A stretch of DNA of 58,929 bases, counting the filler, from an uncultured bacterium (lineage in GTDB: Bacteria > DAOPZR01), in the NCBI GenBank assembly GCA_964637655.1. It is 4 parts of 4 records of this genome, joined end to end, with 100 filler letters (N's around TTAATTAATTAA, not from the genome) between each part and the next. Parts side by side here need not be neighbours in the genome. Positions count along the whole stretch, not along the records: positions 44,387 to 58,929 come from CAZWUZ010000067.1; 3 more parts are not named here. One strand, given 5' to 3'. Positions within the stretch are counted from its first letter, which is position 1, and the number at the start of each line of letters is the position of its first letter. The translations under genes were made by a program, and so were the position numbers. Below are positions 1 through 58,929 of the stretch, piece after piece. A model generated the notes under the pieces. It was not told where the DNA came from. It worked only from the letters and a program-made list of their open reading frames with translations, and searched no databases.

Positions 1-110
1 GGCGACCGGCAGCGCCTGTTGCCGGTCGCGCAGTGCTATGCTACACTCGCGCGGTCGGCAACCGGCGCGTCGCGCCGGCAGCAGCGTCAGGACGGGAGCG
101 GGTCGCACCT

Positions 111-1172
111 ATGTGGGGACTGAAGGACCGTACCGTGGTCCTGCTGCAGAGCATCGCGGTTACCTTCACGGCCCTGCTGCTGATCATGGGGCTGATGCGC
201 TACTGGACGCGCGATGCCGCCGACTTCACTGACAGCGAGTATTTCCGCCAGTCGCGCGAGCTGGAGGCGCAGTCGGTCAGCGACCCGGTCAACGTCAACA
301 CGGCGCTGCGCCTGGGCAATTTCTACTACCTGCTGGCCAAGGCCGAGGAAAACTGGCTCAACAACGACATCACCACCGAGTACCAGGTGGTCTACTACCT
401 CGACCAGCTGGCCAAGTGGCAGCAGCTGGGCTACGACGTCAGCGCCTACGAGAACGAACTCCGGCACGGGGTGATCAACGCGGCGCTGCGCGAGAGTTTC
501 CAGCAGCAGCAGATGCAGGTCTGCAGCGATGCCTACGACCGCGCATTGAAATATTTCTGCTTCGCCCGCGCGGTCGACCCCGGCTGCTGGAGCAGCCAGG
601 ACCGTTTCCGCGTCGGCATCATCTGGCTGAAAAAGGGTGATGCCTATACGGCGATGGCGGAGCGGCTGATTCGCGTCGCCAGCGACGAGGGGTATCACAG
701 CGCGGAAGTGCTGACCAGCCTGGGCAACGTGCAGTACCAGAAGGGCGAACTCGACGCGGCGGTACGCCTGTACCAGCAGGCGCTGGAGCTGAATGCCGAC
801 GACCTGGTGGTCAACTTCAACCTGGCGCTGGCGCTGCTCGAGCAGAAAGCGTACCCGCAGGCGCGCACCCGCTTCCGCCACATGCTGACGCGCGAAGCGG
901 TGCGGGAGGGCTATTACACCGGGATGCTGGCGCATATTCACCTGTATCTCGGGCAGATCGCGCTGGCGGAAAACGACGCTGCCACCGCGGTGGGTCACCT
1001 GCGGGACGCGCTGCAGGCGCAGCCGAACCTGGTGGAAGCACACTATTACCAGGGGGTGGCCTGCGAGAAACTGCGCCGCCCCGACGAAGCGCGCGCGGCT
1101 TTTGCCCGGGCGCTCGAACTGCAGCCGGACAATACCAAAATCATCACGGCGCTGCGCGCACTCGGCGCCTGA
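111..1172 (+). CDS. Membrane-anchored tetratricopeptide-repeat protein
   Basis: N-terminal hydrophobic segment. C-terminal TPR-like repeats ([57 protein letters not shown]). ATG at 111 chosen as start. Confidence 0.8.
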
Positions 1173-1182
1173 ATCGGGGCGG

Positions 1183-2205
<1,023 letters not shown>

Positions 2206-2212
2206 GCGCGGC

Positions 2213-3034
2213 GTGAAGCAGCCCGCCACGCGCCGCGAGACGCTCTGGTTTCTCATCCTGCTGGGGAGCGGCCTGCTGCTGACCGCGCTGGGCGGCACGG
2301 AGCAGCGCTGGCGGAATACCGTGCTCGACCTGGTGACCCCCGTGCTGGAAGTGCCGCAGCGCCTCGCCGCCGGCACCCTTTCCACCCGGTCATGGTGGCA
2401 GAGCCGCGCCGGTTACCGGGCTGCCATTACCGCCCTGCAGGAGGAAAACCTGCGCCTGCGCACGCGCCTGCATGAGCAGGAACTGCAGGTCCGCGATGCC
2501 GCCGCCCTGCGCGCCGCGCTGGCCCTGCGCGCGGGACCCGCGGCGCATCTGCTGCCGGCCCTGATTACCGGCGCGGATATCACCGGGCAGCCGGGCGAAC
2601 TGTATCTCAACCGCGGCAGCGATGACGGGCTGGTCGCCTACCAGCCGGTACTGGGGCTGACCGGGGAACAGCTGGTCTGTCTCGGACGGCTCAGCAGCAT
2701 CGGCGCGCGCAGTGCGCGGCTGCGGCCGCTGACCGCGACCGGCAGCCGCCTGCCGGCCCAGCTGGCCGTCAGCGGTTACCGGCGCACCATTCTCGCCGGC
2801 AGCGGTGACGCGCGCTGTCGCCTGCTCTACGTCCCTGCGGAAATCACCGTCCTGCCGGGTGAAGAGATCCGCACGGCCGGTGACGGCGAGCTGCTCCCCG
2901 CGGGGCTGCTGCTCGGCCGCGTCAGCAGCGTCAGCAGCACCGCCGACCCGTTCCGCGAAATCATTGTCACCCCGGCCGCCGATGCTGCCGTGCAGCATAC
3001 GGTCTGGTTCATGCTGCCGGAGCAATCGTCATGA
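2213..3034 (+). CDS. mreC: Rod shape-determining protein MreC
   Basis: N-terminal TM, coiled coil (LQEENLRLR), LNRGSDDG and PAGLLLGRV; lies between mreB and mreD; GTG start. Confidence 0.85.
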   Translation: MKQPATRRETLWFLILLGSGLLLTALGGTEQRWRNTVLDLVTPVLEVPQRLAAGTLSTRSWWQSRAGYRAAITALQEENLRLRTRLHEQELQVRDAAALRAALALRAGPAAHLLPALITGADITGQPGELYLNRGSDDGLVAYQPVLGLTGEQLVCLGRLSSIGARSARLRPLTATGSRLPAQLAVSGYRRTILAGSGDARCRLLYVPAEITVLPGEEIRTAGDGELLPAGLLLGRVSSVSSTADPFREIIVTPAADAAVQHTVWFMLPEQSS

Positions 3035-3474
3035 GGACGATCGTCCGTTGGGGCGCACTCGTGGTGCTGCTGCTCCTGCTGCAACTGGCCGTGCTGCCGG
3101 TACTGGGTCCCTGGGCTCCCGACCTGCTGCTGCTGCTGACGATTATCGCCGCGGTACGCCACGGGCGCGGGTTCGGCCAGAGTCTCGGTTTCACCGCCGG
3201 CCTGCTGCAGGGCCTGTTTACTACCGCTCCGCTCGGCGCGCACGCCGTGCTGCTTACCGCCACCGGGTTTGCCGCCGGAGGCATGCGCGGCCTGTTTGCC
3301 GCCGGTCATCCCGCCGCCCCGGGGCTTATCAGTGTTCCGCTGACGGCGGCGGCCCCGCTGCTGCTGGGCGGACTCGCCCTGCTGGCCGGGCAGGAGCCGC
3401 TGTGGCACTGGCAGCTGATTCCCCTCACCGTGTTGAGCACCTGCCTCGCCGGTTTCCTGCCCCGGCCGCGCTGA
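3031..3474 (+). CDS. mreD: Rod shape-determining protein MreD
   Basis: Small hydrophobic protein with PDLLLL and GFTAGLLQ; operon position. Confidence 0.75.
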   Translation: MRTIVRWGALVVLLLLLQLAVLPVLGPWAPDLLLLLTIIAAVRHGRGFGQSLGFTAGLLQGLFTTAPLGAHAVLLTATGFAAGGMRGLFAAGHPAAPGLISVPLTAAAPLLLGGLALLAGQEPLWHWQLIPLTVLSTCLAGFLPRPR

Positions 3475-3477
3475 AGC

Positions 3478-5322
3478 ATGCCCGCCCTGCCGGCAGTCGA
3501 ACTGCGTCGCGCGCACTGGTACCATGCCGTGCTTGCCGCCGGACTGCTGACCGTTGCCGGCACAGCGGCGCTGCTGCAAATCGGGCAGCGGGAACATTAC
3601 CTGCTCCTCTCGGAGCACAACCGCGTGCAGGCGGAGATCATTCCCGCCCGCCGCGGCAGTATTGTCGACCGCTACGGCCGCGTGCTGGCACGCGACCGGA
3701 CCATGCTCAGCGCCGTGCTTGATCCCGCCCAGCTCACCGGGGCGCAGCAGCGGCTGGTACTGGCGCGCCTTGCTGACTGTGCCGATGTGCCGGTAGCCAC
3801 CCTGCGCGCCCGTCAGACACAACTGCGCCGGAAACTGCGCCCGTTCCAGCCGCAGCCGCTGCTCCCGGAACTCAGCGAGCAGCAGTTGATCCGGCTGGAG
3901 ACGCATAACAGCGAACTGCCGGGCATCAGCATCGTGCCCGCTCTGCAGCGCGAATATCCGCACGGCATCACAGCCGCACACCTGCTCGGCTACATGAACG
4001 AACTGACCTGGGCGGAATACCGCGCCGGACGCGAACTCGGCTACCGGCTCGGCGACCGGCGCGGCCGCAGCGGCATGGAGGCCGCGGCGGAGGAATGGTT
4101 GCGCGGCAGCGACGGCTGCCGCTGGCTCGAAGTCGATGCCCGGCAGCGGCCGGTGCGGGTGCTGACGTATCCGCTGCCGCTGGCCGCAAACGACGGGGCC
4201 CGTGTCCAGCTGACCATCGACGCGCAGCTGCAGCAGGCCGCCGAAGCCGCGTTCCCTCCCGGCCGCCGCGGCGCCGTCGTTGCGCTCGACCCGGAAAACG
4301 GTGCCGTGCGGGTGCTGGTCAGCCGTCCGGCCTTCGCCCCCAACGCTTTTGCCCGGGGCGACCTCGACGCCATTCACACCGCCCTGACGGACCCTTCCAG
4401 TCCGCTGCTCAACCGGGCCATTGCCGGTCAGTATCCCGCCGGTTCAACCTTCAAGGTCATCGATGCGCTCGCCGCACTTGCCAGCGGCCGGTTCACCCCG
4501 GAAACCCGGTTCACCTGCAACGGTGCGCTGACACTGGGCACCACGGTATTCCACTGCTGGCATAGCGGACACGGTTCACTGCCGCTCGTCGATGCCCTGC
4601 GCCATTCCTGCAACGTCTACTTCTACCAGCTGGGTGTCCGGCTCGGGCCCGAGGCAATCGCCGCAACGGCACGGGCGCTCGGACTGGGCGCGCGCACGGG
4701 CATCCCGCTGCCGGGTGAGGAAAGCGGCCTCGTACCCGACCCCGCGTGGAAAACCGCCGTCGCCCGGCAGTTCGGGCTCGACCCGGCCTGGAAGGCGGGC
4801 GATTCCGCCAATCTCGCCATCGGACAGGGGGCGTTGCTGGTCACCCCGCTGCAACTGGCGGTGGCGTTTGCCGCAGTAGCCAACGGGGGACGGGTACTGC
4901 GCCCGCAGCTGCTCGAGCGCGTGGTACATGCTGACGGGAGGGTGTTGCGGGAACTGCAGGCGGAACCGCTGCGTCAGGTACCGTTCGCGCCGGCCACCCT
5001 CGCCGCCGTGCGTGCCGGGCTGCAGCAGGCAGTCAGTGCCGGCACTGCGCGCAATGCCGCGGTCTTCACTGACGGCACCGCGCTGGACGAACTGCCGGCG
5101 GGCAAGACCGGCACCGCCCAGGTCGGCGACCGCAACCGCAACAACCGGGTCGACCCCGGCGAGGAACCGCACGCGTGGTTCGTCGCCTGGTGGCCGGCAC
5201 AGCAGCCGCAACTCGTCGTGGCGGTATTCGTCGAGCATGGCGGCTATGGCGGCGCCGCTGCCGCGCCGGTGGCGCGGCAGATGTTCGCCGCGCGCGAACG
5301 TCCGGGGGCCGGCGATGACTGA
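3478..5322 (+). CDS. mrdA: Penicillin-binding protein 2
   Basis: RGSIVDRYG, SxxK (GSTFK), SxN (SCN) and KTG (GKTGTAQ) motifs. Confidence 0.93.
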   Translation: MPALPAVELRRAHWYHAVLAAGLLTVAGTAALLQIGQREHYLLLSEHNRVQAEIIPARRGSIVDRYGRVLARDRTMLSAVLDPAQLTGAQQRLVLARLADCADVPVATLRARQTQLRRKLRPFQPQPLLPELSEQQLIRLETHNSELPGISIVPALQREYPHGITAAHLLGYMNELTWAEYRAGRELGYRLGDRRGRSGMEAAAEEWLRGSDGCRWLEVDARQRPVRVLTYPLPLAANDGARVQLTIDAQLQQAAEAAFPPGRRGAVVALDPENGAVRVLVSRPAFAPNAFARGDLDAIHTALTDPSSPLLNRAIAGQYPAGSTFKVIDALAALASGRFTPETRFTCNGALTLGTTVFHCWHSGHGSLPLVDALRHSCNVYFYQLGVRLGPEAIAATARALGLGARTGIPLPGEESGLVPDPAWKTAVARQFGLDPAWKAGDSANLAIGQGALLVTPLQLAVAFAAVANGGRVLRPQLLERVVHADGRVLRELQAEPLRQVPFAPATLAAVRAGLQQAVSAGTARNAAVFTDGTALDELPAGKTGTAQVGDRNRNNRVDPGEEPHAWFVAWWPAQQPQLVVAVFVEHGGYGGAAAAPVARQMFAARERPGAGDD

Positions 5323-6685
5323 CCGGCGCGGGCACCGGCTGCTGCCGCTGCTCATCGTCCTGCTGGTCTGCGTCGGCCTGCTCTGCCTGGCGGGCGGTGC
5401 ACGCACCGAACCCGACTATCGCGACCTGCTGCTGCGACAGGCACTGTGGGCGACCGCCGGCATCACCGCCGCCATTGCCATCAGTCGCATCGATTATGCC
5501 GTGTGGCACCGGCTCGCCTTTCCGCTCTACGGGGCTGCCCTGCTCGCGCTGCTGGTCACCCTGCTGGGCGGGGAGACCATCCGCGGCTCGCGCAGCTGGC
5601 TCGACCTCGGCTGGTTCAACCTGCAGACGTCGGAATTCGCCAAACTGGCGTTTGCCCTCGCCCTGGCCGCCGTCGTCAGCCGCCGCCCGGCCAGCGAATG
5701 GAGCAGCGCCTATGACCGTGACATGATTGCCCGTCTGTTCACTGCCTCCGCGCTGACCCTGCCGCCGCTGCTGCTCATCATCCTGCAATCCGATCTCGGC
5801 ACGGCCCTGACCCTGCTGCCGCCGCTGCTGCTCGCCCTGCTCATCAGCGGCATTCCGCCCGGCATGCTCGCCCTGTTCCTGACGGTAAGCGGCAGCACAC
5901 TCGGCCTGCTCCTCGTGCTGCTCACCGCGCGCTGGCTGCCCGCCTCCCACCATGCCGGTGTCCTGTTCGCTCGCCTGGTCACTGACCGTGACGCGCTCGC
6001 CCAGGTGCTGCTCGCCGCCTGCTTCGCCCTGCTGGCCCTCGCCTACCTGCTGCACGCCTTTTTCCCGCTGCATGCCGCCAGTAACGCACCGCGTGCACGC
6101 CGCCTGGTCTGGGGCGGCTACCTGCTGCTGGTCATCTTCGTTCTCGCGCTGGAACTGAGCACCTTTGCCATGGCGCAGCTCAAACCCTACCAGCAGTTGC
6201 GCCTCATCGCCTTTCTCGACCCGCAGGCACAGCCGCTGCACGGCGGCTATAACCTGCTGCAGGCGCAGATTGCCATCGGTTCGGGCGGCATGCTGGGCAA
6301 GGGCCTGGGCAACGGCACGCAGCACCGGCTCGGGTTCCTGCCTGAGGCCCACACCGATTTCATCTTCGCCATCTGGGCCGAAGAACAGGGGCTGGCCGGC
6401 GTGCTGCTGCTGCTGCTGCTCTATGCCGGGTTCGCGCGCTGCTGCTGGCGCATCGCCGGCGAAGCGCGCGACCGGTTCAGCGCCGCCTTCACCCTCATTT
6501 TTTCCGGCGGCCTGCTGCTGCAGGCACTGTACAATCTCGGCATGAATCTCGGCCTGCTGCCGATCATGGGCATCCCGCTGCCGCTGGTCAGTTACGGCGG
6601 TTCCTCGCTGGTCAGCGTGCTGCTCGGGTGCGGCATCATCCTTTCCGTCTGGCGCTACCGCCTGACCTTTGGAGGTATCCGGTGA
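5315..6685 (+). CDS. rodA: SEDS family peptidoglycan glycosyltransferase RodA
   Basis: GSRSWL, QTSEFAK, DLGT, LPEAHTDFIF and PLPLVSYGGSS motifs; follows mrdA. Confidence 0.92.
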   Translation: MTDRRGHRLLPLLIVLLVCVGLLCLAGGARTEPDYRDLLLRQALWATAGITAAIAISRIDYAVWHRLAFPLYGAALLALLVTLLGGETIRGSRSWLDLGWFNLQTSEFAKLAFALALAAVVSRRPASEWSSAYDRDMIARLFTASALTLPPLLLIILQSDLGTALTLLPPLLLALLISGIPPGMLALFLTVSGSTLGLLLVLLTARWLPASHHAGVLFARLVTDRDALAQVLLAACFALLALAYLLHAFFPLHAASNAPRARRLVWGGYLLLVIFVLALELSTFAMAQLKPYQQLRLIAFLDPQAQPLHGGYNLLQAQIAIGSGGMLGKGLGNGTQHRLGFLPEAHTDFIFAIWAEEQGLAGVLLLLLLYAGFARCCWRIAGEARDRFSAAFTLIFSGGLLLQALYNLGMNLGLLPIMGIPLPLVSYGGSSLVSVLLGCGIILSVWRYRLTFGGIR

Positions 6686-8328
6686 TCCCTGAATCCCTGC
6701 TGCGCGCGGTGCGCCAGCCCGGCCGCTACGCCGGCGGTGAATTCAACCTGCCGCCGCTGCCGCGCGCGCCGGAGGTGGTCCTCGCCTTTCCCGACCTGTA
6801 CGAGATCGGCATGTCGCACTGGGGCACGCAGATCCTGCTTTGGGAGGCGTGGCGCGACGGCATCAGCGTCGACCGTGCCTTTCTCCCCGCCCCCGACCTT
6901 GCCGACCGCCTGCGCACTGCCCGCCTGCCGCTCACCACGCTCGCCGCGGGCACCCCGCTGCGCGACGCGCCGCTGCTCGGTCTCACCGTGCAGCATGAAC
7001 TGGCGCTGACCGCCGTGCTGGAACTGCTCGACCTCGCCGGCATTCCGCTGCGCACCGCCGACCGCGGCCCGCACGATCCGCTGGTCATCGCCGGCGGCCC
7101 GGGCATTGCCAATCCCGCCCCGTTTGCTCCCTTTCTCGATGCCATCGTTGCCGGTGACGGCGAAGGGTTTCTGCGCGAGTGCCGTGACGCGGGTGTCCTC
7201 GACACCACGCAAACACGGACTGACCGGCTGCGTGATCTGACAGCACTCCCCGGCGTCTGGACCGCCGCCACCACGCTCCCCGTGCGGGCGCGCACCGTGG
7301 CCGATCTCGAAGCCGCTTTCCATCCCGACACGATGCTCGTGCCGAATTTCCGCATCGTGCAGGAGCGCGCGGTGGTCGAACTGGCGCGCGGCTGTCCCAA
7401 CCGCTGCCGCTTCTGTCAGGCGCGCGCGGTCTACAGCCCGCTGCGGCGGCGGTCACCGGCAACGGTGCGGCGGCTGGCGCAGTCGCTCGTACGTGCCACC
7501 GGGTTCGACCGCCTCTCGCTGCTCACCCTCAATGCCGCCGTCTATCCGGAATTCAGCGCGCTGCTCCGCGGCCTGCATGCCGACCTCTCCCCGCTGCACT
7601 GTTCGCTTATGCTCCCGTCGCAGCATGTCGCCCAGCTCGATCCCGACGTGCTGCCGCTGCTCGCCAGCGGTCGCAAGGGGGGGCTGACCCTTGCCCCGGA
7701 AGCCGCCACCGACGCGCTGCGCCGGCGCCTCGGCAAGTATCTCAGCGACCAGCAGCTCATCGACCTGTGCGCCGGGGCGGCACGGGCGGGCTGGCGTCAG
7801 GTGAAACTCTATTTCATGTACGGGCTGCCGACGGAGACGGCCGCGGACGTGCAGGAGATCGCCGTACTGCTCCGCCACCTGCCGCGTCAGCTGGAATACC
7901 ATCTCACGCTCAGCCCGTTCGTCCCCAAGCCACACACCCCGCTGCAGTGGCACGGATTCGCCGACACGGCCTACCTCACGGAGCAGGCACGCACACTGCG
8001 GGCAGCACTGCCGCGACGGGTGCGCCTCAGTGCCCATCCGCCGCAGCGCGCACTGCTCGAGGCAGTACTCGCCCGCGGCGATGCACAGGCGGGAGAACTG
8101 GCACTTGCCGCGTGGCAGCGCGGGGCGCGGCTCGACAGCTGGGACGAGTATTTCTCCTTCACCCACTGGCAGGAGGCGGCACAGGCGCGCGGATTCGATC
8201 TGGCGGCAGCCGCCGGGCGCACCTTCGCCCCGTCCGACCCGCTCCCCTGGGCCGGTATGACGTACGGCGCGGAGAATGCCGCGCTCTGGGCTGAGTATCA
8301 GCAGTGTCTGGCGGAGGTGCCCGCATGA
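6682..8328 (+). CDS. Radical SAM protein of the type commonly found between rodA and rng
   Basis: PGRYAGGE, FPDLYEIGMSH, CxxxCxxC (RGCPNRCRFC), KLYFMYGLPTE and FVPKPHTP. GTG start after a GGAGG SD. Confidence 0.88.
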   Translation: MIPESLLRAVRQPGRYAGGEFNLPPLPRAPEVVLAFPDLYEIGMSHWGTQILLWEAWRDGISVDRAFLPAPDLADRLRTARLPLTTLAAGTPLRDAPLLGLTVQHELALTAVLELLDLAGIPLRTADRGPHDPLVIAGGPGIANPAPFAPFLDAIVAGDGEGFLRECRDAGVLDTTQTRTDRLRDLTALPGVWTAATTLPVRARTVADLEAAFHPDTMLVPNFRIVQERAVVELARGCPNRCRFCQARAVYSPLRRRSPATVRRLAQSLVRATGFDRLSLLTLNAAVYPEFSALLRGLHADLSPLHCSLMLPSQHVAQLDPDVLPLLASGRKGGLTLAPEAATDALRRRLGKYLSDQQLIDLCAGAARAGWRQVKLYFMYGLPTETAADVQEIAVLLRHLPRQLEYHLTLSPFVPKPHTPLQWHGFADTAYLTEQARTLRAALPRRVRLSAHPPQRALLEAVLARGDAQAGELALAAWQRGARLDSWDEYFSFTHWQEAAQARGFDLAAAAGRTFAPSDPLPWAGMTYGAENAALWAEYQQCLAEVPA

Positions 8329-8966
8329 GCGCCGCCGTCATCACTTTTGCCAAGCGCCCGCCGCTGCACTGGCTGTCGCATCTCGATGTGCAGACCGCAT
8401 GGAACTACGCGCTGCGCCGCAGCGGTCTGCCGGTGCGCTACAGCGAGGGATTCAACCCGCAGCCGCGCCTGTCGGTCATCATGCCGCTCGAGGTCGGTAT
8501 CCGCAGCGAGGTCGAACTGCTCACCGTCCTGTTTGCCGCACCGTTCACCACCACCGCAATCACCGATGCCCTGCGTCCGCAACTGCCGGCCGGTTTCGTG
8601 CTGCAGGCGGTGCGCCCGGTGCCACCGCCGTACAAACCGCCCACCATGGCGCAGGTCGGGGCCGTGAGTTATGCCTTCACCACCACGCTGCCGCCGGCGG
8701 CGGTACTGGCGGCGCAGGCGGCGGCCGTCACGGTCAGCCGCGCCCGCGAGACCGGGCCGCCGCGCGTCTTCGTTATCACGGAAGAGGTCCGCGCGGCCGC
8801 GGTGGCCCCGGCCGGCAACGGGAGCGTACTCACCTGCACTCTGCGGGTGCGCCCTGCGGGCATGCTGCGCGCCACCGAATACGCCGCCGCCTGTGGCATC
8901 ACCGCGGAAAATAGTGTAGACTTTGTGCGCACGGGGATCCATTTCTCCGACGGGGCCGAGCCATGA
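8325..8966 (+). CDS. Radical SAM-associated protein (DUF2344-like)
   Basis: SHLD...ALRRSGLPVRYSEGFNPQPRLS motif; directly after the radical SAM gene. Confidence 0.8.
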   Translation: MSAAVITFAKRPPLHWLSHLDVQTAWNYALRRSGLPVRYSEGFNPQPRLSVIMPLEVGIRSEVELLTVLFAAPFTTTAITDALRPQLPAGFVLQAVRPVPPPYKPPTMAQVGAVSYAFTTTLPPAAVLAAQAAAVTVSRARETGPPRVFVITEEVRAAAVAPAGNGSVLTCTLRVRPAGMLRATEYAAACGITAENSVDFVRTGIHFSDGAEP

Positions 8967-10255
8967 GGAAGAGCATCATCATCAGCGCCGCCGACGGCCT
9001 CATCGTCGTCGGCCTGCTCGAGAACGACCAGGTCTGTGAGCTCTACGTCGAGCGCGGGCGGGAGAGCCGTCTGCTCGGCAACATCTACCGCGGCGTGGTC
9101 ATGGACCTCATCCCGTCAATGCAGGCGGCGTTCGTCGATATCGGCTGCGAGAAGAACGGGTTTCTCTACCTCAAGGACGTGCGTCCCGATTGCAGCGACC
9201 CGGACGAGATCGTCAGCGAGACGGCCAAGGAGGCGTGGAAGGAGCGCGACATCACCAAACTGCTGCGCGCCGGGCAGGAGATCGTCGTGCAGGTGGCGAA
9301 GGAGCCCTACCAGAACAAGGGGGCGCGCCTGACCACCTACCTGACCGTGCCGGGCCGGCACCTCGTCCTGCTCCCCCACCTCGACCATATCGGCATTTCG
9401 CACCGGCTGCAGGAATCGCGCAGCCGCGACCGGCTGACCGACAGCATCGCCCGGCTGCGTCCCGACCGCCGCGGCTACATCATCCGCACCAAGTCGATCA
9501 ACGCCGACGAGTCGAGCCTGCAGGGGGAGATCGATTTTCTCCAGCGCATGTGGCAGGGGCTGCGCGGGCAGATCGCCACCGCCACCCCGCGCCAGCTCAT
9601 CCACCGCGACTCATCGCTGCTGCTGCGCATCTGCCGCGATTACTACGACGAGGAGGTCGAGGAGGTCATCGTCGACGACGCCGGCATCCTCGAGGAAGTG
9701 CGCGCCATCAGCCGCGACCTGCAGCTGTCGCTGCAGAACCGCCTGCACTTCCAGGGCGGGGATTTCTCGCTGGCGCAGCAGTACGGGCTCGACCGCGAGC
9801 TGGAACTGGCGCTGCGCGCCAAGGTCTGGCTGAAAGGGGGCTCCTACCTGCTGTTCGAGGCGACCGAGGCGCTGACCACCATCGACGTCAATTCGGGCAA
9901 GTGCGTGGGGGCGGGCGAAGTCGAGGAGATGGTGTTCAACATCAACGTTGCCGCCGTCCCCGAGATCGTCCGCCAGATCCGCCTGCGCAACATCAGCGGG
10001 GTCATCATCGTCGATTTCATCGACATGGAACTGCCGTCACACCGCGAGCAGCTGCTCAACATCCTCGAGGCGGAGCTGAAACGCGACCGCATCCGCTCGG
10101 TGCTCGTCGACATGACCCCGCTCGGGCTCGTCGAGATCACCCGCAAGCGTGAGAGCCAGTCACTGCACGAGATCATTGCCACCCCCTGCCCGCACTGCGG
10201 CGGGCGCGGGCACTTTCACCTCAGCGAAGTGGATAATTTCATCAAGGGCGTCTGA
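8963..10255 (+). CDS. rng: Rne/Rng family ribonuclease (RNase G-like)
   Basis: GNIYRG, QAAFVDIG (S1), TEALTTIDVNSG, IIVDFIDM and C-terminal CPHCGGRG. Confidence 0.92.
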   Translation: MRKSIIISAADGLIVVGLLENDQVCELYVERGRESRLLGNIYRGVVMDLIPSMQAAFVDIGCEKNGFLYLKDVRPDCSDPDEIVSETAKEAWKERDITKLLRAGQEIVVQVAKEPYQNKGARLTTYLTVPGRHLVLLPHLDHIGISHRLQESRSRDRLTDSIARLRPDRRGYIIRTKSINADESSLQGEIDFLQRMWQGLRGQIATATPRQLIHRDSSLLLRICRDYYDEEVEEVIVDDAGILEEVRAISRDLQLSLQNRLHFQGGDFSLAQQYGLDRELELALRAKVWLKGGSYLLFEATEALTTIDVNSGKCVGAGEVEEMVFNINVAAVPEIVRQIRLRNISGVIIVDFIDMELPSHREQLLNILEAELKRDRIRSVLVDMTPLGLVEITRKRESQSLHEIIATPCPHCGGRGHFHLSEVDNFIKGV

Positions 10256-10264
10256 GTTTTCCCG

Positions 10265-11443
10265 TCAGTCACGCACCATCGCGTAGCAGGTTTCCACCTG
10301 CGCCGCCACCTGTGCCCAGGTGAATTGCGTCAGTACCCGCTCCCGGTTGGCGGCACCCACCCGCCGCCGCCGCGCCGCATCCTGCAGCAACTGCACGAGC
10401 GCGGCCGCCAGCGCCGCGCTGTCGCGCGGCGGCGCCAGCAGCAGGCGGTTTTCCTCCGCCACCAGTTCCGGCAAACTGCCCATGGCGAAACCCGCCACCG
10501 GCAGCGCGCTGCTCATCGCCTCGAGCACCGACAGGCCGAACGGTTCCCCCAGTGACGGCAGGGCATAGACCGCCGCGCGGCGGAAATATTTCGCCGTGTC
10601 ACCATGCGCTGCCGCCCCGGCAAAGACGATGCGCCCCGCATGCGGCAGCGCGTCCGCCTGCGCACGAAACAGTGCGGCATCGGGGCCATCGCCGACAATG
10701 GTCAGGCGTGCCTGCGGCACCTGCTGCCAGATGCGCGGCATCGCCTCGAGCAGCCAGCCAAGTCCCTTACGTTTCACCAGGTAGGCAAGAAAGAGAATTT
10801 CCGGTGCGGCCACCGGCGCCGCGGCGGGATGATAGCGTTCCGCGTCAACCCCGACCGGCACCACCTGCGCCTTCGCCTGCGCGGTTTCCGGCAGCAGCGC
10901 GCGCACCCGTTCCTGCGTCAGCAGTAGTGCCCGGGCCCCCGCCAGCGTACGTACGTTCTGCTCCTCCGCCCGGCGCGCGTAGCGGTGTACCAGCTGCCAG
11001 CGCAGGCGCCGCCACAGCGGATTACCCGCCGGTACGGCGCGCTCGCCATACTCCTCGTCGCTGATTGTCCACGGGGCGAAGAGCGGGCCGATAACCTGCG
11101 GCAGCGGATCAAGCAGCGAGTAGCCGCGCGTCACATCGAACGGCATCGCGTGGTGAATAACGTCAAAGCACCGGCGACGCGCGTATGCTGCCGCACGCCG
11201 CGCGAACCGCCATTCATACCAGTCATACCGCACTTCGTCAGGCACCGGGTGGAACGGATAATCACCCAGTTGCACCGCGGTCAGCCCGTCATACTGCTGC
11301 TGCAGGCGCACCTGCGGGGCAAGCACGGTCACGGTATGTCCGCGCGCGACCAGCGCGCGCGCAAGGTGGCAGGCAATGAGCCCCTCGCCCAGTGACAGGT
11401 GATCGGTGAACGTCAACCCCGCCGCGGAAAAGAGGATATTCAC
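10265..11443 (-). CDS. Glycosyltransferase family 4
   Basis: KRKG, IVGDGP and EPFGLSVLEAM (Ex7E) motifs. Confidence 0.9.
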   Translation of the reverse strand: MNILFSAAGLTFTDHLSLGEGLIACHLARALVARGHTVTVLAPQVRLQQQYDGLTAVQLGDYPFHPVPDEVRYDWYEWRFARRAAAYARRRCFDVIHHAMPFDVTRGYSLLDPLPQVIGPLFAPWTISDEEYGERAVPAGNPLWRRLRWQLVHRYARRAEEQNVRTLAGARALLLTQERVRALLPETAQAKAQVVPVGVDAERYHPAAAPVAAPEILFLAYLVKRKGLGWLLEAMPRIWQQVPQARLTIVGDGPDAALFRAQADALPHAGRIVFAGAAAHGDTAKYFRRAAVYALPSLGEPFGLSVLEAMSSALPVAGFAMGSLPELVAEENRLLLAPPRDSAALAAALVQLLQDAARRRRVGAANRERVLTQFTWAQVAAQVETCYAMVRD

Positions 11444-12546
11444 GTCAGGTCGTGTTCCAGCCGGCGCACAATTTTCTGCGCCGCGGTGCCGTCGCCGTAG
11501 GGATTGCGCTTACGCGCCATGGCGCGATGCGCGCGCGGATCATCAAGCAGGTGCGACACCAGCTGCACCAGTTTGGTGGTTGACGTTCCCCCCAGCACCA
11601 CCGTTCCCGCGCGCACGGCATCCTCGCGCTCGCTCTTCTCCCGTGCCACCACCACGGGGATCCCGAGTGCCGGCGCCTCTTCCTGCAACCCGCCCGAATC
11701 AGTGAGCACCAGGCGGCAGGTGCGCAGCAGGTGCGCGGTATCAGCATACGGGAGCGGCGCCAGCAGCCGCAGGTTGGGAATGCCGGAGAGCAGTTTCCGC
11801 GCCGGAATCCGCACCTGCGGATTCGGATGCACGGGATAATACCACTCCACTTCCGGGTAGCGCCTGCACAGTTGCTGCAGCGCGGTGAACACTGCGCGCA
11901 GCGGCGCGCCGAAGCTCTCGCGGCGATGCAGCGTGACCAGCACGCGCGCGGCTGCCGCCTCGCGCGCCAGCCACGACGGCGGCGCCGTGTGCTGCAGCGT
12001 CCACTGCAGCGCGTCAATGACGGTATTACCCGTGCGATGGATCAGCCGCGCCGGCACGTTTTCGCGCCGCAGGTTGCGCACCGCGGTTGCCGCCGGGGCG
12101 AAATGCCAGCGCGTGACCGCGGCCAGCATGTGCCGGTATCCCTCCTCGGGATACGGCGCACTGATATCGTGCGTGCGCAGGCCCGCTTCGACATGCCCGA
12201 ACGGCACGCGCGCATAGTAGGCCGCCAGCGCGGCGGCAAACACCGTCGCGGTGTCGCCTTCCGCCAGCACCGCCGCCGGACGCCGCTGTTCCAGCCGCGG
12301 TGTCAGCGCGGTGAGCAGACGCGCCAGCAGTTCATCCTGCCGCTGCCCGGGCCGCATCAGGTTGAGGTCGATATCCGCGCGCAGCCCGAACGCCGCCAGC
12401 GCCGTGTCGAGCATCTCACGATGCTGCGCGGTGGCCACCACCAGCGGGCGCAGCACGCGACTGGCGCGCAGCGCCATGATGACCGGCGCCATCTTGATTG
12501 CTTCCGGCCGCGTGCCGAGCACGCACATCACAGTTGCGCGTTGCAT
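11440..12546 (-). CDS. wecB: UDP-N-acetylglucosamine 2-epimerase (non-hydrolysing)
   Basis: GTRPEAIKMAP, HVEAGLRT, TLHRRE, TDSGGLQEEAP and NPYGDG motifs. Confidence 0.96.
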   Translation of the reverse strand: MQRATVMCVLGTRPEAIKMAPVIMALRASRVLRPLVVATAQHREMLDTALAAFGLRADIDLNLMRPGQRQDELLARLLTALTPRLEQRRPAAVLAEGDTATVFAAALAAYYARVPFGHVEAGLRTHDISAPYPEEGYRHMLAAVTRWHFAPAATAVRNLRRENVPARLIHRTGNTVIDALQWTLQHTAPPSWLAREAAAARVLVTLHRRESFGAPLRAVFTALQQLCRRYPEVEWYYPVHPNPQVRIPARKLLSGIPNLRLLAPLPYADTAHLLRTCRLVLTDSGGLQEEAPALGIPVVVAREKSEREDAVRAGTVVLGGTSTTKLVQLVSHLLDDPRAHRAMARKRNPYGDGTAAQKIVRRLEHDLT

Positions 12547-13361
12547 GAGTTCTCCTTGCGCAGCACCACGAAGAGCTTGTCACCCAGCGGCGGCACGAGG
12601 CCGGCCAGACGGTCAGCTGCCGTTGCCAGCCCGGCACGCCGCCAGCACCAGCTGCCTTCGTGATGCAGCCGCGCATGGTGTATGCCTGCCACCTGCCAGT
12701 CGCCGCGCTGTGCCAGCAGGCGGAAAGCGGGCGCGGTGAAGTGCCAGATATGCTCGTGCGGCCACCACCCGTACCAGGCGGGGCCGAGCAGGCGCGGCAC
12801 CAGGCCGCGGCAGAACGGTACGCTGATAACCGCGATACCCCCGGGGCGCAGCACCCGCTGCAGTTGCGCCAGAAACGTCAGCGGATCAGCGACGTGTTCG
12901 AGCGTCTGCTCACAGGTCACGATGTCGTATGCTGCCGCCGGCAGCGCGGCAAGGTCCTGCACCTGCAGTGCGCTGCTGAACCGCTCACGCCCGAACGCCA
13001 CCGCCGCCGCGTCGGTATCGATACCCGACGCCGCATACCCCGCCGCCTGCGCCTGCCGCACCAACACGCCGATATTGCAGCCAACATCGAGCAGGTCGCC
13101 GGCCGGGCAGTAACGCCGCACCACCGCCAGCGATTCGTCGGCAAAACGTTCCCATAACGGCAACTGCCGCACGCGGTCATTGTCCGCTACCGGCGTGGCG
13201 CGATAGTCGACTTCCGCCGGGCGCGGCACGGTCTGTCCCGTTCCGCAGACGGTGCAGAACGCTATCGCGAAAGGAACGTCACGGTCATCCGGCCCGATAA
13301 AGGTGCCGGCAAGGCCAGGGCGAAAGGTGGTGCCGCCACACCAGCAGGGGAGCGCCTTCAT
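12528..13361 (-). CDS. Class I SAM-dependent methyltransferase with N-terminal Cys motifs
   Basis: CWC...CTVC, LLDVGCNIG, LEHVADP and PHEHIWHFT. Start overlaps the upstream stop (ATGA). Confidence 0.85.
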   Translation of the reverse strand: MKALPCWCGGTTFRPGLAGTFIGPDDRDVPFAIAFCTVCGTGQTVPRPAEVDYRATPVADNDRVRQLPLWERFADESLAVVRRYCPAGDLLDVGCNIGVLVRQAQAAGYAASGIDTDAAAVAFGRERFSSALQVQDLAALPAAAYDIVTCEQTLEHVADPLTFLAQLQRVLRPGGIAVISVPFCRGLVPRLLGPAWYGWWPHEHIWHFTAPAFRLLAQRGDWQVAGIHHARLHHEGSWCWRRAGLATAADRLAGLVPPLGDKLFVVLRKENSCNAQL

Positions 13362-14830
13362 CGGCCCGTGCATGAGGCCACCAGCTGCAGCGGCGCACCG
13401 GCGCACCAATGGGCCGCGAGCGTCGTTTCACACCAGAGCGCGCCATCGCGCACGTACACCGCGTCGACCCATGGAAACGCGAAGGTCAGGTGCATGGTCT
13501 GCGTGCCGACCACCACGGCGCAGGCGGTAACCACACCACCGAGAGAAGCAGTTACCTGCACCGCGCTGACCGGTTCCGCCCAGCGCAGCACGGGAAAGAA
13601 AACCCGCGCGACCCGGGCAGCCGGCGGCGGTTGCAGCACGAACTGCCAGGCGCCCGTCTCCAGCACTGCCGTCGTCACCTGCCAGCCGGCCGTCGCCGGG
13701 CGGCACGCTGCAGGAATCCCGTCGAGTGAAGGCACGCTTTCATCCGGCACGCGCCGGACGGGATGCAGACGGCGCAGCAGTCGTTTCACCGGGCGCGGGA
13801 GCAGCGCGCGCGCCAGTTCCGGCACCAGCGCAGGTTGTTCCGCGCTGATTGCTGCGGTAACGCCGGGCAGTGCAGCACCATCAGCAACGGGGAGCACCGG
13901 CAGCGACAGGTCCGCACCCAGCGCCTGCGCCAGGCGCACGCCCCATACCGTAATGCCGTTTTCGAGGTAGAACGGGTGCGCTTTCCCTGCGGCATCGAGC
14001 GCCCATGATTCCGACCAGCCGCCGCTGCGCGCATCCTGCAGCGGCAGCACCTTCGCGGCCGTCCACGCGCCGAGTGCACGCCAGAAATCATCATTCGTGG
14101 CGTCAGCCAGCGCGAGATACGCTTCCGCCCAGAGCATGGTATCCCACGCGGCGAGACGCGGCGCAAACGATGACACCATCGGATCAACACAACCGAACTG
14201 CCCGGAATCAGTGCCCCACCCGCGCTGCCAGGTAATAAGAAAACAGCCAAGTGTTTCGGCCGCCTCCCGATACTGGCCATCGCCGGTCTGCTGCCAGGCG
14301 AGCAGGTTGGCGTGCAGCAATTCCACTGCTGACACACCATCCTGTTCGGTTTCACCGGCATCGCGCAGCGTCCCGCAGCCGGCAAAAGCATAATGCGGCG
14401 GGCGCGGATTGACCGCGGCCAGCGCCCGCAGGGCCGCGCGGCGAGATGTTTCGTCCTGCAGCACGTCCGCGGCAACCAGCAGCGCCCGTGCCGCCGCTGC
14501 GGTTGCCCCGATGGCACTGCGCGCGGAGGTTGCCTGCCGCTGCGCAGCATCCTCCGCTGCCGGCAGGGTCGGGTAGACCAGCGCCCAGCCGCCGTCAGGC
14601 AGTTGCGTGTGCAGCAGCCAGGCCAGGCCCGCACGCAGGCGTTCGCTCCCGGGCCAGTCGCACTGCTGCTGCCACAAACGCAGCGCCGCGGTCAGCAGGT
14701 TGGCCTGCCCGCCGGGATACCCGGTCAGTCCCGTTGCGTATTCCGTATGCCCGTAGCACTTTCCGTCACGTATCCCGAGCGTGTTATGCCAGACGCGCAG
14801 AGTACCCAGTTCCGGCAGCACCACCGATGC
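13358..14830 (-). CDS. Hypothetical protein, 5'-truncated by the contig end; possible alpha/alpha-barrel
   Basis: Long ORF with WLLHTQLPDGGW, AWQQTGDGQYREAA and ADATNDDFWR repeats. Confidence 0.55.
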   Translation of the reverse strand, partial: ASVVLPELGTLRVWHNTLGIRDGKCYGHTEYATGLTGYPGGQANLLTAALRLWQQQCDWPGSERLRAGLAWLLHTQLPDGGWALVYPTLPAAEDAAQRQATSARSAIGATAAAARALLVAADVLQDETSRRAALRALAAVNPRPPHYAFAGCGTLRDAGETEQDGVSAVELLHANLLAWQQTGDGQYREAAETLGCFLITWQRGWGTDSGQFGCVDPMVSSFAPRLAAWDTMLWAEAYLALADATNDDFWRALGAWTAAKVLPLQDARSGGWSESWALDAAGKAHPFYLENGITVWGVRLAQALGADLSLPVLPVADGAALPGVTAAISAEQPALVPELARALLPRPVKRLLRRLHPVRRVPDESVPSLDGIPAACRPATAGWQVTTAVLETGAWQFVLQPPPAARVARVFFPVLRWAEPVSAVQVTASLGGVVTACAVVVGTQTMHLTFAFPWVDAVYVRDGALWCETTLAAHWCAGAPLQLVASCTGR

Positions 14831-14930
14831 NNNNNNNNNNNNNNNNNNNNNNNNNNNNNNNNNNNNNNNNNNNNTTAATTAATTAANNNNNNNNNNNNNN
14901 NNNNNNNNNNNNNNNNNNNNNNNNNNNNNN
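14831..14930. other. Artificial contig linker
   Basis: N run, TTAATTAATTAA (stops in all six frames), N run. Confidence 0.98.
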
Positions 14931-14976
14931 CACCCTCACCCCTGCCCTCTCCCACTGCAGGCAGCGGGAGAGGGTG
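14931..14976. repeat. REP-like palindromic element at the contig edge
   Basis: CCCTCACCCC..CCCTCTCCC (14945-14953), loop, GGGAGAGGG (14966-14974); a common bacterial interspersed hairpin. Confidence 0.6.
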
Positions 14977-15084
14977 AATAGTTGCGGCGGTGGATAAACC
15001 GCAGTCGCGCACCACGCACAATCTCAGGGAAGGGCGCAACGCGCTCCTGCTGCTCCGGCAGGGCAAACACCACGGCAACGGCAG

Positions 15085-15726
15085 TCAGCTGTTCGGACAG
15101 GAAGGGCAGGACGCCTGTACGGGGCACTGCGCGCAGCGCGGGGCGCGGGCGCGGCAGCAGGCGCGCCCGTGCGCGATGAGCAGGTGGTTGACCGACGGCC
15201 ATGCCCGCCGCGGCAGCAGCATCATCAGTTCGCGTTCGATGGCTTCGGGCGCGGTCGCCCGCGCCCATCCGAGACGGCGGCTGAGACGCGCCACGTGGGT
15301 GTCAACCGCGATGGCCGGCGCCCCGTAGGCCACGGCGAGGATGACATTGGCAGTCTTACGTCCCACCCCGGGCAGGCGCCGCAGTTCGTCATGCGTGCGC
15401 GGCACGCTGCCGTCGAACTCGTCGCGCAGCACGCGGGCCGCGGCGACGAGATTTTTCGCCTTGGCGCGATAGAGCCCGAGCGAACGGATACACGGTTCCA
15501 CCATGCGCGGGGTGGCTGCCGCGAGCGACGCCGCATCCGGGTAGCGGGCAAAGAGCGCCGGCGTGACCTTGTTCACCGCGACATCGGTGGTCTGGGCGGA
15601 GAGCATCACCGCCACGGTCAGTTCGAAACGGTTGCGGAAGTGCAGGGCACAGCGCGCGTCAGGATACGCGATACGTAAACGGCGCAGCACGGCGGCGGCG
15701 GCGCGCGCGGTCGCTGCCGCGGACAT
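15085..15726 (-). CDS. nth: Endonuclease III
   Basis: LSAQTTD, HhH motif LPGVGRKTANV, VDTHV and FeS motif CRARAPRCAQCPVQASC. Confidence 0.96.
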   Translation of the reverse strand: MSAAATARAAAAVLRRLRIAYPDARCALHFRNRFELTVAVMLSAQTTDVAVNKVTPALFARYPDAASLAAATPRMVEPCIRSLGLYRAKAKNLVAAARVLRDEFDGSVPRTHDELRRLPGVGRKTANVILAVAYGAPAIAVDTHVARLSRRLGWARATAPEAIERELMMLLPRRAWPSVNHLLIAHGRACCRARAPRCAQCPVQASCPSCPNS

Positions 15727-17087
15727 CAGCCGAATCGGGCGCGAAACGCCCGGGTGGCGAGTTGCACCAGCCCGTCGAGGTCACCCGCCGCCAGCGGGTG
15801 CACATTGACCTCGGGGAGCGCCGCCTGCTGCTGCAGCCGCTCGGGGAGCGGCGGGCGGAAGCCGAGGATTTTTTCAAGCTTCTCCGGGAACTTGCCCGGG
15901 TCGGCGGTGAGAAACGCCCCGAGTTGCACCTCGCTGCCATACCGCTCCCGGTAGTGCAGCGCGCCCGCCACCGCCACCGCCCCGTGCACGTCGAGGATGC
16001 AGCCCGTCTCAGCGTAGACGCGGCGGATGGTGCGCGCGGTTTCGTCGTCGTCCACCGTCACCGGCACGATCAATTCGCGCATGCGCTGCAGGTCGTTGTT
16101 GAACAGGTAGAGAATGCGCGGGATATTGTTCGGCTTCTTCACGTTCATCGCATTGGAGAGGCAGTCAAACGTGTCGTGCACCGCGACTTCGCGCTCCCCG
16201 GATTCCAGCATGCGTACGAGGTAGTTGTTGAGATTGTGCGGGGCGACGAAGTGGCGCACCGGCAGTCCGCCCACCGGGGCCGCCGCGCTGAAGTTGGCGC
16301 CGATATGCCCGGCATTTCCCGTCGGGATGCAGAGCACCACCGGCTCGGGATACGTGCAGACCTGCGCGTAGAACCAGTAGGCGAACACCGCCTGCGGGAT
16401 GAACCTGCCCCAGTTGATGGAGTTGGCCGAGGTCGGGTTGAGCGCCTGCAGGCGCGGCTCCGCCAGCGCCGCCTTGGCCAGTTCCTGGCACTCGTGAAAA
16501 TCGCCGTCGACGGCGACGCAGATGATGTTCTCCCCCAGCGTCGTCATCTGCCGCCGCTGCTGCTCGGTCACCCCGCGCGCGGGGAAAAGCACACAGACCA
16601 TGGCGCGCCGCTTGCCGAGAAACGCCTGGGCGATGGCCGGCCCGGTATCGCCGCTGGTGCCGACAAAGACCATCGCCGCGCGGTCGCGTTTCGCCAGGTA
16701 GTAGTCGACCGTCCCCGCCACCAGCTGCGCGGCGAAATCCTTGAAGGCATAGGTCCAGTTGCGGAAGAGTTCGAGCACGTGCAGGCGGGGGTAGAGTTCG
16801 CGCACCGGTGCCTGCACCGTGCCGTACGCCGTGTCCAGGATGGCGCGGAAATCAGCCGCCGGGATGTCGGCAAAATAAGGGGCCAGCACCGTCTCCGCCA
16901 CCGCAGCGTAGGACTGCCCGCGCATGGCACGGATGGCGTCCGGCGGCACCGGGACGAAACGCTCGGGCACGTAGAGGCCCCGGTCGGGTGCCTGCCCGGT
17001 GAGCAGCACCGTTTCCAGGTCATAGGTGACCGGCGGGCGGCCGGCCTGCCAGTCGGCGGTATTCAGGTAGCGCAGCGGTTTCATCAC
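15726..17087 (-). CDS. thrC: Threonine synthase
   Basis: GQAPDRGLYVP, AFKD (PLP Lys), TSGDTG, SANSINWGR and PTGN motifs. Confidence 0.85.
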   Translation of the reverse strand: MMKPLRYLNTADWQAGRPPVTYDLETVLLTGQAPDRGLYVPERFVPVPPDAIRAMRGQSYAAVAETVLAPYFADIPAADFRAILDTAYGTVQAPVRELYPRLHVLELFRNWTYAFKDFAAQLVAGTVDYYLAKRDRAAMVFVGTSGDTGPAIAQAFLGKRRAMVCVLFPARGVTEQQRRQMTTLGENIICVAVDGDFHECQELAKAALAEPRLQALNPTSANSINWGRFIPQAVFAYWFYAQVCTYPEPVVLCIPTGNAGHIGANFSAAAPVGGLPVRHFVAPHNLNNYLVRMLESGEREVAVHDTFDCLSNAMNVKKPNNIPRILYLFNNDLQRMRELIVPVTVDDDETARTIRRVYAETGCILDVHGAVAVAGALHYRERYGSEVQLGAFLTADPGKFPEKLEKILGFRPPLPERLQQQAALPEVNVHPLAAGDLDGLVQLATRAFRARFG

Positions 17088-17545
17088 AGGTCCATCACCA
17101 GCGCCTGCTCATCGCAGTCGGGAAATTTGGGACACCTGACGCATTCCATCCAGACCTTCTGCGGCAGTTTCTCCTTGGGCACATCCTGGAAACCGACTTT
17201 GCGGAAGAAATCGCGCACGTAGGTCAACGCAAAGACGCGCTTGAGCCCGAGCGCCCGCGCATCGTCGATGCAGGCCGCGACCAGTTGCCGCCCGTACCCA
17301 TGCCCCTTGAGTTTCTCGCTTACCGTCAGGGCGCGAATCTCCCCGAGATCGGACCAGAAGATGTGCAGGGCGCAGGTGCCGAGCACCTCGTCCCCGCGCG
17401 CCGCCACGCGGTACTCGCGGATGTCGCTGTAGAGTTCCATCAGCTTGCGGTTGAGCATCAGGTGCTGGTCCGCGTAGCGGCTGATGATCAGCTGCATCTG
17501 CTCGACATCAGCCAGTCGTGCCGGCCGGATGACCACTTCGTCCAT
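17084..17545 (-). CDS. GNAT N-acetyltransferase (short ArgA-like)
   Basis: LGEIRAL, GHGYGRQLV, VFALT and KLPQKVWMECVRCPKFPDCDE. Confidence 0.85.
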   Translation of the reverse strand: MDEVVIRPARLADVEQMQLIISRYADQHLMLNRKLMELYSDIREYRVAARGDEVLGTCALHIFWSDLGEIRALTVSEKLKGHGYGRQLVAACIDDARALGLKRVFALTYVRDFFRKVGFQDVPKEKLPQKVWMECVRCPKFPDCDEQALVMDL

Positions 17546-17547
17546 GG

Positions 17548-18339
17548 TCACATCGCCTCCCGCTGCCGCGGCGGCGCCGCCGCCGTGAGTTCCGCACGGG
17601 TGCCGCGCAGGCTGAACCCGACCGGTGACAGCCGCGTTTCGTACGCCAGGTGCTGCCCGTTCCACGCCTGCAGCGTAAGCGACTCGAGCGCGCGGTCGTC
17701 GAGCAAAAAGAGGCGGCGCAGGCGCGACGCGGTCAGCGCGGCAAAGGGGTGGGCCTGCCCGTCTCCGAACTCGCGATAGAGGCAGTAAAGCGCCACCGGC
17801 CACGACGGCGGGGTTTCGAGAAGGTGCAGCATCTCCTGCTCGACGCGCAGCCACCCCGTCTTCTTGAGCAGGCGCAGCAGGCGCTCGCCCGACTTGGCAT
17901 CGGGGCGCAGCAGGGCGACCGTGACGAAGGCGTGCAGCACCTCGAGGCGCAGCGTGCGGCTGCCCGCCAGCACCTGCGGCAGCAGCACGCTGCCGACAAA
18001 GTCATCCACCAGGCGTTCGACCCGCGCCGCCTCGTAGAGCAGCAGTTGCAGCCGCTCGCGCTCGCTCAGGCAGCGCCACCACGCGGCGAGCGGAGTGCGC
18101 ACGTCAGTGCCGGGGAAGTAGCGCTCGAGCAGTTTGTAGGCGTTGACCCGCCGCGTGCTCGCCGACGCCTGCGGCAGTTTCTCCTGCAGCAGGGTCAGCA
18201 GTTCCTCGCGCGTCGTGCACTGCGCCGCGAGGTCATGCGCCAGCCCCGCCTCGCGCAGCAGGTCGTCATAGAGCGACACGTAGCCGCGCGGCGAGACGGC
18301 GGCAGTGGCCACGGTCGGGAATAAACTCAGCTGGTCCAT
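17548..18339 (-). CDS. Hypothetical protein resembling the BrxA/DUF1819 family
   Basis: LPQASASTRRVNAYKLLERY, QLLLYEAARVERLVDDFVGSVLLP and LLKKTGWL resemble BrxA-family segments (recognised by eye only). Confidence 0.5.
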   Translation of the reverse strand: MDQLSLFPTVATAAVSPRGYVSLYDDLLREAGLAHDLAAQCTTREELLTLLQEKLPQASASTRRVNAYKLLERYFPGTDVRTPLAAWWRCLSERERLQLLLYEAARVERLVDDFVGSVLLPQVLAGSRTLRLEVLHAFVTVALLRPDAKSGERLLRLLKKTGWLRVEQEMLHLLETPPSWPVALYCLYREFGDGQAHPFAALTASRLRRLFLLDDRALESLTLQAWNGQHLAYETRLSPVGFSLRGTRAELTAAAPPRQREAM

Positions 18340-18343
18340 GGAT

Positions 18344-19135
18344 TCACCGTTTCCGCGTCAGCCAGTCGCGCAGCTGCTGCGCCCAGCCCCCCGCGGTGAT
18401 CGGGCGCGGGTCATTGAACTCGACCTCGGCGCCGCGCAGAATGGCCGCGGGCACCGCCCGCGTCAGTTGCGCCACATTGTCGGCGCCGATGAGCGGCGTC
18501 GCCGCCGTCACCCACGCCTGCTGCTTGAAATCACGCTGCCGGGAGTCGTGCGCGTCGCTGGCGACCACGTGCACGAGGTTGTGCTGCAGGAAGAGTTTCG
18601 CCACCTTCTGCACCGCGCCGCCGAAGTAGCCGAGCAGCGAACCGGCATTCTGCTGCACCAGCACGCCCTTGTAGACCATCTCGTAGAGCAGCGACGGCTG
18701 GTTGATGATGTCGACGTTGCGCTCGGGATGCGCCAGCACGGGGTGGTAACCGCTGATCTGCAGGTCGAAGATGATGCTATCCATCCCCTGCGGCAGCCCG
18801 AGCGCGGGAAACTCGAGCAGCAGGTACTTCCCCGCCCCGAGCGTCGCCGCCGTTCCCGCCTTCGCCGCCTCGACCAGGTCGAAATCGAGATAGTTCTCCC
18901 CGCCCGGATATACCGTCACCGGAATCTGTTCCGCCTGCGCCGCGGCATTCAATTCCGCCACCGCTGCGGCGATGCTTTCCCGCGTATGGTCGTAGCTCCC
19001 CTTCATGATATGCGGGCAGGCGGTTACCGCGGTGAGTCCCTGCGCCGCCGCCTGGCGCAGCATGGCCAGCGATTCCTCGAGCGCCGCCGGCCCGTCGTCA
19101 AACCCGGGCAGCACGTGCGCGTGCAGGTCGATCAT
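18344..19135 (-). CDS. CpsB/CapC-type PHP tyrosine-protein phosphatase
   Basis: IDLHAHVLPGFDDG, LAHPERN and ASDAH motifs. Confidence 0.92.
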   Translation of the reverse strand: MIDLHAHVLPGFDDGPAALEESLAMLRQAAAQGLTAVTACPHIMKGSYDHTRESIAAAVAELNAAAQAEQIPVTVYPGGENYLDFDLVEAAKAGTAATLGAGKYLLLEFPALGLPQGMDSIIFDLQISGYHPVLAHPERNVDIINQPSLLYEMVYKGVLVQQNAGSLLGYFGGAVQKVAKLFLQHNLVHVVASDAHDSRQRDFKQQAWVTAATPLIGADNVAQLTRAVPAAILRGAEVEFNDPRPITAGGWAQQLRDWLTRKR

Positions 19136-19162
19136 CGCGCGGCTCCGGCACGGTACGGCATG

Positions 19163-19858
19163 TCAGAGGTTCCCCGTCATGGCGCGATCGAGAATGCCGA
19201 TCAGTTCGTCGATATCGATGTTCGTGCTGCGGCAGGGGCCGTGGGGGCGGCGGTTGAGAATGCCGAAGACCGGGGACTGGCGCACGTCGAAGATGCCGCC
19301 GAGCAGGTCGCGCTCGCAGGCGCAGGCGACGATGAGGTCGCTCTGCGACTGCTTGATCTGCCGCCGCGCCTCAGTGCCGCCCGTCACCACCATCACCTTG
19401 AGCCCGTGTTTCTTCGCCGCCGCACGGATCTGCGGGATGCCGCACTTGCCGCAGTCGCGGCAGTTGTCGACATCGGTGGTGATCTTGTAGGTGCATTCCC
19501 ACCACTGCAGGCAGTGCGGGAACAGGATAAGCACGTTTCTGATCAGTTTCCCGCGCAGGCGGCGCGCCACGTTGCGGTTGTTGATGGCAATCATCTGCCG
19601 GCGGACATCGTCGAGCCCGAGCCCGAAGAGACGTCCCCAGAAGAGCACGAGGGGGAGCATCAGGCGTGTGCCGTGCACCCCGACCCCGCCGGGGAGCCGG
19701 AGGGAGCGGGCCATGAAGTAGGTAAGCACCACCGCGACGCCGAGCATCCCCCAGACGCGCACGTGCGGCTGCAGCGAGGCGGCAAAAAAGAGCGCGGCGA
19801 GCAGCACGCTCGCCAGCGAACCCGCCAGCGTCAGATACCAGCGCCAGAGTCCCGTCAT
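19163..19858 (-). CDS. DUF116 family membrane protein
   Basis: PHCLQ, CRDCGKC, TGGT, ACACERDL and GPCRST; adjacent to fmt. Confidence 0.85.
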   Translation of the reverse strand: MTGLWRWYLTLAGSLASVLLAALFFAASLQPHVRVWGMLGVAVVLTYFMARSLRLPGGVGVHGTRLMLPLVLFWGRLFGLGLDDVRRQMIAINNRNVARRLRGKLIRNVLILFPHCLQWWECTYKITTDVDNCRDCGKCGIPQIRAAAKKHGLKVMVVTGGTEARRQIKQSQSDLIVACACERDLLGGIFDVRQSPVFGILNRRPHGPCRSTNIDIDELIGILDRAMTGNL

Positions 19859-20781
19859 GCTCCCCACGCCTCTCCCGCAACAGGGCGATAGCCGCGCACA
19901 AAGGCCGCCGCCGTCATCATCGTCTTGCCTTCCGGTTGCAGCATCACCATCTCCAGCAGGCCGTCACCGGTGCCCAGCCGCAGCGGTTCGGTGCTGACCA
20001 CCGTCCCCGCCGCCCCGCGCCCCGCCACCGTCTGCGCCGCGCCGACGGTCAGGCGCTTGCCCGCCCGCAGCGTGTACGCTCCCGGTGCGGGTTGCAGCGC
20101 GCGCACCAGCAGATCGAGCGCCGCCGCCGGCTGCAACCAGTCGATGACCCGCTCCTCCTTGCGCAGCTTGCGCGCCAGCGAGGCGGCGCGGTCATCCTGC
20201 GCCCGCGGATGCAGCGTGCCGTCCGCCAGACCCGCCACCGTGCGCGCCATCACCTCTGCGCCGAGCGCGGCGAGTTTCGTGCGCAGCGTACCGTACGTCT
20301 CGCGCGCGTCGATGGCCACCGTCGCCGCCAGCAGCATGCCGCCGGTATCGATGCGCTCGTCCATCAGCATCGCCGTCACGCCCGTCGCCCGGTCGCCCGC
20401 GAGCAGCGCCCGGCGGATCGGCTCCGCGCCGCGCCACGCGGGGAGCAGCGAACCGTGCAGGTTGACTGCCGCCAGACGCGGTACGGCCAGCGCCGCCGCC
20501 GAGAGGATCTGCCCGAAATCGACCACGAAGAGCAGGTCGGGCGCGGCCGCGCGCAGCGCCGCAATGCTCTCCGGCGCGTTGAGGTCGGCGGTGGCCAGCA
20601 GCGGTACTCCCGCCGCTTCGCCCCACACCTGCGCCGGGCAGGGGTGCAGTTCCCGCCCGCGTCCCGCGGGACGCGGGGGTGGCGTCACCAGCAGCACCAG
20701 TTCGTGTCCCGCGTCGCGCAGCGCCGCGAAGGCCGGCAGTCCGAAATCACCGCCGCTCGCCGCGGCAATGCGCAACGCCAT
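19855..20781 (-). CDS. fmt: Methionyl-tRNA formyltransferase
   Basis: PAGRGR, NLHGSLLPAWRGAEPI and DTG motifs; follows def. Confidence 0.93.
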   Translation of the reverse strand: MALRIAAASGGDFGLPAFAALRDAGHELVLLVTPPPRPAGRGRELHPCPAQVWGEAAGVPLLATADLNAPESIAALRAAAPDLLFVVDFGQILSAAALAVPRLAAVNLHGSLLPAWRGAEPIRRALLAGDRATGVTAMLMDERIDTGGMLLAATVAIDARETYGTLRTKLAALGAEVMARTVAGLADGTLHPRAQDDRAASLARKLRKEERVIDWLQPAAALDLLVRALQPAPGAYTLRAGKRLTVGAAQTVAGRGAAGTVVSTEPLRLGTGDGLLEMVMLQPEGKTMMTAAAFVRGYRPVAGEAWGA

Positions 20782-20782
20782 G

Positions 20783-21301
20783 CTACGTCCGCTTCCGCAA
20801 CTTCTGCAGTTCCTCGTGCGAGGTGTTGTCCTCCGCCAGCACCGCCGCCCGCTTCTTCTCCGTCAGCCGGTCGATGTAGAGCAGCCCCTCGATGTGGTCG
20901 TACTCATGCTGCATGGCACGGGCGAAATACCCCTCCGCCTCGAGCGTGCAGGCCTGCCCCTGTTCGTCGGTAAAACAGAGTTTCGCCTTCTGCCAGCGGC
21001 GGACTTCCGCCCGCCTGCCGGGCACCGACAGGCACCCTTCCTCGTCCACCACCATGTCGCCGCCCAGTTCAAGCGACGGGTTGATCACCGCGTAGACCTT
21101 CTCCGGGTTTTCCTGATCGCGCAGCACGAAGAGACGCAGCGCCTCACCCACCTGCGGCGCCGCCAGGCCGAGCCCGTCGTCGGCGCGCATCGTCTCGATC
21201 ATGTCCGCCACGAGCTGACGGATGCGATCATCGATGTGCGGTACCGGTTTCGCGCACTGCCGCAGCACGCGGTCGGGATAGGTGCGGATACGCAGGCGCA
21301 T
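20783..21301 (-). CDS. def: Peptide deformylase
   Basis: GLGLAAPQVG, EGCLS and QHEYDH motifs. Confidence 0.97.
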   Translation of the reverse strand: MRLRIRTYPDRVLRQCAKPVPHIDDRIRQLVADMIETMRADDGLGLAAPQVGEALRLFVLRDQENPEKVYAVINPSLELGGDMVVDEEGCLSVPGRRAEVRRWQKAKLCFTDEQGQACTLEAEGYFARAMQHEYDHIEGLLYIDRLTEKKRAAVLAEDNTSHEELQKLRKRT

Positions 21302-21302
21302 G

Positions 21303-22640
21303 TCAGTCGTTCGGCTGCCGGCGCGCCCACATCTGCGGGGCCAGTTCGCGCGACTTGGCCGCGATCGCCTGCTCGTCCAGCGACACGATCTTCTTGCCTT
21401 CCATCAGCACCTTCCCCGAGGCGATGGTCGTGTCGACGGTGGCGTCAACCATGCCGAAGATAAGGTGCCCGAGGAAATTGTCCGAGCCGAAGGGAGTCGG
21501 CGGAATGTAGTCGACCATGATGATGTCCGCCGCGCAGCCCGCCGCCAGTTCGCCGACCTTCACGCGGAAGTGGCGGTTGGCAATGGCGCGGTTGTTGCCG
21601 AGCAGCAGCTGCGGCGCCTCGCAGAAGGCAACGCGCGGATCGCGCTGGTCGTGGCGGTGCAGCAGGTAGGCGCAGCGCATCTGCGCCGGCATATCCGAGG
21701 CCATGCCGTCGGTGCCGAGTCCGACCAGCACTCCCTTCTTGAGCATGGTCAGCACCCTGGCGCAGCCGACCGCGTTGTTCATGTTCGACTCGGGGTTGTG
21801 CACCGCCGCGGTCTTCGTCGCCGCGAGAATCTCCATTTCCTTTTCGCTGATGTGGATGCAGTGGACGAAGATGGAGTTTTCGCCCGTCACGCCGAACTGG
21901 TGAAAGCGCTCGACCACGCCCATGCCGTAATTTTTCATGCTGTGGTCGACATCGGCCTTGTCCTCGGCGACGTGCGTATGGAAGCCCGCGCCCAGCGCCT
22001 TCGCCTCGGCGGCGCAGCGCTCGAGGGTCTTGTCGCCCACGGTGAACGAGGCGTGCAGGCCGAAGAGCGCCGCCAGCTGCGGATCCTTCTCCGCGTTGCA
22101 GCGCTTGATGAAGCGGATGTTTTCCTCGACACCGCCGCCCGCGACGTTGCGGTCGGAGACCTCGTAGCAGAGCGAGGCGCGCACACCCGCCTGCTTCACC
22201 GTTTCAGCAATAACGTCGAGCGAGCCCTCGCGGCAGGACGGGCCGGCATGATGGTCGATGATGGTGGTCGTGCCGTTGCGGATGCATTCCGCCAGCGGGA
22301 TGAGCGCGCTGTAGCGCACGTCGTCCATGTTCAGCGCGCAGTCGACCTTCCACCAGAGGCGCTCGAGGACTTCCGTGAAATTCGACGCCGGGGTGCCGGG
22401 GATCCCCATGCCGCGCGCCATGGTCGAGTAGAAGTGGTGGTGCGTGCAGATGTAGCCGGGCATGACAACCATGCCGTTGGCATTGCGCTTCTGTGCCTGC
22501 GGGTACTTCTTCTCCAGGTCGGCCGTTTTCCCGACTTCGACGATGGTCGCGCCGTCGTAGCAGACCGCGCCCCCCGGGATAACCGTGCTGTTGTCGCCGC
22601 CCGTGACGACCAGACCGTTGACGATGAGTTGCTGTGCCAT
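21303..22640 (-). CDS. ssnA: Putative aminohydrolase SsnA (amidohydrolase superfamily)
   Basis: HHHFYS, LWWKVD, GTTTIIDHH, GLHASFT, HNPESNMNNAVG and LGTDG. Confidence 0.88.
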   Translation of the reverse strand: MAQQLIVNGLVVTGGDNSTVIPGGAVCYDGATIVEVGKTADLEKKYPQAQKRNANGMVVMPGYICTHHHFYSTMARGMGIPGTPASNFTEVLERLWWKVDCALNMDDVRYSALIPLAECIRNGTTTIIDHHAGPSCREGSLDVIAETVKQAGVRASLCYEVSDRNVAGGGVEENIRFIKRCNAEKDPQLAALFGLHASFTVGDKTLERCAAEAKALGAGFHTHVAEDKADVDHSMKNYGMGVVERFHQFGVTGENSIFVHCIHISEKEMEILAATKTAAVHNPESNMNNAVGCARVLTMLKKGVLVGLGTDGMASDMPAQMRCAYLLHRHDQRDPRVAFCEAPQLLLGNNRAIANRHFRVKVGELAAGCAADIIMVDYIPPTPFGSDNFLGHLIFGMVDATVDTTIASGKVLMEGKKIVSLDEQAIAAKSRELAPQMWARRQPND

Positions 22641-22720
22641 GACACACTCTCCTTATACCGGGGTTGAGCCGGGGTTGTGGTGTAAGCGTCCGTTTACGCG
22701 CACCCAATTATTTATACGGC

Positions 22721-22749
22721 AAATTACCATACCCCGCGAGGGGTGTCAA
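22721..22749 (-). promoter_or_regulatory. Sigma70-type promoter for the ssnA-def-fmt operon
   Basis: Minus strand TTGACA-17 nt-TAATTT with a TG extension. Confidence 0.6.
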
Positions 22750-22783
22750 AACAACTGAGAGTAGATTTGTTGTAGAGTTTGCA

Positions 22784-23722
22784 TCACATGCCTTCTCTGC
22801 AATAAAAAAAATCTCCAACAACTCCCTCAGTATTTATTGTGTTAAAACTCGGCATATCGGTTTGGTTGAAAACTTCCATTTTTAAATCTGAATTTCCAGT
22901 ATTAGTCGGATCACCGAAAGTCATCTTTGCCCAATTGAACGAGATTTTCGACGCTCCATCCTCGCCAGTAAGCTCGCACGTATATCCGCACCTAAAAACA
23001 GCGCTAATTGAACCATTTTCATACATCATGACAGGCGAAGCCAATTCAAGGGGAAGAGATATTCCGTGTTTCTCAAATATCACATACACACTGCTTCTCC
23101 GTTCAAAAACAATGTTGCCTGTCACTCTGGCAGCGTTCCTCGATAGTGTATGCCATTTGCCCGCAAACACATCTATGTTATCAACGCTTACTTCTCTAGC
23201 ACCAGATTCAACTTGTGGCTCTACACGACGTTGGCTTAGATCATAATCGCTATGTGAAGAACGAGAAAAGCCAGCTCCTCCAGCTTTCTCTGCTACGATC
23301 CTTAGCTCTTCGTTGATTTCGGAAGAATACGCCCCTATCTCATGATTTATGCTATGTAACTGGATTAAAAATATCACGCCGCTTGCAATTTCGTAATCGG
23401 AAATTGTTTGTCGTCGTGCATATGCATGAATGGTTTCTTCCAAGGAGAATCCCCCATCGCTAAACAATTTATCAAGCAAATCATAAAGAATCATAGCTTT
23501 CTTTGTTTTGTCCTCATTTGACACAACCGATTTGCAGGTTTCATAGAAATACCTCCGATTCTGTTCAAATGATTTTTCTAACGATAACACATGGTCAACA
23601 TTACTAAAATCCGCCGCTGGTTTCGAAAAAATAGCAACTCCGCGAGAAAAATCGCGAATTGCAAAAACAATCAACGCAACAAATGCACAAACCTTTACTA
23701 TGGAAAATATTGTTTTCTTCAT
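22784..23722 (-). CDS. Low-GC hypothetical protein with an N-terminal TM/signal segment
   Basis: About 312-aa ORF with an AGGAGG-like SD. AT-rich compared with the flanks. Confidence 0.6.
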   Translation of the reverse strand: MKKTIFSIVKVCAFVALIVFAIRDFSRGVAIFSKPAADFSNVDHVLSLEKSFEQNRRYFYETCKSVVSNEDKTKKAMILYDLLDKLFSDGGFSLEETIHAYARRQTISDYEIASGVIFLIQLHSINHEIGAYSSEINEELRIVAEKAGGAGFSRSSHSDYDLSQRRVEPQVESGAREVSVDNIDVFAGKWHTLSRNAARVTGNIVFERRSSVYVIFEKHGISLPLELASPVMMYENGSISAVFRCGYTCELTGEDGASKISFNWAKMTFGDPTNTGNSDLKMEVFNQTDMPSFNTINTEGVVGDFFYCREGM

Positions 23723-23788
23723 TTTTTCCCTCCTTCGATCAGATGTTGTATTCATTATAAGCAACGATTAGGCTTCGTGAATTTACAG

Positions 23789-24389
23789 TCATATACGGTA
23801 GTAGTACATAACGATTTTACGGGATATTTCAGGCGCCCACGCCACCTTTGTCTTGCTATCTCGAAATATTTCGTCCAATAGACTTTTCTTTTCATCAACC
23901 CACGAATCTCCTTTTTTTCTTGTCCGATGCTGGAAAATCGCCAATATTTCTCCTTTTTTCAGTTCATCCCGAATCATTAATATTTCAGAAGGAATAACAT
24001 GGGATAGCTTTGCTCCGTTGCCGGAAGCAATTCCTGTGTCCGGGTCAAGAAAGATAATGCGACGTTTTTTACATTTGCTTCGCAATTGGTCAATTACTTT
24101 TTTTTTGGTACATTTTCCTTGTGGTTATCACATCAGGAACAAGAGCTACTTCTACGCTCGATCTAACTCCACAAATATTGCGCAAATCCTTTTCATCAGA
24201 AAAATGAGTAACGATTTCATCGGGAATTTGTCTTTTCGTCTTGTCGATTTCTAGATAGAATTTTTTCCGTTCAGCTTGTCGATAGTATGCAACTTGAATG
24301 ATAATTTCCTTCCGATATTTTTTAGCAAGACTGAATAGAATTCCCCACTTGACGATATCAAGATCATCGCCGTACCATTTATTCTGCAT
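23789..24389 (-). pseudogene. Hypothetical gene split by a frameshift in an A9 tract
   Basis: ORFs 24090-24389 and 23789-24085 fuse if one A is removed from the A9 run at 24098-24106. MQNKWYGD...IFLDPDTG resembles a widespread hypothetical family. Confidence 0.7.
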
Positions 24390-24464
24390 TGTCCTATACC
24401 TTCCAACACCGTGTCGTGATCACCGCCAGATGCGGTTCAATTGCCGGAAACGACTGTCTGATTT

Positions 24465-24710
24465 TCATGAAGTTTCTCTCATGTGGCAACTGCGTTGCCC
24501 TGCCGCAGAATCCCGGTCTCCGGCAATGGTTTTCCTGATCCCGCTTCCTGTCTCGCGCAGGCGCTTTTCCGCCTCGCGTTGCCATGCCCGGTCATTCGCC
24601 GCTGTCACCCCGTGCAGCGAACGCAGCACATGGTCAACCATGGCCATTTGCTGATCGAGCGGCAACGATTCAACTTCCTGCAGCAGCGCCTGCATACGTG
24701 TCATGGGCAT
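24465..24710 (-). CDS. Putative addiction-module antitoxin component
   Basis: SLPLDQQMAMVDHVLRSL...AWQREAEKRLRE..SG...I pattern. Confidence 0.65.
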   Translation of the reverse strand: MPMTRMQALLQEVESLPLDQQMAMVDHVLRSLHGVTAANDRAWQREAEKRLRETGSGIRKTIAGDRDSAAGQRSCHMRETS

Positions 24711-24809
24711 CCTCCATCAGCGCAATGGTAGCAAATCCGTACACCTGCCGCAACGCTTGCAACCAAGCAACGCGTAGCAGGTCCACCTGCACATGTACGG
24801 CACGGCACG

Positions 24810-25193
24810 TCATACTGCAAGCGCCAATCGGCACCAGCGGCGCAGGTCGCTGCTGCCCCACGGCGGAAAACTCACCCAGCCGGGGCCGAGGTCAGTGGCG
24901 TCCGTGCCGCCATCCGCCAGCGCCTCCGGCAGCACCGCCAGCGGCAGGCGAAACGCCAGACCGCTTTGCCCGTAGGCGATGGCGAAGATGCGGTTGTCCG
25001 CGGTGTGCAGAACGACATACGCATAGGCGGCCGGATCGGGACAATACTGCCGCACACCGCCCAGCCCGCGGGCGGCATCATGCAGCACAGAAGCCACATC
25101 GTCATGCGCGGAGAGAGTCGGGTGCTTGAGGATGAAGTCGACGATGTCCGCATTCTCCGGAATGCGAAAACAGCCGGCAACAGACCAGGGCAT
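24810..25193 (-). CDS. Hypothetical protein
   Basis: 127-aa ORF translationally coupled (TGATG) to the upstream gene. Confidence 0.6.
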   Translation of the reverse strand: MPWSVAGCFRIPENADIVDFILKHPTLSAHDDVASVLHDAARGLGGVRQYCPDPAAYAYVVLHTADNRIFAIAYGQSGLAFRLPLAVLPEALADGGTDATDLGPGWVSFPPWGSSDLRRWCRLALAV

Positions 25194-25558
25194 CAGACGG
25201 GATACCGGGCGAGGCGGGTGGCGACGTAGTCGCTCAGGTCAGCGGGAAGTTTTTCCGCCTGCGCGGTGAAGCGCGCGCGTACGGTTTCTTTCGGAAAGGC
25301 GCCGTCAGCCACGAGGATCGGCGTCGCCTTGTAGGGAAGGTCGGGGCTTTCACCGTCGTCGACCGCCATGTGGGTGAAACCCGTCGCCTCTTCCCAGGTG
25401 ATGGCATGTTCGCTGGTCGAGCGGTTGTAGCAGAGCTGGAACCCGTCCGGCGCGCCGGCGGCATTCAGCCAGACGATGAGGTCCATATCGTCGGAACGAA
25501 ACCAGCGACGGCGGCGTTCACCCGGTATCTGACGGGTCCACCGCACTTCCTGAAGCAT
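25193..25558 (-). CDS. Hypothetical protein
   Basis: RQIPGERRRRWF...DLIVW...GFQLCY; SD and promoter upstream. Confidence 0.75.
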   Translation of the reverse strand: MLQEVRWTRQIPGERRRRWFRSDDMDLIVWLNAAGAPDGFQLCYNRSTSEHAITWEEATGFTHMAVDDGESPDLPYKATPILVADGAFPKETVRARFTAQAEKLPADLSDYVATRLARYPV

Positions 25559-25580
25559 GAGCGCACCTCTCCCTGGCGGG

Positions 25581-25609
25581 AGTATACGGGGCGCGTAAAA
25601 GACTGTCAA
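25581..25609 (-). promoter_or_regulatory. Sigma70-type promoter
   Basis: Minus strand TTGACA-17 nt-TATACT. Confidence 0.7.
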
Positions 25610-25616
25610 GGATTGA

Positions 25617-25799
25617 TCAGGTGGTCGGTGGTTGCTGACGGCGGCGGGCGAGTTCGGCTTCGAGGATTTTGCGCATGTCGCGCAGGCGGCGCGAGAACAT
25701 CCCGTCCAGCGCCTGCGGTTCGAGGCGCAGCAGGACATCGGTCAGGGCCTTGAGTTCCGCCTGCGGCTCCATGCTGTTCTTATCGGCCGGTTCGGGCAT
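25617..25799 (-). CDS. Small hypothetical protein
   Basis: 60-aa ORF with GC3-rich codons between a terminator and a promoter. Confidence 0.45.
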   Translation of the reverse strand: MPEPADKNSMEPQAELKALTDVLLRLEPQALDGMFSRRLRDMRKILEAELARRRQQPPTT

Positions 25800-25805
25800 A
25801 AACTG

Positions 25806-25836
25806 AAAAACGGGGGCGGCAGACCGCCGCCCCCGT
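25806..25836 (-). terminator. Intrinsic terminator after the FecR-GspG gene
   Basis: ACGGGGGCGGC/GCCGCCCCCGT stem followed by a T run on the minus strand. Confidence 0.7.
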
Positions 25837-25851
25837 CCCTTTCGTCAGGTG

Positions 25852-26727
25852 CTACTGCGTGATGATGACATCATCACCGTTGCCGGGGATCCCGTCCTCA
25901 CCCATCGAGGCGAGGAAGTACTTGTTGTTCCCCGTGCGGCGGTAGATGTACGGGCGGCCGAACATGTCGTTCTTTTCGCTGCCATAGAGTTCCACCAGCG
26001 ACTCGGGATAGCGCCCGTCATGCGTAGCGGCAAACGCCTCGATATCGGTGCGGAAGGTGGTCGCCGTCTGGGTGACGTTGGCCATGGCGCGTGCCGCGTT
26101 GACCACGTCGTTGAAGTTGAGGTAGCCGCACGGGCGCAGGCGGTGCCGCTGCCGCTCGGTCATCTCCCGGACATTGGTCGCCGGGCGGTCCCGGTAGATG
26201 CTGATGATCTGGTCGTTGGTCAACGTCCGCTCCTGGTCGCCGAACTTCACCACCACCGACCCTTCCATAACGCTGACCTCCGCCCCCTCCGCGGTGGCAT
26301 GCACGCCGAAACGCGTACCGCGCACGCCGCAGACCGCGGTTGCCGTGCGCACCTGGTAATTCGAGCCCTCGGGCAACGCGTCCACGCGGTTGAGAATCTC
26401 CCCCTGCTTGAGGTCGAGCCCGATGGCATACGTGCTGTTGAACCGGTTCTGCCCCAGTTCACTGACCGTCGCCTCGGCATTCCCGCCGACGCGCGCCTGC
26501 ACGTTTTCCTTCAGTTCGACCACCACCTGTGCCCCGTCCTGTGTGCGGATGGTCGTCCCGGCCGGCACGGTCATCCCCGCAGTCACCGCCTGCTCGCGCC
26601 CGTTGATGACCGCCGTCGCCGTGCCGCTGACCGACGCGACCCTGCCGTCAACCGCCTTGAGGCGGAACATATAGGCCGCACCTGCCACCACCACGATGAC
26701 CAGCAGCAATTTCACCATGTTGTTCAT
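25852..26727 (-). CDS. FecR-domain protein with a C-terminal GspG-like pseudopilin domain
   Basis: N-terminal TM. FecR motif VRTATAVCGVRGTRF. C-terminus GRYPESL...DMFGRPYIY...LASMGEDGIPGNGDD. Confidence 0.7.
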   Translation of the reverse strand: MNNMVKLLLVIVVVAGAAYMFRLKAVDGRVASVSGTATAVINGREQAVTAGMTVPAGTTIRTQDGAQVVVELKENVQARVGGNAEATVSELGQNRFNSTYAIGLDLKQGEILNRVDALPEGSNYQVRTATAVCGVRGTRFGVHATAEGAEVSVMEGSVVVKFGDQERTLTNDQIISIYRDRPATNVREMTERQRHRLRPCGYLNFNDVVNAARAMANVTQTATTFRTDIEAFAATHDGRYPESLVELYGSEKNDMFGRPYIYRRTGNNKYFLASMGEDGIPGNGDDVIITQ

Positions 26728-26859
26728 TGTTCTCCTCCTTCAATCTGCCTTCACTCAGTCAATTTTGCAAATAGCGTACCATACCCGGGGTAAAAAAACG
26801 ACCGATATTGCAGTGAATCAGCTGCTGCCGCGCCCGGTCTGCCGGAACAGTGAAAAAAA

Positions 26860-27969
26860 CTATCGGGACACCAGCGGCAGCAGCAGCGCTTCGGTGTTTT
26901 CCACCATGGTATCCTCGGCGTAGCCGTTGCACATGGTTTCGCGGACGCGCGCGCCCAGATCGGGTTCATCCGGCAGGCGCACCAGCAGCCGCTGCAGCGC
27001 TGCCGCCAGTGCCGCCGGATCGCGCGGTGGCGCCACCTCGCCCAGCGTGCCGACGAGGCGGGCGCTGTCGCCGACATCCGTCACCACGCAGGGAATGCCG
27101 CAGGCCATCGCCTCCCCGACAACGTTGGGAAACCCCTCGCCGAATGCCGAGGGGAGACAGAGCAGGTCGAACGCGTTATACGCGGCGACCATGTCCGCCC
27201 CGGCCTGTTCCCAGAGTACACGGTCAGCAACGTTCAGGGAGGCGGCCAGTGCCTGCAGCTCCGCGCGCGCCGTGTCCGTGCCGTCGCCGATAATAACCGC
27301 GCGCGCCGCGGGCACCTGTGCCAGTGCGCGCAGAAACGTCGCGTGATCCTTCATCGGGTCAAGACGCCCGACCACCCCGATAAGCGGGCAGCCATCCCCT
27401 CCCCAGCGCCGGCGATACTGCTCACCCCGGGCGCGGTCGATGACGAAGCGCGCGGTGGCGATGCCGTTGGGCACCACCCGCAGGCGGCCGGCGGGATACC
27501 CTCGTGCAACGTGATAGGCGGCCCCGGCATGGGCGTTGGCGATCATCAGGTCGGGCACCCGCGCGAGAAGCGCCTCACTGCGATAGGCAAGCGCGATACC
27601 ACGGTCGTAGCAGGCGGTATCCATGTCGGACGCACGGATGCCCCAGACCACGGGAATGCCGAGTAGCGGCTTCACCAGTGCCGCCATGATATTCGGCACC
27701 ACGAGATAACTGTGCAGCAGGTCGGGCCGCCAGGCACGCACCATGCGCACGAGACGGACCAGAAACGCCGCGGTATCCCAACGCCCGCGCTTGTCGAGGG
27801 AGAGAGCTTCTATGCCGTCCTCCGCCAGTTCCGCACGCAGCCCTCCTTCCGGGTAGAAGAGCGCCACAGCCACCGTATGTCCGCGCCGCCTGAGCCCGCG
27901 CGCAAGCACCGTCAACTGCCGCTCCGCCCCGCCGTAGTTGAGCGACCGGGCAAGGAAGAGGATGCGCAT
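26860..27969 (-). CDS. Glycosyltransferase family 4
   Basis: GGAERQL, GRLDPMKDH and EGFPNVVGEAMACG motifs. Confidence 0.92.
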   Translation of the reverse strand: MRILFLARSLNYGGAERQLTVLARGLRRRGHTVAVALFYPEGGLRAELAEDGIEALSLDKRGRWDTAAFLVRLVRMVRAWRPDLLHSYLVVPNIMAALVKPLLGIPVVWGIRASDMDTACYDRGIALAYRSEALLARVPDLMIANAHAGAAYHVARGYPAGRLRVVPNGIATARFVIDRARGEQYRRRWGGDGCPLIGVVGRLDPMKDHATFLRALAQVPAARAVIIGDGTDTARAELQALAASLNVADRVLWEQAGADMVAAYNAFDLLCLPSAFGEGFPNVVGEAMACGIPCVVTDVGDSARLVGTLGEVAPPRDPAALAAALQRLLVRLPDEPDLGARVRETMCNGYAEDTMVENTEALLLPLVSR

Positions 27970-28374
27970 CAGTAGTTCGGGCAGCCGCAACAGACCGCTG
28001 TATCGCGGACTGCCGCGCCGCGCCGCCGGAGTTCGCGCATCAGTATTTCGGGCAGCCGCGGCAGGCCGCTTTGCGCGCGGACTGCCGCGCCGCGCCGCCG
28101 GAGTTCACGCATCAGTATTTCGGGCAGCCGCGGCAGACCGCTTTGTTNNNNNNNNNNNNNNNNNNNNNNNNNNNNNNNNNNNNNNNNNNNNNNNNNNNNN
28201 NNNNNNNNNNNNNNNNNNNNNNNNNNNNNNNNNNNNNNNNNNNNNNNCGCCCCGCCGCCGGAGTTCACGCATCAGTATTTCGGGCAGCCGCGGCAGACCG
28301 CTTTGTTCGCGGACTGCCGCGCCCCGCCGCCGGAGTTCACGCATCAGTATTTCGGGCAGCCGCGGCAGACCGCT
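27966..28374. repeat. 72-bp tandem repeat spanning an assembly gap
   Basis: GCATCAGTATTTCGGGCAGCCGCGGCAGACCGCT recurs at 27966 and 28037 (both variant), 28109, 28269 and 28341; period 71-72. Confidence 0.9.
28148..28247. other. Scaffold gap (100 N)
   Basis: N run inside the tandem repeat. Confidence 0.97.
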
Positions 28375-29360
28375 GGCATAACGCGGTCAAACCCGGCACG
28401 GAAGGCACGGAAGGCCTCGCTGTTCCACAATTCGGCAAACGGGCGTTCGAACACGTTGCCGAAATTGAGTTTCGTCGCATCACCAATGGTGCAGCACGGC
28501 ACGAGGTACCCCTCGGCGGTGATATAGGGATGTTCCCACGGCTCACAGCAGTGCGCGCGCTTCGCCCGACGGCGGCGAAAACGGTCGAAGTTGACGAACT
28601 GGACGGTCGCCCCGTCCTGCGTCGACGCCCAGTCCCGCAAGCGGTCGAACTCCGCCCGGTCAATGCGTTCTGCGGCAAATGCCGCGTCGCAGATAAGCAG
28701 GTCCTGCAGGACGAAAGCGTGCACGCCAAGCGCACGCCCCCAGGCGACAATGGCGGGGAATTCCGCCGCCCCGGTCCGCGTCGCCACCGTGCGCAGCATC
28801 ACCCGCGGGTTGCCCGCCGCCTGCGCTGCCGTCGCCAGGTTGCCCACCCCCTCGGTCAGCCGCGCAAGGGTCGATCCCGGGCGCAGTTTCAGGTATTCCG
28901 CTTCGCTGACCGAATCGACTGACACCGAAACGAGATCGGTACCCGCCGCGGCGATGGCGCGGCAGGTTTCCTCTGTCAGCAATGTTCCGTTGGTGTTGAA
29001 TTCGACCTTGAGCCCGCGTCCCTTAGCCAGGCGCACGATATCGGGCAGTTCGCGGTTGAGCAGCGGTTCGCCGATTCCCTGCACCACCAGCCATTCGAGC
29101 AGCGGGAACTGGTCGAGGATGCCCGCCATCTCCGCCGCGGTCAGATCGCGGTTGCGGCCGGCAATCTGCTGTTCAATACTGCGCTGGCAGAACGGGCAGC
29201 GGAGGTTGCAGCGGGTGGTCGTCTCCACGACGAGGTAATGCGGCTGTGAATGCGCCCGGCCGCCGCGCACGACACGGTCGACCGCCATTCCCGCCGCGTC
29301 AGCGACGCCGGCGGGGCCGAAGTGCCGTCCCAGTTCAACCACCCGTTGCAGTTTGCCCAT
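28344..29360 (-). CDS. Radical SAM protein with a SPASM/twitch domain
   Basis: CNLRCPFC, GIGEPLL, NTNG, CCEPW, PCC and C-terminal CRGCP. Confidence 0.9.
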   Translation of the reverse strand: MGKLQRVVELGRHFGPAGVADAAGMAVDRVVRGGRAHSQPHYLVVETTTRCNLRCPFCQRSIEQQIAGRNRDLTAAEMAGILDQFPLLEWLVVQGIGEPLLNRELPDIVRLAKGRGLKVEFNTNGTLLTEETCRAIAAAGTDLVSVSVDSVSEAEYLKLRPGSTLARLTEGVGNLATAAQAAGNPRVMLRTVATRTGAAEFPAIVAWGRALGVHAFVLQDLLICDAAFAAERIDRAEFDRLRDWASTQDGATVQFVNFDRFRRRRAKRAHCCEPWEHPYITAEGYLVPCCTIGDATKLNFGNVFERPFAELWNSEAFRAFRAGFDRVMPAVCRGCPKY

Positions 29361-29450
29361 GCCTGTTCTCCGTCGCGGCAGTATAGCAGAATGCGGCCAG
29401 ACCCGCTACCGCCGTTGACGCCGCGGTGCCGCTGTGATAGCGTGCCGCAC

Positions 29451-29642
29451 ATGACCCTGCGCCTGAAGGCTGATTTCGCCACCTGGCTGCATACCCTGCG
29501 CGCCCGGCAGATACGCGCGCTGTTTGCCGCCTGTCCGCCGCGCGCCTTCCCGCGCGCGCTGGAACTGGGCGCAGGCGACGGGTACGTCAGCACCCTGCTC
29601 GCCCCGTACTGCGGCGAACTGGTCAGTACCGATTATTTCCCC
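29451..29642 (+). CDS. Class I SAM-dependent methyltransferase, 3'-truncated
   Basis: ALELGAGDG motif I; runs into the linker. Confidence 0.7.
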
Positions 29643-29742
29643 NNNNNNNNNNNNNNNNNNNNNNNNNNNNNNNNNNNNNNNNNNNNTTAATTAATTAANN
29701 NNNNNNNNNNNNNNNNNNNNNNNNNNNNNNNNNNNNNNNNNN
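29643..29742. other. Artificial contig linker
   Basis: N-TTAATTAATTAA-N. Confidence 0.98.
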
Positions 29743-29759
29743 GTGGGGCCAGAAATTCA

Positions 29760-30911
29760 GTGGTAGCACCCAGGGCTACGCCTATAAGGCGCGGCTACAT
29801 CCTCACCAACAATCACGTGGTGGCTGACGCCGACCAGATCAAGGTGCGTCTCTCCAACGACCGCGAGTATCCCGCGAAAGTGGTGGGACGCGACCCGCTC
29901 AGCGAGATCGCGGTGATCAAGGTGGAGGCCAGCGACCTGCCGGTGGCGCGGCTCGGCGATTCCGACAAGCTGCGCATCGGGGAATGGGTCATTGCCATCG
30001 GCAACCCGTTCGGACTCGACCGCACGGTGACCGCGGGCATCGTCTCGGCGCTCGGGCGCTCAAATGTCGGGGTCATCGAGCAGGGGTACGAGAATTTCAT
30101 CCAGACCGACGCGGCGATCAACCCGGGGAACAGCGGCGGGCCGCTGATCAACCTCAACGGCGAGGTCATCGGGGTCAACACCGCCATTGCCACGACGACG
30201 AACAGCTACAACGGCATCGGGTTTGCCGTGCCGGCCAACGAGGCGCGGCGGGTGATGGATGACCTCATCGCGCACGGGCGGGTGACGCGCGGCTATCTCG
30301 GTGTGACCATCCAGAAACTGAATCAGAACCTGGTCGAAGAGTACGGGCTGGAGAGCGAGCAGGGAGCGCTGGTGACGGATATCGCGCCGGGCAGCCCGGC
30401 CGAGGGCAAACTGCGTGAGCAGGATGTCATCATCGCCATCAACGGCCGCGCGGTGGTCGATCCCGACGCGGTGCGCAATACCGTGGCGAACATCCGTCCC
30501 GGGGAGACGGCGACCTTCACTGTGGTGCGGCGTCGCGAGGAAATCGAGCTCAGCATCACGGTGGGGAATCGGGCCGACGCGGACGCTCCGGGCGAGGTCG
30601 AGGTGCAGGACAGCAGCGACCTGCTCGGGCTTGAGGTCGAGGAGTTGAACGACACGCTGCGGGCGAAACTGAACCTGTCCGCCAGCGTGCGCGGCGTGGT
30701 GGTCAGCCGCATCGCCGCGGATTCCTTTTTGCGCCGCTATGACCTGGCCGCCGGCGACCTGATTCTCGAAGTGAATGACACGAAGACGGCGACGCTGCGC
30801 GAGTTCCGCGCGGCGCTGGCGGGACTCAAGGCGGGCGACCGCCTGAAGCTGCGGGTGCGCAAGCCGAACGGCATGACGCTCTACCTGGCGATGCCCATCC
30901 CGCAGCGGTAG
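29760..30911 (+). CDS. HtrA/DegP-type serine protease with two PDZ domains, 5'-partial
   Basis: TNNHV, IQTDAAINPGNSGGPL and GYLGV. The N-terminus is missing at the contig edge. Confidence 0.92.
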   Translation: MVAPRATPIRRGYILTNNHVVADADQIKVRLSNDREYPAKVVGRDPLSEIAVIKVEASDLPVARLGDSDKLRIGEWVIAIGNPFGLDRTVTAGIVSALGRSNVGVIEQGYENFIQTDAAINPGNSGGPLINLNGEVIGVNTAIATTTNSYNGIGFAVPANEARRVMDDLIAHGRVTRGYLGVTIQKLNQNLVEEYGLESEQGALVTDIAPGSPAEGKLREQDVIIAINGRAVVDPDAVRNTVANIRPGETATFTVVRRREEIELSITVGNRADADAPGEVEVQDSSDLLGLEVEELNDTLRAKLNLSASVRGVVVSRIAADSFLRRYDLAAGDLILEVNDTKTATLREFRAALAGLKAGDRLKLRVRKPNGMTLYLAMPIPQR

Positions 30912-30942
30912 CGTGTGCGACTGAGGAAAGGGGGCGGTGACG

Positions 30943-33504
<2,562 letters not shown>

Positions 33505-33567
33505 GCCGGGTGGCGCGCGGCGGCGGCATATGCTACAGTCGCCGCACCATCAGGGAGGGGACGTACC

Positions 33568-33774
33568 ATGGCACTCAACGGCATTCAATCGCTGCAGGCG
33601 CAGCTCTATCCCGCGCTGCAGATGAGCCCGTCGCAGGTGAACACCGCTGCGGTCGGCAGCGACGTCGGCACGGCGCTGCGGCAGAATACGCCGCCGGCGC
33701 TGCGCGTCGATGCGAATACCCGGCCGGAGGAAATCCCGCCGGTCGTCGGCGGCAGCCTCGATATCACCGCCTGA
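33568..33774 (+). CDS. Small hypothetical protein ending GGSLDITA
   Basis: 68-aa ORF with a GGAGG SD. Confidence 0.6.
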   Translation: MALNGIQSLQAQLYPALQMSPSQVNTAAVGSDVGTALRQNTPPALRVDANTRPEEIPPVVGGSLDITA

Positions 33775-33783
33775 GGCGCCCGC

Positions 33784-34485
33784 ATGTATGACGCGCTCGC
33801 CCTGAGCGGGCGGCGGCCGGTCTATCAGCCCCCGTCGCGCATCGGGGCGGCGCTGAGCGCCTCACTCAGCCGCAGTGACGGCGGTGACCGCGAGGGACGC
33901 CGGCTGGTGTCGCTCGCTTCGCGCCTGGCGCCGCTGCCCGCCTCCACCACGCGCGTGCAGGCCTACGTGCAGCACCTGCAGTCGCTGTCGCCGGAACTGC
34001 CGGTGGCTGATGTCGCGGGCCGGCCGCAGGCGCGCACGGTTACTTCCTCACAGCAGAAAAATCTGGAAAAATATCTTGGTGGCATGGTGCGCGAGCAGGC
34101 GGCGGCACTGACGGCTGCCCGGCGTGGTGGCGACCGGGCGGGGAGCAGTGCTCTCGCCGGCGTTGCTCCCGCCCCCGTGCTGACTGAGTACGGGGTGGCG
34201 CGCACCGGTGACGGAGCGCTGCGGTTTGATGCGGCAGTGTTCCGCGCACGGGTGCGTACGGAACAGACCCCGGTCAGCGAGCTGCATCCGGCCCTGGCCG
34301 CGGCGGGTGAACTGGCGCACGGCATCACGCGCGCGGCCCATGCCGCGGGTGCCGACATCCAGCTGGTCAGCGCTCGCCGGACGAATACGGAGGGGCGTGA
34401 CGAGGCATCCCGCCGCTTTCTGGCCACGGTGCTCGACAGCGCCGCCACGTTCGGGCGCGGCTCGCTCATTGATCTGTATGCATGA
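33784..34485 (+). CDS. Hypothetical protein ending GSLIDLYA, with a FliD-like segment
   Basis: LTEYGVARTGDGALRFDAAVF resembles a flagellar cap protein segment. Confidence 0.55.
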   Translation: MYDALALSGRRPVYQPPSRIGAALSASLSRSDGGDREGRRLVSLASRLAPLPASTTRVQAYVQHLQSLSPELPVADVAGRPQARTVTSSQQKNLEKYLGGMVREQAAALTAARRGGDRAGSSALAGVAPAPVLTEYGVARTGDGALRFDAAVFRARVRTEQTPVSELHPALAAAGELAHGITRAAHAAGADIQLVSARRTNTEGRDEASRRFLATVLDSAATFGRGSLIDLYA

Positions 34486-34494
34486 AAGGACCGG

Positions 34495-34704
34495 TTGACC
34501 ATGAACAGCGATGAAACCACGGCCCGTCGCCAGCTGCGCCTGGCCGGGATGATCATCGGCCTGTGCGGTTCGTTGTGCGCGCTGCTGGCGGCGTATTTTG
34601 CCCTGCGGGCAGGACACCTGGCGCGGGCTGTCGGCATGGCCGGCGCGGGGATTACCTTCGGGGTGATTGGTACCAGCCAGTATGCCGCCGGCCGCCGGCA
34701 GTAA
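34495..34704 (+). CDS. Small two-TM membrane protein
   Basis: Two hydrophobic segments; coupled to the previous gene. Confidence 0.5.
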   Translation: MTMNSDETTARRQLRLAGMIIGLCGSLCALLAAYFALRAGHLARAVGMAGAGITFGVIGTSQYAAGRRQ

Positions 34705-34713
34705 CAGTCGGGC

Positions 34714-34756
34714 AAGAAAACGACGGACGGGCAGCGCTGCCCGTCCGTCGCTGTTT
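34714..34756. terminator. Bidirectional intrinsic terminator
   Basis: Perfect 30-bp palindrome at 34721-34750 between convergent genes, flanked by an A run and TTT. Confidence 0.75.
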
Positions 34757-34761
34757 CCGGA

Positions 34762-36054
34762 TCAGCCGAGGATCGCCTTGAGGTCGGCGTCCGCGGTGGT
34801 GGTGAGCTGCAGGTTGTAGTTATCCTGCAGGACCTTGAAGACGGCCGGGGTGAGGAACGCCGGCGGTGTCGGGCCGAGGCGCATGTTCTTGATGCCGAGG
34901 TGCAGCAGCGTCAGCAGGATGGCGACCGCCTTCTGCTCATACCACGACAGCACGAGGGTCAGCGGCAGCGAATTGACATCGGTTTTGAACGCGCCCGCCA
35001 GCGCCACGGCGATCTGGATGGCCGAATAGGCGTTGTTGCACTGCCCGATGTCGAGCAGGCGCGGAATGCCGTCGATGGTACCGAACTCCTGCTTGTTGAA
35101 GCGGTACTTGCCGCAGGCGAGCGTGAGGATGACACAGTCCTGCGGCACCTTTTCCGCCAGCTCGGTGTAGTAGTCGCGGCCTGTCTTCGCGCCGTCGCAG
35201 CCGCCGATGAGGAAGAAGCGCCTGATTTTCCCCGCCTTGACCGCCGCAATGACCTTGTCGGCGAGGCCCAGCACGGCGGTGTGATGGAACCCGGTGAGGA
35301 TCTTCTTCCCGGGCGCGGCGGGGAGTGACGGCAGTGACTGCGCCCTGGCGATGACCGCGGAGAAGTCGCGTTTTTCGCAGTGCGTCGCCCCGGTGATGCG
35401 GGCGATGCCGCAGGTGAAGAGGCGGTCGAGGTAGGTGTTGGCGGGCGGATCCTGCACGCAGTTGGTCGTCACGAGGATGGCGCCCGGGAACTCGTTGAAC
35501 TCCTTTTTCTGGTCCTGCCACGCGCCGCCGTAATTGCCCGCGAGGTGCTTGAACTTCTTCAGTTCCGGGTAGCCGTGCGCGGGGAGCATCTCCCCGTGCG
35601 TGTAGACCTGGATGCCCGTCCCCTCGGTCTGCTTGAGCAGTTCGTAGAGGTCGAGCAGGTCATGCCCGGTGATGAGGATGGCCTTGCCCGCGACGGTGCC
35701 GAGTTCGACTTCCGTCGGCACGGGGTTGCCGAAGCGCGTCGTGTTCGCCTTGTCTAGCAGTTCCATCGCCTTGTAGTTCATCGCGCCCGTCTTGAGCGCC
35801 AGCGCAATGTGGCTGTTGAGATCGAAATTGACGTTGGTCAGCGTCGAGAAGAGTGCCTCGTGCATGAACCCGTCAAGTTCCGCGTCGACCGCGCCCAGTT
35901 CGCGTGCGTGGTAGGCATAGGCGGCGATGCCTTTCAGCCCGAAGACGATGGTGTCCTGCAGCGAGGCGATATCCTCGTTCTTGCCGCAGACCCCCTTGAC
36001 GGTGCAGCCCTTCCCCTGTGCGGTCTGCTCGCACTGATAACAGAACATGCTCAT
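34762..36054 (-). CDS. hcp: Hybrid cluster protein (hydroxylamine reductase), short form
   Basis: CYQCEQ..GC..GVCGK, THGEMLPAH, GGCDG, LACGKY, GQCN and WYEQKA. Confidence 0.96.
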   Translation of the reverse strand: MSMFCYQCEQTAQGKGCTVKGVCGKNEDIASLQDTIVFGLKGIAAYAYHARELGAVDAELDGFMHEALFSTLTNVNFDLNSHIALALKTGAMNYKAMELLDKANTTRFGNPVPTEVELGTVAGKAILITGHDLLDLYELLKQTEGTGIQVYTHGEMLPAHGYPELKKFKHLAGNYGGAWQDQKKEFNEFPGAILVTTNCVQDPPANTYLDRLFTCGIARITGATHCEKRDFSAVIARAQSLPSLPAAPGKKILTGFHHTAVLGLADKVIAAVKAGKIRRFFLIGGCDGAKTGRDYYTELAEKVPQDCVILTLACGKYRFNKQEFGTIDGIPRLLDIGQCNNAYSAIQIAVALAGAFKTDVNSLPLTLVLSWYEQKAVAILLTLLHLGIKNMRLGPTPPAFLTPAVFKVLQDNYNLQLTTTADADLKAILG

Positions 36055-36112
36055 GAATCCACCTCCGTGAGATCAGCCCCCCAAGGGTGCCGTCGTGTTG
36101 TGTTCCGCCTTC

Positions 36113-36154
36113 ATTCTACCATGCGGGCGCGGCACGGACATTGACACAAGTCAA
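36113..36154 (-). promoter_or_regulatory. hcp promoter with a Crp/Fnr (HcpR-type) box
   Basis: TTGAC-ACAA-GTCAA at 36141-36154. Extended -10 TGnTAGAAT at 36113-36121 on the minus strand. The box is centred near -41.5. Confidence 0.75.
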
Positions 36155-36209
36155 GCGCGCGAAAAAAACACCTATCCGGATGCGGGAAAGACGGTTGTGC
36201 GCGAATCGA

Positions 36210-36911
36210 CTACAGCTTGTCGCCGGCGGCAAGCCCCTGCAGCCGCCCGATATCGAGCAGCGTCACGCTGCGGCGCTGGCTGCGGATGACCCGCTGCTGG
36301 ACCATCTTGCGCAGGGTGCGCGACAGGGTTTCCGGGATGGTGCCGAGCGCGGCGGCCAGTTCGTGTTTGGCGATGGTGAGTTCGATATGCTGCCCGCGCT
36401 GCGGGACGCGATGCGCGTGCACGGCGGCATCGAGCAGGTATTTGGCGAGGCGGGCGCTGACCTCCTTCAGCGAGAGGTCCTCGATCATGCCGACCAGGTG
36501 GCGCACGCGGGTGCTGAGCACGGCGATGATCTGCCGGGCGAGCACGGGATCGCGCTCGAGCTGGCGGAGGAGCACGGCGGCGGGGAGCAGCAGGAGAACG
36601 CAGTCGGTGACGGCGAGCAGGGTGGCGGGATAGGTGCCGCCGGCAAAGAGCGCGACCTCGGCACAGAGGTCACCGGGGCGGAGCAGGCGCAGGGTCTGTT
36701 CGCGCCCGGTGGCGGCGGTGCGCACCAGCTTGGCGCTCCCCTGCAGCAGCAGCCAGGCCCCTTCCGCCGCATCCTCCCCGAGAAAGACCACGCCGCCGGC
36801 AGCCACCGCGCGGCGCTGCGCATGCTGCGCGAGCAGGCGCTGGGTGGCAGGCGGCAGGGCGGCGCCGAGTTCGGCCTGCTGCAGGTGACGCAGGACGGCG
36901 TTCGTGTCCAT
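36210..36911 (-). CDS. Crp/Fnr family transcriptional regulator (HcpR-like)
   Basis: cNMP-binding fold plus HTH LAAALGTIPETLSR; next to hcp. Confidence 0.9.
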   Translation of the reverse strand: MDTNAVLRHLQQAELGAALPPATQRLLAQHAQRRAVAAGGVVFLGEDAAEGAWLLLQGSAKLVRTAATGREQTLRLLRPGDLCAEVALFAGGTYPATLLAVTDCVLLLLPAAVLLRQLERDPVLARQIIAVLSTRVRHLVGMIEDLSLKEVSARLAKYLLDAAVHAHRVPQRGQHIELTIAKHELAAALGTIPETLSRTLRKMVQQRVIRSQRRSVTLLDIGRLQGLAAGDKL

Positions 36912-36945
36912 GGGTGCAGTATAGCATAGTTCCGGAAAAAAACTC

Positions 36946-36974
36946 TTGACATTTCCGTCCGGCAGTAGTACACT
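36946..36974 (+). promoter_or_regulatory. Sigma70-type promoter of smc
   Basis: TTGACA-17 nt-TACACT. Confidence 0.7.
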
Positions 36975-37013
36975 CGCCCATATATTTGCTCACCTGTGGG
37001 AGGGGAGTGTCTC

Positions 37014-40000
37014 GTGTATCTCAAGCGTGTGGAAATGTTCGGCTTCAAGTCGTTTGCCGACCGGACCGGCATCGATTTCGGGCACGGGGTGTACGCCATT
37101 GTCGGGCCCAACGGCTGCGGCAAGAGCAACGTCGTTGACGCGGTGCGCTGGGTGCTCGGCGAGCAGAGTCCGAAGTCGGTGCGCGGCACCTGCATGGAGG
37201 ATGTTATCTTCACCGGCAACGGGCATCGCGCCGCGCACAACTTCGGCGAGGTGACGCTGACGCTCGACAACGAGGCGGGGCGCCTGCCGATTGCCTTCAG
37301 CGAGGTGGCGGTAACGCGCCGCGTGCACCGCGGCGGTGAATGCGAGTACCTGATCAACCGCGAAACGGTGCGTCTGCGTGACATCCACAACCTCTTCTTC
37401 GATACCGGGGTCAGCCGCAACCTCTACTCGCTCATCGGGCAGGGACAGGTGGCGACGCTGGCGTCGAGCGCGCCGCAGGAGCGGCGCGTGCTCTTCGAGG
37501 AAGCGGCGGGGATCATGAAGTACCGCACCAAGAAGGTCATCGCCCTGCGCAACCTCGACGCGACGGTGCAGGACCTGGCGCGGCTCAACGACATCCTGCG
37601 CGAGCGCGAAGCGCAGCTGGAGACGCTGAAGCGGCAGGCGCGGCGGGCGGAGCGCGCCGGCGAGGTGCGCCGGCAGCTGCGCGAGGCGGCTGTCGCGCGC
37701 CTCAAGGCGGACCTGGCCGGACAGGAGGAGGCCGAAACGCAGCGGCGCTACCAGCAGGAGGAACTGCTGCAGCGCGAGCAGGCGTTGCGCGCGGAGCGCG
37801 AACTGACGACGCAGGAACTGGCGGCGCTGCGCGCGCGGGAGCGCGACTGCGACCTGACGGTGGAACAGGTGCGCGCGGCGCGCGAGCAGGCGCGCAACCG
37901 CGTGCTGCAACTCGAGGGGCAGGTCAGCGTGCTGGCGGAGAAGGTGCAGGCGCTCGACCAGCGGCAGCGGCTGCTGGACGAGGCGGCCACGGTCAATGCC
38001 GAGCGGCTGACGGCACTGGCGTTGCAGGAGGAGCAGCGCGGGGCGTTGCTGGCGACGGCGCGGCAGACCCTGGCAGCGGGCGAGGAGGAACTGCGCACGC
38101 TGGCGACGCGCGAGGAGGACCTGGCGCGGCTGCGGACGGAACTGGAAAGCGGCATCGGCGCGGCTGAACGGCGGCTGCGCGACATCGACAGCGACGTGCG
38201 CGCGCGCGCCGAGGAAGAGCATGTATTGCTCGAGCGCCTGGCGCAGAAGCAGGCGGCGGACGACGAACAGCACAAGCGCATGGTCAAGCTGGCCTCGCAC
38301 CTCGATACCATCGAATTCAAGGGGCTGGAACTGCGCCAGCACCGCGAGCAGCGGCACGCGGCGCGGGTTGAGGCGGAGACGGTGATCGCCTCGCTGCGCA
38401 CGCGCGAGCAGGAACTGCTGGCGGCGGAAAAAGACCTCGACGCGAAACTGCGCGCGGTCGAGTCGCTGATGGCGACCGACAAGGCGCAGCTCGAGACGCT
38501 GGAACAGTGGGTGCGCAACCACGAGGGATGTCGCGACGGGGTGCGCGCGCTGCTGGCGGCGGCGGCGCAGGGTGAAACCACGGGGGTGCGCGGCCTGCTG
38601 GCCGAGCGCCTGACCATCGCCGCCGAATTCGAGGTGGCCATCGAGGCGGCGCTGGGCGAGGCGCTGCAGACGCTGCTGGCGGATGACGAGGCGGCGGCGT
38701 GGCGGGCGGTGCAGCTGCTCGCGGACGGCACGCGCGGGCGCGCGGCGCTGGTCTGGCCGGAACTGGCACCGCTGGCGGCGGATACGCGGCTGTCACCGCC
38801 GCCGCAGGGGGACGGCATCGACGGACCGGCGCTGGCGCTGCTCGGGCACAAACCGGAGGACAAGGGTGTGCTCGCGGTGCTGCTCGGGCGCACCTGCGTG
38901 GTGCGCGACCTGGACACGGCGCGGGCGCTGCGCGCGGCGGGGCGCGGCGCGGGGTGGGATTTCGTCACCAGGCGCGGCGATGTCTGGCAGGCCGATGGCG
39001 TACTGACGGCAGGTCCGCTGGAGAGTTCGCAACTGCTCGGCCGCAACCGGGTCATCGCGGAATTACGGGAACAGCTGCGCACGCGCAGCGAGGAGTTGCG
39101 GCGGCTGCACGCGCAGCGGCATACCGTCGAGCAGGACCGCGGGGCGCTGCAGAGCAACCGCATCCGTCAGCAGGAACGCATGGAGCGGCTGGCGCTCGAA
39201 GAACGGGCCTTCGACGGCGATTTGCAGGCCTGGGACCGCGAACAGAAGGGTATCCGCCAGGAGCATGGCGAACTGCAGCAGCGGCGGGCGGTGATGGCTG
39301 AGGAGTTGCGCCTGCTGGCGGCGCAGGTCGAGACGCTGGCGCAGCCGGACGCGACGCTGGCGCAGACCCGCGCGGCGCAGGAGGAGGCGCTGGCGCAGCT
39401 GCAGGCGCGCCGGCAGGAGGTCGGCAGCGAACTGGCGCGGGTGCGCGACCTGCACACTGACCGCAAGGTGGCGGTGGCTGCGGCGCGCGAACAGAGCGGC
39501 GCGCTCGAACGCGAACTGGCGGATCTGGCGCGGCAGCGGCAGGCCATTGCCGCGGAGGAGGAAAAACAGCGGCCTGAGCGCGAGGCGTATGGCGGGAGCA
39601 GGCAGAACCTGCAGACGCAGCGGGCGGCGCTCGAGACGGAACTGCACGAGCGGCACGCGGCGGAAACAATCAGCGACGGGGAATTGCGCGAGGCGGTCAA
39701 CCGCCAGCAGGAAGTCAAGGCGCAACTCGATGTGCAGGGGCGGACGCTGGCGGAGCAGCAGGACCTGCTCGAATCGCTGCAGCAGGAACTGCACCGCATC
39801 GACCGCGAAATCAGCGACGAAACGCACCGCGAGGACACGCTGCGACAGGCAGTCATGGTCGAGTTCCAGCTCGACGACCCGGCGGTGCTCGACGCGGAAC
39901 TGGCGGCCTGCACGGCGGAGCCGCCGGCGGCGGAACTGCTCGCTGACCTGCGCAAGAAGCACCAGCACCTCGGCGGGGCGGACGAGGGGGCCATCGAGGA

Positions 40001-40586
40001 GTACCGGCTGATGCAGGAGCGTATCGGGGCCGATTTGCGGCAGCGCGACGACCTGACCCAGGCGGAAGCCAACCTGCGCGCGACCATCCGCCGCATCGAC
40101 CGCTACAGCCGCGAGATGTTCCGGCGCACGTTCGACGCGGTCAACAACAACTTCCGCATCCTCGCCCGCCGCCTCTTCGAGGGGGGCGAGGCCTGGCTCG
40201 AACTGATCGAGGATGACGACCTGCTCAAGGCGGGTATCGAGGTGTTCGTACGGCCTCCGGGCAAAAAGCAGCAGGCGATGTCGCTCTACTCGGGCGGGGA
40301 GAAGGCGCTCATTTCGCTGGCGCTGCTCTTCGCGGTGTTCCTGGTGAAACCGAGCCCGTTCTGCATCCTCGACGAGGTCGATGCCCCGCTCGACGACAGC
40401 AACGCGCAGCGCTTTATCGACCTTGTCCGCGAATTCGCCAAGCGCACGCAGTTCGTCATGATCACCCACAAGAAAGTGACGATGATGAGTGCGGACCGGC
40501 TGATCGGCATCACCATGCAGGAGCGCGGGGTGTCAAAGGTGCTTGAGGTGTCCATCGGCGAGGCGCAGGAACTGGCCGAAGCGTAG
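37014..40586 (+). CDS. smc: Chromosome partition protein SMC
   Basis: GFKSF, GPNGCGKSN, hinge, SGGEK and LDEVDAPLD; long coiled coils. Confidence 0.96.
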   Translation: MYLKRVEMFGFKSFADRTGIDFGHGVYAIVGPNGCGKSNVVDAVRWVLGEQSPKSVRGTCMEDVIFTGNGHRAAHNFGEVTLTLDNEAGRLPIAFSEVAVTRRVHRGGECEYLINRETVRLRDIHNLFFDTGVSRNLYSLIGQGQVATLASSAPQERRVLFEEAAGIMKYRTKKVIALRNLDATVQDLARLNDILREREAQLETLKRQARRAERAGEVRRQLREAAVARLKADLAGQEEAETQRRYQQEELLQREQALRAERELTTQELAALRARERDCDLTVEQVRAAREQARNRVLQLEGQVSVLAEKVQALDQRQRLLDEAATVNAERLTALALQEEQRGALLATARQTLAAGEEELRTLATREEDLARLRTELESGIGAAERRLRDIDSDVRARAEEEHVLLERLAQKQAADDEQHKRMVKLASHLDTIEFKGLELRQHREQRHAARVEAETVIASLRTREQELLAAEKDLDAKLRAVESLMATDKAQLETLEQWVRNHEGCRDGVRALLAAAAQGETTGVRGLLAERLTIAAEFEVAIEAALGEALQTLLADDEAAAWRAVQLLADGTRGRAALVWPELAPLAADTRLSPPPQGDGIDGPALALLGHKPEDKGVLAVLLGRTCVVRDLDTARALRAAGRGAGWDFVTRRGDVWQADGVLTAGPLESSQLLGRNRVIAELREQLRTRSEELRRLHAQRHTVEQDRGALQSNRIRQQERMERLALEERAFDGDLQAWDREQKGIRQEHGELQQRRAVMAEELRLLAAQVETLAQPDATLAQTRAAQEEALAQLQARRQEVGSELARVRDLHTDRKVAVAAAREQSGALERELADLARQRQAIAAEEEKQRPEREAYGGSRQNLQTQRAALETELHERHAAETISDGELREAVNRQQEVKAQLDVQGRTLAEQQDLLESLQQELHRIDREISDETHREDTLRQAVMVEFQLDDPAVLDAELAACTAEPPAAELLADLRKKHQHLGGADEGAIEEYRLMQERIGADLRQRDDLTQAEANLRATIRRIDRYSREMFRRTFDAVNNNFRILARRLFEGGEAWLELIEDDDLLKAGIEVFVRPPGKKQQAMSLYSGGEKALISLALLFAVFLVKPSPFCILDEVDAPLDDSNAQRFIDLVREFAKRTQFVMITHKKVTMMSADRLIGITMQERGVSKVLEVSIGEAQELAEA

Positions 40587-40735
40587 TTTTTCCCGGCTCT
40601 TTTTTACCCGGCCCAGCCAGAGATGAAACAGACATTGTATGTGTTTGTTTGTTTATTGTTTCCTTGATTTGCATATTTATGCCAAATGTGGTACTTTTAA
40701 TTATCGTAAAAAAACGTACTGTGCAGGAGCATGCA

Positions 40736-40751
40736 TGGCATGGATTGTGCA
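40736..40751 (+). promoter_or_regulatory. Candidate sigma54 promoter
   Basis: TGGCATGGATTGTGCA (GG-N10-GC) after an AT-rich stretch. Confidence 0.45.
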
Positions 40752-40771
40752 TGCATTATGACAATCTGTGA

Positions 40772-41257
40772 ATGGCGGGTGCTATGCTGATGCGTATGAC
40801 GGTTTTGGCGGCTGTACTGCTGGCGCTTGTTTCCGGCTGCGGCGGCGGCGATGGCGATAACAGGAATACCGGCGTGCCGCCTGCAGACGGGGAAACGGAT
40901 TCCTTTGTGCTGACGCCCGGTGCGGTGGCGCAGGAGGGGATCATTCCCCCGCAGCCGCTGGTGTTGCCGCTGGAAGCGCCGGTGGTCGAACCGGCGGCGC
41001 CGGCGGAACTGTCGGAGGACGACCTGCTGCAGCGCACGGATGGAACTTTGCTGGTACCACCCCGGCGTGAGCCGCGGCAGTCGGGGGGCGGAGGGAGTAC
41101 CTTTACCGGCGGGCGTGAGGTCTTTGTTGACGTGACAGCACCGGTTGCCGCTGGCGAATGGTACTTGTTCGGATTTGAGTATGTTGCCGGCAGCGCCGAT
41201 GACTATCGACAGGGGGAATTTGCCCCGGGGGCCCGTCTGCTGCCGCCGGGCCTATAG
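40772..41257 (+). CDS. Putative lipoprotein
   Basis: Signal peptide with lipobox LVSGC. Start codon uncertain. Confidence 0.6.
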   Translation: MAGAMLMRMTVLAAVLLALVSGCGGGDGDNRNTGVPPADGETDSFVLTPGAVAQEGIIPPQPLVLPLEAPVVEPAAPAELSEDDLLQRTDGTLLVPPRREPRQSGGGGSTFTGGREVFVDVTAPVAAGEWYLFGFEYVAGSADDYRQGEFAPGARLLPPGL

Positions 41258-41260
41258 TAG

Positions 41261-41289
41261 TTGACACGCATAAACGGGTATAGTATACT
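41261..41289 (+). promoter_or_regulatory. Sigma70-type promoter of the polysaccharide export operon
   Basis: TTGACA-17 nt-TATACT. Confidence 0.7.
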
Positions 41290-41366
41290 AATCTAATTAT
41301 GTGTCGAGTAGTCGGGTGCGGTGGGGGGCCGCGGCTGACAGCGGATAACGCAAGGAGACGCGAGTT

Positions 41367-42644
41367 ATGACGAGGACTGGATGCGTGCTGCTGATGGCGG
41401 TAGTGCTGTGGGCGGGTGCACTGGCCGCCCCGGCCGAGGAAATCAGGCCGCTGGCCCCCGCGGGTGGCAGCGAGGAGTACGTCATCGGCATCGATGACGT
41501 GCTGGAAATCACGGTGTATAAGCATCCCGAACTGACCAAGCGCGTGACGGTGCGCCCGGACGGGATGGTCACCTACGAACTGGCAGGGTCAGTGACCGCG
41601 GCGGGACGCACGGCCAGTGATCTCGACCGCGATGTGACGGAGAAACTGACGGCTTTCCTGCGCAACCCGGAAGTGACGGTGGTCGTGGCCGAGTTCAACA
41701 GCCGCAAGGTGCTGGTGGTCGGCGAGGTCGCGCGGCCCGGCACGTTCAAGATCGAAGGCACGACGCGCCTGCTCGACATCCTGACCCGGGCAGGCTGGTC
41801 ACAGAATCCCGCCGGGGCCAACATCGCCAACGTCATGCGCGAGGATGGCAGCGTGGTGCGGGTCGATCTAGACGCGCTGCTCTATCGCGTCGATACCACG
41901 CAGAACATCCTGCTGCGCAAGAACGACACGATTTTCCTGCCGCGGGTGACCGCAGCGCAGGCGGCGCAGCGGCAGCCCGGTCGCATCACCGTCTACGGCG
42001 AGGTCAACAAACCGGGGGCGGTCGAGTGCCCGGCCGAGGGGCGGCTGACGGTCAAGGACGCGCTGCTGATGGCGGGCGGCGTGACGCAGAATGCCGCGCA
42101 GACGCGCGGGCGCATCCTGCGCGCGAGCGGCGACATTCAGCTGGTCAATCTCAAGGCGCTGATCTATGATGGCGACCTGTCGCAGGATTACGCGCTGGCG
42201 GCGGGGGATGCGCTGTTTGTTCCGCGCGAGCAGGAGGTCGAGGTCTACGTCCTCGGCATGGTGGCCTCGCCCGGCCTGTACGTCGTGCATGAGCGCCCGA
42301 ACGTGCTGCAGGCGCTGACCCTGGCGAAGCACTACCGTTTCGGCGCGGTGCTGCGCAGTGCCAAGGTGGTGCGCGGCGACCCGAACAACCCGCTGGTCAT
42401 CTCGGTCGACCTCGAGCGCCTGCTCTTCAAGGGGGACCGCACGCAGAATATCCGGCTTGAGTCGGGAGACGTGCTCTTCATCCCGCAGTCATTCATCTCG
42501 AGTGTTTCGGACTTCATCGCCAATATCTGGCCGCCGATGGCGACCACGCTCGACGCCTACAGCCGCGTCCGCGATGTCGGCGATAATGACGGGCGCTCAT
42601 ACTGGGACCCGACGGATAACGGCGGCGTGTCGTACAGCCGGTAA
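41367..42644 (+). CDS. Polysaccharide export protein (Wza-like, SLBB repeats)
   Basis: YVIGIDDVLEITVY, VRPDG and repeated VxGEVxxPG units. Confidence 0.88.
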   Translation: MTRTGCVLLMAVVLWAGALAAPAEEIRPLAPAGGSEEYVIGIDDVLEITVYKHPELTKRVTVRPDGMVTYELAGSVTAAGRTASDLDRDVTEKLTAFLRNPEVTVVVAEFNSRKVLVVGEVARPGTFKIEGTTRLLDILTRAGWSQNPAGANIANVMREDGSVVRVDLDALLYRVDTTQNILLRKNDTIFLPRVTAAQAAQRQPGRITVYGEVNKPGAVECPAEGRLTVKDALLMAGGVTQNAAQTRGRILRASGDIQLVNLKALIYDGDLSQDYALAAGDALFVPREQEVEVYVLGMVASPGLYVVHERPNVLQALTLAKHYRFGAVLRSAKVVRGDPNNPLVISVDLERLLFKGDRTQNIRLESGDVLFIPQSFISSVSDFIANIWPPMATTLDAYSRVRDVGDNDGRSYWDPTDNGGVSYSR

Positions 42645-42689
42645 TGGAGGTGCGGGGGACGACGGCGGCACGGTGACGGGGCGCGCGTA

Positions 42690-44286
42690 ATGGCCAAGTA
42701 TGAGATGGGGCTGCAGGATTACCTGCGCGTCGTCCGCAAGCGGCTCTGGGTAATCGTGCTGACCACGCTCGCTGTCTATGGTTGCGCGCTGGTCTACACC
42801 CAGCTGCAGCCGAAAATCTATGAAACGCGCGCCACGGTCGAACTGGTGAGCCGCACGACCATCGGCGGGCTGTTCGAGGAGGCGCTGCTGCGCCAGGGCG
42901 ACCAGATCGCCACGGCGACCAAGGTCATCAAGAGCACGCGGGTCATCGGCAAGGCCGTCGACATGCTGCAGGCGAAGAACGTGCTGCCGGTGCGGCAGGG
43001 TGACGAGCGGCAGGCGCAGATCCGCCAGGTACAGGGGATCATCGGGGCGGCGCAGGTCGACCGCGCCAACGTGCTCGCCATCTCGGCGCGGCATGAGGAC
43101 CCCGAGAAAGCGCGCGCCATCGCGGATGCGGTCGCGCAGGTCTACGCGTACGAGGATCAGTCGGCTGACCGCGAACAGAACCGCGCGATGCGCCTGCACC
43201 TCGATGACCAGGTGCGGCAGGTCAAGACGGCGCTCGAGCAGGCGGAACGCGACCTCGAATCGTTCCGGCAGGCGCACAACCTTGCCGACCTGACCCCGCA
43301 GGAGCGGATGACGGTCGACAAGCTGGCGGAACTCGAAGCGGGGTACCGGGCGGCGGCGGCGGCGCGGCAGGAAACGGAACTGCAGTTGCGGCAGCTGCAG
43401 GCGGCGTTCGACCCGGCGGCGCTCGACCAGGCGGACATCCAGCCGCTGCTGGATGACGCGACCGTGCGCGGCGCCTATGAGCAGGTGGTGACGCTGCGCA
43501 CGCGCCTGACGGCGCTGCTCGAGGACTATACCCCGCGGCATCCCGCGGTGCTCGAAACCGAGCAACAGCTGGTCGAGCAGAAAAGGAAACTGGCGGCGGT
43601 GTTGCGCCCCGCGCTGGCGGCGCGGGTCGAAGCGCTGCAGCGGTCGGCCCGGCGCCAGCAGGAGCAGGAGGCGGCGCTCGGCGCGCGCCTGGCGCGCGCG
43701 CAGGGCAGGGTTGCGGACGAAGGGCCGGAACTGCGCCTGCAACTGGCCCAGCTGCAGCGGGCGGTTGATGTCAATGGCAAACTCTTCACGTCGTTCACCG
43801 AGCGGCTCGAGGAGATGAAGATCGCGGAGGCGTCGCGTATCGGCGGTGTGCTGCTGCTCGACCCGGCGCCCCCGGCTTCACTGATCTACCCGCGGGCGGG
43901 GAGCAACGCCATGGCGGGCGTCATTATCGGGCTGGTGCTCGGGCTGGCGTTCGCGTTTGTCATCGAGAGCATGGACACGTCCATCGGCACCATCGAGGAC
44001 GTGGAGGCCTATATCAGCAAGCCGGTCGTCGGGGTGGTGCCGCTGATCCACATCGACGAGGAGAAGCTGAAGCGGTTCCAGAAAAAGGTCGTGTCGGACA
44101 AGGAGGAATTCAACGAGCGGCAGTCGAAACTGGTGGCCATCAGCGACCCGAAGTCGCCGGTGACCGAGGCGTACCGCACGCTGCGCACCAACCTGCAGTT
44201 CTCCTTCCTGCAGAAGCAGGGGGGGAAGGTGCTGCTGGTGACGAGCGCCACCCCGCAGGAAGGAAAGACCACCACCATCACCAACC
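42690..44286 (+). CDS. Wzc/GumC-like chain-length regulator / tyrosine autokinase, 3'-truncated
   Basis: Two TMs, YTPRHP, EAYRTLRTNL and Walker A TSATPQEGKTT. Confidence 0.9.
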
Positions 44287-44386
44287 NNNNNNNNNNNNNN
44301 NNNNNNNNNNNNNNNNNNNNNNNNNNNNNNTTAATTAATTAANNNNNNNNNNNNNNNNNNNNNNNNNNNNNNNNNNNNNNNNNNNN
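44287..44386. other. Artificial contig linker
   Basis: N-TTAATTAATTAA-N. Confidence 0.98.
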
Positions 44387-44947
44387 CTTAGTGAATGTTC
44401 CTAAATGCTTTTCTGTTTTTGAATCCCAGAACAACTGAAATATCACATAAGCAGATTCTGGTTTTCCAAAACAGGCAGATGCCGTTCTGTGAAGCAGTTG
44501 GTACGGCAAATCCAGATATCCCTCGGCGCAAACACTCGAATATGGTTTTATGATGCTTATCCAATGCTCAAGAACACCCCGCCTGTTTTCACTATCACTT
44601 GTTTTCAGCCATTCTCCGATCGCTTCATATTTACTCTTGGCATATTCTGTGTATTTCGCTTCGATGGCGATTTTGCTTTTCCCCGTGATAATCATGACAT
44701 CCGACATTGATGATTTATTCTTTGGGGTCGATTTTGTTGGATATTCGAAGTACACATCGGCGTTTCCAGACCCTATGCCCAGTTCTTTGTCTATTATGCC
44801 CAATACCTTTCCTGTATTCTTCCAGTATTGCGCCAAAGGTACTGAAGAGGTTCGGATTGAATTGATTTTAGTTCCCGAGTAATAATCCAGTATCGATTCA
44901 TAGTCAGAACATTTTGGATTTCCCCAAAACACATTATTCAGTTTCAT
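44387..44947 (-). CDS. PD-(D/E)XK-fold nuclease-like protein (DUF6946-like), 3'-truncated
   Basis: FEY...SDVMI...IEAKYTE...YQLLHRTASA; low GC. Confidence 0.65.
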
Positions 44948-45025
44948 ATCTCCCCCTTTGGCGCATAACATAAACAGTGTAACATAAACAGTATCCGCGC
45001 TCAATATCATGCGTCATCAATGCTG

Positions 45026-45310
45026 TCATAAGTCGTGCATGGCTCTCAGCCGGCTGACCCGCCCGTTGCCTGCCGGCACCTGCGACAACAGTGTCTGCCA
45101 TAAAAGCGTGTTCACTCCGCCGGCTAACGCCCTGATGCATTTCGCCCAACCGGCAACCGGATCCGTGAAATGCGGATTGCGGTCATCGTACAGCAGGAGC
45201 CAACAGCATTCTCATCGAGTTCGTATGTTTCCGCGATAGTGTAAACCATTTGATATCCCGACCACAGCGAACACGTTTACGGTGAGAGCGGTGGCTGACC
45301 GGGGATGTTC
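45026..45310 (-). pseudogene. Decayed copy of the 3' third of gene 46435-47310
   Basis: Aligns with 46435-46720. Has an in-frame TAA (45277-45279) and a 1-nt deletion. Confidence 0.85.
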
Positions 45311-45366
45311 GATTAGCGCTCCGGGCGCAGCCGTTGGGCGGTGCCCAGCAGCGCGAAGTCGGCTTT

Positions 45367-46320
45367 TTACTCGAGGTTTTCATAGATCGTATTGATTACA
45401 TCGCCGACAATATTCTTAACCTTCTCTAATTCGATATATGCATAGACATCGTCATGGTTATGGGTAATTGTTTGGTATTTCCCGGCCAGTATTTTAAATA
45501 TTTTCTCCGAAGATCCTTCTGAACAAGGTTGAAATATTGCTTTGGGAATGGAAATGTTTGCTGTCTGAATCTGCCGCAACCCTCGTTGAGAGATCCATAT
45601 CGCAAAGCGTTCTGAAGCGCCGATAATATGGATAGCGATGCGTTTTTTTCCTCCTTTAATCTTCGCAATGGTTGACAAGGTTTCGACGCTTTCCAGAATG
45701 TTTTTCACTGACAATTTATCTTCTTTAAATGACTCGATTTGAGTATTCAGCCTTTCAACCGATGAGGACTTTATTTGATCCGGTTCTGAATCGTGGGTAG
45801 TAATGGTATACAGCACGTCATCGCCCAGGCAGAACTTGTTTATGGTGACAATCTTTATCTCTATTGTTTTCGTTTCTAAAAAGGTGACGAGCCGGTGCAA
45901 TTGGTGATGAACTTTGTCGCATACAATGATCAGAAGAGGTTCTTCGTCCTCGCATTCGCGGACGTCATTTGGCGAAACCTCGGGCGATAAAAACACCCAT
46001 CCCTTGGATTGCTTTATCTGTGAAAGATATACGGTATAGTCGAGAAGTTGTGCAATGATTTTTCTTCGGATTCCTTCATTGCTGATGATTTTACATTCGA
46101 CGAGTATGATTCTTCCTTCAGAATCAAGCAGCACGAAATCTGGCCTACCGGAATCCGTTTGGATTTCCCTTTTGTAGGCGACAATTTTGTTACCGAGTAA
46201 TCTCTTTTCGCTTCTAATCAGGTGTTCCAGGAGTACCTGGAGTGATTTCTCATCATCGTAAGCGGACGAGACTATGCGTGTCACTTCTGAATTATTAAAC
46301 CGGTAAAGATTCGTTTCCAT
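45367..46320 (-). CDS. NucS/RecB-like PD-(D/E)XK endonuclease
   Basis: EKSLQ...REIQTDSGRPDFVLLD...LVECK...AQLLDY; low GC. Confidence 0.75.
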   Translation of the reverse strand: METNLYRFNNSEVTRIVSSAYDDEKSLQVLLEHLIRSEKRLLGNKIVAYKREIQTDSGRPDFVLLDSEGRIILVECKIISNEGIRRKIIAQLLDYTVYLSQIKQSKGWVFLSPEVSPNDVRECEDEEPLLIIVCDKVHHQLHRLVTFLETKTIEIKIVTINKFCLGDDVLYTITTHDSEPDQIKSSSVERLNTQIESFKEDKLSVKNILESVETLSTIAKIKGGKKRIAIHIIGASERFAIWISQRGLRQIQTANISIPKAIFQPCSEGSSEKIFKILAGKYQTITHNHDDVYAYIELEKVKNIVGDVINTIYENLE

Positions 46321-46434
46321 TTGCTGCTCCCCTTTCGAAGTATACCATTTGACCTTCCAGAAGTTTTGGACATCTCACGCCAACGTGCCGGCGGTTGCAT
46401 CTCCTGACGCCAGTTCGAAGTGTCAGCAAGGCCG

Positions 46435-47310
46435 TCATAAACCGTGCTTCGCTCGCAGCCGGCTGATTCGCTGGTTGCCTGCCGGCACCTGCGACAATAG
46501 CGTCTGCCACGACAGCGTGTTTAATCCAGCGGCCAACACCTTGATACGTTCCGCCCAGCCGACAGCCGGATCCGCAAAATACGGATTGCGTTCATCGTAC
46601 AACAGAAGCCAAGCGGCACTTTGGTCGAGCGCGTATGTTTCCGCACAATTGTGGAACAGTTGATAACCCGACCACAGTGGACACGTTTGCAGGGAGAGCG
46701 GTGGCTGACCGGGGATGTTCATGACCCGCACTGCCGTTTCCCAGTAGCGGGCGCCGGTTGCACGATTCCTGCCCGGGGTTGCCATTGGACAGCCGAAATA
46801 CTGATCTGGACGAGCCCACCAGGTCCCATCGCAGCAGCCATCCGCGGGATACTTGCATGGGCTGAACCCCCGTTCAGTGAATTTTGCCTCAATAGTCAGG
46901 ATAACACGCCCATCCGGAGAGCGAATGATTCCGTCGAATTTTGTCCGGCCGTCAGTCACTTCTTCGAAAGCAATCGTGCAGTCGGAAACCACACGTTCCG
47001 GACAGAGAAGGTCAAGTCGCCCGCACTCCATAAGCACGCCCAGCACTTCAACAAAGAGTGCTTGCGATGACCTTGGGCTGTAGCAATGGTCCTGCCATGC
47101 ATCTGCAGGCATCCGGTCAGCTATCGGGCCAATACGTTCACGCATAAGCACAGCGCGTTCCGCGGGCGTCAATGCGCGCGAACGCGGGTGCCCGTTCGGG
47201 GCAACATCCGGATGTCCGCACTCCTGCCACAACCGGTACAACGTCTGCATATACCGCGCGTATGGCTCTTCTACTGTCTGGTCGATTTCTTTCGGAGTCA
47301 TCAGTTGCAT
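46435..47310 (-). CDS. PD-(D/E)XK-fold nuclease-like protein, Cys-rich (PGN_0703-like, tentative)
   Basis: SSQALF, TKFDG, IEAKFTE, RYWE, TCP and YQLFHN. Confidence 0.7.
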   Translation of the reverse strand: MQLMTPKEIDQTVEEPYARYMQTLYRLWQECGHPDVAPNGHPRSRALTPAERAVLMRERIGPIADRMPADAWQDHCYSPRSSQALFVEVLGVLMECGRLDLLCPERVVSDCTIAFEEVTDGRTKFDGIIRSPDGRVILTIEAKFTERGFSPCKYPADGCCDGTWWARPDQYFGCPMATPGRNRATGARYWETAVRVMNIPGQPPLSLQTCPLWSGYQLFHNCAETYALDQSAAWLLLYDERNPYFADPAVGWAERIKVLAAGLNTLSWQTLLSQVPAGNQRISRLRAKHGL

Positions 47311-47355
47311 CTGAACACCTCTCCGCTTGTATCAAAGATAGCACAATGCAGAATG

Positions 47356-47381
47356 AAGTCCAGCGTGCTGGAAATATCCCG
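47356..47381 (-). repeat. 26-bp element, inverted copy of 49904-49929
   Basis: 24 of 26 positions identical; lies upstream of a nuclease gene in both cases. Confidence 0.8.
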
Positions 47382-47425
47382 CTATAACCTGCATTGCATG
47401 CCGTTGCCTTACGGGCCAATGCATT

Positions 47426-48190
47426 TCACTCGACCTGCCGCTCAACATACCATGCGTCATCACGGTTGAAGCGTGTCAGATACCCACCCTGCATGTACCA
47501 GATCGACAACTGCGCATCGCCAGGTGCCGTAATTTCCGCCAGCCATGCCTGCACCTCGTCGCGGGTGAGCGCCAGTTCGCTATTGGCAATCAGCAGGCAC
47601 TGGACAGGCGCGCCTTCATGGCGCAGTTTATTGAGATCGGCCCGGGCTGCGGCGCGCATTTTCCTGAGCAGCGCGCCCCTGCTTGCCGCCGACGGGTTAT
47701 GGCCATGCAGGTCGTACTTCTTGCAGAGTTGCGCAAAATGAAAGTGCTTCACTTCTGCCATCGCCAGGTAGCGGGCGGCGCTCTCCGTGCGGCTGATATA
47801 GAAGCGCACCCGGGCATCCTTGTTGACCGCAACGGTATAAGGATGTTTCGCCAGCCAGGCGGGGTCGAGCAGCGCAAAATCTACGCTCCCGCTGGTCCAC
47901 CCGCGGTCTTCCCCGGTCTTCCGCCTGCCATACAAATGCAGCGCTCGCACAAATCCGTCGTCCCGCCGATAATGATTGATGGTTGCGTACTCGTTCAGCA
48001 GCGTGGGAAACGGAACGCCACCGAGCGTCGGTACCACGTCCGGCAAGTCCGTCGCCGCCACCCGCAGAAGTTGTGCGAACCGGTTATGCAGGTGGCGTTC
48101 TTCCAGCCATATTGTCGGCTGCCGGCAGAATTCCTCTGCCAGCGCCAGGCATGCACTCCGCATAATAGCTGAGCATCCCGGTGAGTTCAT
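47426..48190 (-). CDS. PD-(D/E)XK-fold nuclease-like protein
   Basis: ERHLH, EYAT, VDFALL, AEVK and DLNKL; similar layout to 52742-53350. Confidence 0.6.
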   Translation of the reverse strand: MNSPGCSAIMRSACLALAEEFCRQPTIWLEERHLHNRFAQLLRVAATDLPDVVPTLGGVPFPTLLNEYATINHYRRDDGFVRALHLYGRRKTGEDRGWTSGSVDFALLDPAWLAKHPYTVAVNKDARVRFYISRTESAARYLAMAEVKHFHFAQLCKKYDLHGHNPSAASRGALLRKMRAAARADLNKLRHEGAPVQCLLIANSELALTRDEVQAWLAEITAPGDAQLSIWYMQGGYLTRFNRDDAWYVERQVE

Positions 48191-48327
48191 GACAAGTATC
48201 TCCTCTGGTCAGTATTCCCGCGTTCCGAAACAAGCAGCATCTTCACCATCGACCATATAAAGGCCGCCAGGAAAACAACCTCGTACACCAGGCGCAGGAT
48301 TGTCCGCCGCATCGGGCTATATTCCAT
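48187..48327 (-). CDS. Small single-TM peptide (46 aa)
   Basis: MEYSPMRRTILRLVYEVVFLAAFIWSMVKMLLVSERGNTDQRRYLS. Fills the gap between the MBL and nuclease genes, with an ATGA overlap. Confidence 0.45.
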   Translation of the reverse strand: MEYSPMRRTILRLVYEVVFLAAFIWSMVKMLLVSERGNTDQRRYLS

Positions 48328-48330
48328 TCC

Positions 48331-49689
48331 CTATGCCGCTTCATGCCCGTCATCATTTTTCGCTTCCTGTTCTCCACTCGCCTGCCACACTTCCCCGTTG
48401 CGCAGGTGCCGGACCGGGCGCCCGAAAACTTCCATCTGCGTTGCCGCGGTCGTGTGGATGGGAATCACCTGCTTCGGCTGCATGGTCAGCACCAGGGTGC
48501 GCAGCGTCGCGCTGTCCGCATGGCCGCTGGTGTGACAGTGCCGCACCGTCGTCCCCTGCTGCTGCAGGTACTCGACGAACTTCCGTGACTGTTCCTCCTT
48601 GAGATAGCCGTCCCAGAGCGAGTAGATCAGCGTGCTCTGGCGCAGCCACTCCGGGTCATTCTCGCGCAGCAGCGCCGCGAGGTCTTTGCGCATCGAGGTA
48701 TGCACCGTCATCAGCACGTTCTTACGCTTTGCCAGGGCTGCGCGCTTCAACTGCACCCGCCGATACTTGAAAACCGTCGCGTCGAGCCCCAGTTCCTCCA
48801 CCTTGCGCCTGGTGATTGCCGCGGGGTAATAGACCAGGAGATTGAGGAAGGTGCCGCAGAGCGGGTCGGGCACACTCTTATGATGCTGATGCACCAGCGA
48901 GAGTTTCAGCGCGGTGTGCAGGTCAACCACCATGATGCGCCCCGACTGCTTCGCCGCGCTATACAGACTGCAGAGCCGGTCGATATTCTCCGATGAAACC
49001 GACACCAGCACCGGCCCCTCCGTCTCCCTGCAGATGCCCGCCAGTTCCTTGCGCAGTTTCAGTTCGTGCAGGCAATCGCTGCCGCGCCCGAGATTCGTCC
49101 CCTCGGTGATGAGGGCGTCCGGGCGGCGGCGCACCGTGCGCAGGAAGCGCTCGAAGAGGTTTCCCTTGGTCCCGTGCCTACGGAAGTCACCGGTGTAGAT
49201 AACGCGTTCACCGTTTGCCTCGATTTCGAAGGCATAGGCCTCGCACGCGGAGTGGTCCATGGCGTATGGCGTGATGGTGATATCGCCGATGAGCAGCGGC
49301 TGCTGGTCGCGCAGCAGGTTATAGGACGCGATGGTCAGGTTGCCGCGCGCCTCAATTAGTTCTTTCGTCAATGCTCCCGCGCAAACCGTGATGCCCGGGT
49401 CGGCATACTGCAGGAAACCGAAATGGTCGCCATGCGGATGCGAGATGAATACCGCATCGACCCGCTGTTGCTCTCCGCTGCCGGTATACAGCCCCGGCAC
49501 ATCCGGCAGCACTCCCTCCTGCACCAGTTGCTGCGCGCTCTTCCCTTTCAGGATGCGCGCATCGAACTTGCTGCCGTCCGCGGCGAGCAGCGGCATCCCC
49601 ATATCGAAGATGAGTCGCGTGCTCTCTGTGCTCACCTCCACGCAATTACCGCCGATTTCATTCGTCCCGCGATGGATACAAACCTTCAT
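48331..49689 (-). CDS. RNase J-like metallo-beta-lactamase / beta-CASP hydrolase
   Basis: EIGGNC, HPHGDH, DHSA, YTGDFR, EGT, HTSGHA and PIH; strong SD. Confidence 0.88.
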   Translation of the reverse strand: MKVCIHRGTNEIGGNCVEVSTESTRLIFDMGMPLLAADGSKFDARILKGKSAQQLVQEGVLPDVPGLYTGSGEQQRVDAVFISHPHGDHFGFLQYADPGITVCAGALTKELIEARGNLTIASYNLLRDQQPLLIGDITITPYAMDHSACEAYAFEIEANGERVIYTGDFRRHGTKGNLFERFLRTVRRRPDALITEGTNLGRGSDCLHELKLRKELAGICRETEGPVLVSVSSENIDRLCSLYSAAKQSGRIMVVDLHTALKLSLVHQHHKSVPDPLCGTFLNLLVYYPAAITRRKVEELGLDATVFKYRRVQLKRAALAKRKNVLMTVHTSMRKDLAALLRENDPEWLRQSTLIYSLWDGYLKEEQSRKFVEYLQQQGTTVRHCHTSGHADSATLRTLVLTMQPKQVIPIHTTAATQMEVFGRPVRHLRNGEVWQASGEQEAKNDDGHEAA

Positions 49690-49719
49690 GTTCTCCTCCT
49701 TTTCCTTCCTCTTTCCTGT

Positions 49720-49749
49720 ATATACTCCCGGCCTCGCCACCGCGTTGCA
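49720..49749 (-). promoter_or_regulatory. TGCAACG-N17-GTATAT motif (ECF-like promoter), copy 1
   Basis: Lies about 30 nt upstream of the MBL start codon. Confidence 0.65.
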
Positions 49750-49903
49750 ATATTCTGCAAAATGCCGTATATCGGTATAATTCTTCTGATGTCGCTTTTT
49801 GTAGCGATGTACGCCGTACCGCCTTCCCGGCCAAACCAGTGCCGCTTATGCGGTCCGGATTCCATACGACCGACCGACCAATCATGCTTTTCGCGCGCAA
49901 TAT

Positions 49904-49929
49904 CGGGATTTTTCCGGCACGCTGGACTT
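49904..49929 (+). repeat. 26-bp element, inverted copy of 47356-47381
   Basis: CGGGATTTTTCCGGCACGCTGGACTT followed by TATACT. Confidence 0.8.
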
Positions 49930-49994
49930 ATGGCAGTTGTGCGGTATACTCATCTCAGATACAGTCAGTACACTTCACCGCAAGGAGGATCACC

Positions 49995-50681
49995 ATGAGA
50001 TTCCCACAGCAATCCGACAGCCGCGGCAGTTTGCGCAACATCCAGTTGCTCATCAACCATCATCCCAAGCTCATCAATGAGGAAATCCGTAAACAGGTTC
50101 AGGATTGCATCACCATCGAGTGGGTGTCCCCGCTGTCCGCCGACGATCATGCCGAGTATCGTGACGCGGAGTTTATGCAGGTGCTTGGCCTCGGCAAAAA
50201 GGGCGCGGAAATGCCATTCCCCCTGCATGAGTTCTGGCCTAAACTCGGCCCGCAATGGGATGCCCTGGGCAGAACGAAACCGCGTCAGGGAATCTTCCTC
50301 GTCGAAGCGAAGGCGCATCTCGCCGAACTTGTCTCTTCCCCCTGCCGGGCCTGCGGCATGTCAAAAGAGTTGATCATGGACTCGTTCGCCACAGTCAAAG
50401 ATTATCTCAGCGTCGGGGATGAGGCGGACTGGGCCGGGCGATTCTATCAGTATACCAACCGCCTGGCGCATCTCTATTACCTGCGCGTGCTGAACCACAT
50501 CGACGCCCGTCTTATTTTCGTCTACTTCACCAATGACCGGTCGGTAGCAGAACCGACGACGCGGGAACAGTGGGAGGGCGCCATCCGCGTGATGGAGGAA
50601 TGTCTCGGCATCCCCCGCCAGCACCCGCTCCGCGCATACATCAGCGATATTTTCATTGACGTTGCGGCACTGCAGCAATGA
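49995..50681 (+). CDS. PD-(D/E)XK-fold nuclease-like protein
   Basis: FWPKLGPQWDALG, LVEAKAH and YQYTNRL; AGGAGG SD. Confidence 0.7.
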   Translation: MRFPQQSDSRGSLRNIQLLINHHPKLINEEIRKQVQDCITIEWVSPLSADDHAEYRDAEFMQVLGLGKKGAEMPFPLHEFWPKLGPQWDALGRTKPRQGIFLVEAKAHLAELVSSPCRACGMSKELIMDSFATVKDYLSVGDEADWAGRFYQYTNRLAHLYYLRVLNHIDARLIFVYFTNDRSVAEPTTREQWEGAIRVMEECLGIPRQHPLRAYISDIFIDVAALQQ

Positions 50682-50813
50682 ATCGCCGACGCGGCAACCG
50701 GCCGGGCTTGCTTAACCGGTTCAACACCATCCGGGCACAGTCGGAAAGTATATGTACAGCTGCAGGGCCCGGGATTACAATCGCAACTGCTGACAAATCC
50801 GGGAGGAAAGCAC

Positions 50814-50921
50814 ATGTATCAAGCACATAATCGTGCACCTGTTGAACGTGCCCTGGTCGAGGCAATCACGCTCGTCTGCAGGAATCCGGCGTCTTCTGGT
50901 AAAGGAAAGACGACACGCTAA
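50814..50921 (+). CDS. Possible 35-aa small ORF
   Basis: GGAGG SD followed by MYQAHNRAPVERALVEAITLVCRNPASSGKGKTTR. Confidence 0.3.
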   Translation: MYQAHNRAPVERALVEAITLVCRNPASSGKGKTTR

Positions 50922-50937
50922 CAGGTGAGGGGATAGT

Positions 50938-51642
50938 ATGGGATCCTTCGGCAACGTGCTGTATGGCAGCGAGTATCATCTGCTGCGCTGGATGGGACGG
51001 CACCGGGACGAACTGAATCGGCGCCTGCTGGCCCTGTTATCCGGCAGTCACACCACCATCGAATGGCAGGACTTCCATTTTCGCGATTCCACGCTCTCAC
51101 CCGACCGTGAAATCGAGGGTATAGAGTTTCTGCAGTCACACCCGGCATATGACCAGTTGCACACAGCGTGGCAGAATGAGTGGCCGCAAACCGGGAGTGC
51201 GCAATGCTGGGACGCCATCGGACAGGCAACTGGCGGCGACGGCGTGTGCTGGCTGCTGGTCGAGGCCAAGGCCGAGTTGACCGAGTTCGTTTCCAACTGC
51301 GGGGCAACAGGTGACAGTAAACAGCGCATTAGCCGCAACCTGGCTGCTTTCCGGGAACGCCACGCGATTACGGGCACCAGTGATTGGCTCAAACGACATT
51401 ATCAATACGCCAACCGGTTATGGTTTGTCGACTTTCTTGAGCGTCATCAGATACGGGCGGTACTGGTTGAGGTATTGTTTACCGGCGATATCCCTGTGCC
51501 GGGACGCCGGATTCCAGCAGGTGCGGCGGAATGGCGCGAAGCAATTGCCGGAATGCACGATTTCCTTGGTGTTGCCAATCACGCCTGGACACAGCATCAC
51601 GTCTGCCGCCTGCTTCTTCCCGTGACTGGCGGCAATGCGTAA
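50938..51642 (+). CDS. PD-(D/E)XK-fold nuclease-like protein, paralogue of 49995-50681
   Basis: WPQTGSAQCWDAIG, LVEAKAE and YQYANRL. Confidence 0.7.
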   Translation: MGSFGNVLYGSEYHLLRWMGRHRDELNRRLLALLSGSHTTIEWQDFHFRDSTLSPDREIEGIEFLQSHPAYDQLHTAWQNEWPQTGSAQCWDAIGQATGGDGVCWLLVEAKAELTEFVSNCGATGDSKQRISRNLAAFRERHAITGTSDWLKRHYQYANRLWFVDFLERHQIRAVLVEVLFTGDIPVPGRRIPAGAAEWREAIAGMHDFLGVANHAWTQHHVCRLLLPVTGGNA

Positions 51643-51695
51643 GATCTTCTCTGCCACCGGCGCAACTTAGTGCCAGTGCCGAATCCGGCTACGGT

Positions 51696-51768
51696 CAGCG
51701 TGTCGGCCTCGTACAAGAGGAGTACCCGACCGCCACCGCACTTGGCAAGCCGCGGCGCCAGCATCGGG
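51696..51768 (+). pseudogene. Internal fragment copy of gene 52742-53350
   Basis: 64 of 73 nt identical to 52889-52961; encodes QRVGLVQEEYPTATALGKPRRQH. Confidence 0.85.
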
Positions 51769-51844
51769 TGATTAGTGCTACAGCGTATGTTCACGGGGAG
51801 AAGCAAGTGTCTGTCGCGATAATCTGATGCGGAAGGGGGTCCTC

Positions 51845-52738
51845 ATGCAATCGACCAGAATAACTGGCGGGTGGCATACGGCACAACGCAACCCGTTGTA
51901 TCGCGCCGGTTCATTGAGCGACGCGGAAGGACGTGCCATACACTGGCATTCGCCTGACAGCCCGCACTCGTCGCAGATTTTCTGCATTTCCGCGTTCGGT
52001 TCGCTGCGTGGCCTGCCGGACCGTGACCGCATCCTGGCACAACTCTTCGCCGGCATCCTTCCGCGCGGCGCAGCATGCGGTCCTTGGCATGTGCAGCCGG
52101 AATTCCACGATCCTTCCCGCCTCGGTGAGACCAGTGCCGGGCAGCCATCCGTTATTGACGTGTTCTGTCATTCCGCCGATGCTGCCGTTTGCCTCGAAGC
52201 GAAATTCCTTACTGATGCCCGGCATGGTTTTGGCGGCTGCAGTCAGTGCGGGCGCGGGTATTGCGCGGGTTATTACGGGGTAGGGTCAGACCTCAAAACC
52301 GGCACTGACGCACACTGCCGCCTTGCCATAGGCGACGGCAAGCGCACTCCGCGCCGCTACTGGGAAGCAGGACGTCAGTATTTCCGCGCTGCGGTATACA
52401 CCTCGCAGCGCAGCGGCGAAACCTGCCCGTTTGCCGGCCCGAATTTTCAATTGATGCGCAATTTTCTATTCGCCGCAAAGAGCGGGCTACCGCATTTCGG
52501 CCTGCTCGTCATCGTCCCGCGAACGCTGATGGCATCCTGCGCAGAACAGCTGGAGATATTCCATACGACCATCCTGCGCCCGGAACATCAGTCCCGGGTT
52601 GCACTTGTCACCTACGAGACTGTGATCAGCTACCTGCGTGAATCAGCTTGTGACGCCAGTAGGCAATTGGGTGATTTTCTCCGAACCGGTCTGCATGAAA
52701 CTATTCACAAAGACAGCTGTTCCCGTAAAGGAGAATAG
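51845..52738 (+). CDS. PD-(D/E)XK-fold nuclease-like protein, Cys-rich (PGN_0703-like, tentative)
   Basis: SSQIFC, SVIDV, LEAKF, RYWE, TCP and FQLMRN. Confidence 0.7.
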   Translation: MQSTRITGGWHTAQRNPLYRAGSLSDAEGRAIHWHSPDSPHSSQIFCISAFGSLRGLPDRDRILAQLFAGILPRGAACGPWHVQPEFHDPSRLGETSAGQPSVIDVFCHSADAAVCLEAKFLTDARHGFGGCSQCGRGYCAGYYGVGSDLKTGTDAHCRLAIGDGKRTPRRYWEAGRQYFRAAVYTSQRSGETCPFAGPNFQLMRNFLFAAKSGLPHFGLLVIVPRTLMASCAEQLEIFHTTILRPEHQSRVALVTYETVISYLRESACDASRQLGDFLRTGLHETIHKDSCSRKGE

Positions 52739-52741
52739 TAG

Positions 52742-53350
52742 ATGAAGATCATCGAGAACGTTATCGCTGAGTTCTGCCGCGATTTTGTCCGGCACCCGTA
52801 TTACTGCTACACCGAACACGGTATACACGCCGCATTCTACGCCAATCTTGCGACAGCGCTGCCGAATAAATATGCCGTGTGGAACGACCAGCGTGTCGGC
52901 CTCGTGCAGAAGGAGTATCCGACCGCCACCGCGCTCGGTAAGCCGCGACGCCAGCATTGGGATATCGCCGTGCTGGCCAACCCGTTGCGCCCGGTGAAAT
53001 CCCGGCCGGCCGGTGCACCGGAATATGACTACCTGCATCTCGACGCTGCCATCGAATTCTCACTGAATGAGGGAGAAAACCACCTGACCGATGACCTGCA
53101 GCGCCTCGAGCAGGCCGAGTATGTCGCCAACCCATATATCGTCCAACTCTACCGCCTGTCGCCTGCCGGGGCGCGCTTCTCCGGACGTGACCGTTCCCCG
53201 GATAGCAGCCACATCGTTCCTCTTGAATCCGTGGTTCGCCTGTCAAAGAAGTACCGTGCGACGGTATTTTACGCGCGTGCTGATGCAGCAGACAGCACGT
53301 CAAACGGCATTTGGCGTATTGCCGCGAGCCGAACGAGCACAATCAGCTGA
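52742..53350 (+). CDS. PD-(D/E)XK-fold nuclease-like protein (E-x-S variant)
   Basis: TEHGIH, KEYPT, WDIAVL, AIEFSLN and DDLQRL. Confidence 0.6.
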   Translation: MKIIENVIAEFCRDFVRHPYYCYTEHGIHAAFYANLATALPNKYAVWNDQRVGLVQKEYPTATALGKPRRQHWDIAVLANPLRPVKSRPAGAPEYDYLHLDAAIEFSLNEGENHLTDDLQRLEQAEYVANPYIVQLYRLSPAGARFSGRDRSPDSSHIVPLESVVRLSKKYRATVFYARADAADSTSNGIWRIAASRTSTIS

Positions 53351-53405
53351 TTTCTGCCTGCCTTTATCTTTCCCCCGAGGCTCTCCGCTATCCCGTGTCG
53401 CCCGG

Positions 53406-54185
53406 TCAGCAGCCACCTGGAGCGCTCATGCCGTAGCGCGCACTGAGCCATGCGCGCAGTTCATCATCGCAGGCGGCGATGATCTGCTGCCAGTAGACCA
53501 CCCTGCACTTCTGCCGCAACGACACATCGCGCAGGCAGGCAACAGTCGTTGTGTAGCGGGCGACAAGATCGTCGCGTCGTTCATCGCAAAGCAGCACATG
53601 GGCCCGGCCGTGCTGCATTGACGCGAGCAGGTTCCTGATCACCTGGTAATTGTCGTATTCTTCTCCTGCCCGGGGGAGCCGGTCGACATGAAACGCTGCC
53701 TGCAGGCCGTCGTAACTTTCCACCACTTCAGCGCGTTTGCGAGTAAAGTCGGTTTCCGTCAGTTTCGCCTCGCAGAACACGCCCGGAACAGCTAGGTCGA
53801 TTTCCGTCGCGTCTTTGCACCCGCCGGCAATGGACACGCCCGCGAGGTAGCCGAAGGTTATCTCAGACAGGTCGCTACCCAGCAATTCCTGAACACCCTT
53901 CCATGTTGCCACGCGGGGATGGCAGAAGATGTTCATGAGCAGCGCATCGCTGCTGTTTGATGATTGCATTTCTTTGGCCCCGGGGACATTCTGATGCAGT
54001 TTTTCCGTGCGCATGTGCCATTGCGGGTTGCGGGTAATGGTTTCCCATACGGTCGGATGGAATGAATCTGCCACCTTGTCGAACAGCACCGCCGAGGCAT
54101 GCGTGGCGTCAACCGGCATCGGTATGCTCTTCGCGTATGTCACCGCTGCATCCCGTATACTTTGTTTCTGCTCTTGCACGTTCAT
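53406..54185 (-). CDS. PD-(D/E)XK-fold nuclease-like protein (PGN_0703-like, tentative)
   Basis: SSDALLMNIF, TEIDL, CEAKLTETDF and YQVIRN; AGGAGG SD. Confidence 0.7.
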   Translation of the reverse strand: MNVQEQKQSIRDAAVTYAKSIPMPVDATHASAVLFDKVADSFHPTVWETITRNPQWHMRTEKLHQNVPGAKEMQSSNSSDALLMNIFCHPRVATWKGVQELLGSDLSEITFGYLAGVSIAGGCKDATEIDLAVPGVFCEAKLTETDFTRKRAEVVESYDGLQAAFHVDRLPRAGEEYDNYQVIRNLLASMQHGRAHVLLCDERRDDLVARYTTTVACLRDVSLRQKCRVVYWQQIIAACDDELRAWLSARYGMSAPGGC

Positions 54186-54203
54186 TGTGCACCTCCTGCC
54201 GAC

Positions 54204-54233
54204 ATATACGGCCAGGAACACGCAGGCGTTGCA
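54204..54233 (-). promoter_or_regulatory. TGCAACG-N17-GTATAT motif, copy 2
   Basis: Upstream of the start at 54185. Confidence 0.65.
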
Positions 54234-54256
54234 TTTTTTTCACCTTCAGCGTTGCC

Positions 54257-54286
54257 TGCAACGCCTGTCCAAACAGACGAGTATAT
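54257..54286 (+). promoter_or_regulatory. TGCAACG-N17-GTATAT motif, copy 3
   Basis: Upstream of the FlhA-fragment gene, back-to-back with copy 2. Confidence 0.65.
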
Positions 54287-54351
54287 ACGTGGAGGAGAAA
54301 GAGACAAAGGCAAGAACAGCGCTATGCGCGCCTCATCAAGAGGGGGATTGT

Positions 54352-54813
54352 ATGGCTGACGCGAGAAAATTAAACGAATGGCTCACGGATGAACTGGAAA
54401 TATCACTCAGTCCGCTGCTGGTACTGCTGGTCGATCACGATGCCGGGGGCGACCTGCTCGAGCGGGTAGTGCGGATGCGGCAAGCCCTGCAGGATATCCT
54501 GCTGCACGATGTTCCGCCAATCCGCATACGCGACCGCAAGGAACTGCACCCGCATGAATATGCGTTCCACTTCAACGGCCGGTTGCAGGGGAGCGATTTC
54601 GCGTATCCTGACCGGTTGCTGGCCTCGGGCACACCACAGCAGCTTGCCGGCCTGCACGGCAAGGCCGTCGCGCATCCCGTCACCGGCACCCCGGGCGTGT
54701 GGATTGCGCCCGGCGAGCGTATGCGGGCCGTTCAGACGGGCTGCACTGTCGAACCCCCGTCAGAACTGATTGTCAGCCATTTCCAGTCAATCTACGAAGC
54801 AGAGAGCCACTAA
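54352..54813 (+). CDS. Stand-alone FlhA/FHIPEP cytoplasmic-domain fragment
   Basis: LEI...LVD..AGGDLLERV..MR....VPPIRIRD..L.P.EY...PDRLLA...PVTG.PGVWI...G.TV...IVSH matches the FlhA cytoplasmic D1-D2 pattern. No TM domain. Confidence 0.75.
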   Translation: MADARKLNEWLTDELEISLSPLLVLLVDHDAGGDLLERVVRMRQALQDILLHDVPPIRIRDRKELHPHEYAFHFNGRLQGSDFAYPDRLLASGTPQQLAGLHGKAVAHPVTGTPGVWIAPGERMRAVQTGCTVEPPSELIVSHFQSIYEAESH

Positions 54814-54839
54814 CAGCATCCGCCCGTCAAGGCGATTTC

Positions 54840-55541
54840 CTATTTTCGCGGCGGCATCTGATTGGCGTTGAGCAGGCAGATGCTGGCCTGCTGTTTCAGC
54901 CATTGCCGGAATTCCTTGGCCGCCGGGGTGCCGACGGTGCCGATCGCTTCGGCGATATCCTCCCAGGTCAGGACAAAGGTCGGGATAATGGTCCCGCCGT
55001 CGGTTGCAGCATTGCGTTCAAGCCAGTCGCAGAGGCGGTTCAACTGCGAACCTTTCTGCCGGCGTGCCTTGGCATTACTGACCGCTTGCCACTTCTTTTC
55101 GGCAACGACAAGACAATGGCCAGCATGGTCGATTGCCTGGCTGGCCTGTATCCCCTCAACCCGCTCAATTTCCAGCAGGATATCCGCGCAAAAACTCCAG
55201 TCGGTATTGGCTTTTGCTTTGATGGTCAGCAGGGTATTCCCCTTTTGGTTCCATACCGCGACATCACAATACTCACCCGCATCTGTTTCCGCCCGAACAA
55301 TGTCATGGAGGTTATTATCAAACGACACCACCAATTTTTCGTCAGCCGCAAACAGGCCGGACAGGTCTTCGGCAACACCCACGGTATCCGGTAGCACCTG
55401 CTGCAACCGGTTACGCACCTGCAGAAAGCTTTTCGTCCATTCGGCATCGCTGAAGATTGCGGTGAACACCTTGGCATACAAATTTCGCTCGTCCCGATTC
55501 CAATTTGAAGGATGCCGCGGATTCGTTGAGAAAGTCGCCAT
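54840..55541 (-). CDS. PD-(D/E)XK-like protein with K in place of the catalytic E
   Basis: ERNL...EYCDVAVW...LLTIKAK...LTWEDI. Confidence 0.55.
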   Translation of the reverse strand: MATFSTNPRHPSNWNRDERNLYAKVFTAIFSDAEWTKSFLQVRNRLQQVLPDTVGVAEDLSGLFAADEKLVVSFDNNLHDIVRAETDAGEYCDVAVWNQKGNTLLTIKAKANTDWSFCADILLEIERVEGIQASQAIDHAGHCLVVAEKKWQAVSNAKARRQKGSQLNRLCDWLERNAATDGGTIIPTFVLTWEDIAEAIGTVGTPAAKEFRQWLKQQASICLLNANQMPPRK

Positions 55542-55672
55542 GATACAACCTCCTTTGCCGTCAGTTTTTTACCTGTCTGCAACCATAACGCAAGGGCAGC
55601 GTGCTCCAGTTCATGATCATGCGTAATCGTACATATTTTCACTTGTTACTGCAATTACACGAATTCGATGAT

Positions 55673-58015
55673 TCACGCCCCGCATCCTGTCACTGACTTG
55701 AGGAAGTAATCGCTCTCGGATTCTCGCCGCTCCTGCCATGCCCGGGCATAGGCCTCGGGATGGTATGTGTTCAGCCAGGCGGTGCGATACGCCAGCAGTG
55801 CATACGCAACGCCATGAGCCTTGCACTGAACCCATGTGCTTCTCTGCGCAAGGTATTGGAACATACCGGCAAGTTGCTCGTGAGCTATGCCGTTCTTCAT
55901 GCCACAGGCGATAAACTCGTCCCTTATGTCGGTCTGCTCCCTGTCGCCATGGCGCAGTTTTTTCCGAAACTGTTCCGCTGCAAGCAGGGAACTGCCCATC
56001 AACCGCGCCAATACCTGTATCAGTTGCTCCCGGTAGATAAGCACACCGTTCGTTTCCGCCAGTTCCATGGCGATGGCAGGATGACCCGGAGCGATGACAG
56101 ACCCGCCACACATCTGCTGCAGGCATTTGTTGGTTGTGCCGTTCGCCAGCAGTTCACTCCGTTGCAGCGAGATGAACGCAGCCAGTTCAGTGAAATTGCG
56201 TGGCGGGTACAAGGCCAGGTATTCTCGGGCCTGTTCTGCACCAACCAGAAACACCCCCTCGGTGCACGTCGTCGGCAGAGCGCGATAGACCTCCGCATCA
56301 TCCGGCGATAACGACCTCAATTCCTCGACGCTCATTCCGATTTCAGCAAGGCAGCGCCTGATTGCCGTCAGGGTTGTTAGCGCCAGCACGTTGACATTCA
56401 CCAACGCCAGCGGATTTTCATTGACCTTTTGCAGGTGTTCGAAGCAATCCCGGTCGTAGTGGAGCACCCGCTCTCCGGTTTCACGACAGCGTAATGGCAC
56501 GATTTCAGACAACGTACGCCCGGCAATGACATTGCTGGAATGCCAATAGGTCGTGCGGCGCACTATCCCCTCAAGGCGGCAGGCGTAATCGATCCACGCG
56601 CGCAGATGTTCATCAGCGCCATTGGCAATTGCCGCACACTGCGGCACGCTGATGACTGCTTCCGGTAAACGCATGCCTGCCGGGATTGCTTTCGCCACTT
56701 CCCCGGCAATCTCCGTTGGGACTCCCATAACCTTCGCGACATCACGCAGTATCTGTTTGGACCTGTTGATTGTCCGTGCCGACATGTGCGCCACCCGGCT
56801 ACACCCGTATAAGTTGCTAATCGTGTCGAATACTTCGTCATGCCGGGCCGCGTCAACATCAATATCAACGTTTGGCAGCCCATTGCCTGCCAGGAATTGT
56901 TCGGGCTGCAGGCCATAACGCAGCGGGTCGATTTCCGTGATGCGCAGCAGATAATTGACGATGCTACCGCCTGCGGCACCCCGCCCCGGCCCGACCAGTA
57001 TCCCCCTCCGGCGCAACGCCACAACAATATCCTTTACCATCAGCAGATAGCCGGCGCCGGCAGCACTGAGCATTGCCAGTTCCTGCTCGAAACGCTTTCG
57101 GGGTGCCGGTTCATTATCGACGTACAAGCGCGGCAGCTCCTCCAGGCAGAACGCACGTAGCGTGGCAATGCTGATATCTGCATGCGATTTATCCGGCTGA
57201 GGCATTACCCGATGAACCCGGCAGCGCTCTGCAATAGTTGTCGTGTTTGCTATTGCCTCTGGCACATCGTGGAATAGCTCATGCATTTCCGCCGCACTGC
57301 GCAGATGGTAGGTTCCGGTTTCCGCACGACATGCAACGCCATCAAGCAATGCGTAATGAACCGGTAACAACGCGTTATCATCCGGTGTTATGCAGCGGAC
57401 GATAGCAGCAGCCACCAGCGGGATGCCCGTCCGTTCATGCAGGAAAAGCAACCCGGCATTCATGTCCTGTTCGCCGGGCACGCCATTGCGCGTCATTTCG
57501 AGATAGAAATCATCCCTGCCGAAATGATCGCGATATGCCACCGCTGCTGTTTCCGCCGCTGCCATGTTGCCGTCGAGGATATGCCGCGCCACCTCGCCAC
57601 CAAGGCCGCCGCTCAGGGCAATCAGTCCTTCGGCATATTGTTGCAATACCCTGCGCCTGACTACCAGACGTTCCCCGCGTACCAGATTGTCTTCGTGCGA
57701 TACCAGTTGTAGCAGGTTGGCATAGCCGGTCGCATTTTCCACCAGCAGTACCAGGGTCAGGGTTTCTCCGTTTGGCGCATCCATCACCTGCACTTCGCAG
57801 CCGGTCAAAACATTGATCCCCGTTTCGACCGACTGCTGTGACAGGATAAATGCGCCATGGAGATCACCGGTGTCAGTCACAGCGATATGGCCCATCCCCT
57901 GCGCTGTCACCGCCTGCAGCAGTGGCCCTTTCTCACCCGGTTTACCCACACGGCATATGCCGCGGTACGGTGAATATTCCGTCTGCACATGCAAATGCAC
58001 TATGCTTTTCTTCAT
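55673..58015 (-). CDS. Degenerate, C-terminally truncated DNA polymerase III alpha (DnaE)-like protein
   Basis: HLHVQTEYS, GCE, GYANL, VGPGRG, ITEIDPL, DID, IYREQ and KAHGVAYALLAYRTAWL. About 780 aa, with catalytic motifs altered. Confidence 0.85.
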   Translation of the reverse strand: MKKSIVHLHVQTEYSPYRGICRVGKPGEKGPLLQAVTAQGMGHIAVTDTGDLHGAFILSQQSVETGINVLTGCEVQVMDAPNGETLTLVLLVENATGYANLLQLVSHEDNLVRGERLVVRRRVLQQYAEGLIALSGGLGGEVARHILDGNMAAAETAAVAYRDHFGRDDFYLEMTRNGVPGEQDMNAGLLFLHERTGIPLVAAAIVRCITPDDNALLPVHYALLDGVACRAETGTYHLRSAAEMHELFHDVPEAIANTTTIAERCRVHRVMPQPDKSHADISIATLRAFCLEELPRLYVDNEPAPRKRFEQELAMLSAAGAGYLLMVKDIVVALRRRGILVGPGRGAAGGSIVNYLLRITEIDPLRYGLQPEQFLAGNGLPNVDIDVDAARHDEVFDTISNLYGCSRVAHMSARTINRSKQILRDVAKVMGVPTEIAGEVAKAIPAGMRLPEAVISVPQCAAIANGADEHLRAWIDYACRLEGIVRRTTYWHSSNVIAGRTLSEIVPLRCRETGERVLHYDRDCFEHLQKVNENPLALVNVNVLALTTLTAIRRCLAEIGMSVEELRSLSPDDAEVYRALPTTCTEGVFLVGAEQAREYLALYPPRNFTELAAFISLQRSELLANGTTNKCLQQMCGGSVIAPGHPAIAMELAETNGVLIYREQLIQVLARLMGSSLLAAEQFRKKLRHGDREQTDIRDEFIACGMKNGIAHEQLAGMFQYLAQRSTWVQCKAHGVAYALLAYRTAWLNTYHPEAYARAWQERRESESDYFLKSVTGCGA

Positions 58016-58070
58016 CTTGCCCTCAGCCATTTGGACCGTCTTATGCTCCTGAATCAACCGCCTCTGTTTC

Positions 58071-58190
58071 CTATAGTAATGGCCAGCAGGCGCTTGGGGC
58101 GGCACGAAACACCAGCCATGCGCACAGCACAATATTGGCGACGAATTCGATGCCAATGGGCGTGTAGTTGATGTGTTTGAGCATTTCCAT
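58071..58190 (-). CDS. Small hydrophobic peptide (39 aa) upstream of the DnaE-like gene
   Basis: AGGAGG SD followed by MEMLKHINYTPIGIEFVANIVLCAWLVFRAAPSACWPLL. Confidence 0.5.
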   Translation of the reverse strand: MEMLKHINYTPIGIEFVANIVLCAWLVFRAAPSACWPLL

Positions 58191-58218
58191 GATCGCCTCC
58201 TGTCCGTACTCTATGGAT

Positions 58219-58248
58219 ATATACCGTCACCGGGCGCCTGGCGTTGCA
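58219..58248 (-). promoter_or_regulatory. TGCAACG-N17-GTATAT motif, copy 4
   Basis: Upstream of the small peptide and DnaE-like genes. Confidence 0.65.
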
Positions 58249-58268
58249 CACAATTTCTTGCCGCCTGT

Positions 58269-58298
58269 TGCAACGAATCCCGCCTGAGGGGCGTATAT
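58269..58298 (+). promoter_or_regulatory. TGCAACG-N17-GTATAT motif, copy 5
   Basis: Back-to-back with copy 4; points to the remnant at 58370 and the gene at 58530. Confidence 0.6.
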
Positions 58299-58369
58299 TG
58301 CCTTAGAGACCGGGCGATCTGCAGTAATATCTGTCAATAGTACTACCGGATCACGTCGTTGCTTGCGGT

Positions 58370-58477
58370 GCAATTGCCGCCGAGGGGACTCCGGCAGCCA
58401 GGGAATTCCAGCAATGGCTGAAACACCAGTCCGGCATCTGCCAGCTCGGTTGCAGCCAGATGCCGCCAAAGAAATGA
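58370..58477 (+). pseudogene. Inverted, diverged copy of the C-terminus of gene 54840-55541
   Basis: Encodes AIAAEGTPAAREFQQWLKHQSGICQLGCSQMPPKK*, versus AIGTVGTPAAKEFRQWLKQQASICLLNANQMPPRK*. No in-frame ATG back to the upstream TAA at 58325. Confidence 0.8.
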
Positions 58478-58529
58478 GATAGCACGTGGAGCAAAACAAC
58501 ACGCGCGTACAAATTCAGGAGGATTGCCA

Positions 58530-58904
58530 ATGAGTGTATTCAAGCCAAAGAGTGGAGAAACAGTAGCGACAGGAAATGCGGAAATGCGCGCAGCAGCATT
58601 GCTCACCGATGAACGTTTGCGTCAGTGTGCATTCTGCCCGGCTGCCGGTGAGGATTATCAGACACTGCAACGCCTGGTTGAACGCCATGCAGACATTATC
58701 TACCTCGACATCGAGATGCAGTATCTGTTCAACGCGTATGGTGCTGAGTCCATCGGCGGATATCGGGTCATCCGGCGGGAATTGACAACGCTTGACGTCG
58801 TGTCAGGGCGCAACAAAAACTGTGACAGCGAGTACATTGCTGCCATTGATCAGAAGATCCAGAAAACGTATTCACCTGATCTCCGGCCCGTTTTTATCCA
58901 CTAG
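58530..58904 (+). CDS. Hypothetical protein
   Basis: AGGAGG SD; 124-aa ORF. Confidence 0.65.
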   Translation: MSVFKPKSGETVATGNAEMRAAALLTDERLRQCAFCPAAGEDYQTLQRLVERHADIIYLDIEMQYLFNAYGAESIGGYRVIRRELTTLDVVSGRNKNCDSEYIAAIDQKIQKTYSPDLRPVFIH

Positions 58905-58929
58905 GCTCTTGATTCCTGCCATAGTATAG

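Follow-up and report, generated by a model that had tools for sequence, protein, structure and literature searches.

Gene content and composition of the contig

The window, meaning the whole stretch of 58,929 nucleotides that was analysed, ends in a segment of 14,543 bp (positions 44387..58929, hereafter piece 4) bounded by N spacers, in which we read 14 ORFs (g01 to g14). These are tightly packed, with gaps of 3–493 nt between genes, and all of them are nucleases, fragments or unknowns, with housekeeping context absent. Family searches of the 14 ORFs returned no match to methyltransferase, helicase, integrase or cas families, the same result as in the preliminary description of this DNA, where no such gene had been visible; tRNA and Rfam searches of piece 4 gave no match either, no transposase, integrase or tRNA was present as a mobile-element marker, and the encoded proteins showed no domain for reading base modifications.

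Comparison of the contig with its bin, which had been proposed as a check, supports a compositionally foreign piece 4: its GC content is 55.7%, versus 63–68% in the remaining pieces, and its tetranucleotide correlation with them is 0.78–0.86, versus 0.93–0.95 among the large pieces themselves. Per-gene GC spans 41 to 62%, with g01 and g02 at 41% and the rest at 51–62%. Membership of piece 4 in the present bin is doubtful.

PD-(D/E)XK genes of at least four families

Ten ORFs had been proposed to carry a PD-(D/E)XK core, six of them with EAK followed by a [YF]Q helix. The strict motif D..EAK..[YF]Qxxx[RN] was recovered, with exactly the hexamers described, in 6 of the 14 proteins (g01, g03, g06, g07, g08 and g10), against a chance level of 0.007 on average and 1 at most in 2000 shuffles. 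The loose motif D..(E/K)x(K/S), preceded by two hydrophobic residues, occurs in 10 of the 14; shuffles averaged 5.5 and reached 10 in 1.15% of cases, and by itself this motif is weak evidence, near chance. Support beyond the motif was obtained for seven of the ten proposed genes (g01, g02, g03, g06, g07, g08 and g10), while g04, g09 and g12 are motif-based only. Piece 4 accordingly carries at least seven PD-(D/E)XK genes, from at least four families.

Three of these genes are REase-ARP nucleases (PF22558, cut-off 27 bits): g03 (46435..47310, − strand; 1.6e-12, 48.1 bits; hexamer YQLFHN), g08 (51827..52738, +; 2.1e-12, 47.7 bits; FQLMRN) and g10 (53406..54185, −; 5.8e-28, 98.7 bits). The best-conserved gene of piece 4 is g10, with 4898 relatives, the closest being 60% identical, and with D130, E139 and K141 invariant in alignment A1. 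Four genomes with g10 relatives have 1, 1, 2 and 2 REase-ARP matches, versus 3 in the 14.5 kb of piece 4. The DUF6946-type protein g01 (44388..45010, −; DUF6946 3.9e-7, 30.1 bits, cut-off 27; REase-ARP 0.0018), of Pfam clan CL0236, has the strict motif EAK..YQLLHR; the end of the contig truncates it C-terminally, and it may start at an internal Met near 44947. NucS-like g02 (45367..46320, −) has a PD..ECK motif and is kin of the PADLOC candidates PDC-S11 (1.1e-13) and PDC-S18 (2.8e-11), its match to NucS_C (0.016) being under the cut-off.

The g06 product (49995..50681, +) belongs to a large unnamed family of ~225-aa proteins (1747 representatives at E≤1e-3) with a REase-like fold and the motif WD..EAK..E..YQYxNR. 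Its AF2 model (pLDDT 95) was matched by VIA-align to BstEII (Z 7.4), Upx (6.8) and NucS (6.5) in the top rows, with many further restriction-type nucleases making up nearly all of the best matches, every Z being <8. Ten long family members were scanned, and fusions to Exo_endo_phos were found in three and to DUF429 in one. Its paralogue g07 (50938..51642, +) is 31% identical over 199 aa (E 9e-19; alignment A4).

Directly downstream of the MBL gene, g04 (47426..48190, −) represents an unnamed family with the motifs RHP..TE..LH, EYPT, G.DFALL and AEVK and no Pfam match. The structure search for restriction-type folds that had been suggested was informative for g06 but not for g04, whose AF2 model (pLDDT 48) is too low for use. 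Beginning 3 nt downstream of g08, g09 (52742..53350, +) is a distant g04 paralogue on the basis of alignments A5 and A6, which bring both together with two metagenome ORFs (L126 2196-2954 and L085 6452-7372). BLASTP between g04 and g09 gives E 0.14, and the same L126 ORF is the best phmmer match of both; relatives of g09 have ExK where g09 itself has EFS. From these shared family motifs, a PD-(D/E)XK fold is at most predicted for g04 and g09. Among the paralogue sets previously proposed, g03/g08/g10 fall into one Pfam family and g06/g07 is confirmed, with g04/g09 plausible only.

Downstream of the DnaE-like gene g13 lies g12 (54840..55541, −), a genuine protein-coding gene: 19 of its 25 listed differences from landfill contigs fall at third codon positions, with 16 synonymous versus 9 nonsynonymous when each is taken on its own. 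Its fold is without assignment, with no match in Pfam, PADLOC or PHROG, and the loose motif together with sub-threshold Atlas leads makes it a PD-(D/E)XK candidate. The last gene, g14 (58524..58904, +), is a 126-aa ORF that matched nothing in any library searched.

A beta-CASP MBL nuclease with recurrent neighbours

The g05 gene (48331..49689, −) encodes a beta-CASP MBL nuclease of the EF2904 (PDB 2az4) type of about 434–450 aa (Lactamase_B_2 6.1e-10, RMMBL 3.4e-6, PDB 2az4 1.2e-13), with its closest relative at 41% identity. It retains all invariant His/Asp of its family and, judged by these residues, is catalytically intact.

We surveyed 80 metagenome loci with MBL relatives, 63 of which have at least 700 bp upstream. 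An upstream ORF on the same strand is present in 60 of the 63 and abuts within 60 nt in 49; D..hhExK is carried by 47 of these 49 (47/63 loci), versus a background of 37 of 227 other ORFs. The motif and weak Pfam matches to YhcG_C, PDDEXK_9 and DUF234 suggest that these partners are PD-(D/E)XK proteins, and the weak phmmer matches of g02 are enriched among them. On piece 4, g05 is without this usual abutting partner. Relatives of g04/g09 occur in MBL loci L126 (at +1) and L085, and g06 relatives adjoin the MBL gene in two loci, L145 and L120, the latter including a BrxC-like DUF6079 ATPase. AAA+ ATPases lie near MBL relatives or are fused to them, and ankyrin proteins also occur. Among 150 neighbour ORFs classified by Pfam, the most frequent non-repeat family is DNA_pol3_alpha (4 members), alongside WYL/WCX (3), GIY-YIG (2), Fic (2) and rve (2), and a plasmid homologue adjoins an Eco57I-type methylase and a GIY-YIG nuclease. 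These contexts support the view that several piece-4 families elsewhere occupy variable, defence-like neighbourhoods.

Truncated DnaE-like and FlhA-like genes

The truncated DnaE-like protein g13 (55673..58030, −; the ORF extends to 58156) comprises PHP, palm, thumb and part of the fingers (Pfam PHP, DNA_pol3_alpha and finger domains), without the clamp-binding, OB and C-terminal domains. Aligned to E. coli Pol III alpha, it keeps D403 and has Asn in place of D401 and D555, two of the three catalytic Asp, and it terminates near E. coli residue 800, past the fingers, bearing out the earlier description of a dead DnaE. No DnaE C-terminal remnant was found near g13, the frame is open over 786–827 codons, and in a set of 5.8 billion proteins the closest relative reaches 34% identity. 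DnaE-like genes with the same endpoint adjoin the MBL gene in 4 of the 80 metagenome loci (L139, L141, L104 and L156), two of them with an intact Asp triad, and one of the four operons also carries a FliG fragment. On piece 4, g13 sits 6 kb from the MBL gene. One of 12 viral MBL loci has a 20%-identical DnaE-like match.

The FlhA fragment was likewise confirmed. Stand-alone g11 (54352..54813, +; 153 aa) covers the linker and cytoplasmic D1-D2 (FlhA residues ~346-497), without the membrane domain and D3-D4 (FHIPEP 2.5e-22, profile positions 258-467 of 657; PDB FlhA chains 1.7e-14), and its FlhA similarity starts exactly at its own ATG (54352), at the linker/domain border. A related population has indels just upstream of this ATG. 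Because only 5 of 9 listed differences fall at third positions, g11 could be an inert remnant. The suggestion that host-protein mimics act as sensors or decoys gains some weight, since truncated DnaE-like genes recur beside the MBL family, once with a FliG fragment.

Remnants, a shared element and cassette turnover

Three pseudogene remnants of piece-4 paralogues were found. The first (45013..45310, −), a g03 paralogue reduced to its 3' third, is 81% identical to 46422-46720; its translation resembles the g03 C-terminus but is broken by an in-frame stop and a frameshift. The second (51691..51768, +), 26 codons of a g09 paralogue (..VGLVQEEYPTATALGKPRRQH), is 86% identical to 52884-52961. The third (58370..58490, +) is inverted and represents about 30 codons from the C-terminal end of a g12 paralogue; over 121 nt it pairs as an inverted repeat with 54827-54947, at 73% complementarity, and it translates as GTPAAREFQQWLKHQ.. 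versus GTPAAKEFRQWLKQQ.. in g12.

A 30-nt element with the palindrome TCCAGC-AC-GCTGGA occurs upstream of g03 (46-75 nt from its start, 47356..47385) and, with 3 of 30 positions different, upstream of g06 (66-95 nt from its start, 49900..49929). The two copies are oriented alike with respect to their genes, and 100 shuffles gave no match. This hints at some co-regulation, which would be more in keeping with a common system than with accretion alone. Landfill contigs at 90–99% identity span the junctions g10-g11, g11-g12, g12-g13 and g08-g09, and further landfill contigs leave the piece-4 sequence at 48060, 49597, 50890, 52857 and 54399. The three remnants, the mixed GC and the strain variants show cassette turnover.

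The gene set as a whole does not recur

Across 80 genome loci with g10 relatives, no other island family was found nearby (0/80), apart from DnaE matches in two loci and a single antisense artefact. These loci share no conserved neighbour family, the largest neighbour cluster covering 7 of 77 loci. The full set is absent from all 80 g10-family and all 80 MBL-family loci, where only pairs recur. The neighbourhood analysis suggested for the MBL, truncated dnaE and nuclease genes speaks against the whole set and in favour of sub-modules recurring around the MBL gene, and the idea of one coordinated ten-gene battery is not supported.

Interpretation

We lean towards reading piece 4 as part of a defence-type island that was acquired horizontally and turns over fast, made up of accreted small nuclease cassettes that do not form one machine; it may be mobile-element cargo. 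Its genes separate into three kinds of unit: one centred on the MBL (g05 and g04, with g06/g07 facing them), a DnaE-like one (g13 and g12, perhaps also g11) and solo nuclease genes (g01, g02, g03, g08/g09 and g10). The PD-(D/E)XK proteins would make nicks or breaks in foreign DNA, whose ends the MBL nuclease would degrade. Given the absent methyltransferase, self would be spared by a rule other than methylation, the candidate rules being that the nucleases recognise modified DNA, that they recognise free ends or intermediates of replication, or that they become active only once triggered. For the FlhA piece and the inactive DnaE copy, which lacks a clamp-binding domain, the most likely role would be that of non-catalytic binding or bait subunits linking the nucleases to a cue from a phage or plasmid.

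It is unlikely that piece 4 is plasmid, integrative-element or prophage cargo for inter-element competition or host takeover, with the nucleases as addiction or exclusion genes and the dead DnaE and FlhA piece as dominant-negative inhibitors of replication and flagellar export. Its foreign composition fits such cargo, as do rve integrases among the MBL neighbours, one plasmid MBL relative with a MobF relaxase gene 3 kb away, and a few IMG/VR contigs with MBL and g06 relatives, several near contig ends; however, genes for replication, transfer, an integrase or phage structural proteins are absent from piece 4, and the relatives are few: those of the MBL occur in 11 out of 72,556 plasmid records, and 2.9 million viral contigs gave 12 with an MBL relative and 4 loci for the g06 family. 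Long DnaE-like branches, with L139 grouping with one ordinary DnaE, would fit repeated host capture, but this quick tree is affected by long-branch effects.

Less likely still is decaying junk, in which the DnaE-like and FlhA genes are functionless pseudogenes and many small ORFs are dying copies. The remnants, the loss from g13 of two catalytic Asp and the C-terminal third, the Ser replacing the motif Lys in g09 and the lack of clear third-position bias in g11 agree with decay, yet g13 stays open although its relatives are so distant, lacks a C-terminal remnant nearby and shares its endpoint with four MBL-adjacent genes, two with intact triads; most g12 differences are synonymous, g11 begins with its own ATG exactly at a domain border, and every invariant family residue is kept by g05, g06 and g10.

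Least likely is one coordinated system of ten nucleases, the MBL and two host-protein mimics against differently modified DNA, for which the tight packing, the shared 30-nt element and the junctions kept in a second habitat can be cited, but which is opposed by the non-recurrence of the set, the 41 to 62% gene GC, the three remnants, related contigs parting ways at cassette borders and the missing modification-reading domain in Pfam-type searches.

Of the earlier proposal of an undescribed multi-nuclease defence locus, the nuclease-rich, methyltransferase-free content and defence-like contexts stand for the accreted island that we favour, and the single ten-gene system is not supported. Since the PADLOC (2023) models match only g02 and leave 13 of the 14 proteins without a model, the defence role is putative and is read from context. 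The MBL had been called RNase J-like; g05 is a beta-CASP MBL with its catalytic residues, but unlike RNase J it has no RNase J C-terminal domain, and it scores 87 bits against the RNase J model TIGR00649, far under the cut-off of 400. Piece 4 includes an undescribed MBL-centred module with a putative function in defence.

Results

A compositionally distinct contig filled by 14 ORFs

The fourth piece of the window (44387–58929, 14543 bp) is filled by 14 ORFs, g01 to g14 from left to right. Its GC content is 55.7% against 63–68% in the other three pieces, and its tetranucleotide correlation with them is 0.78–0.86 against 0.93–0.95 for the three large pieces among themselves, which points either to DNA foreign to this genome or to a contig of doubtful binning. 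Within the piece, g01 and g02 have a GC content of 41% and the remaining genes 51–62%. The other three pieces carry ordinary genes (amidohydrolase, FecR, glycosyltransferase, radical SAM); in the high-GC second piece, a stretch of 48–58% GC (window 22784–25738) holds three ORFs (326, 181 and 181 aa), none of which matched Pfam.

Family library scans, which for NCBIfam covered g01–g10, found no methyltransferase, helicase, integrase or cas gene among the 14 ORFs, in agreement with the preliminary description; since the piece is cut at its left end, a methyltransferase could sit beyond it. No repeat array is present on the fourth piece, and tRNA and Rfam scans of it gave no match. At E<=0.01 in PADLOC-DB 2.0.0 (2023), 13 of the 14 proteins had no match, the sole exception being g02, which matched candidate entries only (PDC-S11, S18 and S26). 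Six proteins (g04, g06, g07, g09, g12 and g14) had zero matches in Pfam, PADLOC and PHROGs.

Several nuclease families share the PD-(D/E)XK motif

The strict motif D..EAK..[YF]Qxxx[RN] occurs in six of the 14 proteins, compared with a mean of 0.007 and a maximum of one among shuffled proteins, and the hexamers recorded in the preliminary description are exactly those found in these six. The looser motif D..(E/K)x(K/S) is present in ten, which proves little, because shuffles already give 5.5 on average. The ten PD-(D/E)XK genes originally proposed divide into seven that are independently supported, two that are plausible (g04 and g09) and one, g12, that has the loose motif only.

Three proteins, g10 (98.7 bits), g03 (48.1 bits) and g08 (47.7 bits), pass the Pfam gathering cut-off of 27 bits for REase-ARP (PF22558), and D..EAK is present in all of them. 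In the g10-family alignment, D130, E139 and K141 are invariant across 24 sequences; an HMM built from it did not reach g03 or g08, and relatives of g08 were found in 0 of the 301 genomes searched. Our literature searches found no paper on REase-ARP/PF22558, nor any member of tested function, and for conflict systems combining REase and ARP nothing beyond unrelated titles and abstracts. The gene g01, which is cut by the contig end, falls below the REase-ARP cut-off (18.4 bits) and matches DUF6946 (PF22187) at 30.1 bits (cut-off 27) over profile positions 59–150 of 214; DUF6946 is a member of the PD-(D/E)XK clan by Pfam assignment, according to PMC10584680. For g02, PADLOC returned PDC-S11 at 1.1e-13 and PDC-S18 at 2.8e-11 (residues 4–223), alongside a weak NucS_C match.

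The protein g06 is one of a large, unnamed family without a Pfam model; at E<=1e-3 the family has 1747 cluster representatives, mostly of about 225 aa. The paralogue g07 is 31% identical to g06. An AF2 model of g06 from a 39-row alignment reached a pLDDT of 95, and a Foldseek search of this model against the PDB gave no match at E<0.1, with Shedu and SduA chains among the weak fold matches. In an exhaustive VIA-align comparison, restriction-type nucleases made up most of the 50 rows, led by BstEII (Z 7.4, below the tool's caution line of 8), the Upx C-terminus (6.8) and NucS (6.5), with further rows for cap-snatching endonucleases, SfsA, the Avs3 N-terminus, PaqCI, Cfr10I, Card1 and Can2. As every Z lies below 8, the putative fold is assigned from how uniform this list is, together with D89, E104 and K106, which are 90–100% conserved in the family. 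A relation between the g06 and g10 families was rejected (profile–profile comparison probability 0.3%), and the predicted complex of g05 with g06 scored 0.02. Among ten long g06-family members scanned, three carry an N-terminal Exo_endo_phos fusion and one a DUF429 fusion (P0395, P0398, P0414, P0497).

The putative paralogues g04 and g09 have motifs in common with two metagenome ORFs (RHP..TE..LH, EYPT, G.(F/W)D(I/F)A.L and (I/A)E.(K/S)); BLASTP between the two gave E 0.14, below significance. The AF2 model of g04 came from a 4-row alignment and reached a pLDDT of 48, too low for a fold comparison, and the genome search with g04 gave one borderline match in 301 genomes. Relatives of g12 were found in 0 of 5 and 0 of 401 genomes searched. 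Atlas matches for g04 and g12 were to unnamed clusters only, the named ones (PDDEXK_4, RE_HindVP) scoring <0.9. Despite having the loose motif only, g12 is a real gene: compared with related landfill contigs, 19 of its 25 listed differences are at third codon positions.

A beta-CASP metallo-beta-lactamase outside RNase J

The protein g05 is a beta-CASP metallo-beta-lactamase (MBL) of about 434–450 aa without the RNase J C-terminal domain. The HxHxDH, H and D motifs and the beta-CASP/RMMBL histidines are all present, Lactamase_B_2 and RMMBL score above their cut-offs, and in the family alignment, which includes g05, H84, H86, D88, H89, H146, D168, H386, H390 and H412 are invariant. Its closest relative is 41% identical, and among solved structures the best match is EF2904 of Enterococcus (PDB 2az4, 1.2e-13). 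Against the curated RNase J models it scored 87.1 bits for a cut-off of 400 (TIGR00649) and 59 for a cut-off of 820 (RNase J1, NF047419), and a score so far under the cut-off makes it RNase J-like but not RNase J, as the original label of an RNase J-like MBL had it.

A shortened DnaE and a stand-alone piece of FlhA

The g13 protein aligns to residues 5–785 of E. coli Pol III alpha at 1e-90, with its PHP, palm/NTPase and finger domains in the usual DnaE order. At the positions of E. coli D401, D403 and D555 it has N, D and N, and it stops after the fingers, near residue 800, without the clamp-binding HhH, the OB or the tau-binding C-terminal region; HHH_6 and OB domains had no match in g13, and no C-terminal remnant was seen nearby or downstream. 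The description of g13 as a dead DnaE is borne out by the two Asp-to-Asn exchanges and by this early end. Among 5.8 billion proteins, the sole close match was the window's own, the next being 34% identical, and viral-contig scans with the single proteins g04 and g13 gave no match.

The gene g11 stands alone, not in a flagellar operon, and encodes 153 aa that match residues 346–497 of FlhA at 1.7e-14. The similarity runs from the ATG at 54352 (FlhA residue ~346) to residue ~497 and covers profile positions 258–467 of 657 of FHIPEP only, with no membrane domain and no D3–D4, so that the proposed FlhA fragment consists of the linker and D1–D2 alone. The cleft between D1 and D2 of FlhA is the docking place of export chaperones. 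Two indels in a landfill relative lie just upstream and fit the ATG at 54352 as the start of g11. Only five of the nine listed differences between g11 and its landfill relatives are at third positions.

The cluster as a whole does not recur in the loci compared

An alignment of g10 relatives led to 514 confirmed genomic places, and the best 80 loci, mostly from Acidobacteriota and with flanks of up to 10 kb, were compared with the 14 island proteins. All 80 matched g10, and g13 matched DnaE in two; the single g11 match was discarded as an antisense artefact, and the other island families had zero matches in these best 80 of 514 loci. Among 416 neighbouring ORFs at 77 g10-type loci (in the other three, no ORF covered the match), the largest cross-locus cluster spanned seven loci, and there was no conserved neighbour. 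Four genomes with g10 relatives had 1, 1, 2 and 2 REase-ARP matches, compared with three in 14.5 kb here. The idea of one multi-nuclease locus is not supported by this evidence, as the cluster does not recur as a whole in the best 80 of the 514 g10-relative loci.

Genes of MBL relatives sit beside PD-(D/E)XK-motif genes and, at some loci, DnaE-like genes

An alignment of MBL relatives gave 563 metagenomic places, of which the best 80 loci were kept (designated by L-numbers). In the 63 with at least 700 bp upstream of the MBL, the upstream ORF lies on the same strand in 60 and abuts within 60 nt in 49; of these 49, 47 contain D..hhExK, compared with a background of 37 of 227 other ORFs of 150–400 aa. 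BLAST sorted these partners into seven clusters or more, with weak Pfam matches to YhcG_C (6.6e-7), PDDEXK_9 (0.008) and DUF234 (0.05). Weak phmmer matches of g02 were enriched among them, and when HMMs of the partner clusters were run against the island proteins, only g02 matched, weakly (1.7e-4 to 0.15). Relatives of g06 adjoin the MBL in L145 and L120, and g04/g09 relatives occur in L126, directly downstream of the MBL as g04 is here, and in L085. Four genes downstream of the MBL and g06-like pair in L120, at 4306–7950, is a DUF6079 protein of 1214 aa that has a winged helix of the BrxC type.

DnaE-like genes beside the MBL encode proteins of 806 (L139), 794 (L141), 690 (L104) and 355 aa (L156) that end at the same place as g13; the Asp triad is kept in L139 and L141 and lost in L104, L156 and g13. 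A quick tree placed truncated DnaE-like forms on long branches, with g13 joining L104 (a grouping that carries a long-branch warning) and L139 joining an ordinary DnaE at 99% support, which hints at more than one origin of the truncated genes. When the nearest 150 of 180 eligible neighbour ORFs were scanned, DNA_pol3_alpha led the non-repeat families with four members, followed by WYL/WCX with three and AAA, rve, GIY-YIG and Fic with two each. Of 12 MBL loci on viral contigs, one has, at a distance of 1.3 kb from the MBL, a stretch that resembles DnaE at 20% identity. Of the co-occurrence envisaged for the island, sub-modules (the MBL with a PD-(D/E)XK-motif protein, and a truncated DnaE) are found together elsewhere, and the full set is absent from the best 80 g10-family and the best 80 MBL-family loci.

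A notable arrangement, in L141 (1566–11197), is a tight operon of a two-domain AAA ATPase (671 aa), an ankyrin-repeat protein (764 aa), a 248-aa FliG fragment comprising the middle/C-terminal part (FliG_C 2.5e-34), a truncated DnaE of 794 aa with its triad intact, a D..ExK-motif protein of 272 aa and, last, the MBL. A ClpB-D2-like AAA protein precedes the truncated DnaE in L139, and in L106 (2073–4534) the C-terminus of the MBL continues into an AAA+ ATPase, a fusion confirmed by Pfam; apparent fusions of this kind in L128 (1201–4176) and L103 (1487–3407) are phmmer matches only. On plasmids, MBL homologues occur in a hypothetical-MBL-hypothetical trio in Rhizobium (L162, 5516–8230) and Sphingomonas (L163, 4973–8201), and the Rhizobium trio adjoins an Eco57I-type methylase and a GIY-YIG nuclease, with a MobF relaxase gene 3 kb away.

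Signs of gene turnover and a shared upstream element

The stretch between g02 and g01 holds 298 nt that copy the 3' end of g03 and are disrupted by a stop and a frameshift; ahead of g08 are 78 nt from a g09 paralogue, and ahead of g14, in inverted orientation, the final ~30 codons of a g12 paralogue. A near-identical stretch was present in four wastewater sequencing runs of one study, among which its source may be, and relatives of 90–99% identity in two landfill runs of another; parts without contig cover in single runs were left out of this comparison, and no RNA runs were listed among the runs carrying the stretch. Landfill contigs bridge g08–g09, g10–g11, g11–g12 and g12–g13, and several enter unlike sequence at cassette borders. 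One landfill contig has 107 other letters in place of window 55544–55648, the g12–g13 intergenic region (103 nt), with both genes kept.

A 30-nt element with the palindrome TCCAGC-AC-GCTGGA (6+6) occurs at window 47356–47385 and 49900–49929, in the same relative orientation 46–75 nt upstream of g03 and 66–95 nt upstream of g06. The two copies differ at three of 30 positions, and 100 shuffles gave no match. We set aside the possibility that they are the ends of mobile cassettes, since their common orientation and similar distance upstream of the two genes fit a shared promoter or operator better. The element may thus be a shared operator of g03 and g06; no regulator gene was seen on the fourth piece.

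Discussion

The best-supported view of the fourth piece, judging by gene content and neighbourhoods, is that it represents a patchwork of defence-island type made up of separate nuclease cassettes. It would include a module centred on the MBL and a DnaE-like module, two units that are also found together at other loci. From this context we infer that the island genes would act in defence, that self would be spared by some means other than a methyltransferase, and that the dead DnaE and the FlhA piece could serve as baits. Our searches found no literature on DnaE as an anti-phage decoy and, among the matches listed, none on an MBL and DnaE-like module in defence. If the contextual reading is false, the fourth piece would amount to orphan nuclease genes together with gene debris, on a contig whose binning is doubtful.

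Should the contextual reading be true, the pair of a PD-(D/E)XK-motif protein and an EF2904-type MBL, seen in 47 of 63 informative loci, would be a candidate defence module that is widespread and absent from PADLOC 2023. The g06 family, with its 1747 representatives, could be annotated as restriction-endonuclease-like and nuclease-associated, and the clamp-less DnaE copies beside nucleases, with or without the triad, would offer a case of host-derived sensors or decoys; flagellar protein pieces accompany such copies in two loci. We give only a slim chance to a broader proposal, in which EF2904-type beta-CASP MBLs and variable PD-(D/E)XK proteins form an undescribed class of immune module that recruits shortened host-protein baits. 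Such modules would repeatedly take up truncated versions of core host proteins that are often catalytically inactive, the candidates seen being DnaE cut after the fingers, FlhA D1–D2 (here) and the FliG middle/C-terminal domains (L141). The baits would detect phage or plasmid factors aimed at the replication or flagellar apparatus, as a bacterial analogue of integrated decoys.

Compared with restriction-modification systems of types I–III, the fourth piece is without a cognate methyltransferase. Type IV restriction enzymes are methyltransferase-free and modification-dependent, and the island resembles them in that it encodes predicted nuclease folds of the restriction type and has no methyltransferase partner nearby on the piece; it is unlike them in that no modified-base reader (SRA, YTH-like) and no GTPase/ATPase motor was detected. 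Shedu-type nucleases are a single-gene PD-(D/E)XK defence, and g02, with its classic PD..ECK motif, is like the single-gene PD-(D/E)XK defence candidates, although PDC-S11 and PDC-S18 are candidate systems and unproven; Shedu itself had no PADLOC match listed for any island protein. In comparison with DnaE, g13 shares the domain order and differs in its truncation, in the Asn residues at D401 and D555 and in an identity of at most 34%, while g11 is a soluble piece only of FlhA, the flagellar type III export gate, which comprises a membrane domain and a D1–D4 ring.

The MBL has a parallel in type VII CRISPR-Cas, where the beta-CASP nuclease Cas14 is reported to serve as an MBL-type immune effector (PMC13069675); unlike that system, the fourth piece has neither a cas gene nor a repeat array. 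In contrast to housekeeping RNase J, members of the MBL family usually come second in a gene pair whose first gene encodes a PD-(D/E)XK-motif protein. Finally, g01, g03, g08 and g10 share with the REase-ARP and DUF6946 families the conserved D..EAK core followed by the [YF]Q helix.

Follow-up and report, generated by a model that had tools for sequence, protein, structure and literature searches.

Can a replicative DNA polymerase lose its active sites and still be kept as a protein? The question is raised by an open reading frame at 55673-58015 on the minus strand (hereafter Q), which resembles the alpha subunit of DNA polymerase III and departs from it at most of the residues that matter for catalysis. 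The window, the whole stretch of 58,929 nucleotides that was analysed, consists of MAG contigs concatenated with N runs and TTAATTAATTAA spacers between them; only the DNA at 44387-58929, a separate 14.5-kb contig of lower GC assigned to a MAG of 68% GC, is physically linked to Q. On balance, we consider it rather probable that Q descends from DnaE1 and is translated but non-catalytic: truncated, deprived of its catalytic sites and kept under purifying selection.

Architecture and origin of Q

As the original prediction stated, Q is an intact DnaE homologue: it has 780 codons and a stop, with no internal stops. We placed the start at MKKSIVHLH, where the homologues begin; longer in-frame alternatives start at an ATG at 58030 and a TTG at 58156. 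Pfam identified a PHP domain (aa 7-176, E 9e-31; 57488..57997, minus strand), DNA_pol3_alpha (aa 286-528, E 5e-45) and DNA_pol3_finger (aa 548-704, E 3e-20; 55904..56374, minus strand). In a phmmer search of the PDB, residues 5-759 aligned with residues 6-785 of E. coli Pol III alpha (E 1e-90). In the AlphaFold2 model, the Pol III alpha fold is complete (pLDDT 87.8, pTM 0.85), with a confidence that is driven by the alignment of canonical DnaEs, and Foldseek gave it a TM(query) of 0.87 against Taq Pol III alpha (2hpi) and 0.79 against the E. coli protein (2hnh). Q thus has the PHP-palm-thumb-fingers architecture and fold in common with DnaE1 (E. coli 2HNH, Taq 2HPI; NF004226).

The likeness ends after the fingers. 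The protein stops just after the YQTAWLK-like motif, as had been noted, and Pfam found no match in Q to the HhH (HHH_6), OB or C-terminal domains, so that the beta-clamp-binding/HhH, OB and tau-binding regions of DnaE1 are absent. In the alignment to P0003, an intact homologue, the tail following the YRTAWL helix (55673..55747, minus strand) matches the helix with which the next P0003 domain opens and reaches P0003 residue 807 before the stop; residues 768-780 are disordered in the AlphaFold2 model (pLDDT <50).

P0003 is a full-length DnaE1 and the sister of Q in the tree (support 0.995, 36% identity), and an insertion after CRV/CRI is common to both. The terminal branch of Q is about four times longer than that of P0003 (1.89 vs 0.44), and its subfamily scores are low: on the DnaE1 equivalog model NF004226 (cut-off 1002 bits), P0003 passes with 1306 bits and Q falls short with 465.6. 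On the DnaE2 model NF004225 (cut-off 939 bits), Q scores lower still, 269.9 bits, which together with the DnaE1 identity of its sister upholds the earlier view that Q is not a DnaE2. A scan of the main ORFs of the 14.5-kb contig revealed no imuA/imuB or PolY/RecA partners. The error-prone C-family polymerase DnaE2 (ImuC) resembles Q as an additional, non-essential copy of the DnaE type whose PHP site is degenerate, but its polymerase catalytic residues and C-terminal domains are retained.

Apart from P0003 and a landfill sequence described below, Q has no close relative, and a single lineage is known, from two populations in the metagenomes of two habitats. The best matches in protein searches were 36% among proteins of near length and 39% among shorter ones, with no fragments of the landfill relative found in Logan; metagenome contigs gave only two ordinary full-length dnaE genes (L081 and L082, 26-28%), viral contigs gave no match and plasmid and phage collections none above 31%. 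Species-representative genome contigs contained no relative of P0003 above 47%, indicating that the lineage of P0003 is not among the species representatives.

Similarly truncated homologues do exist among the more distant relatives. P0062 (788 aa, annotated in a MAG as DNA polymerase III subunit alpha) and P0099 (773 aa) are natural short DnaEs that end after the fingers within a few residues of the stop point of Q, and none of the other 119 homologues diverges more than these two. They are not close kin, as they lie outside the Q clade in the tree, and unlike Q they keep D382, D384, D542, GRGS and RPGP and score 921 and 895 bits, respectively, on the DnaE1 model against 466 for Q. When 301 genomes from a single phylum were surveyed with P0062, the dnaE frames observed were essentially all full-length.

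The truncation could alternatively mean that the polymerase is split, with Q as its N-terminal half and a separately encoded C-terminal part completing it. Intein-split DnaE is known in cyanobacteria, and the truncation point of Q, close to the ends of P0062 and P0099, presumably also lies near the cyanobacterial split site. A tblastn search with P0003 found no remnant of residues 808-1177 on the 14.5-kb contig (best match E 0.66), however, and Pfam recognised in Q the three polymerase domains only and no intein family. Moreover, the addition of a C-terminal part would not restore the catalytic residues that Q has lost, and we regard the split as very improbable. The cyanobacterial intein-split DnaE is mentioned in PMC3919608.

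Losses in the polymerase and PHP active sites

We counted the conservation of alignment columns over 119 homologues, Q excluded. The alignment contains all the polymerase substitutions of the original prediction in the triphosphate-binding and third catalytic Asp motifs. The triphosphate-binding GRGS reads GRGA (aa 344-347; 56975..56986, minus strand), with the serine present in 119/119 other homologues and the S347A change in 0/119; ERF reads EQF (R373Q; R in 117/119), and NPER has been lost via a two-residue deletion. KxDxLGL is replaced by NVNVLAL (aa 540-546; 56378..56398, minus strand), at positions where K is found in 118/119 and D and G in 119/119 homologues. The equivalents of E. coli K553 and D555 are thus both Asn (K540N and D542N, each seen in 0/119 others), and the assignment of D555 to N542 is unambiguous.

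The three catalytic Asps (E. coli D401, D403 and D555) are present in 119/119 other homologues, a set that is incomplete in Q. The claim that the two palm Asps survive holds in one of two placements of the palm strand N382-V-D384-I-D386-V-D388 (56852..56872, minus strand), since the two-residue deletion leaves the register ambiguous by two residues. The register given by HMMER and MAFFT matches the strand to E. coli D401-F-D403-V-D405, pairing D401 with N382 and D403 with D384, and D382N then occurs in 0/119 others; the alternative register keeps both Asps as D384 and D386, at a BLOSUM62 score lower by about 6 (41.5 vs 47.9).

In the fingers, the reported change of LYRPG to LQRSE proved to be a loss in its second part: RPGP has become RSEL, each residue being present in 119/119 homologues, whereas the Y-to-Q change is no loss, since the intact P0003 has LQRPG as well. 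Further losses include FQLE to FLVG, YQEQ to YREQ and GFNKSH to VQCKAH; R345, R619, K732 and H734 are retained. Of the 117 columns with at least 98% conservation, Q keeps 75 (36% lost); every other homologue keeps 86% or more of them, with a median of 100%. Among columns with at least 90% conservation, it keeps 45-65% per domain, with the lowest values in the thumb (45%) and fingers (47%). The losses thus extend over all domains and are greatest in the DNA-binding thumb and fingers, and the binding of DNA is not assured.

The PHP site is similarly degenerate, and the four motif changes reported for it are all borne out by the alignment and the homologue columns: HxH reads HVQ (H in 118/119 homologues), LLDG reads PYRG (D in 118/119), TDH reads TDT (H in 117/119) and NDxHY reads AIVRC (D in 116/119 and H in 117/119). 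To these we add H87T and C137G, giving seven replacements among the nine metal ligands (H11Q, D18R, H49T, H87T, C137G, D205I and H207R). H9 and E74 are kept by Q, and the sister P0003 has the canonical PHP residues.

Q could still be an active, unusual polymerase or nuclease with a shifted or non-canonical active site. In addition to the retained residues of the polymerase and PHP domains, the alternative palm register, which brings in D388 beside the D401 and D403 equivalents, would be in line with this. Against it, compared with DnaE1, Q lacks one catalytic Asp (two in the HMMER and MAFFT register), the equivalent of K553, the GRGS serine, the NPER arginine and most of the PHP ligands, as well as RPGP and FQLE, and it has no clamp-binding, HhH or OB region. 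Residual activity of either kind is accordingly hard to credit, and with catalysis this unlikely, Q must act by binding: judged from its sequence, it probably works by binding something and not by DNA synthesis.

Selection and decay

The losses would also be expected of a decaying pseudogene, in this case the remains of a truncated dnaE whose frame is still open by chance in surroundings that are scrambled and rich in pseudogenes. The region is one where genes do decay: at least four other genes are represented on the contig by fragments, with gene fragments at 45029-45318, 51696-51785 and 58370-58474, and a frameshifted FlhA-like relic at 54007-54813. The loss of more than a third of the near-invariant residues and the orphan status of Q in sequence searches point in the same direction.

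The landfill sequence allows decay to be weighed against retention. We found in the landfill metagenome runs X5 and X6, from another study, a relative of 92-95% identity, for which 40 of 474 differences are listed. The listed pieces over Q (55648-56021, 56256-56870 and 57627-58254 in X5; 56089-56323 and 57376-57622 in X6) contain no gaps, whereas the FlhA relic next to Q has frameshifting indels in the same relative, and these two, at 54234 and 54341, are the only indels among the differences listed across the whole 14.5 kb. The 21 differences listed inside Q, which cover 71 codons and cause 8 amino-acid changes, are concentrated at third codon positions (15, against 4 at first and 2 at second positions; binomial p = 4e-4). 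The NG86 method gave a dN/dS of 0.21 with a dS of 0.27, an estimate based on these 21 differences in 71 codons only (9% of the gene) and on one contig at a low depth of 4.7. When Q was randomly mutated under neutrality to 20% or 36% amino-acid change, the frame remained open in 0/300 runs at each level.

Neither stops nor frameshifts nor an even distribution over codon positions, the marks of a decaying pseudogene, were seen in Q, albeit in a small sample, and Q shows signs of protection by purifying selection. Together with the confidently predicted fold, the third-position bias, the low dN/dS, the gap-free pieces and the simulations agree with the original proposal that the gene is retained, and they make the survival of 780 open codons by chance unlikely.

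A retained, non-catalytic DnaE1 descendant would have arisen when a P0003-like full-length dnaE copy lost everything after the fingers. The truncated copy may then have evolved some four times faster than its sister, losing the majority of its PHP metal ligands together with the residues for polymerase catalysis and dNTP binding, and would have been kept under purifying selection as an open and foldable PHP-palm-thumb-fingers protein.

Genomic setting and possible roles

The neighbourhood of Q is rich in nucleases, as the original prediction had suggested for the adjoining genes. A gene of 233 aa, 131 nt downstream of Q (54840..55541, minus strand), belongs to a small uncharacterised family that is PD-(D/E)xK-like by fold and motif, the family motif being E..D...(I/V)EAK. 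In the copy beside Q, the motif Glu is replaced by Lys (IKAK; K108 at 55218-55220), and the comparison with the landfill relative gives a dN/dS of about 0.15. On the other side of Q, repeats and tblastn (63% over 35 aa) reveal a decayed, internally deleted and inverted copy of the same gene (58256..58490, plus strand), and Q is thus bracketed by inverted copies, one intact and one decayed. In the landfill relative, too, the 233-aa sequence adjoins Q at both ends. Searches for the family in metagenome and viral contigs found nothing, and its profile had no matches among PDB sequences.

The 14.5-kb contig as a whole contains at least eight predicted PD-(D/E)xK-type genes and an RNase J-like nuclease besides the gene fragments. 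A scan of Q and nine neighbouring ORFs against PADLOC-DB 2.0 gave no families at E <= 0.01. As the cluster around Q is rapidly rearranging and nuclease-rich, a role in the conflict with mobile elements is plausible but unproven. An integron, which we also considered, is not supported by the repeats: these are duplications of gene fragments, and no regular cassette repeat was seen among them.

What Q might bind can be narrowed only tentatively. Our preferred, though doubtful, suggestion is that Q may hold DNA in its retained DNA-binding cleft and act together with the PD-(D/E)xK-family protein whose gene copies lie on either side, in a fast-changing, nuclease-rich accessory or defence-like region. 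The roles proposed originally, those of a decoy or sensor of phage replisome inhibitors or a scaffold for nucleases, are speculation. A specific version, in which Q would be a dead, clamp-independent mimic of Pol III alpha, kept by a nuclease-rich defence island as a bait (decoy or guard) for phage proteins directed against the replisome or as a sensor of DNA ends, and would signal to the PD-(D/E)xK-family protein, appears improbable; if true, no C-family pseudo-polymerase would precede it, and bacterial immunity would gain a new principle of sensing.

Other polymerase families include dead members that have survived as binding subunits, among them ImuB of the Y family and some PolX, and eukaryotic Pol epsilon contains an inactive PolB-like module. 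ImuB, like Q, is a polymerase homologue kept without its catalytic residues and is thought to be a binding or scaffold subunit, but it belongs to a different polymerase family and has a clamp-binding motif and defined partners, whereas Q has no clamp-binding region. A retained non-catalytic Q would indicate that the C-family fold, too, can be reused after losing both active sites and the replisome-docking tail while still under selection, and it provides a concrete protein for tests of DNA or partner binding. PMC9226535 and PMC12926913 describe prokaryotic PolX without polymerase activity, retained like Q with a degenerate polymerase site; there, the active PHP exonuclease explains the retention, whereas in Q the PHP site is degenerate as well. 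Our literature search found no report of a C-family polymerase homologue that is catalytically inactive, though such proteins could be listed in the supplementary tables of PMC12926913, and no occurrence of the term 'REase-ARP'; a C-family pseudo-polymerase group is not described in the accessible parts of two large surveys (PMC12926913 and PMC3919608).

Upstream of Q, the promoter motif of its own that had been ascribed to the gene did not stand up. It consists of one sigma-70-like match (9/12) at 58156-58129, and as such matches are no more frequent than in shuffled sequences (2 observed vs 3.2 +/- 1.8), it does not count as evidence. An Rfam search of the window found no families. The same upstream region contains a possible hydrophobic ORF of 39 codons (58071..58190, minus strand), which has no significant family match and is preceded by a putative AGGAGG ribosome-binding site.

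Active sites of the DnaE homologue

The open reading frame at 55673–58015 (minus strand; hereafter Q) spans 780 codons with no internal stop. As originally predicted for an intact DnaE homologue without its C-terminal regions, Pfam placed in it PHP (amino acids 7–176), DNA_pol3_alpha (286–528) and DNA_pol3_finger (548–704) domains and found no HhH, OB or tau-binding domain. With phmmer, residues 5–759 matched residues 6–785 of Escherichia coli Pol III alpha (E = 1e-90). The top NCBIfam model was the DnaE1 equivalog NF004226 with 465.6 bits (cut-off 1002); the DnaE2 model NF004225 scored far lower (269.9 bits), in agreement with the earlier assignment as not DnaE2. An AlphaFold2 model from an alignment of 47 sequences had a mean pLDDT of 87.8 and a pTM of 0.85, a confidence that leans on the canonical DnaE sequences within that alignment, and resembled the Pol III alpha structures of Taq (2hpi) and E. 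coli (2hnh), with TM(query) values of 0.87 and 0.79, respectively.

To count substitutions, we aligned Q with 119 homologues from the protein search and tallied the residues of each column. The predicted losses of the GRGS Ser, the ERF Arg, NPER and the KxDxLGL motif were all borne out: Q reads GRGA (Ser in 119/119 others), EQF (Arg in 117/119), AGN with a two-residue deletion in place of NPER, and NVNVLAL at 56378–56398 (Lys in 118/119, Asp and Gly in 119/119 each). RPGP is replaced by RSEL (119/119 each in the others) and FQLE by FLVG (Gln and Glu of the motif in 119/119). Seven of nine PHP metal ligands are swapped (H11Q, D18R, H49T, H87T, C137G, D205I and H207R) and H9 and E74 kept, matching the claim that most had been replaced. 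Among the 117 columns conserved at ≥98%, Q retains 75 (64%), whereas the other 119 sequences retain 100% at the median and never less than 86%.

The palm carboxylates depend on the alignment register. In phmmer alignment numbering, the E. coli strand PDFDVDF bears D401 and D403. HMMER and MAFFT pair this strand with P-N382-V-D384-I-D386 of Q, turning the first catalytic Asp into Asn, whereas both Asp survive if the two missing residues are assigned downstream of the strand and not ahead of it. The survival of two palm Asp, as originally claimed, thus holds in the latter register (mean BLOSUM62 41.5) and fails in the former, which scores higher (47.9). Because the placement of the deletion decides the first Asp, Q has lost one or two of the three catalytic carboxylates, D555 (E. 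coli numbering) being gone in either register. With at least one carboxylate, the adjoining Lys, the triphosphate-site Ser and Arg and seven PHP ligands missing, catalysis by Q is very unlikely.

Origin and short forms

Among 5.8 billion clustered proteins we found no close relative of Q, the best match being P0003, a DnaE1 of 1177 amino acids with 36% identity. P0003 keeps every canonical residue and, at 1306 bits, clears the cut-off of the DnaE1 equivalog. The change of LYRPG to LQRSE, earlier read as a loss, is one only in its RPGP part, as the Tyr-to-Gln change is common to Q and this intact sister. An insertion following the CRV/CRI motif is common to both proteins, and they are sisters in a FastTree phylogeny (support 0.995), where the terminal branch of Q measures 1.89 substitutions per site, that of P0003 0.44 and the median 0.09. 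With tblastn, residues 2–807 of P0003 matched through to the last codon of Q, and no remnant of residues 808–1177 was found on the contig of Q. By these results, Q descends from a full-length DnaE1 that was cut short within the initial helix of the following domain and then evolved fast.

Truncated DnaE homologues of similar length do exist, as one test of the original prediction had asked: P0062 (788 amino acids) and P0099 (773) are natural short forms with end points near that of Q. They lack its polymerase substitutions, however. As both retain the polymerase residues, score 921 and 895 bits with the DnaE1 model and fall outside the clade of Q and its sister P0003, they are a different thing from Q. 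Both are unrelated DnaE1 forms that end directly behind the fingers, with PHP sites that are degenerate in part; they may represent a short class of their own, so far undescribed, or be the halves of split genes.

Probable retention of the frame and linkage to the 233-amino acid gene

The frame of Q could be that of a pseudogene or of a retained protein. We mutated it randomly to set fractions of changed residues (300 runs each) and observed no stop-free run at 20% or 36% change and 15 at 10%. Four wastewater runs of one study, possibly its source, contained a near-identical copy of the sequence, and two landfill runs of another study (X5 and X6) a relative whose listed pieces differ by ∼5–8%. 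The listed pieces over Q, at 55648–56021 (22 differences), 56256–56870 (50) and 57627–58254 (49) in X5 and at 56089–56323 (11) and 57376–57622 (11) in X6, contain no gaps. Only two indels are listed across the 14.5-kb contig, and both fall in a neighboring FlhA/SctV-type export-gate (FHIPEP) internal fragment (54007–54813, plus strand; profile positions 258–467 of 657, E = 2.5e-22), which overlaps the start of an opposite-strand REase-ARP gene; with two bases deleted at 54234 and one inserted at 54341 in the landfill relative, the fragment looks like a decaying relic. No fragments of the landfill relative were found in the protein database. Among the 40 of 474 differences listed, 21 lie inside Q (57670–57868), of which 15 hit third, 4 first and 2 second codon positions (binomial P = 4e-4). 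They alter 8 of 71 codons and give an NG86 dN/dS of 0.21 (dS 0.27), a small sample covering 9% of the gene on one landfill contig at depth 4.7; a ratio near 1 had been named as the mark of decay, and the value over these 71 codons only is well away from it. The simulation, the gap-free listed pieces of the relative over Q and the codon positions argue for a retained protein rather than a pseudogene.

Downstream of Q, at a distance of 131 nt, lies a 233-amino acid gene (54840–55541, minus strand). When 1.84 billion representatives were searched exhaustively with HMMER, 50 proteins were found at E ≤ 1e-3, mostly of 190–240 amino acids, with aligned motifs ERNLY, SFDN, GE-x-x-D and (I/V)EAK. The AlphaFold2 model (pLDDT 90.3) had weak structural matches, nearly all of restriction-endonuclease fold (Foldseek E ≥ 0.016; VIA-align Z of 7.6 for the nuclease domain of Upx and of 7.3 for NucS, values the tool rates as middling). 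Against the landfill relative, 19 listed differences, 11 at position 3, give a dN/dS of 0.15. Codon 108 (55218–55220) encodes Lys, giving IKAK, where the Glu of (I/V)EAK is present in each of the other 19 members aligned and in P0243, the closest fragment (57% identity); with this Glu replaced, the neighbor of a dead polymerase may also be catalytically dead.

On the opposite side of Q, the 233-amino acid gene recurs as an inverted copy with an internal deletion (58256–58490). In one landfill contig, 58254 is linked to 55545 of the opposite strand, and these ends coincide with a 25-nt inverted repeat (55519–55543/58256–58280), while a second keeps the order of the window with 107 other bases in place of 55545–55647. 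Either the segment carrying Q (55545–58254) is inverted in part of the landfill population, or the relative still carries, at the site of the remnant in the window, a second inverted copy that is complete; under both arrangements, Q travels between inverted copies of the gene. Directly upstream of Q, a putative 39-codon hydrophobic ORF (58071–58190, minus strand) with a strong AGGAGG ribosome-binding site falls within the segment moving with Q.

Possible role and genomic setting

Selection on a full-length, foldable Q in which catalysis is very unlikely points to a binding role instead. The palm–thumb–fingers cleft would be the obvious surface, although conservation is lowest in thumb and fingers (45% and 47% of the ≥90% conserved columns kept), and DNA binding is therefore something we infer rather than a result. 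Q has no clamp, OB or tau region for joining a replisome. Its physical coupling to the 233-amino acid gene of the PD-(D/E)xK-like family suggests a putative joint function, and the decoy, sensor and scaffold roles originally proposed are possible.

In the searched portions of two surveys of bacterial polymerases, inactive members of the Y family and of PolX are described, as are PHP domains without activity, and no C-family group lacking a polymerase site is (PMC12926913). Our other literature searches found nothing on a Q-like protein; supplementary tables might list examples. Q is probably a dead polymerase kept as a noncatalytic protein, a kind already known, and is so far known from one lineage only.

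The N runs and TTAATTAATTAA spacers at 14831–14930, 29643–29742 and 44287–44386 are contig joins, the TTAATTAATTAA spacer being a six-frame stop; a further gap (28148–28247) consists of 100 plain N. The window is not one molecule: at least four contigs make up this pseudo-molecule, and gene neighborhoods should not be inferred over the joins. Genes on the contig of Q (44387–58929; 14,543 nt) have GC3 of 0.41–0.79 (Q 0.63), lower than the 0.86–0.90 of three genes on the preceding contig, so that it represents a foreign island or else was binned wrongly, and the DNA left of 44387 is therefore unusable as context.

The adjacency of predicted nucleases to Q, part of the original prediction, was recovered on its own contig, with REase-ARP genes (PF22558) at 46435–47310, 51827–52738 and 53406–54221, an RNase J-like MBL/beta-CASP gene at 48331–49740 and PD-(D/E)xK-type genes. 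Further ORFs have weak PD-(D/E)xK or DUF6946 matches or D...ExK motifs seen by eye, and 49839–50681 and 50938–51642 form a paralogous pair (31% identity). PADLOC models matched none of ten proteins tested, nor any nuclease gene of 44387–53350. Diverged gene fragments in intergenic DNA (45013–45310, 51691–51785 and 58370–58490; ∼63–86% identity at the DNA or protein level) have intact counterparts on the same contig (46435–47310, 52742–53350 and 54840–55541), which indicates that genes here have repeatedly been duplicated, recombined and left to decay. Within 44387–53350, predicted nuclease genes are packed densely in both orientations and include a DUF6946/REase-like gene and a weak NucS-like match; the two leftmost genes have only ∼41% GC.
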